Notes: a model not told the origin generated them from the sequence alone. A DNA stretch of 64,000 bases from Candidatus Latescibacterota bacterium (GCA_965237675.1 OZ250150.1:64001-128000); one strand, 5' to 3'. Numbered from the stretch's first letter, positions 1 through 64,000 are shown. Made by a program: numbers and translations.

Positions 1-571
1 CCCTGCCCAGACCACAATGCGCCGCGGCCAGCCCGGGATCGAATTCAACCGCGCGTACAAATGCGGCCCGGGCGCTGTCCGCCGCACCTGCTTTCAGGTG
101 CGCCCGGCCGACCTGCTCGAGTGCCCGGGGCATATAGGTGTACGTCCAGGTATACGTGGAGTCGGCTCGCAGCGCCGCTTCCAGATGCGGCAGCGCCCCG
201 GCCGCGTCGCCCTCCAGTTCGAGGGCCACCCTGCCCAGGCCGCAATGCGCCGTGGCCAGTTTCGGGTCGAATCCGACCGCACGTTGAAACGCCGAGCGCG
301 CGTCGCGCGCCCACCCCACCCGCAGATAGAGCATACCGGCCCGGTTCAGCAGGAATCCGGCATGGTCCGAATGGTCGACCAGTGCGCTCTCCAACGCCTT
401 CGCCGCCGCCACCACCGTCGGCACGTCCCGGGCCTTCAGGCCTCGTGCGTACACGGCATCCAATTCGGACAGGGGCTTCCCGGCAGCCCCTGCTGTATCC
501 GGCCAGGGGCCGGCGACGATCAGCGCGCCGCCCAATAGAAGGCGCACAAGCAGCCGCTCTGGGTGCTTCAT
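1..571 (-). CDS. TPR-repeat protein with signal peptide (5' part; runs off the window start; absent from ORF track)
   Basis: Manual translation from ATG at 571: MKHPERLLVRLLLGGALIVAG... then ARSAFQRAVGFDPKLATAHCGLGR and ARAAFVRAVEFDPGLAAAHCGLGR TPR repeats; no stop before base 1. Confidence 0.8.
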   Translation of the reverse strand, partial: MKHPERLLVRLLLGGALIVAGPWPDTAGAAGKPLSELDAVYARGLKARDVPTVVAAAKALESALVDHSDHAGFLLNRAGMLYLRVGWARDARSAFQRAVGFDPKLATAHCGLGRVALELEGDAAGALPHLEAALRADSTYTWTYTYMPRALEQVGRAHLKAGAADSARAAFVRAVEFDPGLAAAHCGLGR

Positions 572-661
572 TTGCCCTCATATCCTTCCGTAAACAGATA
601 GGCGGCCCTGTCGCTCTCAGAAGCCGCCTAACGGGTTCCATCCAATTGCGCTTCCACGAAA

Positions 662-1636
662 TCAGAACGATCCTGTCACCGAGAACCGCAGGGTCGTACC
701 GTTGTCGGGAAATTTGTCGAACTTGACGAAGGCGAAGTCCGCCTGCACGTGGTGTATGCCCCGCTGCAGCCGTACCCCCGCCCCGGCTGTAAAGTCCTGA
801 GCGTCGTACCCCAGCTTGTACCCGGCCCGAAGCGCAACGATGTTCCGCAACCAGAGTTCGGCACCCGCGTGCACCCGCCGCTCGACGCTCACGCTGTAGA
901 GTGCTTCGAGCGCTCCGGTGAGCGAGACGTCCTCGCCGCGTTCTCCGTACACCTCCGCAGCCGTGGCCAGGCTGAAGAAGACGGGCATCTTGCCCTTGAT
1001 GGCCTCGTTGGTCAGGAGCACAAGGTCCTTTCCGAAGTTGCGCAACGACATGCCGATACGCAGGCTTCGGAAGCCAGTATGGTAGAAGGTCCCGACCGCC
1101 AGGTCGAAAACGCGGTAGTCGTAGCCCCTGTCGAGCTTTTCCTCGATCACCCGCGCCTGAAACCCCACGGAGAAACGCTCTGTAAACTGCTTGGCATAGA
1201 GTCCGCCCAAGGCCCAGCTTCCGGTGTCCAGAATCCGGCCCGTTCCCTCGGGATCGAATATGGTCGTCTCCTCGATATCGCCGGTGTTGAACGCAACCAG
1301 ACTCAGTGCCAGGGCGCCGTAATCGGTATTGACCCCTACCGCTACGGAGTTCAATTGGGAATCCAGGAGCCACTTCGTGTTGGTGAAGGCGAATTGAAAC
1401 CGGTTGCGCGCCATGGCCGTGAGCCCGGCCGGATTCCAGAACGCTGCATTGATGTCGTCTGCCACGGCCACGTAGGCGTCTCCCATCCCGGCGGCGCGTG
1501 CGCTTTGGGAGATCTCCAGGAAGGCGGCGTAGGTCTCGCCCACCGGGGTCTGGTTCGAGATTTCGGCCAACGCCGGGACGCCGAGAACGAGGACGCCGAA
1601 GAGCGCCGTAAATCCGATCTTATAAATGCGCCTCAT
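662..1636 (-). CDS. PorV/PorQ family outer-membrane beta-barrel protein
   Basis: Signal peptide, FLEISQSARAAGMGDAYVAVADDINAAFWNPAGL N-terminal motif, ALRAGY, C-terminal F; GGAGG RBS. Confidence 0.88.
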   Translation of the reverse strand: MRRIYKIGFTALFGVLVLGVPALAEISNQTPVGETYAAFLEISQSARAAGMGDAYVAVADDINAAFWNPAGLTAMARNRFQFAFTNTKWLLDSQLNSVAVGVNTDYGALALSLVAFNTGDIEETTIFDPEGTGRILDTGSWALGGLYAKQFTERFSVGFQARVIEEKLDRGYDYRVFDLAVGTFYHTGFRSLRIGMSLRNFGKDLVLLTNEAIKGKMPVFFSLATAAEVYGERGEDVSLTGALEALYSVSVERRVHAGAELWLRNIVALRAGYKLGYDAQDFTAGAGVRLQRGIHHVQADFAFVKFDKFPDNGTTLRFSVTGSF

Positions 1637-1646
1637 GGCGACCTCC

Positions 1647-4175
1647 TTAACGAATGATGACCAGCTTGGCGCCCTTCACCTGGCCCTCGGTCCCCGGCAA
1701 CAGGGACTCGACGGTGACAAAGTAGACGCCGAAGGTCAACTGCGTGATATGCGTTCTGTTGAACTGGAAGAAGGCTGCCTCACCCTCTGTCTGCGAATCG
1801 TGGTCCACCTCGCCCACCAGGTCGCCGGCCACGGAGAAGATCCTGATCTTCGCCTTCCTCGGAACGTTCAGGATGCGGATCTTGGTTGAGCCCTCGTAGG
1901 TGTGCGGCGCCAACGGGATGAAGGGATTCGGCACAATGAGGATGTCCTTTTCCAGTCGGTCCGCGCTTGCCGTGGGCACCTGCACCGGGCTGTCGGGCGC
2001 CGACCCCGAGGGGGGCAGATAGTAGGTGGAAACGTCTCCGATGCCCGACTCGTAGGCCCGGACGCCACCTTCCACCGTGGCGCCGGTTACGCGGCTGACG
2101 AATCCGGTGTTGCCGCTGCCCTGGTAGGAACGCACGGCGTAGTAGTACTGAAATCCGGCGAGCGATTCCGTATCCTCATACGCGTAGTCCTGCGCGCCTG
2201 TAGCCGACACGTCCTCGATGAGCTTCCAGATACCTGGCTGCGTCTCGGACTGGTACACCCGGTAACCCGCGACGTCGGACTGGCCGGTATCCGGATTGAT
2301 CGACTTCTCGGGATCGCCGCTCCAGGTGATGAGGTTTCGCGCGTTCTCCGAGGAAGTCACCATAGCGTCCACGTCGGGAGGCTGATTGGGCAGGTCGTAA
2401 CCCAGCGCGTAGGCCTCCTTGGCCTTATTCAGGTGATTGAGCAGGTTGGTGAACGCGGCCCCGTTTTCTTCCTTCTTGAGTTCGCTGCTGTCTCCCGACT
2501 TCTGGAAAGCCCGGAAATTCTCCGTAACGGGAGCCGCCGCGACGTAGGCGAACACGAACTTCACCTTCTGGCCAGGCGCCAGATCGTAGGGGCCGTAGGT
2601 TTCCATCGGGGTGTAGGCCGCGGCGATCCCATGCCGCCCCTCCCACTCCCACGTGGGGATCGGCATATATGGCATGGGGCCTACCGGGACGTCCGGAACC
2701 GGCAGCAGCGGCACGCCCAGGTTGGGGTTGCCAGACCCCCGGCTCGGACGCTCCAGAAGCGGCTGGTCGAAATACGACGGTTCCGGCGTACTGACGAGCA
2801 TCTGGTAAAGCGTTTCATGGTTCATCTCGTTCGGGTTCGGCTCGTCCGTAAGGAACCCGACGGCATCCGACGCACTGGACGGATATCGGTACAGAAAATG
2901 GAAGAAATTGTACGCGAATGGCTGTTCCGCCACCTTCGGCGCCTCGTAGACCTCAGGATCGCCCACGAACCCGTCCGTGGGATCCACGTCGATCGGGGCC
3001 TTGCCGATCCAGGCGGGGGACGTCAGGTCCCCAACTCCGATCAGGCTCGGGAAGGTGCACTGGGCGCACCTGTGTTCGGATCGATAGGGGTCTCCGATAT
3101 CGTCGGCCAGCGGCCCGGTAAGGCAGAAATTGTTCCAGTCGTACTGGTAGGTGAGCCTCAGACCTCGGGCAGAGGCCGGACCGTCGTAATTCGGTGCTTC
3201 GGTATACTTGATCTTGTCGTCCTGGGAATTGTCCAGGGGTCCGAAATTGCTGCTGCAACCGTCTCCCGTGCCGTAGTCGGAATAATAAGCCCTGTAGCTC
3301 GTCCGGGAGACGCCCGGGGAAGACGTCATGAAGCGGTGGTGGAACGAAAAATAGACGTTCGTGAGATTGTGCCCGCCGCCGGGAAGGTCGGCCGCCCGGT
3401 CGCCGTCGGTATCGCCGGTATTTTCGAACACCCACTCGGTGATCACGAAATCGTCGTAGTCCGGGTGGTTCCACGCAAAGGCCGCTTTTTCTCCGGTGAT
3501 GCCCAGCCCGGTGGTCCACTTGCTCAGAACAATGTCTTCCGGATAGTTGTCAGTGGAAACGTCGTTGTACTGGCCGATGCGGTAGTTCAGAATTTCCCTG
3601 GGTTCCAGCGCATCCAGTTCGACCCCGGTACCGGGCCACCAGTTGGCCATCGAACGCCCCGAATTAGGGCTGACCACGTCGTTGCCCAGCCCCGCGTACC
3701 GGCCCTTGAAGTCCACGCCGGGATCCACCGCCATCGCCACCACGTCTTCGCTTTCCTCCATCGCCGCGATGAGGGGATCGGCCCAACTCACCTCGGCCTG
3801 GCCGTTCACCTTCGTGGCGATCCACCACCCATGGCCGCGGCCGTTGTGCGACGTGAGGTCGACGTGCATGCTCCCGGCGCTGCGCTGATCCCCATAATAG
3901 GAGGAAAAGTCGTTCGTTCCGCCTCCTCCCCAACTGATCAGCGCGAACCCGGGATAGGCCAGATCCAGGTAGAGGCCGGCATAGTTCCCTTCCACCGGCC
4001 GAGCCCCTTCGGCGCCCGTGCTTAGAAAGCTGTGCCAGAGGGTGCCGCGCGCGAGGTGCCGGGGCGTCAGCGATTCACCGGCCGCGTTGGTGAAGGTCGC
4101 GCGCTGACCCTCGGCCGGAATCCAGAACACGCCTGCGATCAGGAGCGCGCCTGTGAACGAGTATATGCGTCTCAT
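1647..4175 (-). CDS. Secreted protein with FN3-like domain and T9SS type A-like C-terminal sorting domain
   Basis: Start reassigned to MRRIYSF (RBS ggggag, signal peptide); VAGYRVY...YYYAV FN3-like segment; C-terminus IVPNPF...KIRIFSVAGDLV...GVYFVTVE...KLVIIR. Confidence 0.82.
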   Translation of the reverse strand: MRRIYSFTGALLIAGVFWIPAEGQRATFTNAAGESLTPRHLARGTLWHSFLSTGAEGARPVEGNYAGLYLDLAYPGFALISWGGGGTNDFSSYYGDQRSAGSMHVDLTSHNGRGHGWWIATKVNGQAEVSWADPLIAAMEESEDVVAMAVDPGVDFKGRYAGLGNDVVSPNSGRSMANWWPGTGVELDALEPREILNYRIGQYNDVSTDNYPEDIVLSKWTTGLGITGEKAAFAWNHPDYDDFVITEWVFENTGDTDGDRAADLPGGGHNLTNVYFSFHHRFMTSSPGVSRTSYRAYYSDYGTGDGCSSNFGPLDNSQDDKIKYTEAPNYDGPASARGLRLTYQYDWNNFCLTGPLADDIGDPYRSEHRCAQCTFPSLIGVGDLTSPAWIGKAPIDVDPTDGFVGDPEVYEAPKVAEQPFAYNFFHFLYRYPSSASDAVGFLTDEPNPNEMNHETLYQMLVSTPEPSYFDQPLLERPSRGSGNPNLGVPLLPVPDVPVGPMPYMPIPTWEWEGRHGIAAAYTPMETYGPYDLAPGQKVKFVFAYVAAAPVTENFRAFQKSGDSSELKKEENGAAFTNLLNHLNKAKEAYALGYDLPNQPPDVDAMVTSSENARNLITWSGDPEKSINPDTGQSDVAGYRVYQSETQPGIWKLIEDVSATGAQDYAYEDTESLAGFQYYYAVRSYQGSGNTGFVSRVTGATVEGGVRAYESGIGDVSTYYLPPSGSAPDSPVQVPTASADRLEKDILIVPNPFIPLAPHTYEGSTKIRILNVPRKAKIRIFSVAGDLVGEVDHDSQTEGEAAFFQFNRTHITQLTFGVYFVTVESLLPGTEGQVKGAKLVIIR

Positions 4176-4236
4176 TGAATTTCTCCCCGCCAGTTTGTGC
4201 CGTGGCGGCCGCGCCGCCACGGCATCGTAGCCATCT

Positions 4237-7200
4237 CTAGAAGCCGATCCGCAACCCCATGTTCACGTACCGCGGCGTGCCGCCTCGTCTGAAGTTCGAG
4301 TCGCCGTACTTCAGATAGTTGGTGTCGTTCGGCGTGGGCTTCTTCAAACCCCATCGGACGTAATTGGAGCCGGAGGAGGGGTCATAGAAGGTGTTGAAGA
4401 GGTTGAATACCTCCACGTACATCGTGGGGGTGGTTGTACCAATCCGGAACGACTTCTGGAAGTTCAGGTCCGTCCGAACGAAAACCGGCCGGTTCCGCGC
4501 CGTCTGCACGCTCGTTCCCGGCAGGGTGATCTGGAACTGCTGGCCGTTGTCCAGCCGCCAGACAACGTTGGCCTGGATGCCGCCCAGGACCTTGGCGCCG
4601 CCAACGTCTCCGCCCGGCCCCCAGTCCATCGGCGTGGACCAGAGGAACTGGAACGAGGCATTGGTCGTGGGCGGCTGCCCGCGGAATGCGTCCACCTGGC
4701 GCCAGACGTCCGCGAACCAGAGGTTCTGCATGTCCTGCTTCTCGGATTCGCTGAGGCCGGGATATTCATACCAGGGACGTATCGCATCGATCCGGTTTGT
4801 TCCCCACGCCCCGACGAACGTCGTCCCCTCTTGTCGCTTTTTCCGGAGCACTTCGTTCGCCCTGTGGCCGATCGTCCGGATTTCGTCGTCGGTCAGACGA
4901 ACAATTTCGTCATTCGCATCGACCGTGAAGTATTTCGAACTGGCGATGTAGTTGGAGTCGGGGTACGTCCAGACCTGAAGCTGGGATCCACCCGACCAGT
5001 TGAAGAGCGCCCAACTCACGTCCAGCCCCACCCGGAAGGAGAAATTATGAGAAAAGGCCTTGGTAAACCCCATCTCGATTCCCTTGGTTTCGAGGCGGGC
5101 GTTCGGACCCCGGTGGCCCACGTAGGTAAGTGTCTGCACGGGGTCCTGGAAGCGGTGCACCCCGCCCGAACCTACCCGCTCGGTCCGTCGGTAGTAGGTG
5201 GACAGTTCCATGACGAAATCGCTGATGAAATTCCACTCGCCGGTGACCTCGAACTCGGCGGTATTCGGCAGTCCTCCCGGATCCTGGTAACCGCCGTCCA
5301 GTCGCCACTGCCCGCCACCGATCCAGTTCAGATCGAACCATACGTCGTCCAGTTCGGGGTGGTTCTCTGCGTCGGACGTCGCCCAGGGCTCCAGCCACAG
5401 GAGAGAAAAGTGCGGCGGCTTGTAGTACACGCCGTAGGAGTATCGCACGGTGGACCGGTCCGTGATCGGGTGGGACAGGCCGATCCGCGGCGACAGGCTG
5501 GTCATCGGCCGGGTTTGCGCCAGCGGCACCCGACCGGTACGCCAGGCCTTATAGGTTCTCCACCCCGGCAATGCCTTCATAAAGCCGGACAACGTCCGCT
5601 CGGGCCCGCCCCAGAAACTGTCGAAACGCAGGCCTGCGTGCACCACCAGGCCCTGGAACTCCAGCTTCTCGTCAACGTACGCCGCCAGCCGGTTCACCGT
5701 GTATCGCTTGCCGGGCTCGCTGTTCCCTGCCATGATCTTGATCGTGGCGTTGGTCGCGCTGGACCGGTTGTAGTCCCAGTTGAGGTTGTTCATGTTCTGA
5801 AAGACAAAACCGGCCTTGAACAGATTCCGCCGGGTGAGTTGCCCGGTGAAGTCGTAGCGGAAGTTGTACCGGCGGTTGTCTTCCACCACGATGCGCCGGC
5901 GGTCCCGGTCTAAATTGAACTGACCCAGTTTGTCCCGTCGCCAGGACGTTGTGGTGGAAGGTACGTCATCGCCCGGATCGGTCTTGGTACCATAGAAACC
6001 CACCTGGAATTCGTGGAACATTCTGGGATTGATACTCTGCGTGCCCGTCACATAGAAAATCCGGTTGACCCGGTTCTGCTGGTAACCCGTCGTGCCGTTG
6101 ATCAGGAAGAGGTTGCCCCCGACCGACCGGTTGGCGTCGCCGAAGAACGTCGGCTCGTTGGATTGGTTGAACCCTACTTTGACTTTGAGGTTGGGCGACG
6201 GGGTGAAGCTGATTTTTCCGAAGATGCTGTGTTGGCGCAGCCCCGTCAGCGTAGGCGCGGGCAGATTCTGTTTGGCGCGGCTGGTTTTCCCGCTCACCAC
6301 AAAGGTGGCGTTTTCGCCCAACGGCCCGGTGACCCATCCCTCCACGAGGTGACCGACTGAACTCTCGTAGTCCTGCTTGACATGGATCAACTGTCCGGTG
6401 TCAGGATCTTTCTCGTTCACCCATTCAGAATTATTCCACTGCAACTTGTCGCGCCAGTACCCGTTCGCCCCGCCTCGCTGCCCCGGCGTGGCGTCGTAAA
6501 CGTTGGATCCGCGGTGCCGCTTCCCGGGCATTTCCACCCGGAGGTCGACGCCGCCACGGTAGATCCGCGTGCCCTCCCTGCTGATGATGTTCACCACACC
6601 CGCGGGCGACGAGGCCTGCGAGGCGTCGGCCCCGCCTCTGACCAGCCCCATCTCCCCGACGGCCGTCACCGGCAGATTGTTGTACTGCCGGGGGGCCGTC
6701 TGCTGCGACGTGTCCAGGTTCATCAATTCAATGCCATCGAAGGTCCAGGTCTGCGCCGCGCGCATCGAATAATAGCTCATATGACGGATGCGCACGCCGT
6801 TGCCCGGGCTGTCGTTCACATTCGTTCCCACGGCGTACTGCAGGTGCTCCTTGACTCCCCTGATAATCGGGACCTGTGCAATTTCCTGCGAGGAGATCTT
6901 CGTCTCGCTGGAGGTCCGGTCCACCTCCACCAGGGGTCGCTCGGCCCTCACCACAATCTCGGCGGCCTCGAGCGCCGATTCCCGGAGCGTGAAATCGGAC
7001 ACGGTGGTCAGGCCCGCCGCCACCCGTGCCCGCTCCCGGACGACCGTCGCGTATCCAACCATCGATGCCTTCAGGGTATATAACCCGGGCTCGACGCCGA
7101 TAATGATGTAATACCCCTCGTTGTCGGACGTCGCTCCGAAGCGCGTCCCTTCGACCACCACGTTGGCTCCCGGCAAGGCACCGCCGTCCGCGTCGGTCAC

Positions 7201-7299
7201 CTGTCCGGTAATCTTTCCGTAGAAGGTCTGGGACCGCGCCGGCCCGACCAGCAGGCTTAGCACCGCGATTGTGCCCAAAACCACTAATTCACGCCTCAT
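4237..7299 (-). CDS. TonB-dependent receptor with N-terminal carboxypeptidase-regulatory-like domain
   Basis: GKITGQVTDADGGALPGANVVVEGT...GYYIII; plug AGVVNIISR; LSPRIG; EVFNLFN; ends PRYVNMGLRIGF. Confidence 0.9.
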   Translation of the reverse strand: MRRELVVLGTIAVLSLLVGPARSQTFYGKITGQVTDADGGALPGANVVVEGTRFGATSDNEGYYIIIGVEPGLYTLKASMVGYATVVRERARVAAGLTTVSDFTLRESALEAAEIVVRAERPLVEVDRTSSETKISSQEIAQVPIIRGVKEHLQYAVGTNVNDSPGNGVRIRHMSYYSMRAAQTWTFDGIELMNLDTSQQTAPRQYNNLPVTAVGEMGLVRGGADASQASSPAGVVNIISREGTRIYRGGVDLRVEMPGKRHRGSNVYDATPGQRGGANGYWRDKLQWNNSEWVNEKDPDTGQLIHVKQDYESSVGHLVEGWVTGPLGENATFVVSGKTSRAKQNLPAPTLTGLRQHSIFGKISFTPSPNLKVKVGFNQSNEPTFFGDANRSVGGNLFLINGTTGYQQNRVNRIFYVTGTQSINPRMFHEFQVGFYGTKTDPGDDVPSTTTSWRRDKLGQFNLDRDRRRIVVEDNRRYNFRYDFTGQLTRRNLFKAGFVFQNMNNLNWDYNRSSATNATIKIMAGNSEPGKRYTVNRLAAYVDEKLEFQGLVVHAGLRFDSFWGGPERTLSGFMKALPGWRTYKAWRTGRVPLAQTRPMTSLSPRIGLSHPITDRSTVRYSYGVYYKPPHFSLLWLEPWATSDAENHPELDDVWFDLNWIGGGQWRLDGGYQDPGGLPNTAEFEVTGEWNFISDFVMELSTYYRRTERVGSGGVHRFQDPVQTLTYVGHRGPNARLETKGIEMGFTKAFSHNFSFRVGLDVSWALFNWSGGSQLQVWTYPDSNYIASSKYFTVDANDEIVRLTDDEIRTIGHRANEVLRKKRQEGTTFVGAWGTNRIDAIRPWYEYPGLSESEKQDMQNLWFADVWRQVDAFRGQPPTTNASFQFLWSTPMDWGPGGDVGGAKVLGGIQANVVWRLDNGQQFQITLPGTSVQTARNRPVFVRTDLNFQKSFRIGTTTPTMYVEVFNLFNTFYDPSSGSNYVRWGLKKPTPNDTNYLKYGDSNFRRGGTPRYVNMGLRIGF

Positions 7300-7485
7300 A
7301 CGCCAACTCCTTTGCTGAAGAACCCATCGTCCATCCGGCCGATCAACGCCCGAAGCCGGGCATTGCCAGCGTCGGATATGCGAATGGAACGCTCAGTTTA
7401 ATTTAAGTTCTAACCGCCCCAATCCCTCGATCTGTGGTCCTATCCATAGGCAGTCCTCCACGTCGGCAAACGGGTCTGAGTTAAT

Positions 7486-8181
7486 TCATGCTCCCGCTCC
7501 AAAATCCCCGGCGAATTGAATAAAGTCCTCGAAATTGACCGCTCCATCACCGTTCAGGTCGAAAATCGGATTGAAATCGGCATCGCCCTGGCTCCTGCCG
7601 AATGCCGCCGCGAAGTTTGAGAAGTCCGCCAAGTCGACCTTCCCGTCTTCGTTGAAGTCCGACCGGTGGCGCGGCTCAGTGCCAGCGCCCCCGGGTGACT
7701 GCACAGGAACGCTGCTGAAAAGCCCCGGATTGCTGAGCGACAACCGCCGGCCCGGCGCAGGATCGCCAGGAAGCCAGTTGCCCGCCGGATCGCCAAGTTC
7801 GTTTCCGTTCGTGAATCCGTCCCGGTCCGAGTCTAGCTTCGCCAGGCTTGGCCCCCACATTACGTTTCCGGAATATCCGGCCTCGGACAGAAACCTCTTC
7901 TTTATCGTAACGCCGAAGGCATTAAGCGGACCGCCCCCGCCCGTGTAGGTGTGACAGCTGGCACAGATGGCGTCCCCTTCGTTAGCGGCTTCATGCGTCG
8001 TCTCGGAAAGCGGAATATCGAGCCGGGTCGTTGTTCTGCCCCGGTCGACGTGGCAGGTGCGGCATTGCGCGGCGCTGGCGTTGGGAACCTGAAAGACCCG
8101 TTTCGGCCGCGCCTCGCCCTCCCTGCCCCAACCAGCCGCGAAAACGATGAGAAAAATAAACGATCCGGCCCGTGTGTTCAT
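7486..8181 (-). CDS. Secreted protein with two CxxCH motifs, temptin-like segment and C-terminal dockerin/EF-hand-like module
   Basis: CRTCH and CASCH; GGGGPLNAFG...LDSDRDGFTNGNELGDP; DFNEDGKVDLADF...DLNGDGAVNFEDF. Confidence 0.7.
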   Translation of the reverse strand: MNTRAGSFIFLIVFAAGWGREGEARPKRVFQVPNASAAQCRTCHVDRGRTTTRLDIPLSETTHEAANEGDAICASCHTYTGGGGPLNAFGVTIKKRFLSEAGYSGNVMWGPSLAKLDSDRDGFTNGNELGDPAGNWLPGDPAPGRRLSLSNPGLFSSVPVQSPGGAGTEPRHRSDFNEDGKVDLADFSNFAAAFGRSQGDADFNPIFDLNGDGAVNFEDFIQFAGDFGAGA

Positions 8182-8919
8182 TTATCGCATGAAATACTTG
8201 ATTCCGACCATGAGGTTGAAACTGAAAATCGGAAACGTCTTCTTCAGGTCCCAGTCCTCGTAGGGCCTGAGTTCGCCCATCGATACGTTCCACCGGATCC
8301 GAAAATCCACCAGGAATCGATCGGACGTGCGGCGGTAGAAGCCCAACCCGGTGTTGATCGACAGCGCCACGTCTTCGTCAACCGTGGTCTCCTCCATGTT
8401 CTGTGAATCCGTCCGGATCTGCTCACCCACCTGTCCGGGCCAGATCAGGCCCGACACCTCGTGGGTATACTTGAGAAAGCCGATACCGGCCGCGATGTAG
8501 GGAACACTGCGGCCGACCTCGTCCGGCTGGAACGTCCGGAGACCGTTGACCACGATGCCTCCGATCCACATACTGGCCTCGGCGCCCGGGCTCTTTACCG
8601 AGGAACCGTTTGCCGCGCCCAGGCCGTTGTGCCAGGTGAACGATCGGCCGGACAATCCGGCGTCAGCAAGAGGCGAGTACGTCACTTCGACTTCCGTCAT
8701 CGTTCTGTCGGATACCTTATACGTCAACTGCCCGACGAACGCCGGCGAGATATTGTACCAGCCCTTGAGCGGCCCCGCCGGGCGCAGCATCGACCCGTGG
8801 ACGCCGAGCGCATAGCGCAACTCCTGCGCATGCGAGACGGACGTCGGGCCGAGTCCGAACAGAATAAACACGCCCAGGACCGATCCAAGCGCCAATCTGA
8901 GAATGCCGGTTGCTCTCAT
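8182..8919 (-). CDS. Outer-membrane beta-barrel (OmpA/OmpW-like 8-stranded) protein
   Basis: Start reassigned to MRATGILR (AGGAGG RBS); signal peptide; VPYIAAGIGF; C-terminal LMVGIKYF. Confidence 0.75.
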   Translation of the reverse strand: MRATGILRLALGSVLGVFILFGLGPTSVSHAQELRYALGVHGSMLRPAGPLKGWYNISPAFVGQLTYKVSDRTMTEVEVTYSPLADAGLSGRSFTWHNGLGAANGSSVKSPGAEASMWIGGIVVNGLRTFQPDEVGRSVPYIAAGIGFLKYTHEVSGLIWPGQVGEQIRTDSQNMEETTVDEDVALSINTGLGFYRRTSDRFLVDFRIRWNVSMGELRPYEDWDLKKTFPIFSFNLMVGIKYFMR

Positions 8920-9235
8920 AACAGCGGACCTCCTTTTCCGACTGCGGCCATGTGATGACCCGTCTGATGCGTCGTCACGACAGATCCTGTAACCGATAAA
9001 CCCCTTCAGGATTCCTTGCGGAACATCCCGAAAGTATTCTATTATTTCAGTGAATATAAGATCAGTTAAAGCAAGAAGCAAACAAAAAATCGACCGATCA
9101 TGGAGTTTATCGTCGTGGGCTGACAGACCTCGAAGGTTGGCTGTTTTTTTGTTGCGTCGTTTCGGAGTCCGGAAGTATCTTTCGCGAGGATCCAGACAGG
9201 CCCGATGTCATGAATCGCAGGAAAGGACGGATCTG

Positions 9236-10963
9236 ATGGAATGGCACGGCGGCCGCATCCGGAGGACGCCTTTTTTCGCGGCGGTTTTCTGCGCCGCCAC
9301 ACTGTGCTTCGACCTTACCCGTGCGGCAACACCAATACCGTCCGCCGCGCGGGAGGCGCTCGATGCCGGCCTGGCCCATGCCGGCGCGGGCCGGCTGCAT
9401 GAGGCTTTGAAGGAAATGGCTCGGGCCGCGGAACTGGCGCCGGAATCGTCGCAGGTGTGGCACAACTTCGGCATCCTTACCGCGCAGATGGGCCGGCTCG
9501 ACGACGCGGCCCGGATGCTGGAACGCGCCGCACGTCTGGAACCGGAATACCGGCACACCCACGTCGTGCTGGGGGCCGTCTACCAGCGGAACGGACAACT
9601 GGCCTATGCGGAACGGGCGTATCGGCGTGCCGTGGATCTGGCCCCCGGCCTGCCCGACGCGCACCGGGCGCTCGGCCTTCTCGCGGTGGCCCGAAACGAC
9701 CTCGCAGCGGCGGCGGCGGCGTTCAAGCGGGCGGTCGACCTGGCGCCCGGCAGCGCTGAGCTCCGTTACCGCCTCGGCGCTGTTGAACTGAAGAGGGGCG
9801 ACGTGAAGGCTGGCGTCGCCGCCTTGAAACGGGCGGTATCGCTGGACCCCGGCCTTCTGCCGGCCTGGCTGGAACTGGCCGCCTGCTACAAACGCGAGCG
9901 CTATCTGGACCTGGCGCTGGAGGCATACGCCCGCGCCGCGGCCGTGGACCCCGGTTCCACGACCGCCTGGCAGGGACTGGGAGACGTGGAAGCCGCTCGG
10001 GGCAACTCATCGCGGGCCGCCGACGCGTTCCGGAGGGCCGAGCGGGCTGACGCTTCGAACGTGGACGCGCCCTTTCTGCTGGGCCGGGCGCTGCTCCTTC
10101 TCGGACGGGCGAAGGAGGCCGTCCCCGCGTTCGGCCGGGCAATCCGGCTGGCGCCGGACTTCGCCGACGCGCGTTCCGCTCTTGCGGAGGCCTACACCGC
10201 CCTGGGGGAAGATCGGAAGGCCGCAGACGCCTACCGGGAGGCCGTTCGATATTCGCCGGCGCACGCAGGCGCCCATTTCGGACTTGGCGAGGTCCTGCTC
10301 AGGCTGGGCGACCTGCCCGATGCCGAGACAGCATTCCGCCGGGCAATCGCGCTCGATGCGGATCACGCCAGGGCCCGCTACGGCCTGGGGCGGACCTGCC
10401 TGCTTCAGGGACGGACGGATGAAGGACGACAGGAATTGAAACAATTCGAGCGGTTGTCCAGAGAAGGGCACAAGCTGGATGTTCTGGAGCGGGCGGTACT
10501 GCGCCACCCCGAAAACCCCAAACTTCACGATCGCCTCGGGCGGGTCTACGCTGCGCGGGGGCGCGCCAGAGAAGCCGCGGCCGCGTTTGGCAGAGCCGTC
10601 GGGAGGGACAGCACGTTCACAGGCGCGTACGTGCGGCTGGCCATGGCGGCCGCGGAAATCGGCGACCTGGCAACCGCCGAGCGGGCGCTGAAGCTGGCGG
10701 TGCGGCTCTCGCCGTCGCCACGGCGCTTTCTGGCGCTCGGCGCGGTCCACGAACGCCAGCGGCGTTGGCTGGAGGCCGCAGCCGCGTTCGAGCAGGCGAC
10801 ACGGAGGGACCCAGGCCTGGTGGCGGCACACCGGTCGCTGGCCGCGCTGTATGAACGCGCCGGACGGATCGATGCGGCCCGGCATGCCCTGAAGCGCGTT
10901 CTGGCGCTCGACCCGGCAGACGAAGAAGCCCGTGGGGCCCTCAACCGCCTCGGCGAGAAATGA
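9236..10963 (+). CDS. Multi-TPR repeat protein with signal peptide
   Basis: Many TPR repeats (AYRRAVDLAPGLPDAHRALG etc.); start reassigned to ATG 9236 after gaaagga. Confidence 0.88.
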   Translation: MEWHGGRIRRTPFFAAVFCAATLCFDLTRAATPIPSAAREALDAGLAHAGAGRLHEALKEMARAAELAPESSQVWHNFGILTAQMGRLDDAARMLERAARLEPEYRHTHVVLGAVYQRNGQLAYAERAYRRAVDLAPGLPDAHRALGLLAVARNDLAAAAAAFKRAVDLAPGSAELRYRLGAVELKRGDVKAGVAALKRAVSLDPGLLPAWLELAACYKRERYLDLALEAYARAAAVDPGSTTAWQGLGDVEAARGNSSRAADAFRRAERADASNVDAPFLLGRALLLLGRAKEAVPAFGRAIRLAPDFADARSALAEAYTALGEDRKAADAYREAVRYSPAHAGAHFGLGEVLLRLGDLPDAETAFRRAIALDADHARARYGLGRTCLLQGRTDEGRQELKQFERLSREGHKLDVLERAVLRHPENPKLHDRLGRVYAARGRAREAAAAFGRAVGRDSTFTGAYVRLAMAAAEIGDLATAERALKLAVRLSPSPRRFLALGAVHERQRRWLEAAAAFEQATRRDPGLVAAHRSLAALYERAGRIDAARHALKRVLALDPADEEARGALNRLGEK

Positions 10964-11011
10964 TCGACGGGGCGGACCGCGACCTGCGTCTGACCTCGAC
11001 GACCGATCGTG

Positions 11012-12295
11012 TCAATCGTCCTTCGGCGCCGGTGTCAACCGCCCGTAATACACCTCGTTGCTGTTCTGCTGGGACGCCCCGGTCCAATAACAGTCCACAA
11101 AGGGCGACCGGGTGCCTCCGGCGCGCGTCATGTTCGTAAAGAAGTGCCACAGCCGCGACGGCATCTCGAGCCGTACGGGTTCGCTGACCCGGTCCCATCG
11201 ACCGGCCTCTCCCGCTGCGTACCAGACCCCCTCCGCGTCGCCTCTGCCCCCCCGCGTCAGGAAATAGTGAAAACGGCCGTCCGGACCCTGGTAGACCCGG
11301 CCACCGTTGTAGTTGCCCATGCAATAGTGTCTGAAAGGTCCGCCCGGACCCCCGACTGCGTGATAGAGCAGGCTGTTTCCCGCGTCCTGGCCCCTCCCCG
11401 CCCAGACCGTTGTGGACGGCTCACGGTTTTCATAGTACGTCAGGTGCACCCGCCCCCGCATGTCCATCATCAGACCCTGATGGTCGGTTGTCCCCCTCGC
11501 GCGCCCGTCGAACGTATCGGACACGTCGCTGATCACCGTCATTCGCCAGTCTTCCGGGGTTCCGAACACATCCGGACAGTAGTAATAGTAGGCCTTCAGA
11601 ACGGGGTAGATGCCGCGGGGGGTCTCTACGGACCTGATAGCGCCGGTCTCCCGGTCCTTCAGCTTCACCGTCTGATTGGGAAACTGTTCGCCTTTCAGGA
11701 AATAATCGTCGCTGGAAATCGCGTGCGCCTCGGAGCCGTTGAGGATTACGAAATTGTATCCTCGGTTCCTCTCGTGCTGTACGCTTCCGGTGGTCATCGG
11801 ACGATAGGCGTTATCCGGATCCAGCACGTACCAGGTCATGGTTGCCAGCCCGCCAGCGACAAGGATCCGATCGGCGGCGTCGATCGACGCGCCGAAGCGG
11901 CTGTCGGCCGAGGCGTATTCCTGAATTGTGAACCTTTCAACTTGGCCGGGCGGGTCGAATGTGGCGTGGTAACTGCCGCTTTCGCCCGCAATCACGTGCA
12001 GCCTCCCGGCGCTGTCCACAAGCAGGTTGCCATTCTGCGGCACCGGAGGCAACGGGTCGCTGGCTTCCCACCTCCCGGCGCCCGTACGTCGGAACACCAC
12101 CAGTGTCATATCATCCCGCCAACTGAGCGCGTAGACCTCCTCCCCGGCGCGGACGATATTGGATTGGTTATACCCCCAGCAACTCGCGCCGCTGCCGCCA
12201 GTTTGCTGGCACCCTGCCGTATCCGTTATCATCTCGACCTCGAAACCCACTCTCGCGGGCGGCCCGTACGTCACCTGGACCCGTTCCGGTTTCAT
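11012..12295 (-). CDS. Hypothetical protein, probable beta-propeller (BNR/sialidase-like)
   Basis: 427 aa, repeated DSAGRLHV / DMRGRVHLTY / GPDGRFHY blade-like motifs; 4-nt overlap with upstream amidohydrolase. Confidence 0.6.
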   Translation of the reverse strand: MKPERVQVTYGPPARVGFEVEMITDTAGCQQTGGSGASCWGYNQSNIVRAGEEVYALSWRDDMTLVVFRRTGAGRWEASDPLPPVPQNGNLLVDSAGRLHVIAGESGSYHATFDPPGQVERFTIQEYASADSRFGASIDAADRILVAGGLATMTWYVLDPDNAYRPMTTGSVQHERNRGYNFVILNGSEAHAISSDDYFLKGEQFPNQTVKLKDRETGAIRSVETPRGIYPVLKAYYYYCPDVFGTPEDWRMTVISDVSDTFDGRARGTTDHQGLMMDMRGRVHLTYYENREPSTTVWAGRGQDAGNSLLYHAVGGPGGPFRHYCMGNYNGGRVYQGPDGRFHYFLTRGGRGDAEGVWYAAGEAGRWDRVSEPVRLEMPSRLWHFFTNMTRAGGTRSPFVDCYWTGASQQNSNEVYYGRLTPAPKDD

Positions 12296-13863
12296 CCGAT
12301 TCCTCCTTTCGTCGAATTCCCGGCCCTGCGGTAGATCCGCGACGGATTCTCCCAGAGAATCTTGCGCTTGAGTTCGTCGCTGATATCCGCATAGAGCACC
12401 CGGCCGAGCTGGTACGGAAAATCCATAATGGGGAAGTCCGATCCGTACAATATCCGGTCCGGGGGCATCCGCTCAACCAGCCGCGCGAAACCGCCCCGAA
12501 GAACGGTTGAGCCGGTGGTGTCGTAGTAAAGATTGGAAAACTCCCCGGCGATTTCCAGATAGGGTTCGTGGGCTTCCGGCGGGCTCGCGGCAAAATGGGC
12601 TGCTATATAAGTCAGGTGCGGCATTTCCGCCAGCAACCCCCGGAGCATGTCGGGGGGCAGCACGCCGTGGGTCAGGATCGGCAGGCGCCGCTCGTTTGCA
12701 ACCTCGAACGCGGGGCGGTATTTCGGCGAATCGGGAGGCGTATTGTGAAGCTGGCAGTGGAACTTGATGCCCACGACGCCGGGCTCGTCGAAAAGACGGT
12801 CGAAGGACCCGATGTTGTTCGCGTATTTGCCGGGTGCATAGCCGGCGTACGCGAAGAGACGGCCGGGGTATTCCGCGGTCGCCTCGATCGCCCGGGCATT
12901 CCCCGAGTCCGGGTCGTTTTCGATTGCGCGGATATCGCTGATGACAAAGCGTTCCACGCCCACCTCATCCATACGCCGGACCGTGTCCCCCGCATTGTAA
13001 ACCGGGTAGGGAATCTTGTACCACGGTCCCAGGTGTCCGTGGATGTCCCACACCCGCATCCCGTCCGCCGCGACCGGCCATTCGCGGTCCGTCGCTTCCC
13101 GGGGGGCCTCGAGGCGCAGCAGCCGCCGCGCGTTGTTCCCCGCGATCGCCGCGCGCTGCCCGCCCGTCAGCCTGCTTCCCGCGACCGTCGCAATCGGCCC
13201 GCCCGCGTCGTACGCCGGCATGCCGCTTCCGAACAAGATCCGCCCGCTTCCAAATCGTTCACAGATTTCCTCGAGGCAGTTTGCGCTCTGGATATAAGAG
13301 GTCTCGAGGTAGAGATTCGGAAACTCATCCCAGAGATGATACATCACTCTGGGGGCGTCTCCACCCTCCCTAAGCAGGATCACGGGCAGGCGGGGGTACG
13401 CCTCGCACAGATCGAATATTTCGTCCCAGGGAGACATGTCGGACCAGTGGCGCCTTTCCAGATCCAGAATCAGAGGAATCGCGGCCTCCGCCAGCGCCGC
13501 CAGTAAGGGGCCCAGGATACGGCGGCTCACCGGAAAGAGATGCTGCCCTGGCAGCAGCCGGGCGGCGCGGACGCCGTGCTCCCGCATCTGGCGGACGATT
13601 TCATCCGGAGCGGGCAACTCGGGGGTACCCGGCGGCAGCAGCAGCCAGCAGGGATGCAGCCGGTCGCGGTGGCCGCCGAGTTGCTCGAACAGCCGCCAGT
13701 TTCCCTCCCGTGGATGACCGTACCGGGCATGGCTGGAGTATACGAGCGCCTCGGCGATCTGCAGCCGATCCAATTCCCGAAGCAGATCGTCGGCATTCCG
13801 GAATTGGGGTTCGGCGGCGTCGGACGCGGGCCCGAGCATCACATTGATGTCCAGCAGGTCCAT
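12292..13863 (-). CDS. Tandem two-domain amidohydrolase (Amidohydro_2-like)
   Basis: Two TIM-barrel-like units: RILFGSGMP...GNNARRLL, then DIHGHLG...GIKFH...ILTHG...AAHF...RILYGSDFP...ENPSRIY. Confidence 0.85.
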   Translation of the reverse strand: MDLLDINVMLGPASDAAEPQFRNADDLLRELDRLQIAEALVYSSHARYGHPREGNWRLFEQLGGHRDRLHPCWLLLPPGTPELPAPDEIVRQMREHGVRAARLLPGQHLFPVSRRILGPLLAALAEAAIPLILDLERRHWSDMSPWDEIFDLCEAYPRLPVILLREGGDAPRVMYHLWDEFPNLYLETSYIQSANCLEEICERFGSGRILFGSGMPAYDAGGPIATVAGSRLTGGQRAAIAGNNARRLLRLEAPREATDREWPVAADGMRVWDIHGHLGPWYKIPYPVYNAGDTVRRMDEVGVERFVISDIRAIENDPDSGNARAIEATAEYPGRLFAYAGYAPGKYANNIGSFDRLFDEPGVVGIKFHCQLHNTPPDSPKYRPAFEVANERRLPILTHGVLPPDMLRGLLAEMPHLTYIAAHFAASPPEAHEPYLEIAGEFSNLYYDTTGSTVLRGGFARLVERMPPDRILYGSDFPIMDFPYQLGRVLYADISDELKRKILWENPSRIYRRAGNSTKGGIG

Positions 13864-13914
13864 TTTCCTCTCCGATCGGTTACTGCAATGCTGATGGCGC
13901 GCCGCGGCAGAAGG

Positions 13915-14868
<954 letters not shown>

Positions 14869-14920
14869 ACCTGCCTCGGTAGATACGTCCTGGTTGAACG
14901 TTGGAAACTGCGAAAAGGAG

Positions 14921-14949
14921 TTGAAACCCGAAAAGGCGCGACGTATATT
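14921..14949 (+). promoter_or_regulatory. Candidate sigma70 promoter for the 15227 gene
   Basis: TTGAAA-17 nt-TATATT. Confidence 0.5.
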
Positions 14950-15226
14950 AGATTTCCGCTCTTACAAAGCGACCCCCTTCGTGTGCCGCGGGGTGCGCGG
15001 GCATTCGGTCCTCAAAATGACGCGCGCACGCGCATGGGCAGGGTCGCAGGCCCAGGAGGTCTTGTCCTCCATCGACCGGAACATCGCGCCGAAAAGTAGC
15101 GCCGGACCTCCGCAAGTGCAAGCGCAATCACGGCGCAGGTCCAAAGGGACTCGCGACAGGCGCCGACCCCGCGGGAGAAGATTCGGGGGGACCCGCACCA
15201 ATCACTGATACGGAAAGGACGATCCC

Positions 15227-17554
15227 ATGGCCGTAGAAATCACGCTGGCAAATGAAATCCGGGTTCCACGGAGCGGGGAGTGGCTGTGCAGAGGCATACC
15301 GTTTCCACAGGGGATCCTGGCGGATCCGGGGAACCTGATCCTGAAGGACCAGACGGGCCGGGTGCTGCCGCTGGGGACCGAACCGATGGCCCGTTGGCCC
15401 GATGGGACGGTGAAATGGGCGCTGCTGCAGTTCCCGGTAGACTTCGACCGTAACGGAAGGAAGGCCTATTCGCTGAACTGGATGGACGAAAAGCCGGAGC
15501 CTGTACCAGGTCCCCGGATCGCGCTGACGAAGACCGCGGCCGGATTGGAGGTGGACAACGGCGTCCTGCGCTTTGTCCTGCCCGGCTCGGGACAAGCGTT
15601 CCTGGCCGGGTGCGGCAGGGGAAGCGTGGAGGGCATCCGGTCGGTCACCGCCCAGATCGAGGACGAACAGGGCGTCACATTCGTCAGCCACCTCGAGGGA
15701 GAACCCCGAGTCGAACGATTCACCGAAAAAATGCTGGTGGTGAGCAGGCGCGGGGTCCATCGGGACGCGGCCGGCCGCAAGCTGTTTTCACTTGTCTTTC
15801 GGGTCACAGTATTCGCCGGTGCGGATGACCTGGAGGTGGAGTACCAATTTATCCACGATGAGCCCTATCGGGAGGTCCCGGAACGGCTGAAACGAGCCCA
15901 CGGCATTGGCACGCCCAGCGTGGACCTGGAAAGTCCCAGGCTGCAACAACTGCGGGCCGTTCGTTTGATTGTTGCACACGCCATAAACGGGGCTGACGAG
16001 TATGCGACCTGTCCCTTCGCCACGGTGGGGAACCGGGGTCTGATCACTTCGGTGCAACCGATTCGGGGCCTGCTGACCGAAGCCCCCCGGACGGCCCTGT
16101 ACGACGCCATGATCGACGCCGAGGTAGACGACGGCGAGACACAGGTTGGCCGGTCGCACGGATGGATTTCAGCGGGGAACGGCAGAGGCGGGGTCGCCGC
16201 ATCGGTCCGGAAGTTCGTCCAGCAGTGGCCCAAGGGCTTTTCCGCGGACGCCGGCAGTATCGTCCTGGACCTCTGGCCCGAGGCGGCGGGGCCGCTGGCG
16301 ATTTTCCAGGGACAGGCCAAGTCGCATCAGGTCAAGCTGAGGGCGTACGCCAGCAGCGCGGCCGAGGCGCGGCTTCCGGACTGGCATTTTGCGTATCAAT
16401 TTCCCGTAGTTTTCTCTTCTCCGGACTGGTTTATCGATTCCGGCGCGTTAGGGCCCGTGTTCCGCTATCAGCCCGGAAAATACATGGGTATCGAGCAGAA
16501 GTTCCGCCTGGAGTTCGAGCAGTTTCTGGGATACGACAGGCGACTGGGCATGATGGACTACGGGGACTACGAGCAACTGATGAGCGCATCCTGGGGTCGT
16601 GTGGATTTTATGGCCAACTGCGAGCACGATTTCGGCCAGACCGTGTACCTCCAGTTCGTGCGCACCGGAAGTTACCTCTATCTCGACGCTTTCGAAGCCG
16701 CCGTCCGCCATGTCATGGACCTGGACATTATCCACTTCGACGATCACTTCGACGAACTGGGCGGATGGACCGCCCACGGCGCCTACCACGTTGGGGCGGA
16801 CGGGAAGCCCAATTGCCACCTCTCGCACATGTGGGCCGAGGGCTTTCTCTCGTACTACTATTATTCCGGATATACGCCGGCGCTGGAATCCGCGCGCGGC
16901 GTGGCGGATCTGATCTGCAGAAAAGTGGCGGCGGGCGACGGGCGGCGGGGCGCGCGGGACCGGGGGTGGCCATTAATCGCGCTGTGCAGCGTCTATCGGG
17001 CCACCGGGGAAAGGCGGTACGCAGAGGCCGCGGAGAGGATTGCGGCTTCTTTTTCAGAGGGACCGGATCCGCTGGAACCCAACGGCGGCTGCAGCGGCGG
17101 ATGGGGCCCGATCCCGTACCAGCAGGCGGTTATGGGCAGCATTGCCGCGACCGGGCTGGCGTATCATTTTCAGACCTTCGGGAATTCCCTCAGCAGGGAC
17201 TCGTTCCTGAAATTGTGCGACTTTCTGGCAAGCGAAGACGTCCGCACGCCGGAAGGGCTCTACCTGTCCATGCCCGGCAACGAAACGCCGATGAGTTACA
17301 TTGGTTTCTCCGCACTCCGGGAGAGCATCGGCTTTGCGTGGGAAATCACCGGCGACGAAAAGTACGTTCACGCCGGCCTGCGGGATATCGAAATGAACAT
17401 GATCTCCAACTTCCCATCCGTAGGCCATTTCGACAAGACGAGATTCGGCTACGAGGTCATCCGGGCCACCGGCGATTCCATCAGCGTCATCTGGCGGGAC
17501 CTGCTTCGATTTTTCGATTACGCGGACCGGGCGGGGCTGCTGCGGGACTTCTGA
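15227..17554 (+). CDS. Exo-rhamnogalacturonan lyase-like (YetA/PcRGLX-type) beta-barrel + alpha/alpha toroid protein
   Basis: GIPFPQG...ARWPDGTVKWALL N-terminus, WPKGF, LGMMDYGD, SHMWAEG, RDRGWPL; gaaagga RBS; no signal peptide. Confidence 0.65.
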   Translation: MAVEITLANEIRVPRSGEWLCRGIPFPQGILADPGNLILKDQTGRVLPLGTEPMARWPDGTVKWALLQFPVDFDRNGRKAYSLNWMDEKPEPVPGPRIALTKTAAGLEVDNGVLRFVLPGSGQAFLAGCGRGSVEGIRSVTAQIEDEQGVTFVSHLEGEPRVERFTEKMLVVSRRGVHRDAAGRKLFSLVFRVTVFAGADDLEVEYQFIHDEPYREVPERLKRAHGIGTPSVDLESPRLQQLRAVRLIVAHAINGADEYATCPFATVGNRGLITSVQPIRGLLTEAPRTALYDAMIDAEVDDGETQVGRSHGWISAGNGRGGVAASVRKFVQQWPKGFSADAGSIVLDLWPEAAGPLAIFQGQAKSHQVKLRAYASSAAEARLPDWHFAYQFPVVFSSPDWFIDSGALGPVFRYQPGKYMGIEQKFRLEFEQFLGYDRRLGMMDYGDYEQLMSASWGRVDFMANCEHDFGQTVYLQFVRTGSYLYLDAFEAAVRHVMDLDIIHFDDHFDELGGWTAHGAYHVGADGKPNCHLSHMWAEGFLSYYYYSGYTPALESARGVADLICRKVAAGDGRRGARDRGWPLIALCSVYRATGERRYAEAAERIAASFSEGPDPLEPNGGCSGGWGPIPYQQAVMGSIAATGLAYHFQTFGNSLSRDSFLKLCDFLASEDVRTPEGLYLSMPGNETPMSYIGFSALRESIGFAWEITGDEKYVHAGLRDIEMNMISNFPSVGHFDKTRFGYEVIRATGDSISVIWRDLLRFFDYADRAGLLRDF

Positions 17555-17571
17555 CTTCACGGGACCCGTCC

Positions 17572-18528
17572 TCACACTTCAATGTGCCAGCAGAAGACGG
17601 TATGATCGTCCGACAACCGGGTCATTTCGGGGTCCTCCTCCCGGCACAGGTCCGTCGCACGGGGACAGCGCGGATGGAAGCGGCATCCCGACGGCGGGCG
17701 GGTCATGTCAGGAGGCTGCCCGGGGATGGTATCCAGGCGCCCGCGGACCATCTTCGCGTTTTCCAGTAACCCGATGGAGTACGGGTGCCGCGGGGCATTC
17801 AGGAAGACGCGCGTGGGCGCAATCTCGGCCACTTTTCCCGCGTACATCACAACGATCCGGTCGCTGAACTCCACGGCCAGACCGAAATCGTGCGTAATCA
17901 GCAAGGTAGACATCCCGTACGCAGCTTTCATCCGGTTCATCAGATCCATGATCTGCGCCTGCGTCGTGACGTCAAGCGCAGTCGTGGGTTCGTCTGCGAT
18001 CATCAGCTTCGGTTCGCAGCTCAAGGCTATCGCAATCATCACCCGCTGCTTCATCCCTCCCGACAGCTCGAAAGGGTAGCTCCGGTAGCGCAGCGACGGC
18101 GCGGGAATACCCACCTCTTCCAGCAACGACACCGCACGATCATAAGACCGCTTCCGGTCGGCGCGCCTGTGCCACAGAACGGGTTCCGCGATCTGTGGAC
18201 CGCTGCGCATTGTGGGGTTGAGGGAAGTCTGGGGGTTCTGAAAAACAAACCCGATGTCGTTGCCGCGAACTCCCTGAAGCGCCTTTTCGTCCAGTTCGAG
18301 CAGATTCCGCCCTTGAAAGAACACCTGCCCGCCCTCGATCTTGCCGCGCCCCCCAATCAGCCTGACAACGGACAGCATGCTCACGCTCTTGCCACTGCCG
18401 CTTTCCCCCACAATTCCCACGCTCTCCCGCTCCTGTACTGTATAGGTGATCCCGTCCACCGCCCTTACCACCCCGTCGCGGCGGTAGAAATAGGTCTTCA
18501 GGTTGCGGATATCCAGGAGAGTGGACAT
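17572..18528 (-). CDS. oppD: Oligopeptide ABC transporter ATP-binding subunit
   Basis: GESGSGKSV, LSGGMKQR, IADEPTTALDVTTQAQI, GCRFHPRC. Confidence 0.93.
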   Translation of the reverse strand: MSTLLDIRNLKTYFYRRDGVVRAVDGITYTVQERESVGIVGESGSGKSVSMLSVVRLIGGRGKIEGGQVFFQGRNLLELDEKALQGVRGNDIGFVFQNPQTSLNPTMRSGPQIAEPVLWHRRADRKRSYDRAVSLLEEVGIPAPSLRYRSYPFELSGGMKQRVMIAIALSCEPKLMIADEPTTALDVTTQAQIMDLMNRMKAAYGMSTLLITHDFGLAVEFSDRIVVMYAGKVAEIAPTRVFLNAPRHPYSIGLLENAKMVRGRLDTIPGQPPDMTRPPSGCRFHPRCPRATDLCREEDPEMTRLSDDHTVFCWHIEV

Positions 18529-18553
18529 GGGCTCGCCTCACAGGCCGACGGAT

Positions 18554-19456
18554 TTACTCCTTGGGATTGAACGCGTCGTTCAGCCCGTCGCCCAGATACG
18601 TAAATGACAGAAGCGCAAGCGCAAACGTGGCGGCCGGCCAGGTGAGCTGGTAGGGGAAAGCCCTGAAATTCAGGCTTCCGACCTGGATCAGTAACCCCCA
18701 ACTCGGCCGGGGAGGCATCACCCCCAATCCGAGCAGGCTCAGCGCCGACTCGGTCATCATCATGCCGGGAACCATAAACGCGATCGCGACAATCAGCGGG
18801 CCGAACGAATTCGGCAGAATGTATCGCCGGATCACGTATTGATGGGTTGCCCCGAGTGCCCGTGCCGACTCCACGTATTCGAGGTTTTTAATGGACAACA
18901 CCTGGGCGCGCATAAGCCGGGCGAACCCCACCCAGCCGGTGGCGGCGATGGCGATGAAAATCGTAACGATTCCCCTGCCAAGGACCGACACCAGGATGAT
19001 GCTGAATAGAAACCCGGGGAACGCGTACATCACATCCGTAAACCGCATCAGCGCATTGTCCACAACGCCCCCCGCGTAGCCGGCGACAGCGCCGATCAGA
19101 CCCCCGATCGCTATCGAAATCACAGTGGCGCCGAAAGCGACGGCCAAGGCCGTCTGGAGGCTGAAGATCAGGCGGCTGAAAATATCCCGCCCCACCTCGT
19201 CGGTCCCCGCGATGTGCTGCCAGGATGGCGGCTGGTACGCGTTGTCCAGTTCGATCCGGTTATACCCGTACGGAGCAACGTACCCTGCAAAGGCCGCAAT
19301 CAGAATCATCACAATCACAAAACCCAGGCTAAGCAGGGCCAGACGATTCGAAGCGAATCGTTGCCAAACGACGCCCCAATAGGATATCCGCGCCGGTTGG
19401 CGCGTCGATTCCTCCTCATTGGAATGTACAGACCCGGCAGGGTTCAGGACAGCCAC
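18554..19456 (-). CDS. oppC: Oligopeptide ABC transporter permease
   Basis: HIAGTDEVGRDIFSR, EYVESARALGA, ESALSLLGLG, GDGLNDAFNPK. Confidence 0.92.
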   Translation of the reverse strand: MAVLNPAGSVHSNEEESTRQPARISYWGVVWQRFASNRLALLSLGFVIVMILIAAFAGYVAPYGYNRIELDNAYQPPSWQHIAGTDEVGRDIFSRLIFSLQTALAVAFGATVISIAIGGLIGAVAGYAGGVVDNALMRFTDVMYAFPGFLFSIILVSVLGRGIVTIFIAIAATGWVGFARLMRAQVLSIKNLEYVESARALGATHQYVIRRYILPNSFGPLIVAIAFMVPGMMMTESALSLLGLGVMPPRPSWGLLIQVGSLNFRAFPYQLTWPAATFALALLSFTYLGDGLNDAFNPKE

Positions 19457-19478
19457 GTGATATCTCCCTTCGATAACG

Positions 19479-20456
19479 TCATGTTGTGTCCTGCCGGTAA
19501 CTCGCCCGAATGCGCGGATCGATCAGCGCGTACCCAATATCCACCATCAGGTTCATCAGCATGATCAAAAATCCGAAAAAGAGCGTCGATGTGATGATCA
19601 TCGGATAATCCCGGGTTCCTGCGGCGGCCACGAACAGCTTGCCCAGGCCGGGGATATTGAAGATTTCTTCAATAAACGCGGTGCTCACCATCAGATTGGC
19701 GAACTGCGGACCGGTAATTGTCAGCAGGGGGATCAGCGAATTCCGCAATGCATGCCGAAACACCGCCTTGTTTCGGTTTCCCCCTTTGGAGAACACCGTT
19801 CGCACGTAGTCTTCTCCGAGTTCCTTGATCAGGCTCACCCGAACGTACCGGGCGATGCCCGCAACGGGCTGAAAGACCATCGCCATCACAGGAAGCACGG
19901 CGTACTCCCACGTCCCCCATCCGGACGTCGGAAACAACTGAAGCACGACGGCGAAGAAGACGATCACCAGCAGGGCGATGACGTAGGACGGAATGCAGAT
20001 GCCCAGCATGGAAATGAACATGGTCGCACGGTCGATCCACGTATTTCGGTACAGCGCAGCGCCAATGCCCATGGGAATGCCGAGTACAAGGGCCAGAAGC
20101 ATCGGCGCGAAGGCCAGGACGAATGTCCTCGGAAAAGCCCGCGTCATCATCTCCTGGATCGTGGTATCCGGGTAGCGGAACGACGGTCCGAAATCCAGGG
20201 CGGCCGCGTTTCGCAGATAGATCAGAATCTGCTTCCAGACGGGTGTATTCTCGCCGTAGCGCTCCTCCCACAGCATGAGCGTCTGGCTCTTCTCTTCGAA
20301 CAGACTCAGCCGGCTGCCCGTTACCTGCTGGTTCATCAGCCGTTCGATATTGAAGAAATCGCCGGGCGCGGCGTGCATCAGGTAGAACGTGATGACGAGA
20401 ATCGCGATCAGACTGACCACGATTTGACCGATACGGCGAAAAACGAATTTAACCAT
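19479..20456 (-). CDS. oppB: Oligopeptide ABC transporter permease
   Basis: Start reassigned to MVKFVFRRI; DFGPSF, HALRNSLIP, FNIPGLG, RDYP, DPRIR. Confidence 0.92.
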   Translation of the reverse strand: MVKFVFRRIGQIVVSLIAILVITFYLMHAAPGDFFNIERLMNQQVTGSRLSLFEEKSQTLMLWEERYGENTPVWKQILIYLRNAAALDFGPSFRYPDTTIQEMMTRAFPRTFVLAFAPMLLALVLGIPMGIGAALYRNTWIDRATMFISMLGICIPSYVIALLVIVFFAVVLQLFPTSGWGTWEYAVLPVMAMVFQPVAGIARYVRVSLIKELGEDYVRTVFSKGGNRNKAVFRHALRNSLIPLLTITGPQFANLMVSTAFIEEIFNIPGLGKLFVAAAGTRDYPMIITSTLFFGFLIMLMNLMVDIGYALIDPRIRASYRQDTT

Positions 20457-20482
20457 AACGACTCTCCGGCCCGGAGGCGCAC

Positions 20483-22468
20483 TCAGTTGACGCCGGACCG
20501 CCGCGCTGTTTTCGGTGCGTTGTCGTCTTCGATGCTGATCCACTTCAGGTACATGGGATTGGCCCACCAGTAAGCGCAGAATTTCAGCCCCGTTACGTAG
20601 GGCTTGACCAGCGCCGTGGCATTGGCGACATGGAGCGGGAAATCCCAGCTGAATGCCTGCACCAGACGGTGCACTTCGCGGTTGATCTCAGCCTGCCGGG
20701 AAGGGTCACGCGCGTGGTGTGCTTCCTGGCGCATCTCCTCCAGACGCCAGCGCAGCTGGCTGGTGTGCGACCACTGAAAATAGTATTGCCTGACCTGGAG
20801 GAGCGTGACATTGAGGGCCTTCCAACACCACTCCAGATCCGCATCCGGTTCGTGCGCCGTCCGCAGGATCCGGTCTGCCGTTTGCTGCCAACCGATCATC
20901 GCCTCCTCCGCCTGCCGCCGCAGGTGCGGGCCGTGTCTGCCGTTTGATAAAAGCGACATCACCGAGTCGGCATACGCTCCGATCCGCTGGTGGAGTTGCT
21001 TGAAACCGGCGACATTCGTTTCCGGTTCGAGATGGCTCATACCCGATCGGATCTGCAGTATTCGTCGTTGCCCCTCCCACCATGCGCCGTAGACTTCGGG
21101 ATCGTCCGTCCATTGGACGTTTTCGATCCATTGCGTACCGTAGATCGGATTGGGCCAGGGCGCTCCGGACGCCGCAAAGCACATCCCCGCATACCCGGAC
21201 GGGTTCAGGGAAACCCGCTTGTCGGCGTACACCCCAAGTTCCTGGTTGTCGATCTTGAACCGGATGCCCAGATTCTCCTCCAGCATCGCGGCGATCACCA
21301 CGAACTCGGAAACCATTTCCGGGGCCAGGTAAGACGGAATCAGAATCACCGATTCGGGAATGCCCTTTCCCCCCGGATAACCCGCCTCGGACAGCAGCCG
21401 CCGCGCTTCCTCCAGGTTGAAACCCATCCCCAACTCCGGATCCCAATCCGGCATTGCCGGCGTGGAGAGCATATTCATCGGTGTCTCACGCCCGAGAAAG
21501 ATCGCCTCCACAATCCGGCGCTTGTCGAATCCGATGGCAATCGCCCGGCGCACCCGGGGGTCCCAGTAGACCGGATTTTCCGAAAACAGAAATCTTACAT
21601 AAGAAAGCCCGCTCGTCGGCGTCCGGACCAGTTCGCCACTCAACGCCGGATGTTGTCTGGCGTAGTAGATGTCCGCGATCGATTGCAGGAGCGCGAAATC
21701 GATCTCGCCGCTCTGGTAGCCTTCCAGCGGCCTGCCCGCGAATCGGCTGAATACCCGCTCGAGATTGCCCCGCGGCAGGTTGTACGTCGAATTCGGCTCC
21801 AGGATCACGTGCGAATTGAGTTCCCACTCCACGATCCTGTAGGGCCCGTTTCCCTGGTAATTAGGCAACTTGTGCCACGCTTCCCCGTGCTTTTCCAGAG
21901 ACCCCCGGTGGATCGGAAACATGCTCCCGGTGACCATCGTGTTCAGAAAGGCTGGGTACGGCCTCGCCAGACGGAACCGCAGCGTGTAGTCGTCCAGCAC
22001 ATCCACACCCACCTCATCCTCCCGGGCCGCGCCGTTCCTGAAGTCCATGGCCTTTACCACATACTGTAGCGGTGTGTCCCAGATCCACTTGCTCTCGCGC
22101 CCCGGTTCCATCTGATAGATGAACGCGGCCCTGTAGTCCCGTGCGGTCACGGTCGTGCCGTCGTACCAGCGATTATCCTGTCGAAGGACGAACGTGTAAG
22201 AAAGCCTGTCTTCGGAGACCTCCCAGCGCTCGGCCTGCGCCGGAATCAGTCCTCCATCCGGCCCCAGTTGAACCAGGCCCTCTTTCGTGCCCAGCGTGAT
22301 CTGCGCGTACATCCCCCCCGTGTACAGATAGCTGTTCAACGTGCTCAGAGGCGGCCCGATGTATCGGATCTCTTTCGGGCGCCCGGCATTCGCCGATGTA
22401 CCGGAAAGCGCCACGACGAGCATCCCACTCAGGACAGCGGTTCGCCAGCCCGTGCTCCCAAGATTCAT
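20483..22468 (-). CDS. oppA: Peptide ABC transporter substrate-binding protein (family 5)
   Basis: Start reassigned to ATG overlapping upstream stop (ATGA); EGLV...PAQAERWEVSEDRLSYTFVLR...W.DG..VTARD, GNGPY, DPRVRRAI, EARRLLSEAGYPGG. Confidence 0.85.
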   Translation of the reverse strand: MNLGSTGWRTAVLSGMLVVALSGTSANAGRPKEIRYIGPPLSTLNSYLYTGGMYAQITLGTKEGLVQLGPDGGLIPAQAERWEVSEDRLSYTFVLRQDNRWYDGTTVTARDYRAAFIYQMEPGRESKWIWDTPLQYVVKAMDFRNGAAREDEVGVDVLDDYTLRFRLARPYPAFLNTMVTGSMFPIHRGSLEKHGEAWHKLPNYQGNGPYRIVEWELNSHVILEPNSTYNLPRGNLERVFSRFAGRPLEGYQSGEIDFALLQSIADIYYARQHPALSGELVRTPTSGLSYVRFLFSENPVYWDPRVRRAIAIGFDKRRIVEAIFLGRETPMNMLSTPAMPDWDPELGMGFNLEEARRLLSEAGYPGGKGIPESVILIPSYLAPEMVSEFVVIAAMLEENLGIRFKIDNQELGVYADKRVSLNPSGYAGMCFAASGAPWPNPIYGTQWIENVQWTDDPEVYGAWWEGQRRILQIRSGMSHLEPETNVAGFKQLHQRIGAYADSVMSLLSNGRHGPHLRRQAEEAMIGWQQTADRILRTAHEPDADLEWCWKALNVTLLQVRQYYFQWSHTSQLRWRLEEMRQEAHHARDPSRQAEINREVHRLVQAFSWDFPLHVANATALVKPYVTGLKFCAYWWANPMYLKWISIEDDNAPKTARRSGVN

Positions 22469-24186
22469 CGACCGGACTCTCCTTCCCTTACGATGATCTC
22501 CCGATCCACCGCAGAGCTCCCGATTCGATCCACCGTGCCACCGGGCCATCGAATCGTGACGGAATCGACCGTTGTGGACCGTCCGAGCCCGAAATGGAGA
22601 CGGAAGTCGTTCTGGGACAGGTAGCTTGATCCACTCTGAACCTCCCTGACCTGCTGCCTGCCGCCGGTCCATACCGTCACGCGCGCACCGATGCCGATGC
22701 GGTTGGACAGACGCGCGACTCCTCCTGATTCCTGCGAATGCTCCCGAGCGGCTCCGACCAGCTTCACCCTCAGCCAGCGGTTCCGGTTGCCAACCTCGTT
22801 TCTCAGGAGCCGCGCCGCGCCGTTCACCGTGAGAACGAACACATCCACGTCGCCGTCGTTGTCGTAATCTCCAAAGGCGGCGCCCCTGCCGGCGACCGGC
22901 GCGGACAGATCGTCTTCCGCTTCCCGCGTCACGTCGTCGAACCGCCCGCCTCCCGCGTTTCGGAACAGGATGGCGGGTTGTCGGTAAACACTTCCCACGC
23001 GGTCTGCATTGTCCAGTACGTGGCCGTGTACCATCAGAACGTCGGACCAGCCGTCGTTGTCGTAGTCCAGAAAGCCGGCGCCCCAGCCCACGTGGGGAAT
23101 CGTAGGGGTCCGGATCCCGGATATCGATGAAATATCAGTAAAGAGCCCGCCTCCCTCGTTGCGGAACAGCCCGCCGCCCTCCAGCCGGAAATTGGTCACC
23201 GCCAGGTCCATGCGGCCGTCCCGGTTGAAATCGCCGAAATCCGCGCCCATACTGGACTGCAGGTCTCCTGCTCCGCTGTAGGCCACCCCCGACAGAAGAC
23301 CCCGTTCCACGAAGCTGCCGTCGCCTCGATTCAGATAGAGAAAGTTGGGTGTCATATCGTTCGCGACGAAGATATCCACGTTCCCGTCGCCGTCGGCGTC
23401 GCCGCACGCCATCCCCATCCCCTTGCCGTCGGGATTGAAAACGCCGGATCGGTCCGTTACGTCCGTGAACGTACCGTCCCCGTTGTTGCGATAAAGGCGA
23501 TCGGGTACGCCTTTGAAGTTGTCGGGATGGGGATAGAACCGGGCGCCTTCGGACAGATTCGCTGCGTGCGATGCGTAGGGCCTCAACCCGGTCTCCGAGG
23601 AGGAGATGGAATAGGCAACGTAGTTGGCCACGTAAAGGTCCAGGAATCCATCCGCGTCGTAATCCAGGAAGGCGCATCCCACGCTCCATGTGGAATCGCC
23701 GGAGACCCCGGCCGTGCGGGCAACGTCCCTGAACGTCCCGTCGCCATTGTTGTGAAACAGGCTGTTCGGCCCGTAACACGTCACGTAGAGATCGACGTAC
23801 GAGTCGTTGTCAACGTCCCCTGCGCAAATGCCCATACCGTAGGCCGTCTCCCCGACGCCCGCGACCCGGGTCACGTCCGAAAAAGCGCCCCCGCCCGCAT
23901 TTCGATACAGCCGGTTGCGCGGGCGCGGTCCCGAATAGCCGGGTAACGTTCCTCCATTGACGGCGAATACGTCCAGCCGGCCGTCGTTGTTATAGTCGAG
24001 AAAGGCGACCCCGGACCCCATCGTCTCCACGAAATACTTCCGGCCGGTCCCCCCGTGGACGTGGCGGAAGTCAATGCCTGACGACGCCGTAACGTCAACG
24101 AAGCGCGGTGAATCCGCGTACAGCGCCCCCCCCCGAAGGACCAGGAGAAGCAATATCCCGCAGACTGCGTAATTCGAATGGACCAT
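22465..24186 (-). CDS. CRTAC1 family protein (FG-GAP repeats + ASPIC/UnbV)
   Basis: Repeated FLDYNNDGRLD / FGDYDNDGDVD; C-terminal SNRIGIGARV...GSSYLSQNDFRLHFGLG...IRWPGG. Confidence 0.92.
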   Translation of the reverse strand: MVHSNYAVCGILLLLVLRGGALYADSPRFVDVTASSGIDFRHVHGGTGRKYFVETMGSGVAFLDYNNDGRLDVFAVNGGTLPGYSGPRPRNRLYRNAGGGAFSDVTRVAGVGETAYGMGICAGDVDNDSYVDLYVTCYGPNSLFHNNGDGTFRDVARTAGVSGDSTWSVGCAFLDYDADGFLDLYVANYVAYSISSSETGLRPYASHAANLSEGARFYPHPDNFKGVPDRLYRNNGDGTFTDVTDRSGVFNPDGKGMGMACGDADGDGNVDIFVANDMTPNFLYLNRGDGSFVERGLLSGVAYSGAGDLQSSMGADFGDFNRDGRMDLAVTNFRLEGGGLFRNEGGGLFTDISSISGIRTPTIPHVGWGAGFLDYDNDGWSDVLMVHGHVLDNADRVGSVYRQPAILFRNAGGGRFDDVTREAEDDLSAPVAGRGAAFGDYDNDGDVDVFVLTVNGAARLLRNEVGNRNRWLRVKLVGAAREHSQESGGVARLSNRIGIGARVTVWTGGRQQVREVQSGSSYLSQNDFRLHFGLGRSTTVDSVTIRWPGGTVDRIGSSAVDREIIVREGESGR

Positions 24187-24235
24187 ACGGAAGGACTGTT
24201 GAAATTAACCAGTGGGGCCGCTCGGCGCGGGGCCG

Positions 24236-24415
24236 GACCTACCCCCTAACCCCCTTCCTGAAGGAAGGGGGAACCGGGGCTGTTCGGTGGCTTGTGCTTG
24301 AGAAGGAGCGGAGATGACGTTCTCCCGTAAATGAGAGTTAAAATGGGAATGCGTCAACGCATCGCTTCGCTTGTCTCCCCCTTTCCTTTAGGAGAGGGGG
24401 CCGGGGGGAGAGGTC
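24236..24415. repeat. Inverted pair of GC-rich palindromic intergenic repeats
   Basis: gacctaccccctaacccccttcctgaaggaaggggg (from 24236) is an imperfect inverse of tctccccctttcctttaggagagggggccggggggagaggtc (24374-24415). Confidence 0.6.
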
Positions 24416-24451
24416 TCCTCGCGGTCGCCAACCGATTATGCTTTTGATTCT

Positions 24452-24483
24452 GGCTGACAACTGACGGCTGAGAGCTGATCGCT
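24452..24483. repeat. Degenerate heptamer tandem repeat (gctgaNN)
   Basis: gctgaca actgacg gctgaga gctgatc; same motif at about 33070-33095 and 33213-33238. Confidence 0.55.
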
Positions 24484-24503
24484 TTTCTTGCGTCTTCCCG
24501 CCT

Positions 24504-25772
24504 CTACGGAAACCGGGGAACCCGAATCCGCTCGCCACGGGCAGCAGCCTGTTCGCCGCAAATTGCCGCAGCGCACGAACGCGCGGCCTGGACTGCGTCG
24601 ATGAGTGGGCGGCGGTCGTTGACGATCGCGTCGAAGAAATCCAGCATCATGTCGAACTCCGCGCCCTGGTGACCGGGTCCCGACCCCGTTACAAGGGGCA
24701 GTTCCATCCAGCCATCTCCCGATTCCACGGTATTGAGAAACCGGTGGGGCAGATGCACGTATCCGGACCCGGTCTCGTTTCGCCGCTCGCCCTCGTAACA
24801 CCCCAACGTCCCGTAGAGGGCGAGATAATTCAGGTGCGGGCGGCGGAATCCGTAACTCTGCAGCGCTTTGATTGTCACGCCGCTCTCGCTCCTCATCAGC
24901 GCCACCACGCTGTCGCAGCCCTCTCCGGCATTCGCACCGAAACCGTCCTCCGGCCTGCCTCCCGTGAAACTCGTGCCCCGCATCCCAAACGCCTCAACCT
25001 CGACGATCTGTTCGTCACCCAGCAGCCAGCGGGACGTATCGAACGTCGTATGCACCGCCGCGTTCAGAGGCGGCTCGATTCCCCCTACACATCCCCGGTC
25101 GGCCGGCATGCCCACCTCGCGCTCACGGTTCACCCAGAACCGCTTCCGCCACCGGTAGTCGCAGTTGTACTCCGCCTCCACGTACTGGATCTTGCCGAAC
25201 TCCTCTTCCATGCATAATTGCTTGAGGGACTCGTACCGGTTGTACCACCGCAACTGATTGCCCATCTGCACCTTCAGACCGGTCTGCTCGCTTAAATCGA
25301 CGATCGCCCTGCATTCCTCCAGTGAAACGGCAACGGGCATTTCCACAAAGACGTGCTTGCCTGCCTGCAGCGCCTGGATCGCGTGCTCTCCATGCCTGTC
25401 CGTGCCCGTTTCCACGACAACCACCCGGACCTCGTCGTCCTTTAGCATTTCTTCGAAATCCACGTACGACTTCGGGATGTCCTGTTCTTCAGCGACGTAT
25501 TCCGCCAGGTCCGCGACTTCGTCGCATACCGCCACCGTTCGACTCTGGTCCATCAGGTTGCACAAGCTCGCCATGAACCGGCCTCGTCCCAGGCCGACCA
25601 CCCCCACGTTCAAGACACCGGTGCCCCTGTCGGGCCCGGCAACCCGCATGGGCGGTCTCTCCTGGCGGCCCATCCAATCCAGGTATCGCTCCATCTTGAC
25701 GTGGCGCGCCTTTTCCGTATACCATTCTCGGGACAGGAATCTCTCGAAAAGGTCCCGCCTGTTCGCGTCCAT
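24504..25772 (-). CDS. Gfo/Idh/MocA family oxidoreductase
   Basis: VGVVGLGRG, ALQAGKHVFVEMP, GHQGAE; start MDANRR after aaggag. Confidence 0.9.
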   Translation of the reverse strand: MDANRRDLFERFLSREWYTEKARHVKMERYLDWMGRQERPPMRVAGPDRGTGVLNVGVVGLGRGRFMASLCNLMDQSRTVAVCDEVADLAEYVAEEQDIPKSYVDFEEMLKDDEVRVVVVETGTDRHGEHAIQALQAGKHVFVEMPVAVSLEECRAIVDLSEQTGLKVQMGNQLRWYNRYESLKQLCMEEEFGKIQYVEAEYNCDYRWRKRFWVNREREVGMPADRGCVGGIEPPLNAAVHTTFDTSRWLLGDEQIVEVEAFGMRGTSFTGGRPEDGFGANAGEGCDSVVALMRSESGVTIKALQSYGFRRPHLNYLALYGTLGCYEGERRNETGSGYVHLPHRFLNTVESGDGWMELPLVTGSGPGHQGAEFDMMLDFFDAIVNDRRPLIDAVQAARSCAAAICGEQAAARGERIRVPRFP

Positions 25773-25816
25773 TCCGGACTCCTTTACTCGCACAGATTCA
25801 GATCCGCGCCCCCGTC

Positions 25817-26947
25817 TCAGCGGGTATTCAGGAGGGTATGAATCGCTCGCTTGAACACGTGGATCGCGCGTTTGGCGGCTCCATAGGGACCCGCGGAGGA
25901 AACGTTGATCTCATAAAATACGCTTGGGATGCCGAATCTTCGGGCCATCTGATAGCACAGGGTATCCTCCCGATGCACGTTGGCTCTGCCGTGCGTGGAC
26001 ATGCCATCGGTTTCCAGGCGCATCGTATCGCACAGGGCCTGATAGAGGCGCGCGCGATCGGGATCCTGGAAGACCGGATCGACCACCTCATACCATCCGT
26101 CGTAAGGGTATTCGCCATTGTCGCGCCAGCCCACGAATGCATGGATATTCATCCAAAGCGCAGGTTGTTCTTCGACGAGTTTGTTCCAGAGCAGGCGGCT
26201 CTCGTGGGCTTCGGGGGTCTCCGCTTCGGGTTCGTCGCCAAATGCCCGGTACATGTCCAACCCTTCCGCGTTGAACGCGTTTCTGCCCATCATGTTGCCA
26301 TCGGGATTGACCACCGGAACGACCTCAACCTGTACGCGCTCTCGAAGATCAACCGCATCCGGCACTAAGGAAGTGATGAAATCCGCAATACCCAGCATAC
26401 CCCAGGTGCCGGAAAACTCCACAGCGTGTTGACCGGCCACGCAGAGGATCCTGGGTTTGCCCGGCGCGCCGGCCCGGATGCCGGGGATGTCCCGCCCCTG
26501 GACCGACGTACCGACTGTGAGGGGCTCACAACGGTCCCCGCGTTCATCCGACAGACGCCGGAGGACCTCTCTGGTGTCGCTGTAGGTCGCCGGCCAGGCG
26601 TTTGTTACCCGAACGGTTTCGTTTCTCCTCAGGTTCAGGCGGACCAACAGGGGTTCTTCCGAATTCCGTACCTGGGAGCGGTCAAGCGCCTTGAAACGGC
26701 CCGCACCCGGGGGTCCCACCCAAACTGTTGCGGGCAAACTGGCGACAAACCCCTTCGGTCCGAAATCGGGGTCGGGCCACACTTCGACCGTCAGTACCGA
26801 AGGAGGCCCGTCATTCCGGACGTCGAAGCAAAAGTAGTAACTGTAAGAGGCCTTGTCTCCGATGACTTCGAGCCGAAACCGGTCGATCGCGATCTGTCGG
26901 ATATTCTTCGCGTTTCCACATTCGAAATCAGCGGCAATCAATATCAT
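25817..26947 (-). CDS. M14 family zinc carboxypeptidase-like protein
   Basis: ADFECGN, GTSVQGRDI, GQHAVE (HxxE), PVVNPDG, NIH. Confidence 0.85.
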   Translation of the reverse strand: MILIAADFECGNAKNIRQIAIDRFRLEVIGDKASYSYYFCFDVRNDGPPSVLTVEVWPDPDFGPKGFVASLPATVWVGPPGAGRFKALDRSQVRNSEEPLLVRLNLRRNETVRVTNAWPATYSDTREVLRRLSDERGDRCEPLTVGTSVQGRDIPGIRAGAPGKPRILCVAGQHAVEFSGTWGMLGIADFITSLVPDAVDLRERVQVEVVPVVNPDGNMMGRNAFNAEGLDMYRAFGDEPEAETPEAHESRLLWNKLVEEQPALWMNIHAFVGWRDNGEYPYDGWYEVVDPVFQDPDRARLYQALCDTMRLETDGMSTHGRANVHREDTLCYQMARRFGIPSVFYEINVSSAGPYGAAKRAIHVFKRAIHTLLNTR

Positions 26948-26999
26948 CGCAATGCTCTCCAGGGACGGGCCTCGACGAGAAGCTCTCTTATCGTTTACT

Positions 27000-28130
27000 T
27001 CATTGATAGTAACCGGTCCCCAATGGCGGCCGGGCGTACGCCACCTCGATCCGACAGGGTACCCCCGTACGGCTCATCGAATTCACGCCCCGGCAGGCCA
27101 GCGACTGAACCCCCTCCCGCATCGGCCAGTCGAAATGCGCCTCACACCGATGCCAAACCCCATCATCGATGCGAATTTCATAGTGGTCGAAAAACGGCAT
27201 ACAGTGTGACAGCGTTACCGCCAGCCTGGGCACGCCTGTGTTCCACACCGGCTGCGTGGACACGCGTACCAGATTCACGGTCCAGTACACGTCCGACAGG
27301 TTGGAGGTCCACTGAACACGGCCAACGGGTCTGAAATTACTCACGAATGTCGGCAGGCACCTGCGGTCCACCCATTCCCAGGTCAGGCGATCCGTCAATA
27401 CCCGGATCCGGGCATAATAGTCCATCACCCTGTTTCGCATGAACCTAGCGAACAACTGGCGGTTGACCTCCTCGTCATAATCTCTCCGGCAGGTGGGATC
27501 GCGGAGTGCGAGCCGGACATGCCTGGCGTCCGGAACGAGGAATTCCGGCTGATCCTGCACCATTTCAACCGCATCTGCGGCGCCGCTCAGCCACGCCTCC
27601 CGGATTTCCAGCGCGTTCAGCGGCGTACCTTCTCGTTCGTAGTGGACGTTGACGTCCGGATCCATCATCACCCACTTCCGGTGTTCATTGGACCAGACCT
27701 CGGCAACCGCGTGTCCCACGTTCCACATAGCGTAGTCCCGGGGCGCCTCGCAATCTTCGACACCAATTCCTACCCGCCGCGCAGGCCAGCCCAGCGCGGT
27801 TGCCGAATCCACAAAGACCCGGGCGTAGGAACCGCAGAAGAATCGTTCCCCCCTGCGCACGGCCTCCAGAATGCCCAGGCCGTCGTCGACTTCCGGGCGG
27901 TTGTACCAGAGCCCGTGGTCCCACTGTTCGCGGACCCATCGTTTCAGGGCCAGAAACCCCTCGAATTCCGTTTCGCAGCCCGAGACGACGCCTTCCAGCC
28001 CGTACTTCTCCCTGAGGCGCGCGATTCTCGGCGCATGCGGGTCCCCGTACTCGTGGCAGGTATGATCCCCGGTGAAGTCCGGGACGTCAAAAGAGACGAC
28101 ACGGAACTCACCAGGACATCTCTGGCTCAT
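27000..28130 (-). CDS. Transglutaminase-like domain protein
   Basis: Catalytic triad-like FCGSYA...GHAVAEVW...KWVMMDPD. Confidence 0.85.
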   Translation of the reverse strand: MSQRCPGEFRVVSFDVPDFTGDHTCHEYGDPHAPRIARLREKYGLEGVVSGCETEFEGFLALKRWVREQWDHGLWYNRPEVDDGLGILEAVRRGERFFCGSYARVFVDSATALGWPARRVGIGVEDCEAPRDYAMWNVGHAVAEVWSNEHRKWVMMDPDVNVHYEREGTPLNALEIREAWLSGAADAVEMVQDQPEFLVPDARHVRLALRDPTCRRDYDEEVNRQLFARFMRNRVMDYYARIRVLTDRLTWEWVDRRCLPTFVSNFRPVGRVQWTSNLSDVYWTVNLVRVSTQPVWNTGVPRLAVTLSHCMPFFDHYEIRIDDGVWHRCEAHFDWPMREGVQSLACRGVNSMSRTGVPCRIEVAYARPPLGTGYYQ

Positions 28131-28146
28131 GAGATCCTCCCGCGAG

Positions 28147-29061
28147 TCACCCGGTTCGCACCGGCTTCCCCAGCGCCTCCGCCATCGCGCGGATGTGGGA
28201 CGGCCCGGCGCCGCAGCAGCACCCCACGAAGTTGATCCCTTCCGCCCTCGCCTTCAGCGCGAACGCCGCCATATCGTCGGGCGTGACGCCATTGCGATGC
28301 CGGCGGACGGCATAGCCGCCGTTTTCGGTATCCTCCATCTGCCTGAATCCCTTCGGCTGGCAGGCGATCGGTACATCCACCGCTTCCCGCATCTCGAGCG
28401 CCGTCGGCAGCATCTGTTCCGGGTCCCCGATACAGACGGTCCCCACGATGTCCGCGCCGTCGTCCACGAGGGCGCGGGCGCACTCCGCCGCGGTGGCGCC
28501 GTCCCGTGTCGCCTTATTGCTGCCGATGCCCACGAGCGCCATCGTCGGCAGGCCGGTTTTCTTACAGCTTTCCACGCACAGCCGCATCTCGTCCAGACGG
28601 GAGAACGTCTCCGGGATCAGGAAGTCGGCGCCGGCGTCGACGAGAATTGCGATCTGTTCTTCCCATTCGGCCTGCGCGCGTGCGCCCGACGAAGGATCCT
28701 CCGGATTGTAAACCTGGTCTCCCAGACGGGAACCGGTCATCGTGGATACGAGACAGCCGCCTACCGGCGTCTCCCAGTCCGATCCCTCCTTGGCCGCCCG
28801 AATCCCGGTCCTGTTGATTTCGTCCACGCGGCCTCCCCATCCGTATTTCTCCTCCAGCTGAGCGCCCGAGGTAAACCACGTCAGCGCCTGGAGCACCTCG
28901 GCACCCGAATTGTAGAAGTCCCGGTGGATCTGCTGAAGCACATCCGGGTGGGAGCCGATGATGCCGGGCACATCGTAACCTCTCCAGTTCGCCTCCAGGT
29001 ACATCCCACCGTCACCGAGGACGATTCCCTCTTTGAGCATTTCCATTAGATTCCCGGCCAT
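28147..29061 (-). CDS. Homocysteine S-methyltransferase family protein (paralogue 2)
   Basis: VLGDGG, HRDFYNSGAEVLQ, LIPETF, Zn-ligand Cys in GTVC and GCCCG. Confidence 0.9.
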   Translation of the reverse strand: MAGNLMEMLKEGIVLGDGGMYLEANWRGYDVPGIIGSHPDVLQQIHRDFYNSGAEVLQALTWFTSGAQLEEKYGWGGRVDEINRTGIRAAKEGSDWETPVGGCLVSTMTGSRLGDQVYNPEDPSSGARAQAEWEEQIAILVDAGADFLIPETFSRLDEMRLCVESCKKTGLPTMALVGIGSNKATRDGATAAECARALVDDGADIVGTVCIGDPEQMLPTALEMREAVDVPIACQPKGFRQMEDTENGGYAVRRHRNGVTPDDMAAFALKARAEGINFVGCCCGAGPSHIRAMAEALGKPVRTG

Positions 29062-29123
29062 ATCTCAATTCTCCTCTCTACAGTAGTTGAATTGCCCCAC
29101 CCTCAAACGACCCCTATTCCCTT

Positions 29124-29923
29124 GATGTAGGGAGAGGTGAGACGGTAGACGGTAGAAGAAATCCTTGCCTGGTATGTTATTCCTCCTTGCCTCCGGCACG
29201 AGAAGAAACCTCACAGGGCAGGCAATCTCTCCCGGCTTACGTCTTCCTGCCTTTACAGAAGTTGATACGGCCCGGGCTTATCCGGCATTGCCGTCGGTTT
29301 TCCGATCGCCTCGGCCATCGCGATGTGGGGAGAGGTGAGACGGTAGACGGTAGAAGAAATCCTTGCCTGGTATGTTATTCCTCCTTGCCTCCGGCACGAG
29401 AAGAAACCTCACAGGGCAGGCAATCTCTCCCGGCTTACGTCTTCCTGCCTTTACAGAAGTTGATACGGCCCGGGCTTATCCGGCATTGCCGTCGGTTTTC
29501 CGATCGCCTCGGCCATCGCGATGTGGGGAGAGGTGAGACGGTAGACGGTAGAAGAAATCCTTGCCTGGTATGTTATTCCTCCTTGCCTCCGGCACGAGAA
29601 GAAACCTCACAGGGCAGGCAATCTCTCCCGGCTCCCGGCTTACGTCCCGCCGTTAGAGAAGTTGAAACGGACCCGGCTGATCAGGCATTGCCGTCGGTTT
29701 TCCGATCGCCTCGGCCATCGCGATGTGGGGAGAGGTGAGACGGTAGACGGTAGAAGAAATCCTTGCCTGGTATGTTATTCCTCCTTGCCTCCGGCACGAG
29801 AAGAAACCTCACAGGGCAGGCAATCTCTCCCGTCTCCCGGCTTACGTCCCGCCTTTACAGAAGTTGATACGGACCCGGCTGATCCGGCATCGCCGTCGGT
29901 TTCCCGATCGCCTCGGCCATCGC
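29124..29923. repeat. Four-unit tandem repeat (unit starts 29124, 29322, 29520, 29722; spacings 198/198/202 bp) containing the 3' end of the adjacent methyltransferase gene
   Basis: Direct alignment: invariant ~105 nt non-coding block followed by a ~70 nt gene-end block. Confidence 0.95.
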
Positions 29924-30790
29924 CCGGATGTGGTACGGCAGGGCCCCGCAGCAGGCCCCGATGAAATCGACGCCCATGTCCCATGCATCCCTCGCGTAGT
30001 CGGCCATCTCACGCCGGGGCTGGTGCCGGAGTTCGAAGTGGACGCTTGAGCCCGAGGCGATCTCCCGCGTATACTCCGCGCCGTTTTCCAGCACGTACGC
30101 CAGGGGTTGCGCGCAGATCGGGACTGAAACGGCGCGCATCATCTTTTGGACGATATCCCGGTACATGTACCAGGGACGACCACAATTCACGCCCACCACG
30201 TCGGCGCCATGATCCACGAGCCGTTTCGCGGCCTCGTCCGGCAGATACCGGTCGGCGGTATACTCTCCCGATTTGTACTCAAGCGTCACCACGGCGGGCA
30301 CACCGGCGCTCTTTATGTAGGGCAACCCCAGCGAAGCCTCCTCGACGGAATAAAACGTCTCTACGATGAACAGGTCCACCCCCGCCGCGATCTGCTGTCC
30401 CACCCGCCGCTCGAAAAACGCCTGCGCCTCGCGCCTTTCCTTAACGGTAATTGGCGATCGCCTCTGGTACTTTCCGATACCGACGGGGCTGAGCGTACCC
30501 GCCACAAACCGGTCCGGGCCGGCAGCCTGCCTCGCAAGCTCGACGGCCGTACGGTGGAGTTCCTCATCCCGATCCATCTTGCCCACGCCCCAGGCCATGG
30601 CCTGCAGCACTTCGGCACCGGCAAGCGCGAACTCCCGGTGCAATTCGAGCAGACCCTCAGGGTGATCCAGTACGGCCCAGGGGACGCCTTTTGCGAAACT
30701 GCCCAGACATCGCCGCTCAAGCTCCAGGTAGTACCCACCGTCGCCAAGCACCGGCCCGTCCTTCAGGCGATCCAGAAAACCCGATGTCAT
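29855..30790 (-). CDS. Homocysteine S-methyltransferase family protein (paralogue 1)
   Basis: PVLGDGGY, LHREFALAGAEVLQ, FIVETF, GVNC, GACCG; GGAGG RBS. Confidence 0.9.
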   Translation of the reverse strand: MTSGFLDRLKDGPVLGDGGYYLELERRCLGSFAKGVPWAVLDHPEGLLELHREFALAGAEVLQAMAWGVGKMDRDEELHRTAVELARQAAGPDRFVAGTLSPVGIGKYQRRSPITVKERREAQAFFERRVGQQIAAGVDLFIVETFYSVEEASLGLPYIKSAGVPAVVTLEYKSGEYTADRYLPDEAAKRLVDHGADVVGVNCGRPWYMYRDIVQKMMRAVSVPICAQPLAYVLENGAEYTREIASGSSVHFELRHQPRREMADYARDAWDMGVDFIGACCGALPYHIRAMAEAIGKPTAMPDQPGPYQLL

Positions 30791-30883
30791 TGCAATACCT
30801 CCTGTTGGGATTGTCAGACGCTGTCGACAGCCTCCATCAGAAAACGGTTAGCCTCAATTCGAAAAAAGATAACTGTTAAATTG

Positions 30884-31020
30884 GCCACAAAAAGCACAAA
30901 AGGCACAGAACGTATCGGTGCGAAACGGCGTGTGTCGTAACGTCGTGATCCTGCAGTTATTTCGTTGTCTCTCGGCCATACGCCCTGTAACAGATTAGCT
31001 GTTTTTGTGCCTTTTGTGGC
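30884..31020. repeat. Miniature inverted-repeat element built from 9-mer units
   Basis: gccacaaaaagcacaaaaggcacagaa at left; tttttgtgccttttgtggc at right. Confidence 0.6.
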
Positions 31021-31344
31021 AATTTGCCTTAATTCAAAAGATACAGCAAGGCGACACTGCGGAAAAAACTTCAGAATCGGGGCGTTGAGGTCGTCCAAAT
31101 GGACGTTTTCTCAGTTCACGTCCAGTGACCTTAAACATCTTGGAACGCCGACGTCAAATCGCCTTTGTTCTTCTGTGTAAATTCGATTTAAGGTCCCCAA
31201 AAAACGACGAATCAAGGTCAGACGTGGAACGGAACGAAAAAACAGAGCGCCAAAAACATCCGGGTTCGGGTGGGGTCCTCTACCGTCTTACGTCTACCGT
31301 GTCACCGACTTCGTTCAACGTGTCGATTTTCATAACTTACAGTG

Positions 31345-32565
31345 TCAAGGGCGAACTGACTGAATTGGGAAATCGCCAGCTTTTCTCTTCTCGGAGGGCC
31401 GGAAATCCGGAACATCCAGACACGCGCTTCCCTGCTCCACAGACTGAACGGCCACAATGGCCGGCGCCGTCAGTTCCGCCGACCTGTATACGTTCAAGGG
31501 TGGATCCGAATCATTCAGGATCGCGTCCAGAAAAGACGAAAGCGCGAAATAGTCCATATTTCCATGCCCGCTTCCCCGGGCTTCCTCGGGAAGCTCGTCC
31601 GGAGAATAGGTCCATTCCATCGCCCGCATACCCTCTTCTCCGGAACTCTCCAGCCACATCTTCGGCGTATCCACGCCCCGAGATCCGCCGTAGATCTCCG
31701 CGGATCGGGCGGTCTCCACCTTCCCTGTGGTCCCCTCCAGGTGCCACCAGTGGTGATCGCGGGGTGTCGTTGCGTACGTAAAACCGGCTGCCATCCGGAC
31801 AATCGTGTCCTTTTCCGTGTGCATCAACGCCACCTGGATATCCGACGCGGGAATCCCCTCGTAATAGTAGCTTTTGGGCCGCGTCCCCATGCATGTCACC
31901 CGCGTCACCCGGTCCTCCAGAACCGACAGGATGGGACCCAGGTCGGTTGCCATGTAGAGAATCGGGTGGGGATACCAGTTCCACATTCTGCTCTTTACGG
32001 CTCTCGGATGAGTCGAGGCTTCGTCCAGATGGATCCGCTCGCCCGTCTCGGAATCCACCCAGAACCGGTCCGGCGTCATCCCATGAAGATACTGTCCCTC
32101 GGCAAAGATGACATGACCGAGTTTACCCTCCACAACCAGTTTCCGCCATGCCTTTACAAATGCGTGGTACATCACCTGCTCGGCCATCTGAAACTTCAGC
32201 CCGCTGCGCTCCACCGCCACCACGACCCGCCACAAATCCTCCATATTGTACGTCAGCGACACCTCGCACGTCGCATGTTTTCCCGCCTCCATCGCCTGGC
32301 AGATCAGATCCGGCTGATCGTGCGGCGCGGTCACGATCGCCACGGCGTCGATGTCCGCCTTAGCCAGCATTTCTTCATAGTCGGTAAAGCACGCGATGTC
32401 CGGATCGCCGGCCTCACGGTACGCCTGCCCCACAAGGGCCTCGACCCTGTCGCAGAGGGCCGTCACGCGGCAGGTCTTGATCCGCAGCAGGTTCTTCATC
32501 CACGATAGCCTGCCGCGGGGCCCCAGCCCCACAATTCCGATCCGTACCTGTTTCTGTCCGGGCAT
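31345..32565 (-). CDS. Gfo/Idh/MocA family oxidoreductase
   Basis: IGIVGLGPRG, AMEAGKHATCEV, AEGQYLH, GSGHGNMDY. Confidence 0.9.
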   Translation of the reverse strand: MPGQKQVRIGIVGLGPRGRLSWMKNLLRIKTCRVTALCDRVEALVGQAYREAGDPDIACFTDYEEMLAKADIDAVAIVTAPHDQPDLICQAMEAGKHATCEVSLTYNMEDLWRVVVAVERSGLKFQMAEQVMYHAFVKAWRKLVVEGKLGHVIFAEGQYLHGMTPDRFWVDSETGERIHLDEASTHPRAVKSRMWNWYPHPILYMATDLGPILSVLEDRVTRVTCMGTRPKSYYYEGIPASDIQVALMHTEKDTIVRMAAGFTYATTPRDHHWWHLEGTTGKVETARSAEIYGGSRGVDTPKMWLESSGEEGMRAMEWTYSPDELPEEARGSGHGNMDYFALSSFLDAILNDSDPPLNVYRSAELTAPAIVAVQSVEQGSACLDVPDFRPSEKRKAGDFPIQSVRP

Positions 32566-32707
32566 AAAACGCCTCTTTCACTGGATTACAATATTGAGGG
32601 TGTGACGTATGGCAAGATTTTTATTACGTGCAGCACCATGCAGTTTACGTCACTTTCCTCTTTTTGCCAATCCTGATAGTCATTCCGTTTTAATTTCTTT
32701 TTTCTTC

Positions 32708-32739
32708 GCCCTTTTTCTTATCCGCCTAAGAAAAAGGGC
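32708..32739. repeat. 13-bp perfect hairpin flanked by T-rich and A-rich tracts (terminator or MITE end)
   Basis: gccctttttctta-tccgcc-taagaaaaagggc. Confidence 0.55.
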
Positions 32740-32986
32740 CAAAAAGAACGGCGCTGCTCAGACGCCGCAGGGCTGGTTTTTCCGCGAATCTCACCGGTGG
32801 CGTAGACGAGCGATTGTGCCCTGCGTACACATGCGGTCAAATAATCATTCGGTGGTGAACGGAAAGGCGTGGAAAAACCCCCCACGTCACCACCGTACGC
32901 TTGAAGGGTGCTCAAAAGATTCGTTCCGATAGTAATGTTGCATTTTACCACGCGAAATCCACCTCCGGACCCGCCGTCGTTGCAAT

Positions 32987-33016
32987 TGTAGGGGCGACCG
33001 GCCGGTCGCCCCTACA
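32987..33016. repeat. GTAG-type REP palindrome
   Basis: Perfect 30-bp palindrome tgtaggggcgaccggccggtcgcccctaca. Confidence 0.8.
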
Positions 33017-33410
33017 GAACCGGACATCCGCGAATTGATACCGCCAGTCCGTATCGTAATCCGGGTTTTGCTGACTGCTGACCACTGATTGCGGATAGCA
33101 CTGTCTCACGGTACCGGCCGAGAGGCCCCCGGATCGAGGGCATCCTGCCCTCGAAACGCCCCTTCCGGTCCTGCTTCACGGCGCTGACCTCAATGGGTCG
33201 GTTTTGATTCAAGCTGACTGCTGATAGCTGATAGCTGCCTTTGCTGCTTTTTGGCACAACAGCGGACGACTGATTCTGGGGTTTGAGGCCGTAGAAACCG
33301 GAAGAGAAACGGCAGCCGAATCTCAAGCTGCCACTTCATTATAACGCCTACAGTCTCCTGATTTTAGGGACGCTATAGGCCTCTCCGCCAGACAGGTTCG
33401 AACGAACCCG

Positions 33411-33779
33411 TCAATCCGGCGGTCCAATCAGCCAGACTGTTTCTTCTGAGAGGACTCTGGCGAAACGGCCTCCGCCGTCAAGCAGGTTCTGCCATTCGTC
33501 AGTTGTGTAGACAATCAGATCGGTGGGTACAGCCAGGGTATGAGTCGGCCAGGATCGTGCGCGCTCCAAATATGGCGTGGAACTACTCTCCACCACCGCA
33601 ACCAGGTCGAGATCGCTGCCGAACGCTGCGTCCCCGCGTGCGTACGAACCAAAATACCCAAGCGCCACGAGGTCCGTGCGTTTCTCAGCCTGATACGCGC
33701 ACCAGCGGCGTAGGCCGCCAATTACAGTTTCAGTCGTCGGCCAACGCTTGACGGACGAACTTGATGACGTCACCGGCAT
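33411..33779 (-). CDS. Minimal nucleotidyltransferase (MNT), partner of HEPN
   Basis: Start MPVTSSSSSVKRWP overlapping HEPN end; FGSYARGDAAFGSDLDL. Confidence 0.88.
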   Translation of the reverse strand: MPVTSSSSSVKRWPTTETVIGGLRRWCAYQAEKRTDLVALGYFGSYARGDAAFGSDLDLVAVVESSSTPYLERARSWPTHTLAVPTDLIVYTTDEWQNLLDGGGRFARVLSEETVWLIGPPD

Positions 33780-34119
33780 AGCACAGTCCCTGATCGCTTT
33801 GAAGCGCCCCGTAATGTACGTAGGCCGCGCCTTCCAGATGCCCATTGGGGTAACGTGTCGCCACGTAGTAGCTGTCGAGCGCCCGTCCTTTATCGACGAG
33901 GTCCTCCGGCGGCGTCTCCGGGAGTTCCGACAGGAGGCGCGAGACAACGTGGCCCCATGCCTCTTGTCCCCTCGCGAGATGGAGCGCTTTGACGGCCTTT
34001 TCAGCCGCCTGGTGCGAGGCGAAACAGGCCCAGTCGTGACGCCCGTCATTCTTTGAGGCTACAGCGTGCTCCAGATCGTGCTCCGCCTGGGCGAGCCAAT
34101 CCCTCCATCGCTGCGCCAT
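33730..34119 (-). CDS. HEPN domain protein
   Basis: WLAQAEHDL...WACFASHQAAEKAVKA...WGH...LDSYYVATRYPN. Confidence 0.9.
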   Translation of the reverse strand: MAQRWRDWLAQAEHDLEHAVASKNDGRHDWACFASHQAAEKAVKALHLARGQEAWGHVVSRLLSELPETPPEDLVDKGRALDSYYVATRYPNGHLEGAAYVHYGALQSDQGLCYAGDVIKFVRQALADD

Positions 34120-34442
34120 CCTGTTACCCCAACCCTGTTTGATTCCGAAAGTCGATAACAATAAATCCGGCGGTCATTTCGCCTCGAATGTCGGCACTCT
34201 TATTGACCCATGTTTGGGAAAAGCTAAAATATCCCTAATTCTAAACTTAAGCAAGAGGAAATGACCGTCATCTGCCGTTCGCCGAAGCATGAATGTGCGC
34301 CGACCCTACCGGCTCTCTGGCCCTGCATGGCGCTCTTCTACAGATAAAGCATTGACGGCGGGTAGACCAATAATTAACTTTTATCTCGATTCGACGTTTT
34401 TCGGCGGTGTTCGCTCGGATATGATCAGGAAGGACTCGATAC

Positions 34443-34733
34443 ATGTACAGAGATGAAGCCCTCAAACTACTTCGAGCGCACAAGGCGACACTCGTACAAC
34501 GCTTTGGCGTCGTAGACCTCGCCCTGTTCGGGTCAATCGTCCGCAATCGAGCCACAGGCAACAGCGACGTGGACGTCCTGGTGAAGTTCGACTCGCCGGC
34601 GACGTCGAAGCGGTATTTTGGCGTGCAGTTCTACATCGAAGACCTGCTGGGGAGTCCGGTTGATCTGGTAACGGACAAAGCGTTGCGGACGGAGATGCGT
34701 CCATATATAGAGCAGGAGATGATCAGTGTCTGA
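34443..34733 (+). CDS. Nucleotidyltransferase family (MntA-like) antitoxin, orphan
   Basis: LALFGSIVRN...SDVDVLV...LLGSPVDLVT; 96 aa. Confidence 0.88.
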   Translation: MYRDEALKLLRAHKATLVQRFGVVDLALFGSIVRNRATGNSDVDVLVKFDSPATSKRYFGVQFYIEDLLGSPVDLVTDKALRTEMRPYIEQEMISV

Positions 34734-34765
34734 CGTGCACCTCCGGGCGCGCCGACGTTGAATTT

Positions 34766-34791
34766 GTAGGGGCAACCCTTGTGGTTGCCCT
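34766..34791 (+). repeat. GTAG-type REP palindrome
   Basis: gtaggggcaacc-cttgt-ggttgccct. Confidence 0.7.
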
Positions 34792-35007
34792 CATCCTGGC
34801 GCGCATATCGACGATTGACTTCGCCAAGAAGTATAGCTATCCGAATTCAGATGACGGCTGAGTGTTGCTCGTGCTGCCAGACACAAGACCCCGATGGCCG
34901 AACCCATCGGGTCTTTTTTTGTTACTCACAGCGCGCCGCAACTGTCGCAAAATGCGACACATTTGGCTCAGGGTTGGATTGACCGCTAATTACGATTCTT
35001 GTATATT
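34781..35007 (+). promoter_or_regulatory. Repeated regulatory module copy 1 (hairpin+T tract, palindrome, sigma70 promoter)
   Basis: Hairpin 34885-34920; TGTCGCA-aaa-TGCGACA 34943-34959; TTGACC(34979)-17-TATATT(35002). Confidence 0.8.
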
Positions 35008-35075
35008 GCGTGCTCTATAGGATAACCTATAAGGATCGGTTCAATCGGGCGAGTTTACGAAATATGATTCTCGCA

Positions 35076-35270
35076 GTGACTGAGATTTACCGCACTCCGG
35101 AACACAAGGCGCGCGACAAAATCGACGCGATGTTGAATCAGGCCGGCTGGAAGGTGCAGTCAAGAAACAAGCTTGTCGATCGCAAGGGCGGCATGGGGCA
35201 GATGTACAAGTTATTCGGTGACCGGATGGATGACGTAATTGACGAATTGAATAAGGCTTTGGCGGCGTAG
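35076..35270 (+). pseudogene. hsdR: Internally deleted mini-hsdR (N- and C-termini fused in frame)
   Basis: TEIYRTPEHKARDKIDAMLNQAGWKVQSRNKL matches the N-terminus, and DRKGGMGQMYKLFGDRMDDVIDELNKALAA the C-terminus, of the hsdR at 36933-39698. Confidence 0.9.
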
Positions 35271-35381
35271 GTCTGTCTCTCTGCTCAGTTTCTTTACATA
35301 ATGGTATTTGTCTTGGTATTTTACAGTAAGTAAAGCGATTTATATGAAATCCTGACGTGATCAACATCATTGGAGAAGATC

Positions 35382-35618
35382 GTGCCCAAAGTCAGCGCCA
35401 AGCGACAGATAACGCTACCGGCTGATCAGTGCCGTTTAGCCGGCATTGAGCCAGGCGACGAGTGCCTGAGTTTCGTGGCCGATGGCCGCATCACCATAGT
35501 CCGCCAGCGGCCCGGCAGCGCCTGGGGATGCCTGGCGTATCTTGAAGGAGATCCGACGGTTTCAGACGGGGAGTCGCGCCAGGACGCCATTGAAAGAAAG
35601 CGGAACCAGACGCCTTGA
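35382..35618 (+). CDS. AbrB/MazE/SpoVT family DNA-binding protein (antitoxin-like)
   Basis: KVSAKRQITLP...AGIEPGD; GTG start after ggag. Confidence 0.85.
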   Translation: MPKVSAKRQITLPADQCRLAGIEPGDECLSFVADGRITIVRQRPGSAWGCLAYLEGDPTVSDGESRQDAIERKRNQTP

Positions 35619-35635
35619 TCGCAATGAGGTTATCA

Positions 35636-36424
35636 ATGCCACAAGATTTAATTACATATCACCGAAATATGAGTAATGCTGAAAATATAGAAAAAGAAGC
35701 GGAGTATTATATAGTTGAATTAACTGCAACTGAAGATTATAAAATCAGTATAGCAACTGATACAATGTTCATTGGATGGACTGAGAATGAACCCCCAGGT
35801 TCTATTCACAAAGAACTAAGAACTGCGTGTCCAGTTTTCGCTGAGAAAGCGCTTATAGCATGGAAAAAACTCGATAGAATTGGAGTCGTTGTTAACACTC
35901 GTCGTGATGTGCAGGTTTTCTCAATTTTTGGTGGGTCAGCAGTTGTAAAAAAGAGTATGGCTGAGAAACATTTCCATTCAATTTTTGATAAGGTCGAATT
36001 TGTACATATAGGCTTAGGAAGATCTGTTCCTGTTAAAAATATAGATTCATCATATCTACGTCCAGCTCCGACTCAGAAATTACGCATGAATGTGCTAAAA
36101 CGGGACAAATTTCGTTGTAGGTTGTGTGGCCGCAGCGTTGAAGATAATACTGACATAGTATTGAATCTACATCATGTAATTTCTAAGAAATTCGCAGGTT
36201 TGACAAAAGACGATAATCTAATAACACTCTGTCACACCTGCCATGGTGGTCTTGATACATACAATGATTTTTCAATAATTGGAAATTTCCCTGAAACACA
36301 TCGAGAATTTAACAAGTTTGCGGATAAATTGAAAGATTATCCAAACGAGTACGCTAAAAGTGTTGCTCGATATCGTGAGATAACTTTTGAGATAATTCGA
36401 AATTTGAACCCTAAACGAGGATGA
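35636..36424 (+). CDS. HNH endonuclease domain protein (AT-rich gene)
   Basis: VLKRDKFRCRLCG...LHHV...NLITLCHTCH. Confidence 0.85.
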   Translation: MPQDLITYHRNMSNAENIEKEAEYYIVELTATEDYKISIATDTMFIGWTENEPPGSIHKELRTACPVFAEKALIAWKKLDRIGVVVNTRRDVQVFSIFGGSAVVKKSMAEKHFHSIFDKVEFVHIGLGRSVPVKNIDSSYLRPAPTQKLRMNVLKRDKFRCRLCGRSVEDNTDIVLNLHHVISKKFAGLTKDDNLITLCHTCHGGLDTYNDFSIIGNFPETHREFNKFADKLKDYPNEYAKSVARYREITFEIIRNLNPKRG

Positions 36425-36639
36425 GGTTTTGCAGATTGAATGTTGGTAATGATCGCCCATATGCGGCCATTGCGGGATCGGCATAATCAGGCCGGATCAT
36501 TCGCCTCAATTCGGGTCTTCCCAAGCGGACCGAGGCACAAGTAATAGGCACGCATTCGCAAACAGCTTGAATGCGGGCGACAGACTACGGTTTGATTTTG
36601 TTCAACTTTCTTCCTTTTGCCTTCATCCTTTTGCCTTTT

Positions 36640-36864
36640 GTGGTTGCCCTCGTCCTGGCGCGCATATTGAAGATTGACTTCGCCACGAAGTAGCGGTAAA
36701 CGGTTATAACTGACGGCTGCGTGCTGCTCTTGATGCGTGACAGATGACCCCGATGAACGATCTCATCGGGGTTTTTCTGTGTCGCACAACGCGCCGATAA
36801 CGTCGCAAAATGCGTCACTTTCTGCTGGGGCCGCATTGACCAACAATGAAGATTTTCGTATATT
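36640..36864 (+). promoter_or_regulatory. Repeated regulatory module copy 2 (upstream of hsdR)
   Basis: Hairpin 36746-36777; CGTCGCA-aaa-TGCGTCA 36801-36817; TTGACC(36836)-17-TATATT(36859). Confidence 0.8.
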
Positions 36865-36932
36865 GCGTGCTCTATAGGATAACATATATAGTTCGATCGA
36901 ATTGGGCGAGTTTACGAAATAGGACGTTCGCA

Positions 36933-39698
36933 GTGACTGATATTTACCGTACTCCGGAACAAAAGGCGCGCGACAAGATCGACGCGATGTTGAATCAGGC
37001 CGGCTGGAAGGTACAGTCAAAAAACAAGCTTGACTTCAGCGCGGGCCTCGGTATCGCTGTCCGTGAGTATCAGACGGATGTTGGCCTAGCGGACTACGTT
37101 CTCTTTGTTGACAAGCATGCCGTCGGTGTTGTCGAGGCCAAGCGGGAGGACTGGGGCCACAATATCACCACCGTCGAATTGCAGTCCGGCACCTATGCTG
37201 CTGCCAAACTCAAATGGGTCAACAACCAGGAACCCCTGCCATTCGTTTATGAATCTACCGGTGTGCTCACGCGGTTTACCGACGGACGCGACCCGAAACC
37301 CCGCTCCCGGGAAGTCTTCAACTTTCCCCGGCCAGAGACGATACCGGGGTGGCACACAAATGAGCGCTCGCTTCGTGCCAAGCTGCGAAAGCTCCCTGAG
37401 CTCAACCCTGCCGGACTCAGGGCGTGCCAGATAAGCGCTATCGAGAATCTCGAGATATCATATAAAAATAACCGACCGCGCGCACTCATTCAGATGGCTA
37501 CTGGCTCGGGCAAGACCTACGCCGCCATCACGTCGATCTACCGGCTGCTCAAACACGCGGACGCCAAGCGGATTCTCTTTCTCGTAGACACCAGGCATCT
37601 GGGTGAACAAGCCGAACAGGAATTCATGGCGTACGTACCCAATGACGACAACCGTAAATTCACCGAACTCTACAACGTCCAGCGCCTTAAATCGTCCTTC
37701 GTCGCCAGGGATAGTCAGGTCTGCATCAGCACCATTCAGCGCATGTATTCGCTTCTGAAGGGCGAGGAGATGGACGAATCCGCGGAAGAGATAAATCCGG
37801 CGGAGTTGACGCTGCGCAGACAGCCGATGCCGGTCGTCTACAACGAGAAGATTCCACCCGAGTTCTTTGACTTCATCATCATTGACGAATGCCACCGCTC
37901 GATCTACAACCTCTGGCGCCAGGTCCTGGAATACTTCGACGCATTCCTCATTGGCCTCACCGCCACGCCGGACAACCGCACCTACGGGTTCTTCAAGAAA
38001 AATGTCGTAAGCGAATACACTCATGAACAGGCCGTCGCAGACGGCGTCAACGTCGGCAACGAAGTCTATGTGATCGACACGGAGAGGACAGAGCGCGGCG
38101 GCCAGATCAGGGCACGCCAGGAGGTCGAAAGACGGGAGCGTCTCACGCGGCGAAAGCGCTGGGAGATACAAGACGAAGCTCTGGTTTATACCAGGCAAGA
38201 ACTGGATCGTGCCGTCGTCAATCCCGACCAGATCCGTACCGTCATCCGCACCTTCCACGATAAACGGCATGAGATATTTCCGGGCCGCAACGAAGTTCCG
38301 AAGACGTTGATTTTTGCCAAAACCGATAGCCATGCCGACGACATCATCCAGACCGTGCGGGAAGAATTCGCCCAAGGCAACGAGTTCTGCAAAAAAATCA
38401 CCTACCGAGCACAAGAGGATCCGAAATCTGTCCTTGCCCAGTTTCGTAACGACTACTACCCGCGCATAGCTGTCACCGTGGATATGATTGCCACGGGTAC
38501 TGACGTTAGACCACTCGAATGCCTGCTCTTTATGCGTGACGTGAGGAGCCTCAACTATTTTGAGCAGATGAAGGGACGTGGCACTCGCACACTCGACCAC
38601 GACGATCTCAAGAAAGTCTCGCCGTCCGCTGTAAGTGGCAAGACCCACTATGTGATTGTCGACGCCGTCGGCGTCACAAAATCACTAAAGACTGCCAGCC
38701 AGCCGCTCATCACCAATCCTTCGGTGTCACTCAAGGATCTTGCAATGTGCGTGATGATGGGCACCCACGATGAGGACACGGTGAGTTCCCTCGCCGGACG
38801 GCTCGCCCGACTCAACCGACAGCTCGACCAAGATGAGCAGGATCGTATAAGAAATAAGGCCGGAGGGATCGAACTCACCAACATCGTCGGCGATCTGCTG
38901 GCGGCTATCGACCCGGACCGGATTGATGCGAAGGCTCGCGAAATTGAAGCTGTGCCCGACGGCGACGACCCGTCACCACCCGCCCGCTTCCAGGCGCGTG
39001 GAAAGTTGGTAGGCGAGGCGGCCAGGGTTTTCAACGGCGAGTTGATCGAATTGATCGACTCGATTCGCCGCGACAAAGAACAGACCATCGACCATGACAG
39101 CCTGGATACCGTACACCGCGCCGAATGGGAAGGCGACCCGCAGGAGAATGCAGAGGGCCTTGCCAAAGACTTCCGGGATTATCTCGAAGCCAATCGCGAC
39201 GATATCGAAGCGCTGACCATCTTCTACGCCCAACCGCACAGGCGCAGAGAACTGACATTCGAGATGATCCGCGAAGTATTCGAAAAGCTCAAGAGCGATC
39301 GGCCTCAACTGGCGCCTTTGCATGTCTGGCAGGCATACTCCGTACTGGATGAATACAACGGCAGGCAACCGGCCAGTGAACTGACCGCGCTTGTGGCTTT
39401 GATCCGCCGCGTCTGCGGGATTGACGAGAAAATCTCAACTTATTCGGATACCGTTCGCCGCAACTTCCAAAATTGGATTATGACACACCACAGCGGCAGC
39501 GGCGAAAAATTCCACGAAGTGCAAATGGACTGGCTGCGCATGATCCGCGACCACATCATCACCTCGTTTCATCTGGAACGCGACGATCTGGACATGGCGC
39601 CATTCGATAGCAAGGGCGGATTGGGGCAGATGTACAATCTCTTCGGCGACACGATGGATAATGTGATTGATGAGTTGAATGAGGCATTGGCGGCATGA
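36933..39698 (+). CDS. hsdR: Type I restriction endonuclease subunit R (EcoEI-like C-terminus)
   Basis: ADYVL...VVEAK nuclease motif, MATGSGKT, IIDECHRS, TATP, QMKGRGTR; GTG start. Confidence 0.95.
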   Translation: MTDIYRTPEQKARDKIDAMLNQAGWKVQSKNKLDFSAGLGIAVREYQTDVGLADYVLFVDKHAVGVVEAKREDWGHNITTVELQSGTYAAAKLKWVNNQEPLPFVYESTGVLTRFTDGRDPKPRSREVFNFPRPETIPGWHTNERSLRAKLRKLPELNPAGLRACQISAIENLEISYKNNRPRALIQMATGSGKTYAAITSIYRLLKHADAKRILFLVDTRHLGEQAEQEFMAYVPNDDNRKFTELYNVQRLKSSFVARDSQVCISTIQRMYSLLKGEEMDESAEEINPAELTLRRQPMPVVYNEKIPPEFFDFIIIDECHRSIYNLWRQVLEYFDAFLIGLTATPDNRTYGFFKKNVVSEYTHEQAVADGVNVGNEVYVIDTERTERGGQIRARQEVERRERLTRRKRWEIQDEALVYTRQELDRAVVNPDQIRTVIRTFHDKRHEIFPGRNEVPKTLIFAKTDSHADDIIQTVREEFAQGNEFCKKITYRAQEDPKSVLAQFRNDYYPRIAVTVDMIATGTDVRPLECLLFMRDVRSLNYFEQMKGRGTRTLDHDDLKKVSPSAVSGKTHYVIVDAVGVTKSLKTASQPLITNPSVSLKDLAMCVMMGTHDEDTVSSLAGRLARLNRQLDQDEQDRIRNKAGGIELTNIVGDLLAAIDPDRIDAKAREIEAVPDGDDPSPPARFQARGKLVGEAARVFNGELIELIDSIRRDKEQTIDHDSLDTVHRAEWEGDPQENAEGLAKDFRDYLEANRDDIEALTIFYAQPHRRRELTFEMIREVFEKLKSDRPQLAPLHVWQAYSVLDEYNGRQPASELTALVALIRRVCGIDEKISTYSDTVRRNFQNWIMTHHSGSGEKFHEVQMDWLRMIRDHIITSFHLERDDLDMAPFDSKGGLGQMYNLFGDTMDNVIDELNEALAA

Positions 39699-41260
39699 GT
39701 CGTGAGCTAGGATCTCGATGGTCACTACCCAATAGCTGGGTCTGGACCAAGCTATCAGCACTCGGCGACATCATCGGGGGTGGTACGCCGTCGACCAAAG
39801 AACCTACATATTGGACAGATGAGATCAATTGGATTTCGCCATCTGACTTGACCGGGCACTCGGCAAAAACCATCAAGAGAGGGACAAAGAGCATTTCCAA
39901 AAACGGTCTCACGAACAGTTCTGCGAAAGTGATGCCAGCCGGTAGCGTACACTTTTCCACACGCGCGCCAATCGGCTACATCGTCATCAGCTCGGAACCA
40001 CTAGCCACAAACCAAGGTTTCAAAAGCCTCGTTCCCGCGCCTGGTATTTTCAACGCGTACGTCTACTACTACCTGATCGCATCACGAGACTACGCGCGCA
40101 AACGCGCGAGTGGTACGACGTTCTTAGAACTATCTGGTAAAGCCTTTGGCGACCTTGCGATACCTCTCGCTCCAGCAGCCATGCAACACAAAATCGTCAC
40201 AAAGATCGAGGAGCTATTTTCCGAACTGGACAAGGGCATCGAGAGCCTGAAGGCGGCGCGGGCGAAGCTCAATATCTACCGCCAGGCCGTGCTCAAGCAC
40301 GCCTTCGAAGGCAAGCTAACGGCCGAATGGCGCGAAGAGAATAGGGACAAGCTCGAGACGGCCAGGCAATTGCTCGCTCACAACAAGCAAATGTGGGAAG
40401 CCCGCTATGAAAAGCAGCTTCAGGAGTGGAAGGCCGACGTCAAGAAATGGGAGAAAGGCGGCAAGTCAGGCAAGAGGCCAGCGAGACTCATGAGACCAAC
40501 TGAAGTCGTCCCGTTAGAGGGCAAAATACGCGAGGCGTTGCCCGCCATTCCTAAATGCTGGGAATGGTTAAAATTGAAACACATCGGACGGATTGAAACA
40601 GGCACGACACCCTCAACGAAGATTCGTGAGAACTACGGGGGAAGCCTTCCGTTTATCAAACCTACAGATTTGGATCAAGGCGGGCATGTTCGAACTGCAC
40701 GAGACCACCTTTCCCAATTGGGCGAAGAATCCGCACGTGTCATTCCGGCGGGCTCCACCTTGGTTACATGTATCGGGGCAACGATAGGGAAAACGGGATT
40801 TGCAGTAACGCAGTGTGCAACCAATCAACAGATTAACTCAGTCAGCCCTTGTGTCGAATTCGAACCCAGATTTGTTTATCTCCAGATGGTCGCTCCGTTC
40901 CTTAACAGTAAAATCAAAACTGACGCATCCGCGACTACACTTCCGATCTTGAACAAATCCAAATTTGGTGAACTCCCATTTGTTCTCTGCTCCCTTCCAG
41001 AGCAACTCGAGCTTGTCCGGATTGTGGAAGAGGGAATTGTGGCGATCGAGCGAAGCGAGCGTGAGATCGATTCGAACTTAAATCAAGTGGAGACGCTACG
41101 TCAATCTATCCTTAAGAAGGCTTTCTCAGGAGAGTTGGTCCCGCATGATCCACATGACGAATCAGCGTCGGTTCTTTTGGATCGAATCAGAGCAGTTAAA
41201 TCTGCACGGTCTCAAGTCAAAAAGCGAACAAAACGCAGACGCGAGAAGGCAACAGCATGA
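39695..41260 (+). CDS. hsdS: Type I R-M specificity subunit
   Basis: Two TRDs (LPNSWVW..GGTPST..NQGF; IPKCWEW..GTTPST..NQQI) with conserved LKHAFEGKL / LKKAFSGELVP helices. Confidence 0.95.
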   Translation: MSRELGSRWSLPNSWVWTKLSALGDIIGGGTPSTKEPTYWTDEINWISPSDLTGHSAKTIKRGTKSISKNGLTNSSAKVMPAGSVHFSTRAPIGYIVISSEPLATNQGFKSLVPAPGIFNAYVYYYLIASRDYARKRASGTTFLELSGKAFGDLAIPLAPAAMQHKIVTKIEELFSELDKGIESLKAARAKLNIYRQAVLKHAFEGKLTAEWREENRDKLETARQLLAHNKQMWEARYEKQLQEWKADVKKWEKGGKSGKRPARLMRPTEVVPLEGKIREALPAIPKCWEWLKLKHIGRIETGTTPSTKIRENYGGSLPFIKPTDLDQGGHVRTARDHLSQLGEESARVIPAGSTLVTCIGATIGKTGFAVTQCATNQQINSVSPCVEFEPRFVYLQMVAPFLNSKIKTDASATTLPILNKSKFGELPFVLCSLPEQLELVRIVEEGIVAIERSEREIDSNLNQVETLRQSILKKAFSGELVPHDPHDESASVLLDRIRAVKSARSQVKKRTKRRREKATA

Positions 41261-42844
41261 CCGGCAAACTGCCAATAAACATCGATCACCTGCTTCGCCA
41301 TCGCCACATCGAAGGCGAACGCGTCGAGTACAAAACGGGCTGGAACCCGCAGAGCGTGCTGCACGCCATATGCGCCTTCGCCAACGACTTCCACAATCTG
41401 GGCGGTGGATACGTCGTCCTCGGCGTCGAGGAACAAAATGGCCGCCCAGTTTTGCCGCCCAAGGGCATCAGGCCCGATGCCATCGATGCGATACAGAAGG
41501 ACCTGCTGAATCTGGGCAATTCGCCGATCCAGCCCCATTATCACCCGCTCACGGGAACCTACGACATCGACGGGCGGAACATTCTCGTGCTCTGGGCGCC
41601 CGGCGGCGAAACCCGTCCCTATAAAGCCAAAGTGATTCTGAGTGCGCAACGCAGCGAGTGGGCTTACTACATCCGCAGACACAGCAGCACGGTTCGCGCC
41701 AGGGGTCAGGACGAGCGTGAACTGCTCAGTCTGGCGGCCACGGTACCTTTTGATGACCGCATATCGCCAGACTGCATCTCTCGACGACCTGTCCCATCGG
41801 CTGATCCGTGAGTTTCTAGGGGAAATCGGCAGCGAACTGGCATCGGAAGCAGTGGGCCTGTCTGTTGAGGACCTGGGCAGGCGCCTGAACATCGTCGGAG
41901 GCCCGCCCGAAGCGATGTACCCCAAGAACGTCGGGCTGCTTTTCTTCAACGACCGCCCGCACGACTTTTTTCCGGCAACCCAGATCGATGTCGTGTGGTT
42001 TCCGGATGGGCCGGGCGGAGATCAGTTCGAGGAGAAGGAGTTCCGTGGGCCGTTGTCCATCATCCTTAGCGAGGCGATCGGCTACATTGAGCGGAACTAT
42101 CTGAAGGAAACCGTCGTCAAGTATCCCCACAAGCCGGAGGCCGAGCGATTCTGGAATTTCCCGATTGGCGCCATTGAAGAGGCGCTGGTGAACGCCATCT
42201 ACCATCGCTCATACGAAGAGCGGGAGCCGGTGGAAGTTCGGATCACCCGCGAAGAATTGCTGGTCTTGAGTTATCCCGGGGCGGACCGCTCCATACGTAT
42301 GGATGACTTCAAGAAGGGGCAGGCCGTGAGCAGGCGCTACCGTAACCGGCGTATCGGTGAGTTTCTGAAAGAACTCGACCTCGCCGAGGCCCGCTCAACC
42401 GGGGTGCCGAAGATTTTCCGGTCCATGCGGCAGAACGGCTCACCGGAACCCATGTTCGAAAGCGACGAGGATCGGACCTGGTTTCTGGTGCGATTGCCAG
42501 TGCATGAACGGGCTTCTCTTGCGGAGACCGAACAAGATACCGGACAAGATAAGTCATTGATAAATAAGAAGAATGGTCAGGATACCCCACAAGATACCCC
42601 ACAAGATGTCGGACAGGTCTCCGATCATGTCGAGCAACTCGTGGTTGTACTCACCAGAGCGATGAGCCGCGCCCGTATCCAGGCAGCATTGGAACTCAAA
42701 GACCGGCACCACTTCCTCGCGTCGTACCTAAAGCCCGCCCTCAAGGCGGGGCTGATTGAAATGACCCTCCCGGACAAGCCCACCAGTCGCCACCAACGCT
42801 ATCGCCGAACCGCTCAAGGCGAGGCGCTCGCTGAACAAATCTAA
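41257..42844 (+). pseudogene. AlbA_2/Schlafen + RecG-C-like ATP-binding + HTH protein, frameshifted near 41761
   Basis: ERVEYK..ICAFAN..GGYVVLGV in first frame; EALVNAIYHR..YRNRRI..PDKPTSRHQRYR in second; removing one A at gaccgc-a-tatcgc gives PFDDR-YRQTAS. Confidence 0.85.
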
Positions 42845-42960
42845 CGGAAGAATGCCCCCACATGAACACCGCTCCCATCATCTCCAAAGTCTGGAGCTTC
42901 TGCACCACCCTGCGCGATGACGGGGTGAGCTATGGCGACTACCTCGAGCAACTCACCTAT

Positions 42961-44648
42961 CCTGAATAATTCACAAAAAAGGTAGTTTCCATACCCAAGT
43001 CATTGTATTATATTATGGTTACGCAAATAACCTAATAACAATGAAACAGGAGGAAACTACCGTGGGAGTTCAAGATAAACATCACAGGTTGTCTTTCGCA
43101 AGTCTTTCTGGTAGGCAGGTAGAAGCCACGTTCGACGGGGGCGTGCTGACGACCGACGTCGGGGTGATGCTGCTTCGTGAGGTCGAGGCCAATGTCGGCA
43201 TTTTGCATCGGATGGTTGCGGCGCTCACCGATCATCGACATCAAAGTTACGTACATCATTCGATGATGGACCTGATCAAACAACGTGTCTTTCAGATGGC
43301 CTGTGGGTATGAGGATGCGAATGATTGCAAGACGTTACGCGAGGACCCCGGCTTCAAGGCGGCCTGTGATCGGTTGCCGTTGTCTGGCGCGGACCTGGCC
43401 AGTCAGCCCACGATGAGTCGGTTCGAGAACCGCATCAGCAGAACCGATTTGTATCGGATCGCCAAGGCCTTTGCGGATGTGTTTGTCGCCTCGTATGAGG
43501 AACCGCCGGAAGCCATTCTGTTGGACATCGATGACACCGAAGACAAGGTGCATGGGTCTCAACAGTTGTCGTTGTTCAATGCGTATTTCAATGGCTATTG
43601 CTACCAGCCCCTGCATATCTATGAAGGCCAAACCGGCAAGTTGATCACGACGGTCTTGCGTCCTGGCAGGCGGCCTGCGGGTAAAGAGATCGTCACCATC
43701 CTCAAACGGGTGATCGCCTACCTGCGTAAAGCCTGGCCCGACGTGGAGATCCTGTTACGTGGCGATGCGCATTTTTCGTGTCCGGAAGTGCACGTGTTGT
43801 GTGAGGAAGAAGATGTGTATTTTGTCCTCGGACAGAACGGCAACGCCAAACTCCTGCGGAAGGCACAGTCCTTGATAGACCAGGCCAAAACGCGGTATGC
43901 CGATTCCGGAGAAACCGTGCGCCTTTATCGCTGTTGGGCCTATCAGGCCGGCACCTGGGCGTGTCCACAACGCATCGTCTGCAAGGCGGAAGTGACACCG
44001 CAAGGTGTCAATATCCGATTCGTGGTCACCAACCTGAAGCGCGCCCAACCGTCATTCATCTACAAAACCGCCTATTGCACACGCGGCAGGATGGAAAACT
44101 TCATCAAAAATCACAAGACCTTTCTCCATTCCGATCGCACCTCTTGTCACACCTTCCAGGCCAATCACTTCCGTCTCTTTCTCCACAGCGCCGCCTATGT
44201 CCTGATGCACAGCCTGGCTGCAATCGGATTGCGCGGCACGAAGTGGACCAACGCACAGTTCAATACCCTGCAAAATCGTCTCTTGAAAGTCGCCGGGCGC
44301 GTTTGTGAGTTGAAAACTAAAATCAAGTTCCATCTGCCAACGGCGTTTCCACTCAAACACCTTTATGGCAAGATCCTCTATAATCTGGCAACGGGTGTTC
44401 CATAACCCATCGACGTGCTGACCCCGCCTTCACATTTGCATCGACCACCACCAAAGGTCATGGAGAAGTCTGTGCGCTTGACACGGGCATCGAGGTCAAC
44501 CTGACGTCACGAGGCAAAGCAGGCGCCGCCCAAACGGCTTGAACACGCCAAATCCGTCACAGCCCATGCGCTTTCGTTTCTTGTCTCACTCGGAAGCTCT
44601 TTCTGCTTCCTTAAAATGCTCTATCTGACGATTCATGAATTAATCGGG
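42961..44648 (+). mobile_element. IS1380-family insertion sequence (1688 bp)
   Basis: IRL cctgaataattca vs IRR reverse complement cccgattaattca (11/13); 4-bp target duplication CTAT at 42957-42960 and 44649-44652. Confidence 0.93.
43041..44405 (+). CDS. IS1380-family DDE transposase
   Basis: FDGGVLTTDVG, GYEDAND, LASQPTMSRFEN, LDIDDT, RGDAHF, RGRMENFIK. Confidence 0.93.
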   Translation: MKQEETTVGVQDKHHRLSFASLSGRQVEATFDGGVLTTDVGVMLLREVEANVGILHRMVAALTDHRHQSYVHHSMMDLIKQRVFQMACGYEDANDCKTLREDPGFKAACDRLPLSGADLASQPTMSRFENRISRTDLYRIAKAFADVFVASYEEPPEAILLDIDDTEDKVHGSQQLSLFNAYFNGYCYQPLHIYEGQTGKLITTVLRPGRRPAGKEIVTILKRVIAYLRKAWPDVEILLRGDAHFSCPEVHVLCEEEDVYFVLGQNGNAKLLRKAQSLIDQAKTRYADSGETVRLYRCWAYQAGTWACPQRIVCKAEVTPQGVNIRFVVTNLKRAQPSFIYKTAYCTRGRMENFIKNHKTFLHSDRTSCHTFQANHFRLFLHSAAYVLMHSLAAIGLRGTKWTNAQFNTLQNRLLKVAGRVCELKTKIKFHLPTAFPLKHLYGKILYNLATGVP

Positions 44649-46321
44649 CTATCTGATCTTCCTAAAAATGGCCGACGAGTACGGCCAACCGCCCTACAAC
44701 CGCGATGTCGGCATTCCGGCAGACTTTAACTGGCAGAGCCTGAAGTCGAAAAGAGGCGCGGAACTCGACGGCCATTACGCCACCATGCTCCGCGAACTCG
44801 GGTCCAAGACGGGGATGCTTGGGCAGATTTTTACCAAGTCCCAAAACAAGATCCAGGATCCTGCAAAACTATACCGCCTCGTCGACATGGTGGACAACAC
44901 CGAATGGGTGACCATGGATGCCGACGTAAAGGGTGATATTTACGAAGGGCTTCTTGAGAAAAACGCTGAGGATACCAGGTCGGGCGCAGGACAGTATTTC
45001 ACGCCGCGCGCACTCATCCGCGCTATGGTCGAATGCGTACGCCCCGAACCAGGCACGCTAATTGCCGATCCAGCCTGCGGTACGGGCGGTTTCTTTCTCG
45101 CCGCCTACGACTTCATCACAAACCCGGACAACTTCAACCTGGACAGGGATCAGAAGGCGTTCCTCAAGCACGAGGCGTTTCACGGCAACGAGATCGTCGC
45201 CAATACACGCCGTTTGTGTCTGATGAATATGTTTCTCCACAACATTGGAGAGATCGACGGTGGCGTCCCCATATCGCCAAACGATTCGCTGGTGGCCGAT
45301 GCAGGCAAGCGCTTTGATTATGTGCTGGCGAATCCGCCCTTCGGCAAGAAGAGTTCGATGAGCTTCACGAACGAAGAGGGCGAACAAGAAAGGGACGACC
45401 TGACATACAACCGCCAGGACTTCTGGGCGACGACCTCAAACAAACAGCTCAACTTCGTTCAGCACATTCGCACGATGCTCAAGACCACCGGCCGAGCCGC
45501 CGTCGTCGTGCCGGACAACGTACTGTTCGAAGGCGGCGCCGGCGAGACGATTCGCAAGAAGCTGCTGGACAATACCGACCTGCACACCATCCTCCGCCTT
45601 CCGACCGGCGTGTTCTACGCGCAAGGCGTCAAAGCCAACGTGATCTTCTTCGACAATCACGAAGCTAGTCCCTCACTATGGACCAAACAGGTGTGGTACT
45701 ACGACTATCGAACCAATATTCACCACACCCTGAAGAAGAAGCCGATGCGCTTCGAAGATATGTCGGAATTCATTGAATGCTATAATCCGAAAAACCGGCA
45801 CCAGCGCAAGGCAACCTGGAACGAGAAGAATTCGCCGGAAGGCCGTTGGCGTAGCTACAGCTACGAGGAGATATGTGCGCGTGACAAGACCAGCCTCGAT
45901 ATCTTCTGGCTCAAGGACAAGAGCCTGACTGACCTGGACAACCTGCCCGAACCCGACAAACTCGCGGAAGAGATCATCGAAAACCTCGAAGCTGGGCTCA
46001 ACAGCTTTCGCCAGGTTCTGGCTGGCTTGGAGTCTCGGTAGGCATCATTATAAACTGTTGTTTTTTCTTTGAACCACATGGTTCGAGATTTCGTTACCTA
46101 CGTCTCCGCTCTGGTTGCTACCTACTGGAGCAACCATTGTCCGGTGGGACTCTGACCCACTGGAGTTCCGCGCCTTTTCACGGCGCACTGAATTATCCAG
46201 ATTAAATAAGACCAGAGGAGGCATTTCGATGGCTGCAATATTGAACGTGATGTGGATTGGGGTTTTCACGGTCAAGGGGTGCTGTCTCAATGCGTGTGGA
46301 GGCCGCGTGTTGGGCACAGTG

Positions 46322-48499
46322 ATGCGGCGGAATAAATGCGATTCCGAGATTTTTTGGGTGCTGCCGTGCGGCCTATGGCGCCGTGCGGCGGCCGTGTCGA
46401 CGGTGATCGGTGCCGCGCTCGCGATGTGCCTGTTCGGCAGCGCGGGCGTGGCCCACGCCCAGTCGTCCCAAGTTCTGGTGAGCAATATCGGGCAGGGCTT
46501 TGCAACATCTGGTGGCACTGAGTTCGGTGTGGCGCAGGCATTTCGCACGGGTGCCAACACCGACGGCTACACCCTGACCAGCATCGAGCTTCGGCTGTCC
46601 CTTTCCATGAACCCCACGGTGACCCTTCGACGCGGCTCCGTAGCGGGAAGTGAGGTGGCCTCTTTCACGGCCCCGTTAACACCAACCGGAATAAGCTTCG
46701 CCAACATCACGTTCACACCGACGACAACCGTCACGCTCGACAGGAACACCGACTACTGGGTGGTGGCCGCTGGTGGAAGCTCTCGGTGGACCTGGAGCGT
46801 GACCGGCCCCGACGAGGACGCCACCGCCGCCCCTGGCTGGAGCATCGCCGACCGGGGTCAATCCTACAATCCGAATTCAGGCTCCTGGGAGGACAACGGC
46901 GGCGATTTGGCTTGGCAGATCAGCGTCAAGGGCACGATCAACCCGCCTCCGCCACCTCCTCCCCCGCCACCACCACCTCCACCACCTCCACCTCCACCAC
47001 CGCCCTCCGTGCCTGATGCGCCGACGGTGACGGAGATGTCGACGACCAGCTTGACGGTCAGTTGGACAGCACCAACAACCAACGGGACGCCCATCACGGG
47101 CTACGATCTCCGCTATCGCCAGGACAGTACCGGCGAGTTCATGGAGGGCCCGCAGGACGTGACGGGTACCAGCGCGACCATTGAGGGCCTGATCCCCGAC
47201 ACAGAATACGAGGTGCAGGTGCGGTCCAGCGGGTCTTCGGGCGACAGCGAGTGGGTGGCGCTGAGCACCGTGCGGACGAATGCACCGCCGCCGCCTCCGG
47301 TTGCGCCTGCGGTGAAGGAGACGTCGTCGAGCAGCTTGACGGTCAGTTGGACGGCACCGACGACCGAAGGGGATCCCATTACAGGTTACGACCTGCGCTA
47401 CCGTGTGGGTAGCGATGGGGATTGGACGGACGGCCCACAGGATGTGACGAACACGAACGCGGCCATAGAGGGACTGGACCCTGACACGGAATACGAGGTG
47501 CAGGTGCGCACAAAAAGCGCGGCGGGCGACGGCGAGTGGACGGCGCTGGGGATGGTGAGGACGGAGATCCTGGTTCTGTATGACCTTTTCTCGCTTTCGC
47601 TGGATCTGGACTCTTCGGACAGGGATCAATACGTCTCGATGCTGAATGTCTCCCCCGGTGGCGTTGTACCCATACAGGTATTCGGCAGGGATATCCGGGG
47701 TACGCGCAGTCTCGATCTTCGGGTGGGCTATGATGCGACGCAGGTTGTGTTTGCGGGGTTCGACGTCGGCGATGCGTTGCCGAGTGTTACTGCATTGGTG
47801 AAGCAGGATTCGACCATTGTGGAGATGGGTATCGCGTCTTTGGGGAGTCGGGCGATGGTGGACAGCGGGCTGGTGGGAACTGTCCGGTTCAGGACGACGG
47901 ATGCGTTTTCGGAGACAGAGATCCGTGTGGAGGGGGTGGATCTTATCCGGGGCGATCATCCAGAGGCGATGACGCGTTCGGTGAGCATCCTTCTGCAGGC
48001 TGCTGCGCCGCCTTCAGCGGATTTCGACGGTAGCGGGAGGGTGGCCTTTGCGGACTTTGTGTTGTTTGCGAGCGTGTTCGGTAGCGGGGAGGGTGAGGGG
48101 AAATATGGGTCACGATACGACTTGAACAGCGACGGCGGGATCGGTTTTGACGATTTCGTGTTCTTTGTGACGAGCTTCGGCGATACGGTGAACCGTCCTC
48201 CCGTTTTCGCCCTACCTTTGCCCGTGAAGCTTTCCGTGGCCGAGAACACGCCGGAGGGACAGCCGATAGGGGATCCCGTCAATGCTACCGACCCCGACGG
48301 CGATACGCTCACGTACAGCTTGTGGGGTGCCGACGCAGAACAATTCGCCATTGACGCGAGCACCGGGCAGGTTCTCACAAAGGGGGCGTATAACTACGAG
48401 CAGAAACGCGGATATGCGGTCATCGTGCGCGGCAGTGACAGCAAGGGCGGACAGGTAAGCGTTGTTTTAAGGATCACGATCACCGAGGAATCCGAGTAA
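46322..48499 (+). CDS. Secreted modular protein: poly-Pro linker, 2x FN3, cohesin-like, dockerin/EF-hand-like, cadherin
   Basis: Signal ..VAHAQ; two SLTVSWTAP..ITGYDLRYR..YEVQVR; ADFDGSGRVAFADF..DLNSDGGIGFDDF; VAENTP..ATDPDGDTLTYSL; start uncertain. Confidence 0.82.
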   Translation: MRRNKCDSEIFWVLPCGLWRRAAAVSTVIGAALAMCLFGSAGVAHAQSSQVLVSNIGQGFATSGGTEFGVAQAFRTGANTDGYTLTSIELRLSLSMNPTVTLRRGSVAGSEVASFTAPLTPTGISFANITFTPTTTVTLDRNTDYWVVAAGGSSRWTWSVTGPDEDATAAPGWSIADRGQSYNPNSGSWEDNGGDLAWQISVKGTINPPPPPPPPPPPPPPPPPPPPPSVPDAPTVTEMSTTSLTVSWTAPTTNGTPITGYDLRYRQDSTGEFMEGPQDVTGTSATIEGLIPDTEYEVQVRSSGSSGDSEWVALSTVRTNAPPPPPVAPAVKETSSSSLTVSWTAPTTEGDPITGYDLRYRVGSDGDWTDGPQDVTNTNAAIEGLDPDTEYEVQVRTKSAAGDGEWTALGMVRTEILVLYDLFSLSLDLDSSDRDQYVSMLNVSPGGVVPIQVFGRDIRGTRSLDLRVGYDATQVVFAGFDVGDALPSVTALVKQDSTIVEMGIASLGSRAMVDSGLVGTVRFRTTDAFSETEIRVEGVDLIRGDHPEAMTRSVSILLQAAAPPSADFDGSGRVAFADFVLFASVFGSGEGEGKYGSRYDLNSDGGIGFDDFVFFVTSFGDTVNRPPVFALPLPVKLSVAENTPEGQPIGDPVNATDPDGDTLTYSLWGADAEQFAIDASTGQVLTKGAYNYEQKRGYAVIVRGSDSKGGQVSVVLRITITEESE
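46943..47005 (+). repeat. 21-codon polyproline tract
   Basis: Run of mixed CCN codons. Confidence 0.9.
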
Positions 48500-48920
48500 C
48501 TCTTGCAGTCGCAACATCGACAGACATTCGAATTCTCGTCCCGAAAGCTTTGCCTTTCAGTATCCGCAGAACAGAAGGACCTCGGCAAAGTGGCTCAAGC
48601 AACCCAGCTACAAACGTCCTTGTCAGGGAGATAGATTTATGGTCATGAAATCTATCGGTACGGTCAGCCAGTTCTCGGACTCCGTTCGGAAACAAGCTTA
48701 CGAGTGCAAATCACAAACTCATTGAACTCGTCGTCCAGGGCGTTGAATTTCAGGACGGAGACATCAAATCCGCCGCTTAATCCATCAGGATACGCTCGCC
48801 GCCATCCACAACATTTGACAATATCTCTTCGAATCTTGGATGCGCCGCTGGCCTTTAGCAAAACTGGACGCGTAGTTGGTCGCAAACTCGAAACTGGGTT
48901 GTTGATAAGCCAAGTTGGCA

Positions 48921-51900
48921 ATGGAAAACACACCTAATCTCATGCAACCAACCAACGACATCATTCTTCCATTGGATGCCTTCGTACGTTCCGTCGGCGT
49001 CCGGCGTGCCACACAGCATGCATTCTTTATTGGTGCCGGCGCGTCCGTGAGTTCAGGCGTTCCATCGGCTGAAGCATGCATCTGGGAATGGAAACGAGAG
49101 CTTTTTCTTACCAATAATCCCGGTCTCGAAAAACAGTTTTCAGAATTGTCCCTCCCGAGTGTCCAAGCAAGAATACAACAGTGGCTTGATCGGCAGGGAA
49201 TTTATCCCGAGCGAGGATCATCCGAAGAATACGGAATCTACATCGAACATTGTTTTCCGATTTCACATGACCGCCGCGCGTTTTTTCAGGAGAAGATACG
49301 TGATGCCCGTCCGTATATCGGGTATCAGCTATTGTGCCATCTTGCCGTAGCCGACCTGGTTCGTTCGATATGGTCTACAAACTTTGACGGTCTAGTCGCG
49401 CGTGCGGCAGCTCGATTTAGTCTCACACCGCTTGAGGTCGGAATCGATTCGCAGGACCGGCTACCACATCAGGTAAACAAAGGCGAACTGCTCTGTGTTT
49501 CCTTGCACGGTGACTACCGATACGACGAACTCAAGAACACGCCCGATGAGCTTCAGAGACAAGAGAAAGACCTGGGCAACGCCCTTATCGACGAAATACG
49601 CTCAAAGCCGGTGGTCGTTTGTGGTTATAGCGGACGTGACAACTCCATTATGGATTCTCTACAGACGGCGTTCAACGAGGCTGGCGGCGGCACGTTATAC
49701 TGGTGCGGGTACAGCGATGGCAATATTCCAGACCGAGTAGATACGCTCATACGCCATGCCCGTAAAAACGGGACAGAAGCCTATTACGTCCCCTCTTTGG
49801 GTTTTGACGACTTAATGACCCGCCTTGCGTTTCATTGCCTGGAAGGCGACCGCCGAGAAACCGCCCGAAAGGATATCGTCGACATCGCACCAGCCAGCCT
49901 GCTTGAACGGCAGCCATTTCAGATGTCTGAGTTCAATGTCAACACGATGATCAAGAGCAACGCTTTCGAGATCCACTGTCCAAGCGAGGTGCTTTCATTT
50001 GACCTCAACACATGGCCTAAGGAGCGAGTCTGGTTCTGGCTGCGTGAGAAGATCGGCGGACGGCCGGTAGTCGCGGTACCATTCAAGGGAAAAGTGCTTG
50101 CGCTTGGACTCGTAGATGACATCAGGGACGTCTTCGATGACAGAATCAAGGGAACGATCGATCGAACTCCAGTGAGCCCGGACGAACTGCGTTATGAGGA
50201 CGGCGCCGTCGTCGGGCTGATGCGTCAAGCGCTCGTGCGTTCCCTCGCACATGCCGCCGGCGTCTCCACGGATGGAAAGTCCGAGTTGTGGTTGAACGAC
50301 CCAGTAAAGAAACAGCGGCAAGGAGACCAACTATGTCTCGCGTACGATTCGGTTCTAGTATTCCTGCGACGGTTTGGCGACACCCAATATGCCGTTTTTA
50401 AGCCTTCGATCAGAGTGTTCGACGAGAACGGATCACAAGTTCCTCGAAACATCGCTGAACCTATAAGGCTGGGCATTCTCGGCTATCAGCACAACAAGCC
50501 GTTCAACGGCGCCGTGAACAAATGGCGAAACCTTCTCTTCTCCAATTCAAACGAGAAAATCGTTACTTTCGGATTCCCGTACGGATCTGACTCGAGCTTT
50601 AGATTCCGCATCAGGCGTTCACCTGTGTTCGCACAGATTGGAATGCCGCGCGGTGGAAGAATTCCATCTATTCCTCAAAGTCTCGTACCGCTCCTAAAAT
50701 ACAAAGGGATGGAGCTTTCCGAACCTGAACTAATGTTCTGCGACAGGTCGGGTACCGGCACGGCGACTGATGTACATCCGATTCGCGGCATTCTATCCAA
50801 TCGTCCTTACGATTATTCGCTAACTCTCAAAGGGCTCGCCCCTTCGCTCCGCATCGGTGTGATCTGCCCCCGATCCGAATCCACAGTTTTTGCGAGATAT
50901 CTGGAAAAAGTAAGGCAGCAGCATCGACCGGCTCAGTCCGAACGGGACTATCTGTTCGACTATCCGGGATTTCAGCAGGCTTACGCGCTGCCAATAGAAA
51001 CTCCAGAACCGGGAGATCCTGGATGGATTATCGTCAATGAGCCGTCCGGGGACTGCCAACAAGCCGAGGCCGTATCCGTTGCACGTCAAATCACAAGCAC
51101 TCTCGAAGCTCTGTTTTCTTCTCAATCGCCACACGTCGTCCTGATTTTTTTCCCTACACGATGGGAGCACCTGCGCGGATACCGCGACGACAACGAGCGT
51201 TTCGATGTTCATGATTTCGTGAAAGCCTACGCTGTTCAACGTGGGATTCCTACGCAATTCCTGACTCAGGAGACACTTTCGGATAGCCAGCAGTGCCGGG
51301 TCTGGTGGTGGCTGTCGCTCGCCCTATACGTTAAGGGAATGCGCACTCCCTGGATATTGGACGGGCTCGACGACGAAACTGCTTTTGTTGGGCTCGGATT
51401 TAGCCTTGATCACAGCGCCGAAAAGGGGGCGCAGGTTGTCCTCGGTTGCAGCCACATCTACAGTTCGCGGGGTGAAGGACTGCAATACCGCCTTAGCAAG
51501 ATTGAGAATCCGCTCATTCGTGGCAGGAATCCCTTTATGTCGAGGGACGATGCACGCAGAACCGGTGAAACCATCCGCCAACTTTTCTTTGAGGCAAGGT
51601 CAAGGCTGCCTAGTCGGGTAGTTCTTCACAAACGGACACCGTTTTTAAGGCAGGAACGCGAGGGCTTGGTTGATGGACTCGGTGAGGTAGGTACAATTGA
51701 CATGATAGAAATACAAGTGGATCACGCGCTTAGGTATGTCGCTTCGAAGACACTTCCGAACGGCGGGATGGATGAAGATAACTATCCGGTGCGGCGTGGA
51801 ACCGTAATGAAACAGGACGACTTCTCGTCTTTGCTTTGGGTACACGGTGCAACTGCCGCCGTCAATCCCAGACTCAGATATTACCAGGGCAAGAGACGAA

Positions 51901-52115
51901 TCCCTGCACCGCTCGGTCTTCGCCGGCACGTGGGCAGTACGTCGCTCGATCAACTCAGCACCGAGATTCTTGGCCTATCAAAAATGGACTGGAATTCCTT
52001 TGACCTGTACAGCAAAATGCCGGCTACGCTTCAGTCGTCAGGTGAAATTGCCCGCATCGGTTCACTGCTAGAGCGATTTGGCGCGTCCTCTTACGACTAT
52101 CGGCTGTTTATTTAG
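48921..52115 (+). CDS. Single-chain SIR2-APAZ-short prokaryotic Argonaute (SPARSA-type fusion)
   Basis: SIR2: FIGAGASVSSG, STNFD, LHGD, CGYSGRD; MID: HDFVKA..GIPTQF, LYVK; PIWI: AFVGLGFS, VVLHKRT, ILGLSKMDWNS..PATL (catalytic Asp residues absent). Confidence 0.92.
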   Translation: MENTPNLMQPTNDIILPLDAFVRSVGVRRATQHAFFIGAGASVSSGVPSAEACIWEWKRELFLTNNPGLEKQFSELSLPSVQARIQQWLDRQGIYPERGSSEEYGIYIEHCFPISHDRRAFFQEKIRDARPYIGYQLLCHLAVADLVRSIWSTNFDGLVARAAARFSLTPLEVGIDSQDRLPHQVNKGELLCVSLHGDYRYDELKNTPDELQRQEKDLGNALIDEIRSKPVVVCGYSGRDNSIMDSLQTAFNEAGGGTLYWCGYSDGNIPDRVDTLIRHARKNGTEAYYVPSLGFDDLMTRLAFHCLEGDRRETARKDIVDIAPASLLERQPFQMSEFNVNTMIKSNAFEIHCPSEVLSFDLNTWPKERVWFWLREKIGGRPVVAVPFKGKVLALGLVDDIRDVFDDRIKGTIDRTPVSPDELRYEDGAVVGLMRQALVRSLAHAAGVSTDGKSELWLNDPVKKQRQGDQLCLAYDSVLVFLRRFGDTQYAVFKPSIRVFDENGSQVPRNIAEPIRLGILGYQHNKPFNGAVNKWRNLLFSNSNEKIVTFGFPYGSDSSFRFRIRRSPVFAQIGMPRGGRIPSIPQSLVPLLKYKGMELSEPELMFCDRSGTGTATDVHPIRGILSNRPYDYSLTLKGLAPSLRIGVICPRSESTVFARYLEKVRQQHRPAQSERDYLFDYPGFQQAYALPIETPEPGDPGWIIVNEPSGDCQQAEAVSVARQITSTLEALFSSQSPHVVLIFFPTRWEHLRGYRDDNERFDVHDFVKAYAVQRGIPTQFLTQETLSDSQQCRVWWWLSLALYVKGMRTPWILDGLDDETAFVGLGFSLDHSAEKGAQVVLGCSHIYSSRGEGLQYRLSKIENPLIRGRNPFMSRDDARRTGETIRQLFFEARSRLPSRVVLHKRTPFLRQEREGLVDGLGEVGTIDMIEIQVDHALRYVASKTLPNGGMDEDNYPVRRGTVMKQDDFSSLLWVHGATAAVNPRLRYYQGKRRIPAPLGLRRHVGSTSLDQLSTEILGLSKMDWNSFDLYSKMPATLQSSGEIARIGSLLERFGASSYDYRLFI

Positions 52116-52175
52116 GCCACGGTTAAGGTACCAACGTAAGTGTCAGCGATTCAATTGCAATTCATCGGAGGCATA

Positions 52176-52529
52176 ATGAAGCTCACTAAGGTACGCGTTA
52201 CAGAATTCCAAAGCATCCAGGATTCGACCGAGTTCGACATCGATGATGTCACCTGTCTGGTCGGAAAGAATGAAGCAGGTAAAACCGCGCTTTTGAAGGC
52301 TCTCTACCGGCTAAAACCCATAATTGAAGGAGACGGTCGCATTGATGTGACCGATGACTATCCGAGTCGATCGGTTGTCGACTATGAGTCGGACGTAGCA
52401 ACTGAACGCCGAGAGCCTGCAACAGTAGTTCAGGCCACGCCCTTCCGCCTCGCAGGAGCGTCGCTTGTGGGCGCCCGGCCTCCGGCGGCGGGGCTCCACC
52501 GTAGCAATTCGCGGCATGTCGGCATCTGA
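52176..52529 (+). pseudogene. Truncated, diverged 5' copy of the downstream ATPase gene
   Basis: First 88 codons align with the 52599 gene (about 65/88 identical by eye, LVGKNEAGKT); homology stops after VVQAT near 52439. Confidence 0.88.
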
Positions 52530-52598
52530 TTTTTTGCGAATCAAATTCAGTTCCAAAGTAAGTGTGAGCGATTCAATTTGCAATTCATCGGAGGCACA

Positions 52599-54563
52599 GT
52601 GAAACTCTCAAAGATACACATTACTGAATTCCAGAGCATTCTGGATTCTAACGAGTTCGAAGTCGATGTTGTCACATGTCTGGTCGGTAAGAATGAAGCA
52701 GGCAAGACCGCATTATTGAAGGCGTTGTACCGTTTGAATCCCATCGTCGAGGAGGACGGCGAATTTGATGTAGCGCTCGACTATCCACGGCGATCCGTAA
52801 GCGACTACGAGGACGACGTTGAAGCGGAACGCCGAGAGCATGCGCAGGTTGTTCAAGCCACGTTTGTGTTGGAGCCCGACGACGTCACGGCCGTCGAGGA
52901 AGTCTTTGGACCTGGATGTCTAAGAGACGAAATACCAACCTTGATACTCCGCAAAGGATTCTCAAACGAGGTCCAATTCAGCGGCCTGAATGTGGACCGT
53001 GAGGCAGCCATCGAGCACCTTGTCGAGACGGCTGGCCTTCCTCAACCGCTTATCGAACGGTTACTGGATTTGAAGAACGTCGACGCGATGTTGGAGGTTC
53101 TTGCTACTGCCGAGCAGACCGAGTCTGTGATGGAGCTAACGCCCAAGCTTACGGAAATTTCCGAGCAAGGCGTTTCTGACGTCGCCTACAACAGTATTCT
53201 CTATGACCGTATTCCGAGATTTCTTTACTTCGACGAGTATTACCAGATGAAGGGTCAAGACAATGTCGACCTGCTCAAGCAGCGCGCTGCTAGCGGTACC
53301 CTTGAGAATTCCGACTATCCGCTCCTGGGCTTAATAGAGCTTGCAGGTCTCAATCTCGACCAACTCACTGATCCGCATAGGACGGAAACCCTAATCTCAA
53401 GGCTTGAAGCTGCTGAGAACCGGCTCACCGACAAAGTGCTTACCTATTGGTCTCAGAACCGACATCTTAGGATGAAGTTTGACATCCGTCCAGCGCAACC
53501 CGAGGACCCGGAAAATATGACCACGGGGATGAATATCTGGGGACGGGTGCAAGACACCAAACATATGGTGAGCACGGCGCTTAGTACACGTTCCCGTGGC
53601 TTTGTCTGGTTTTTCTCTTTTCTCGCTTGGTATTCGCAGCTACGGAAGAAAGGGGAGAACATCATTCTGCTGTTAGACGAACCAGGCCTCTCTCTTCATG
53701 CAAAAGCTCAGGCAGACCTCCTTCGCTATTTCGAAGAGGATCTCAAACCCCATCACCAACTCATCTACACAACCCATTCACCGTTCATGGTTGATTCCGC
53801 ACATTTTGATCGCGTGCGCATTGTCCAGGACCTGAGCATTGAGTCAAATTTCGATGACCTGCACGATGAGGTCCAAGAAGGAACCAAGGTGATCACCGAG
53901 GTCCTCGACGCAACACCGGATAGTCTGTTTCCTCTTCAGGGTGCCCTTGGTTACGAGATTTATCAGACGCTTTTCATTGGCCCAAACTGCCTGGTTGTCG
54001 AGGGGGTCTCCGACCTTCTATACATTCAGACCATTTCGGCCGTTCTTCAGGGGATTGGTAAGGAAAGCCTGAGTAATGATTGGACTATAACCCCTGTTGG
54101 CGGTTCTGACAAGGTACCAACCTTTGTTGCTCTGATTGGTGCGCAGACCAATTTGAACCTCGCGGTACTTATTGATTACCAGAAGAAAGATAGCCAGAGG
54201 ATCGAAGATCTGTTCAAGAGAAAGCTACTGAAAAAGCAGAATGTCTTCACCTATGCAGACTATGTCCAAGGTTGCGAAGCCGACATCGAGGATATGTTTG
54301 AACCTGAGTTCTATCTGAAGCTGGTGAACCGAACCTATTGCTTATCCGTTTTATTGACGGATCTACCGGGAAATCATCCACGAATCACCCATCAATTAGA
54401 AGAATATCTGCAAGGCAGGCCACTTCCAAACAATGAGAAGTTCAACCACTATCGACCCGCTCGCCACTTTAGCGAAAATATCGGTTGTTTTGAGAGTGAA
54501 TTGAGCGAATCGGTGCTTGGTCGATTCGAGAAAGCCTTCAATAGACTGAACAAACTGTTGTAG
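52599..54563 (+). CDS. ABC-type ATPase + TOPRIM-like protein (OLD-like ATP-dependent nuclease)
   Basis: GKNEAGKT, RSRGF, LLLDEPG, YTTHSPF, LVVEGVSD, DIED. Confidence 0.85.
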   Translation: MKLSKIHITEFQSILDSNEFEVDVVTCLVGKNEAGKTALLKALYRLNPIVEEDGEFDVALDYPRRSVSDYEDDVEAERREHAQVVQATFVLEPDDVTAVEEVFGPGCLRDEIPTLILRKGFSNEVQFSGLNVDREAAIEHLVETAGLPQPLIERLLDLKNVDAMLEVLATAEQTESVMELTPKLTEISEQGVSDVAYNSILYDRIPRFLYFDEYYQMKGQDNVDLLKQRAASGTLENSDYPLLGLIELAGLNLDQLTDPHRTETLISRLEAAENRLTDKVLTYWSQNRHLRMKFDIRPAQPEDPENMTTGMNIWGRVQDTKHMVSTALSTRSRGFVWFFSFLAWYSQLRKKGENIILLLDEPGLSLHAKAQADLLRYFEEDLKPHHQLIYTTHSPFMVDSAHFDRVRIVQDLSIESNFDDLHDEVQEGTKVITEVLDATPDSLFPLQGALGYEIYQTLFIGPNCLVVEGVSDLLYIQTISAVLQGIGKESLSNDWTITPVGGSDKVPTFVALIGAQTNLNLAVLIDYQKKDSQRIEDLFKRKLLKKQNVFTYADYVQGCEADIEDMFEPEFYLKLVNRTYCLSVLLTDLPGNHPRITHQLEEYLQGRPLPNNEKFNHYRPARHFSENIGCFESELSESVLGRFEKAFNRLNKLL

Positions 54564-55018
54564 AACCCGGTGACTGAATTTGCGGAGGTTTCTCCTCGGA
54601 TCCGTGCGTCCTATACTTGACGGTTGTTGGCAATGTTTATAGAGCTCCAAACTTGGATGGCGTTCCAAGAGAACATGCCTCGCTCGTCGCAATTCGCCAC
54701 TCATCCACCTACCACCCGTGCGACGCTGCATTTATCCCAACAGGAAGAACATAAGTTGTTGCTGTCCGCATTCCTATAATTCACTAGTACAAGATTCCCA
54801 GTCAAGATTCGCGAGGACTCGCTTTCGTATAGAACAGAGCCTTTGATGCGGTTATTCGTGTCGCCCTTTCAGAAAAAGTAATCATGAAAAAACCGATGTT
54901 CAACTGTGCGGCAACCACGGCAATTATTCGTCATGGCGCCGCTTTCGATATTGGGCAGTCAGCGAGCATAATCCAGGACTCTATTTCCCGTAAAGGCAGC
55001 TGAAAAAGGGAGGCCGTC

Positions 55019-55577
55019 ATGTACGCCCTATACGACAAAGTCTCGAAGAGGGGTTCATATCACTACGGTTTTCGCGAAAAAATATCGCTATTTGGGTGCA
55101 TTGTGGGCAAAATACCACGGTTACTCAGACGACGACTATCAGATGACTCAACAGAACCGTTACCCTGGCACGTGGATGTTGAACGCGGACTGCAGGAACG
55201 CGGAGTGGATAATCAGACATTTGTTTTTGACCTAAAGCCGAACAGCAAAAGACCGAATATCTCTCTATTATGAAGTAGTAGACGTGTGGGGTTACTCCGA
55301 CTCGGGATGGACACCCATTCTCCTGCATCTTCGAGGCCTGTTGATTGGCGAAGACCCGAGGAATTTTGACAGAGGACATTTCGTTCGCGAACGGAAGCAG
55401 CTTGATGATCCTATTTTTTCGATGATGCACCTTAGAGGAACGGTAAAGTATGGCCAACTTGAGGGTCCTTGGACCCCTCCGGGGCCAAGTCCGACGAATT
55501 CTGTGATACATTGGCCAGACGCTTATGAATTTTTCCAACAGCAAGCTCACCAGTTGATAAAGAAGCTGACGACTTGA
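55019..55577 (+). pseudogene. Hypothetical protein, probably one gene with a frameshift near 55268
   Basis: GGGAGG RBS; removing one T at cta-t-tatgaa joins ..KRPNISL to YEVVDVWGYSDSGWTP.. Confidence 0.55.
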
Positions 55578-55715
55578 GTTCTGGATCTAAGGCAATTCGT
55601 GAGGCCTATTCGCGATCTGATCGTGGTCGCCCCGTCCCTATTGATTGTCACGTCGCAGACATTCGACAAATAGACGCTCTCCTAACCAGCAATTGGCCGC
55701 TAATGAAACCGACAA

Positions 55716-55985
55716 ATGGACGCTAACCGTTCCCTGTTTCCCCGCTCGCTGGAACCCGTAATCCGGGAGGCTTTGGTCGACACGCCGGTGGTCTGTCTGC
55801 TCGGACCGCGGCAAAGCGGGAAAACGACGCTCGTGCAGCAGCTCGCGCCCGATCGTGCGTTCGTCAGCTTGGACGAGCATAGCTACTATCAGACCGCCCA
55901 GGCCGATCCGGCCGGTTTCGTCGCCAGCCTGCCGGTGGCAGTGACCCTGGAGCAGTTCGGTCTGGGAAATGTGCGTAGTCTATAG
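55716..55985 (+). pseudogene. Truncated AAA_14/DUF4143-type ATPase
   Basis: ALVDTPVVCLLGPRQSGKTTL...ADPAGFV, ends just before Walker B. Confidence 0.8.
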
Positions 55986-56175
55986 GACAATCCGCTTTCC
56001 GGTCCGAACCGAGTATCCAGTTTCGTCTCTTTTGCGCTCGGCGAGGTAGTTCAAGTGGAAATTACAAATCGCAAGAGTTAAACTACGTACGTTACCTACG
56101 CCTGCCTACGACTAACGCAGCCAAGGACGAATTCCAATGGCGCGTGTGCCAGTACAACAACTGAAAAAAGGAAGT

Positions 56176-57123
56176 ATGCCGCGTCTCTACAGCCGCCAGC
56201 GCCTGTTACTCGGGTTGCTCGACGCGATTGGCGGAGACATGAGCAATACGGACTTTCAGAAGCTTCTATTTCTCTACTGTAAAGAGCTTTCATCACACGG
56301 GGCAACTCAAGGACTTTACGACTTTGTCCCCTACCATTATGGCGCATTCTCGTTTACCAGCTATGCCGACCGCCGCCGCCTGGTGGATTGGGGGCTGCTT
56401 GTGGATAACGACCAGAAATGGGTCCTAACAGAAAACGGGAGTAATATCGCGGGGAATGCAACAAGCAGCGCGATTCGTTCGTTCGCGTATCGATATCGAA
56501 GCGTGCGAGGGGATGCGCTCGTTGCGGATACCTACCGGCGGTATCCGTATTATGCGATACGCAGTGAAATTGCAGACCAGGTCCTCCAGGACGATCAGCC
56601 GACACTTGATCGGATTGAATCCACTCGCCCTCAAGCAGCACCGTCGCGGCTTTTCACCATCGGTTACGAAGGGCGAACGCTGGAATCTTATCTCAATCTG
56701 CTTATTCGCGAAGGCGCGACCCTATTGTGCGACGTGAGACGGAACGCGATCAGCCGAAAGTACGGCTTCTCGAAGACCACACTTGAACGGGCTTGCTCTG
56801 GAGTAGGAATTCGTTACGAACATCTTCCGGAGCTTGGAATAGCTTCCCGTCGACGCCGAGGTCTCAAGACGGAAGCGGATTTCAAAAACCTTTTCGAGAC
56901 CTATGAACAGAAGATCCTGCCAAATCAAGGCGATGCCTTGGAGAAAATCCGAGCTTGGTTGAGGTCGGGCGAGTCCGTCGCACTCACCTGTTTCGAACTT
57001 CAGGCCGACCAGTGCCATCGTCATTGCGTCGCTAACGCGCTCGAAAAGAAAACCGACCAGGACGATCCTGCAGAACGAGAAGGTCGACCCTTCCTCCCCC
57101 ACGACGGCGTAAAACACCTTTGA
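56176..57123 (+). CDS. DUF488 domain protein with N-terminal wHTH/SocA-like domain
   Basis: FQKLLFL..YDFVPYHYGAFS; LFTIGYEG, LCDVR, SRKYGFSK, YEHLPELG, CFE..CHR. Confidence 0.85.
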   Translation: MPRLYSRQRLLLGLLDAIGGDMSNTDFQKLLFLYCKELSSHGATQGLYDFVPYHYGAFSFTSYADRRRLVDWGLLVDNDQKWVLTENGSNIAGNATSSAIRSFAYRYRSVRGDALVADTYRRYPYYAIRSEIADQVLQDDQPTLDRIESTRPQAAPSRLFTIGYEGRTLESYLNLLIREGATLLCDVRRNAISRKYGFSKTTLERACSGVGIRYEHLPELGIASRRRRGLKTEADFKNLFETYEQKILPNQGDALEKIRAWLRSGESVALTCFELQADQCHRHCVANALEKKTDQDDPAEREGRPFLPHDGVKHL

Positions 57124-57125
57124 CC

Positions 57126-57315
57126 GACTTCGCCAGGACGTAGTGCTATCCGGTTTTAGCTGACGGCGGAATGTTGCTCGTACTGGCAGACACAAGACCC
57201 CGATTAACAATTCGTCGGGGTCTTTTCTGTGTCGAACAGCGGCCCGAGATCGTCGCAAAATGCGACGCATTTGGCTCACGGGTGAATTGACCGCCAACGT
57301 CGATTTTCATATATT
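57126..57315 (+). promoter_or_regulatory. Repeated regulatory module copy 3 (upstream of sacsin-like gene)
   Basis: Hairpin 57194-57228; CGTCGCA-aaa-TGCGACG 57251-57267; TTGACC(57287)-17-TATATT(57310). Confidence 0.8.
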
Positions 57316-57377
57316 GGTTCTCTGGCTAATAGCCTCCGTCCAAGATAGTTTGGCTGAAGTTGACCGTTGTTTGCGCT

Positions 57378-57665
57378 ATGAGGATTATATCCAACAAAGG
57401 TACGGACCGCATGGTCCATCTCATCCGGCTCTCGCTATCGCCCGGGCCAATGTTGCAGAGGGTGTAAAGAATGACCGACGGCTTTCCGTGTGCGCTCGAC
57501 CACATCCGATCCATAGCGGACTCGGAATCAGCTAAGGAACGGCTCTTCGAGCTACACAATAGACTTCAGAATCGCTTTAAAATCAAGACTTTATCCTCTT
57601 TCTTAATTCGGACTTTACACAGTCACTGCATCTCTCACGCTCGCAATTGCAAATGTCAGGCATAA
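57378..57665 (+). pseudogene. Two short ORFs resembling N-terminal remnants of defence helicase genes
   Basis: 57378-57467 MRIISNKGTDRMVHLIR.. (recalls SNF2/PLD helicase starts); 57471-57665 ..LDHIRSIADSESAKERLFE (recalls type ISP R-M starts); from memory only. Confidence 0.35.
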
Positions 57666-57669
57666 TGTC

Positions 57670-60600
57670 GTGAACGAAGGCACCAACAAAGACCGCTCGC
57701 CCGACGTCGATGTCCGGCGCAAAGCCGGAATTGTCCGAAGCCCGCTCGATGAAATCAAGGCGATCCAGACCCTGTTGGCGGACGTCTATAAGGATGCCGG
57801 AGACGGACGGACGCTGTTCCGGGAGCTCGTTCAGAACGCCGACGACGCCGGCGCACGACGGCTCAGGCTCACGGTGCTGGAGCGCGGCTGGCCCGACGCA
57901 CCTAACAGCCTGCTCCGCGGCCCGGCCCTGCTGGTAGCGAACGACGGGCCGTTCCCTGCCAAGGACCGCGAGGCTTTGCACAAGGCCATCGGCGGATCCA
58001 AAGAGGACGACGCCAGCAAGATCGGAACGTTCGGCATTGGGCTGAAGAGCGTGTTTCATATCTGCGAGGCGTTCATCTACATCGGTGCTGAGAAGTCGGA
58101 GTGGCGGGCAGGTGTTCTAAACCCGTGGGCCGGGACCGGAGAGAGCGGAGAAGCAGACCCTGTTCACCCCGAGTGGGCTGAGGTCGACGAGCGGCTTCAG
58201 GCCGTGGCGACGGAGTTGATCGGGGATACGAGCAGCGGCCTAATGCTATGGATTCCACTGCGGCGTCCTGAGCATTTGGACCGGGGAGTGGATTGTAGTG
58301 AATATGGAGTAGGGCAACGGTGCACCGAGCCAGAAGAACTCTGCGCTTGGTTCGGGAACTCGGCTTCTCCGGCGCTACTGCTGGCGCAGTGCGGGCATCT
58401 CAAATCTATCGAAGTACACCTCACTGTAGGGCCGGAGAGCCTGCATGATCCCCAGAGACTGGCGCGCGTGGATCGGAAAAAAGACGAATGGGTGGGACGA
58501 CATAAAGATGACAGTCACGAACGGACCACGCGACCTTTCGAAGGTACCATTGAATCTGACGAGCGGAGTTGGTACGTCGTCGGAATCGAGGCGCTAGGCG
58601 GTGACAGCTTGCGTAAGATTCGGTCGCAGCCCAATTGGCCGCAATCTCCGCAGTGGTACGACGGTCGCCATTCCACGGTGCCGAGGAAGGCTCTTGCTCA
58701 CGCTGCGATTTCCGTGCTGAGGCCCGATGCTACGAATACCGAGCTCTTGGGAACGCGAATTCGGTGGGCCGTGTTCCTGCCGCTAGACGACGATCCTGAG
58801 CCGCGTTCCAGCGAGATCGTCGAGAGTGCAGGCACCTCTCCTACCTGGGAGATAATACTGCACGGCTACTTCTGGCCGTCCCAAGACCGAAGGTCCATTC
58901 CCGGCGTCACCGATGTTCTTGGCAACCGTGCGGGCGAAACCGACATGCGTAACCGTTGGAATCGCGCAGTTTGCGATGACTTGCTTTTACCGTTGCTGCC
59001 AAGTGCCCTCGCAAGAGCAGTTGACGGGATAGAGGAACGCGTGGCGCGGAGGCTCCTGGATACTGTTGCCAATTCGAAGATCGTTTTGCACCGCTCAGAC
59101 GCGGTGAAGCGCCGACATTGGCTCCTGCCACTGGTTGCTGCCGACGGGGTTCGATGGGAAGTACGGGACCCGAAAGCGTGTCGCGTTCTTTCCATCCCGA
59201 AATGGAGTCGGGCGCCGGTCGTCGTACGCAGGCAGTTCTTGGCCACCTGGGACCAATGCACGGACGATGTGGTGTTCATTGACGACGACGCGCCAGGTCT
59301 CGTAGGCGAAATCGATGATTGGACGGTTGACCACCTCGAACGCCTGCTGAACAGCATTCCGAACGACGCGTTCGCCGCTCCGCAAGACATGAAGTGGATC
59401 GGCCAAATTATCCGCCACGTTCTCGGCGAATACGCCAACGGCGGCGACATTCTCCCTGTCTTGGTTGTTCGCTGGATCGTCGAGAGAATCGGTCAGGGGG
59501 TACTGACCCAAACGACCCGCCGTGTGTCCGACGAATCACAACGCATTGCCCGTGAAGAGTTGAGGTGTGCCTGGAGATACTTGTTGGCAGCACTGCCGAA
59601 CGAGTGGTTGCTGGATGCGCCCTTGGAAAGCCAGCGGGCAGTCGCCGAACTTGCCGCGGAGGGAGTGATTGGCGAGGGGCTCGTCCCGGTCCCATTCGGG
59701 AGCGAATTAGAACCGCTACCTTCTCGGCCCGATCCAAAGCGACTGGATAATGCGTTGTGTGTCCTGGGTCGGCAGCTGGCGGCGGGTGGTGAATCCGAGA
59801 GATTGCGGCACTCCCGGCTTCTCCTTGCCGAGACCCTGCTTTCTATACGAGGCGACAATCTTCCTTTGAACGATTTGGAGACGCTGCCGTTGCTGCGAGT
59901 AACCAGGATGCCGGAGGATCGGGAGGAAGCTTGGTCCGTGTACAAGCTACGCCGCCAGACCAACACCCGCCGGGTGTTCGCCAGCCAGCCTTCCGTCAAG
60001 GACTCGGATGTACATCAACCGGGACGTTTGTCAGATCCAAAACGGGCGGTAGCAGAACTCGCCACAGCAATTTACGAGGACATTTGGATTCTAATTGACG
60101 CTCGAGTAGCAGCCCTTACGGGTACGCCCTCACCCACCCCAGATGCTCTAGCAAGAGCCGTGATTGGAGCAAAGACGTTCCACCCAGAACCCACGCAGCG
60201 CAAGCACTTAGTCGTCCGGCTCGCACGGGATGGAGGCACCCATGTTTGCGCGGTCCGGGCACTGCTTGCCGGCCGTACTACCGCAGAGGTTGGACAGGAC
60301 ACCGAACTCTTCTTTGCACCGCGCCAGTCTGTTCATGAGCAACAGACATTGGATATTCTGCTTCGTCTTCTCTGCCAGTCTTGGCGAGAAGTCAATGTGG
60401 AGTTGGTGGAATCGCTCTCGCACAACCTCGTTCAAGACCTTTCCGTAAGTCGGGCCGATGCCGGCGCATTTCATCGCCTGCTAAATGACTGTCTGAACAA
60501 AACAGTGGACTGGGCTGGGCTCAGCGACGAGGATGTGCTGCATCTGCTCCAACACTTGTACGGCGGGATGGCTGAAGACCAAGAGCGATGGCGTGCAATG

Positions 60601-63600
60601 CCGCTTCATCGTGACGTTGATGGGAAACGCGGCCCGTTTGATGACCGAGCACTGAGGACAGCAGAAGGTTCGAATGAACTGCGGTTGCCACCGGAACTCG
60701 ATATGACGGTGCGTCTTCTGGATCCGGACCCGTCAGTCGCCCATCTCTACGTTTCGGTTCCTGTTATGGACCGTGATGGCATTCTTCAACGGATGTTGGA
60801 GGACTCGCGCCCGTGGCGCTTCGCCGAATGGATAGTGCAAAGTATTCGGTCCGCCGATGGCAAAATGACGCTGCCACAAGACTCCGACCTGCGCGAACGC
60901 CTGAGACACACATGTTGGCTGCCGGTCGGCGATGACGACGGTGTCGCGCCAGAAGCCGTGCTGATCGCCCCGAAGGAATTGCTGCAGGAAGTCGCCGGAC
61001 TCGCCGTGGCCCGTGCTTTCGGCGACAAACGGCTTCCCGAAGAGGTTCATCCGGAGACATGGCAGATCGCTGAACGGGTTGTTCGAGAAATCCTCGGGCG
61101 TTTGAGTCAGGACCGCCAAGTACAGCGGATTGTGGACGCCTTGTATCCCGATCAAGTCGCGCAGGTGAGTGGTGGTGCATATCTGGTCATGACGGATCCC
61201 GAACTCATCGACGCTTCCCTGATCGAGGACGCCCTGAAAACAACCCTCGTCGATAGCCATCTCGGCTGGAAACTTGTGAATACCTTCCAACGTGTTTTGA
61301 GACACAGCGGTGGTGCTGGATCCCGAGATGCTTCAGAACCGCTCCTGAAGTTGGTGAGAGCGCTCTGTGCGCCCGTACCGCCCGTGCATCAGATTACGAT
61401 GCTGAAGGTCCTCGCCCAATCAAGGCCGGTAAGAGAATCACCGGGTGGACACCTGTTCGGCGAACTATTGGACTGCTTCGCAAAGACGGACGAGTTCTTC
61501 AAGTGCGTTCTGTCAAAGATCGAATTGCCGACGCAGGATGGCAATTGGCATACGAGCCGGGACGTCGCGAGATCCGAGTCCGGCGTGGCACTACGGCACC
61601 GACTCATTTACGAACTCCGCTCCAGCCTCAGATTGAACGGTGACCAGCCGGTACCTCAAAGGAGTAATGTTAAAGGCGGTGAGCGTAGAACTGGACCCGA
61701 TGCCCTAAAGGCTCTTGAGAAATACTTCGAATCGTGGCGCGAGCGAGTCTCGCCGAGCGCTGTGGGCGCGTTCCTGAGTCTGTTGGGCGATGGCCTGCGT
61801 GGCAGCACAGCGAACCTTGCCCAGCGATGGCTTGGCGAAGATGTGAGCCTTAAGGACTTGCGTTCAATGTTGGCAGCCGCAAATCGTTCTGTCCCCTTCG
61901 CCGGAGTCAACGTCTCGGTAAAGCCGGATTTCGCGCGGGGTAACCGAGTTATTGCGATGAACGTCGTTGGATCTTGGGTCGAGATGGAGGCCGACGCCGA
62001 TAACGAGAGTCTGTTTGCAGTCGATCCGGTCAATTATCCCCCCTCCAGGCTCTCAGCACTCGCGGAGTTTGGAGGTCCGTTCTGGGAGATCACGCTGCGC
62101 GATGTCGAGCCGCAAACCCGCACACAATCCGATCTCACTGCTTTGCTTGGTAACACCGTCGAGCGGTGGGCCGTCCAATTCCTCAAGCTGGACCGCGAGC
62201 AGGTGAACCATTGGTGGTCTCAATGGGGGACGGGATCCCAAGCAAACCTCGGTCCAGTACTTGCCTCCATCAGGGCGCACCTGCCCTTGACGCTTAGGCA
62301 ACTCGATGTACAGGAACGTGAGCCATTGCGGGATGCCCTCAGAGATGCGGAACAGGCGCAAAGAAAGCGCGAGCAGGCCCATTCAAGACTATCAGAAGCA
62401 ACTCTCAAGGCAGAAAGAGAAATTCTAGACCGCTTGGCGAAGCTCATTGAAGAGCCTGAGCACCAGACGTTCCTGTGGGAGCGGGTCAACGAACTGATGC
62501 GGCGCTACGGCTACGGACCCGAAAGCGTGCTGCTGGAGCTCGCGCAAAATGCCGACGACGCTCTCGCGCAGGCCGCCGAGATCAAGGGTGGTCCGTTGCC
62601 GCCTGCCACTTGCCGCCTCTTGATCCGAGTCTACGAGCATGACTGTACACCTACCTTGGACATTACGCATTGGGGGCGTCCGATCAACGACACTGGAGGC
62701 CCTGCCTTCCCGGAGGGGCGGGAGCGTCAGTGGGATCAGGATCTTTACTTCATGATGCTCATGAATCTGAGCGGCAAGCCCGGCGAAGCACCCGGAAGGG
62801 CTGCGTCGGCCTCGACCACTGGACGCTTCGGCCTCGGCTTCAAGTCCATTCACCTCGTCTCGGAATCCCCATCCGTTGTCAGTGGCTTTATCAACTTTTC
62901 CATTGCCGGCGGATTGCTGCCGCAGGAACGACAGGTCAAGGACGATGCGGATTCGTGGATGGTGGAAGATCGTCGGCCAACCCGCGTCCGGCTACCACTG
63001 CGCCGGGATGTCGATGCGCACACTCTGATCGAACGTCTGTTCCATCGCTTCGCCTACGCACGCGCCCTGTTGCCGGTCTTCGCCCGGCAACTGCGGGAAG
63101 TCGTCGTGGAGGGCGACTCGTTTGCTGGCGTTCACGTCTTTGACGGCAAACCCATTGCCGGTGCGCCAGGGTGGTCGGTCGGTGCCGAAACTGAGCTGCC
63201 CAACCATGAGGGACGTTGGCGGGTACTACGCTTCCGGCCGGCCGACGCGGGACATGAAGGAATGGGCACGGCGGCACTGGCCGTCGGACTCCGGGAGGGC
63301 GTTCCAACACCCTTCGGCCTGGAGATGCCGTTCCTCTGGAATGTCGCCCCCACGAGCGAGAGCTGGGGCTGCGGGTACGCTGTCAACGGTCCCTTCAAGC
63401 TTGACCCCGGCCGAACCCATGTGTCGCTCGATGACGATGCGACCCTTCGGGTGGCTGGCGGCCTCGGTGATGCGCTTGGAAAGGGCTTGATCCAGCTTCA
63501 CGATGCGCTGGTTTGCCGCACGGACGAGGTTCGGAGGCTGTTGGACCACGGGGACAGTCGGAGTTTCCTGACTGCGCTTTGGAAGGTTCTCGCATCCGGC

Positions 63601-64000
63601 TTGAACAACCCGGACGAACTGCGCCGGGAATTCCTACTGCGACTGCACGGGAACGATCGCGGTCTTTCGGCATGGATGGCCGCACGTCCGGCTGTGCCCT
63701 CCGGTCTTCCGGCCCCCTTTACGCCGGTGCTTCCTCCATTGACTACAAATACGCGGCTTGAAGTCGCCGACGGTGGTTTGGCCAACGCGGACTTTTGCTA
63801 TGCCCTTGCAGAAATCAACGACGAAGACTTCGCGGCATTGGTTGATGACCACTGCATAGTGTCGGCGGAAGTGGCGCAACTTCTGGGTCCATTGTGCGGT
63901 ACGGCTGATACCGACAGGAATTACATCGCACCGACGCGACTCCGCCCGTCCAACCTGTTTGCGAAACTGGCTAAACGGTGGGATCACTGCTTGTCGCCGG
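57670..64000 (+). CDS. Giant sacsin-like protein with two GHKL/HATPase domains (partial, >=2110 codons; absent from ORF track)
   Basis: GTG start; ELVQNADDA..NDG..IGTFGIGLKSVF near 57820-58070 and ELAQNADDA..GRFGLGFKSIH near 62530-62860; read stop-free by hand to about 60660, motifs at 62.5-62.9 kb are in the same frame, and the ORF track lists no terminated ORF in this frame. Confidence 0.9.
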   Translation, partial: MNEGTNKDRSPDVDVRRKAGIVRSPLDEIKAIQTLLADVYKDAGDGRTLFRELVQNADDAGARRLRLTVLERGWPDAPNSLLRGPALLVANDGPFPAKDREALHKAIGGSKEDDASKIGTFGIGLKSVFHICEAFIYIGAEKSEWRAGVLNPWAGTGESGEADPVHPEWAEVDERLQAVATELIGDTSSGLMLWIPLRRPEHLDRGVDCSEYGVGQRCTEPEELCAWFGNSASPALLLAQCGHLKSIEVHLTVGPESLHDPQRLARVDRKKDEWVGRHKDDSHERTTRPFEGTIESDERSWYVVGIEALGGDSLRKIRSQPNWPQSPQWYDGRHSTVPRKALAHAAISVLRPDATNTELLGTRIRWAVFLPLDDDPEPRSSEIVESAGTSPTWEIILHGYFWPSQDRRSIPGVTDVLGNRAGETDMRNRWNRAVCDDLLLPLLPSALARAVDGIEERVARRLLDTVANSKIVLHRSDAVKRRHWLLPLVAADGVRWEVRDPKACRVLSIPKWSRAPVVVRRQFLATWDQCTDDVVFIDDDAPGLVGEIDDWTVDHLERLLNSIPNDAFAAPQDMKWIGQIIRHVLGEYANGGDILPVLVVRWIVERIGQGVLTQTTRRVSDESQRIAREELRCAWRYLLAALPNEWLLDAPLESQRAVAELAAEGVIGEGLVPVPFGSELEPLPSRPDPKRLDNALCVLGRQLAAGGESERLRHSRLLLAETLLSIRGDNLPLNDLETLPLLRVTRMPEDREEAWSVYKLRRQTNTRRVFASQPSVKDSDVHQPGRLSDPKRAVAELATAIYEDIWILIDARVAALTGTPSPTPDALARAVIGAKTFHPEPTQRKHLVVRLARDGGTHVCAVRALLAGRTTAEVGQDTELFFAPRQSVHEQQTLDILLRLLCQSWREVNVELVESLSHNLVQDLSVSRADAGAFHRLLNDCLNKTVDWAGLSDEDVLHLLQHLYGGMAEDQERWRAMPLHRDVDGKRGPFDDRALRTAEGSNELRLPPELDMTVRLLDPDPSVAHLYVSVPVMDRDGILQRMLEDSRPWRFAEWIVQSIRSADGKMTLPQDSDLRERLRHTCWLPVGDDDGVAPEAVLIAPKELLQEVAGLAVARAFGDKRLPEEVHPETWQIAERVVREILGRLSQDRQVQRIVDALYPDQVAQVSGGAYLVMTDPELIDASLIEDALKTTLVDSHLGWKLVNTFQRVLRHSGGAGSRDASEPLLKLVRALCAPVPPVHQITMLKVLAQSRPVRESPGGHLFGELLDCFAKTDEFFKCVLSKIELPTQDGNWHTSRDVARSESGVALRHRLIYELRSSLRLNGDQPVPQRSNVKGGERRTGPDALKALEKYFESWRERVSPSAVGAFLSLLGDGLRGSTANLAQRWLGEDVSLKDLRSMLAAANRSVPFAGVNVSVKPDFARGNRVIAMNVVGSWVEMEADADNESLFAVDPVNYPPSRLSALAEFGGPFWEITLRDVEPQTRTQSDLTALLGNTVERWAVQFLKLDREQVNHWWSQWGTGSQANLGPVLASIRAHLPLTLRQLDVQEREPLRDALRDAEQAQRKREQAHSRLSEATLKAEREILDRLAKLIEEPEHQTFLWERVNELMRRYGYGPESVLLELAQNADDALAQAAEIKGGPLPPATCRLLIRVYEHDCTPTLDITHWGRPINDTGGPAFPEGRERQWDQDLYFMMLMNLSGKPGEAPGRAASASTTGRFGLGFKSIHLVSESPSVVSGFINFSIAGGLLPQERQVKDDADSWMVEDRRPTRVRLPLRRDVDAHTLIERLFHRFAYARALLPVFARQLREVVVEGDSFAGVHVFDGKPIAGAPGWSVGAETELPNHEGRWRVLRFRPADAGHEGMGTAALAVGLREGVPTPFGLEMPFLWNVAPTSESWGCGYAVNGPFKLDPGRTHVSLDDDATLRVAGGLGDALGKGLIQLHDALVCRTDEVRRLLDHGDSRSFLTALWKVLASGLNNPDELRREFLLRLHGNDRGLSAWMAARPAVPSGLPAPFTPVLPPLTTNTRLEVADGGLANADFCYALAEINDEDFAALVDDHCIVSAEVAQLLGPLCGTADTDRNYIAPTRLRPSNLFAKLAKRWDHCLSP

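Follow-up and report, generated by a model that had tools for sequence, protein, structure and literature searches.

In the window, a 64,000-nucleotide stretch of DNA from a Candidatus Latescibacterota bacterium, three copies of one sequence module stand at the heads of different gene cassettes. With a probability of roughly 0.6, we interpret them as paralogous cassettes that head the operons of a hypervariable defence island, in a single genus of uncultured bacteria, each built of a terminator, operators, a promoter and a leader. In this model, an intrinsic terminator would shield the cassette against transcription from the upstream gene. Two palindromic sites, O1 and O2, lying 21 bp (two helical turns) apart with centres near -83 and -62, would serve as operators for a dimeric, cooperatively binding, genus-specific protein encoded elsewhere in the genome. 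A near-consensus sigma-70-type promoter would drive the resident operon, and the leader would supply the ribosome site and the first codons of the resident gene. Incoming defence genes would insert within the first 18-38 codons of the gene that had headed the operon before and use its promoter and leader, which would explain why the cassette outlasts its cargo and why 5' stubs pile up behind it. Observed are the build of the module, its block-wise conservation and distribution, the variety of its cargo, the stubs and the synteny; termination, promoter activity, protein binding and the sign of regulation are inferred.

Anatomy and conservation of the module

The first-pass annotation had described three diverged copies sharing one order of sequence boxes, and a sequence check together with an own-genome search found both the copies and the order where it had placed them. 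Copies 1, 2 and 3 were mutually 76-77% identical (E 1e-34 to 1e-39); with copy 1 as the query, the identities were 76% to copy 2 (E 1.7e-39) and 77% to copy 3 (E 1.1e-34). A fourth, partial copy outside the window (C1:4380480-4380642) was recovered by the own-genome search and the covariance model. The core consists of four parts, namely an intrinsic-terminator hairpin, O1, O2 (GTCGCAAAATGCGWC) and TTGACC-17-TATATT. The module features in the window are as follows.

34766..34849, + strand: copy 1, 5' part outside the core, with GTAG-REP hairpin GGGCAACC..GGTTGCCC (34770-34790), extension and TTGACT box (34815-34820)
34850..34886, + strand: copy 1, conserved pre-hairpin segment without consensus structure (alignment identity, RNAalifold)
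34887..34920, + strand: copy 1, intrinsic-terminator-like hairpin GACCCCGATGG/CCATCGGGTC, then T run (terminator scan, fold, stem identity, pair counts)
34923..34937, + strand: copy 1, O1, degenerate upstream putative operator, 21 bp before O2 (alignment)
34943..34959, + strand: copy 1, O2 palindrome TGTCGCAAAATGCGACA, centre about -63 from the predicted transcription start
34979..35007, + strand: copy 1, predicted promoter TTGACC-17-TATATT (scan, 10/12 consensus positions)
36640..36709, + strand: copy 2, 5' part with REP 3' arm, extension and TTGACT box (36674-36679)
36710..36779, + strand: copy 2, conserved segment (36710-36745) and terminator hairpin with T run (36746-36779), 11-pair stem (fold, scan)
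36781..36816, + strand: copy 2, O1 (36781-36795, GTCGCACAACGCGCC) and O2 (36802-36816, GTCGCAAAATGCGTC) (alignment)
36836..36864, + strand: copy 2, predicted promoter TTGACC-17-TATATT (promoter scan)
57126..57195, + strand: copy 3, repeat-extension remnant (overlapping the end of a DUF488 gene) and conserved segment
57196..57228, + strand: copy 3, hairpin GACCCCGA/TCGGGGTC and T run (fold)
57231..57266, + strand: copy 3, O1 (57231-57245, degenerate) and O2 (57252-57266, GTCGCAAAATGCGAC) (alignment)
57287..57315, + strand: copy 3, predicted promoter TTGACC-17-TATATT (promoter scan)

The first ~85 nt (REP hairpin and GACTTCGCCA/TTGACT box), originally counted as the 5' third of the module, turned out to be a separate dispersed repeat. 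A 5' GTAG is a feature of REP/REPIN families, and this part likewise carries GTAG with a GC-rich palindromic hairpin that recurs at many intergenic sites; query positions 1-46, 1-62 and 1-81 matched other places in the own genome. It is absent from the copies in four other genus genomes, as seen in the alignment and in nhmmer matches that begin at profile position 85-86. Unlike a REP/REPIN element, the core module is confined to its own loci, and the REP likeness is limited to the 5' part.

A terminator scan called the hairpin and T run in copies 1 and 2. The hairpin of copy 3 escaped because its loop is too long for that scan; by fold prediction it folds like the other two. The GC-rich stem-loop lies directly before a T run on the transcribed strand, an arrangement that predicts intrinsic termination. 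Compensatory changes had been proposed for the stem, and the case for them is thin: across 14 genus copies 97.6% of cells pair, 5 of 9 pairs are invariant and two-sided change occurs at 1 pair only. The stem is kept as sequence. The corresponding exchange proposed at the palindrome flanks (T..A for C..G) holds for copies 1 and 3 and fails for copy 2, which is asymmetric (C..A).

Promoter scans called TTGACC-17-TATATT in all three window copies at 10 of 12 positions, that is, TTGACA-like and TATAAT-like hexamers within the 16-18 nt spacing of sigma-70-type promoters. Among the 14 copies, the -10 hexamer is invariant (1.00) and the spacer is 17 nt in the 10 that retain TTGACC; a 10-bp deletion removes this -35 hexamer in the other 4. 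Column identity over the same copies reached 0.97 and 0.91 in the hairpin arms and 0.92 in O2, with 0.44-0.66 in the stretches between conserved blocks. The pre-hairpin segment averaged 0.75 (mean pairwise column identity), and RNAalifold found no consensus structure in its 38 nt beyond a predicted 3-pair stem.

Distribution, cargo and 5' stubs

With the covariance model, 13 of the 15 genus genomes yielded 27 copies. Restriction or defence genes follow 12 of the 15 top-scoring ones, which bears out the earlier proposal of a portable platform for the expression of defence cassettes. Some 6 of the 27 copies head an operon of a 274-aa family, SBP_bac_3 and Sel1 without defence signature. A strict pattern searched in 185,579 species matched 9 stretches; the 8 records that contain them are all MAGs of this Candidatus Latescibacterota group, and no copy lay outside the genus. 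Nor did the module match any plasmid or phage. The core occurs four times in its own genome, each time upstream of a gene and in the orientation of that gene, which does not fit an IS or MITE end with its terminal inverted repeats and many dispersed whole-unit copies. Most copies lie within one syntenic defence-island hotspot; the same island flanks were present in all five other genomes examined, and copy 1 is the first feature past the left flank.

Behind the module we found EcoEI-type and EcoR124-type type I systems, HsdM-HsdS-OLD, Type ISP, an SNF2/type III-like system (SNF2/HKD-DUF4391-PDC-S15-type III methylase), a C5 methylase with HATPase_c_3 plus a type IV-like nuclease, TmtA (Tiamat), and the 274-aa family of no assigned function. 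Genes and gene remnants behind the window copies are as follows.

35076..35270, + strand: hsdR stub, codons 1-33 fused to the last ~31 codons by an internal deletion (blastn against intact hsdR; Pfam EcoEI_R_C at the C-terminal end)
36934..39698, + strand: intact EcoEI-type hsdR, likely start GTG 36934 after AGGA
57378..57467, + strand: stub 1, 29-codon ORF resembling an SNF2/HKD N-terminus (first 23 residues, 15/23 identical, E 8e-8)
57471..57551, + strand: stub 2, first 27 codons of a Type ISP restriction enzyme (23/27 identical, E 8e-13)
57670..63999, + strand: current cargo of copy 3, sacsin-domain giant gene, Tiamat TmtA-like, leaving the window (Pfam SACS, PADLOC TmtA)

The first ATG of the hsdR ORF (36846) falls within the promoter spacer of copy 2. 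Behind copy 3 the order is SNF2 stub, Type ISP stub, TmtA. Related intact genes follow the module elsewhere in the genus: the SNF2/HKD gene behind this module type in two other genomes, and the Type ISP enzyme behind the same module in another. In addition, 5 genomes have hsdR stubs (codons 1-18, 1-33/34 or 1-38) ahead of unrelated cargo. The socket therefore appears, from these remnants, to stay while its cargo turns over. The stacked stubs agree with the recombination anchor for cassette exchange suggested in the first-pass annotation. However, breakpoints differ (codon 18, 33/34, 38 or the start codon) and no recombinase was found nearby, so nothing points to site-specific exchange.

The palindrome and the rival readings

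The palindrome had been proposed as an operator whose regulator lies outside the window, and its behaviour as a spacer-specific, genus-restricted motif supports that role. GTCGCA-N3-TGCGAC occurred 16 times, against 0-6 for other spacers in the N0-N11 range, and the flanking T and A, outside the search pattern, were 81% conserved. Exact sites numbered 14 in the own genome and 3-17 per genome in 14 of 14 genus genomes, compared with 0-1 per genome in 46 genomes of other genera; the reversed-motif control gave 0 in the genus. For 12 of 16 exact sites sampled from two genus genomes, the orthologous region of the own genome had, within 1.5 kb, a site with no more than 2 mismatches. Tandem pairs spaced at 19-21 bp are seen at other loci too, and in two genus copies the O1 position is a full palindrome. 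Some near-matches are intragenic, for example in hisG and in an addA-like gene.

None of the candidate binders tested fits. A WYL-type regulator, the earlier candidate, is disfavoured: the two BrxR-like WYL genes of this genome have their own operator upstream, a 5-bp-spaced version of the same half-site, whereas the module sites have a 3-bp centre. Of 14 genus genomes, 9 have a full-length WYL orthologue with at least 80% identity; in the other 5, which keep the motif (G001, G002, G004, G006 and G010), it is missing, fragmentary or broken, and other genera without the motif carry it at 58-81% identity. LexA was rejected, as GAAC-N4-GTTC (GAACTAATGTTC) lies upstream of lexA, recA has only a related half-site, and the palindrome is at neither. 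A COG2865-like gene of the island was also tested as the binder and does not fit. As to the sign of regulation, we lean weakly towards repression because the promoter is already near consensus; the sites at -62 and -83 are clear of the core promoter and thus offer no obvious means of simple steric repression.

The palindrome could instead be a REP- or MITE-like repeat that has dispersed across the genus, with the module just carrying a copy. Besides its restriction to the genus, it also sits inside a second dispersed repeat family, whose ~9 members share ~200 nt of flank, is frequently found 30-40 nt away from a GTAG-REP hairpin, and forms pairs that look like REPIN doublets. Given these contexts and the near-matches within genes, part of its spread may reflect repeat mobility and not regulation. 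Against this reading, O2 is the best-kept block of the module (0.92) amid stretches of 0.44-0.58, the three window copies all place it 19-20 nt from the -35, sites are retained at orthologous positions where flanks are just 70-85% identical, and the spacer specificity and conserved outer T and A fit protein recognition. We regard the repeat reading as unlikely. Under ordinary paralogy, the likeness of the copies would be a relic of an hsdR 5' region that was duplicated, and the module as a unit would have no shared function; we consider this quite improbable. The similarity of copies 1 and 2 does extend into hsdR, and most hsdR-type copies plausibly descend from one locus. But one and the same core is found before three types of leader and before at least 8 first genes that are unrelated, and its block-wise conservation is unlike neutral decay. 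Moreover, the paralogous module types are older than the split of the genus genomes, each having orthologues in several of them; gene conversion could be a partial source of the high identity between paralogous copies.

The first-pass annotation had also raised a ~70-nt small RNA. As a trans-acting RNA, it would comprise the pre-hairpin segment and hairpin under its own promoter, TTGACT-17-TATCCG. Small RNAs usually combine a single-stranded 5' part with a terminator hairpin and U tail, a layout that these segments match; the box has the 17-nt spacing in repeat-carrying copies, and fold z-scores were -2.1 to -4.6. Yet this sole upstream promoter-like box belongs to the dispersed repeat and is lacking in four copies with all the other parts, the would-be -10 lacks the final T, the unstructured 38 nt show no covariation, and the hairpin sequence is found nowhere else in the genome. 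An Rfam search, proposed as a check, gave no match in the whole window at the gathering threshold; the best sub-threshold family was anti-hemB (24.1 bits against 49.5; 5 module loci). There is little chance that the small-RNA reading is right. Slimmer still is the chance that O1 and O2 are upstream activator sites of a sigma-54 enhancer-binding protein encoded in the own genome (C1:2055822-2057762). In its favour, we take the 17-bp dyad (6-5-6) and tandem layout to resemble NtrC-type sites. All 14 genus genomes holding the gene have palindrome-like sites and a TGGCAC-N5-GTGCA promoter upstream of it (sites near -135, -255 and -274 all present in 10 genomes, two of them in 4), and its recognition helix reads IHRATL, against INRSTL in orthologues outside the genus. 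The protein has GAFTGA and should therefore need sigma-54 promoters; however, of 43 palindrome sites just one had a sigma-54-like promoter (GG-N10-GC) 30-400 nt downstream, compared with 2% of random positions. A scan found none 30-400 nt from O2 in the three window copies, and none was seen by eye in the copy 2 module and leader.

Known platforms and significance

An integron expression platform comprises a Pc promoter, attI and promoterless cassettes. The operon-head cassette resembles it in that a resident promoter would express any cargo behind it and the platform stays while cargo changes, and a recombinase might insert cassettes at a defined site. We think this highly improbable. No IntI-type tyrosine recombinase is adjacent: the five PF00589 matches of the genome lie at 1.53, 4.73-4.76 or 5.37 Mb, the closest more than 1.4 Mb from the window (0.064-0.128 Mb). 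Unlike integron junctions, the breakpoints vary in codon and fall inside the previous first gene, no common junction motif was seen in an alignment of the SNF2/Type ISP stub loci, and whole multi-gene operons are exchanged with a 5' stub left each time. Defence-island hotspots sit between conserved core genes, and here too related genomes carry different defence systems at a single syntenic locus; in contrast to such hotspots, a conserved regulatory cassette is repeated at each operon head and records earlier occupants. Controller (C) protein boxes are tandem palindromes upstream of a type II restriction-operon promoter, with the C protein encoded in the controlled operon. The module shares the tandem palindromic sites upstream of a restriction-operon promoter, but no C-protein gene follows it and its motif is genome-wide. 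A possible, if doubtful, further reading is integrase-free promoter capture, in which a fixed terminator-operator-promoter socket, connected to a genus-specific global DNA-binding protein, would express and co-regulate any defence operon recombining behind it, and the stacked 5' stubs would be a readable record of successive occupants.

How a new host comes to express and regulate newly acquired defence genes is, to our knowledge, little understood, and this phylum has no cultured members that we know of. A close described case is that of BrxR/CapW-type proteins (wHTH-WYL-WCX). In the BrxR system (PMC9122601), several promoters of a mosaic defence island carry palindromic boxes, placing unrelated systems under one regulator; each box consists of 10-11-bp repeats separated by 5 bp and follows directly on the -10, and the regulator is encoded next to it. 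The likeness lies in palindromic sites at promoters of several unrelated systems, whereas the module sites measure 15-17 bp around a 3-bp centre, are found upstream of the -35, number 3-17 exact sites per genome and adjoin no regulator gene. With no ~5-bp spacer in the module sites and no consistent co-occurrence of the WYL regulator with the motif, a BrxR/WYL-regulated island is not supported.

The locus suggests a simple answer to how new defence genes are expressed, namely that they land behind a resident, already regulated promoter. The stubs offer a rare ordered record of defence turnover, from an SNF2 system to Type ISP to Tiamat, and the common palindrome points to one regulator above many unrelated immune systems. 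If the binding protein is found, it would be a further master switch of bacterial immunity beside BrxR/CapW-type proteins.

Copies and architecture of the module

The first-pass annotation had described three stretches that carry the same boxes in a common order, and inspection of the sequences bore this out.

window 34781-35007: copy 1, heading an hsdR stub
window 36640-36864: copy 2, heading hsdR
window 57126-57315: copy 3, heading the sacsin-like TmtA gene

Mean column identity in the alignment of these copies was 79%. A search of the whole 5.6-Mb assembly with copy 1 (the window being C1:64001-128000, where C1 is contig OZ250150.1) recovered copy 2 (76% identity, E 1.7e-39), copy 3 (77% identity, E 1.1e-34) and a fourth, partial copy outside the window at C1:4380531-4380635. 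The promoter TTGACC-17-TATATT was called in all three window copies by a promoter scan, as annotated. The hairpins of copies 1 and 2 were called by a terminator scan, and copy 3 has the same fold with a longer loop. Just 3' of the -10 hexamer, the hsdR-type copies carry a second inverted repeat (window 35010-35035 in copy 1 and 36868-36890 in copy 2); the copy 1 version is TATAGGATAACCTATA, partly kept across the genus as YTATRGGATAA. It may act as a further operator or form a hairpin in the leader.

Judged from alignments of 18 copies and then of 14 core copies (A3), the 5' ~85 nt is a repeat separate from the core. It consists of GTAG, a hairpin (GGGCAACC..GGTTGCCC) and an extension carrying the GACTTCGCCA/TTGACT box. 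Further loci of this genome match it (query positions 1-46 at 91%; also 1-62 and 1-81), and it is absent in four genus copies, where profile matches start at position 85-86. Conservation of the core was block-wise in the 14 copies, with scores of 0.97 and 0.91 for the hairpin arms, 0.92 for the promoter-proximal palindrome (O2) and 1.00 for the -10 hexamer; the pre-hairpin segment scored 0.75, the loop 0.74, the upstream operator position (O1) 0.64 and the inter-block stretches 0.44-0.66. O1 is positioned 21 bp 5' of O2; two genus copies carry it as a complete palindrome, but the window copies have a degenerate form. Between O2 and the -35 hexamer lie 19-20 nt, which places the centres of O2 and O1 near -62 and -83. 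A 10-bp deletion removes TTGACC in 4 of the 14 copies.

Compensatory changes had been proposed for the hairpin. Pairing is indeed kept (97.6% of cells paired), but five of the nine pairs are invariant and only one shows a two-sided change; the case for covariation is therefore thin, and the stem is kept as sequence. The proposal of a ~70-nt small RNA was not supported: the only upstream promoter-like box sits in the optional 5' repeat, the pre-hairpin segment has no consensus structure, and the Rfam search proposed for the module gave no family at threshold. A peptide encoded in the pre-hairpin segment was also considered and rejected; in sequences read by eye, starts are not conserved, T-run lengths shift the frame, and neither strand keeps an open frame. 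The rest of the genome lacks the hairpin sequence. An insulating terminator is the better reading of the module hairpin than part of a small RNA.

Distribution, cargo and occupant turnover

Among 60 relatives searched at the DNA level, 13 of the 14 same-genus genomes carried the element, and one of the 46 genomes outside the genus gave a weak, short match. The covariance-model scan recommended in the first-pass annotation, run with the core model (R1), gave 27 matches in 13 of 15 genus genomes. When 185,579 species were searched with a strict pattern of hairpin arm, O2 and -10 hexamer, nine stretches were detected in eight records, all of them MAGs, titled Candidatus Latescibacterota or, in two cases, Gemmatimonadota. 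Plasmid and phage collections gave no module match. The cargo behind the copies was identified by Pfam and PADLOC scans.

Cargo behind module copies
EcoEI-type hsdR operons: behind window copy 2 and copies in four other genomes
HsdM-HsdS-OLD: behind a module copy
EcoR124-type HsdR-HsdS: behind a module copy
Type ISP enzyme: behind a module copy
SNF2/HKD-DUF4391-PDC-S15-type III methylase: in two genomes
C5 methylase with HATPase_c_3, and type IV-like nuclease: behind a module copy
TmtA-like: window copy 3
274-aa protein of no recognised family, with SBP_bac_3 and Sel1 neighbours: about six hits

The 15 strongest hits have E of 6e-26 or below, and 12 of them have recognisable restriction or defence genes behind them. 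The remaining three are window copy 1, where an HNH protein follows the hsdR stub, a copy whose cargo is unknown and another that is cargo-less before the next copy. The 12 weaker hits are of the unknown-operon type, partial copies or followed by small unknown ORFs, with the exception of the copy heading the C5-methylase system. In the protein atlas, the 274-aa cargo gave nothing beyond DUF8168-like hypothetical clusters. With such varied restriction and defence cargo behind the strongest copies, the suggested portable platform ahead of defence cassettes appears largely right.

Several copies are followed by a stub, the leftover 5' codons of an earlier first gene. In hsdR-type copies, similarity to intact hsdR stops at varying points, and unrelated genes then follow in each. 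It extends to codon 18 in two genomes, to codon 33-34 in window copy 1 and a further genome, and to codon 38 in a single genome; in one copy it ends at the start codon. The stub of window copy 1 consists of hsdR codons 1-33 fused to the last ~31 codons of hsdR. Copy-3-type modules in all four genomes share a leader and an ATG-AGG-ATT start, at which an SNF2/HKD protein of 1072-1079 aa genuinely begins in two of these genomes. The window and one other genome keep only about 23 codons of this protein (15/23 identical, E 8e-8), and the beginning of a Type ISP enzyme comes next; that enzyme is intact in the other genome and cut in the window after 27 codons (23/27 identical, E 8e-13), with TmtA next. 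From this succession of stubs, the order of occupants behind copy 3 can be read as SNF2 system, Type ISP, then TmtA. The suggested recombination anchor is supported only in a weak form, as recurrent exchange of cargo behind a cassette that stays in place; there was no sign of a dedicated recombinase.

To assess synteny, 20-kb flanks taken from five further genus genomes were compared by blastn; all five genomes share both flanks of the island. Copy 1 is the first feature past the left flank.

Features of the island and its flanks
window ~14-34.7 kb: left flank, ending at the nucleotidyltransferase gene 34443-34733
window 41257-42844: AlbA_2/HATPase_c_4/wHTH (COG2865-like) gene, split into two overlapping frames
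window 43041-44405: IS (DDE_Tnp_1_4 transposase), which with the COG2865-like gene lies between hsdS and hsdM of the copy-2 type I operon
window 48915-52115: SIR2-APAZ-pAgo fusion, 1066 aa, full-length PADLOC pAgo match
window 52140-52529 and 52578-54563: OLD/GajA-like ATPase in two pieces, after the SIR2-APAZ-pAgo gene
window island: DUF488 (PDC-M19A) gene (Pfam/PADLOC)
about 70-84 kb on the window scale: right flank, past the window end

Two sister genomes have the COG2865-like island gene as an unbroken frame (531 and 547 aa), and three others retain fragments of it. In a sister genome, hsdM lies directly 3' of hsdS with no insertion between them; the insertion in the copy-2 operon may affect methylase expression.

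The palindrome and its candidate binding proteins

The 5.6-Mb assembly contains 6 exact occurrences of the palindrome GTCGCAAAATGCGAC and 21 when one mismatch is allowed; we estimate about 0.2 matches of the latter kind by chance. GTCGCA-N3-TGCGAC was found 16 times, versus 0-6 for each other spacer from 0 to 11, and the swapped half-site order occurred 0-1 times. The outer T and A were 81% conserved although they lay outside the search pattern. Searched with a W-rich centre, the motif gave 14 exact sites in this genome and 3-17 in each of the 14 genus genomes, compared with 0-1 per genome in 46 genomes of other genera; a reversed control motif gave none in the genus. For 12 of 16 exact sites sampled in two genus genomes, the orthologous region of this genome (70-85% identity) holds, within 1.5 kb, a site that departs from the motif at no more than two positions. 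These results suggest that the operator reading, with a regulator encoded outside the window, is largely right, the palindrome being genus-restricted and spacer-specific.

Tandem pairs 19-21 bp apart occur at five further loci, and the neighbours of palindrome sites include several WD40 paralogues, an HsdM-DUF559 fusion, a type IIG-like methylase, an HNH_4 protein with RelB/YafQ, a Cas3/WYL/toxin-antitoxin region, an AraC gene and housekeeping genes. A purely regulatory role of the palindrome is made less likely by some near-matches within genes and by its presence in a second repeat family of about nine copies, with ~200 nt of common flank, beside REP hairpins. Tandem pairs also lie ~15 nt past the stop codons of two paralogous WD40 genes (C1:331140-331175 and 343893-343928), a 3' location at which a simple operator would not be expected. 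The second family (~250-370 nt; C1:1546729, 1547620, 1568561, 1569111, 2791538, 3673786, 4380006, 1293946 and 986488) runs from a REP hairpin through the palindrome to ~190 nt with several hairpins, ending CCCTTTTTCTTG..CAAGAAAAAGGG. It has no match in Rfam and could be a non-coding RNA of a new kind or a mobile element.

A WYL-type regulator had been suggested as the binder. Two near-identical BrxR-like HTH-WYL-WCX genes lie beside a Cas3 gene, with palindromes TGTCGCAACTATTGCGACA at C1:5509379-5509395 and 5513363-5513379. Both carry TGTCGCAA-N3-TTGCGACA, the module half-site at 5-bp spacing, about 40 nt 5' of the start codon, similar to published BrxR boxes (PMC9122601). The WYL proteins were rejected as binders on this operator spacing and on their distribution: 5 of the 14 motif-keeping genus genomes have the orthologue missing, in fragments or broken, and it is present in other genera that lack the motif. 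Two more 5-bp-spaced sites (C1:5480489 and 5487550) have GmrSD and Nmad3 genes nearby. A third WYL protein of the genome is fused to a helicase.

A sigma-54 activator, present in 14 of 14 genus genomes, has motif-like sites upstream near -135, -255 and -274; 10 genomes carry all three of them and 4 carry two. The protein contains GAFTGA and should need sigma-54 promoters, yet a sigma-54-like promoter lies downstream of only 1 of 43 palindrome sites, and it was rejected. The gene forms an operon with a sensor kinase (C1:2055822-2058040) and has a sigma-54 promoter (TGGCAC-N5-GTGCA) at its 5' side, conserved in the 14 genus genomes with the gene. LexA was rejected because its own box is of the GAAC-N4-GTTC kind, and the COG2865-like gene because it has 10 paralogues in the genome and an intact island copy in only two of six genomes. 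With a cutoff as loose as E 1, none of the small ORFs beside palindrome sites matched a DNA-binding Pfam family, and clustering of the neighbouring ORFs yielded repeats and WD40 paralogues, with no recurrent small protein.

Overall, the reading of the module as platform and operator is largely right, its functional parts being predictions from sequence.
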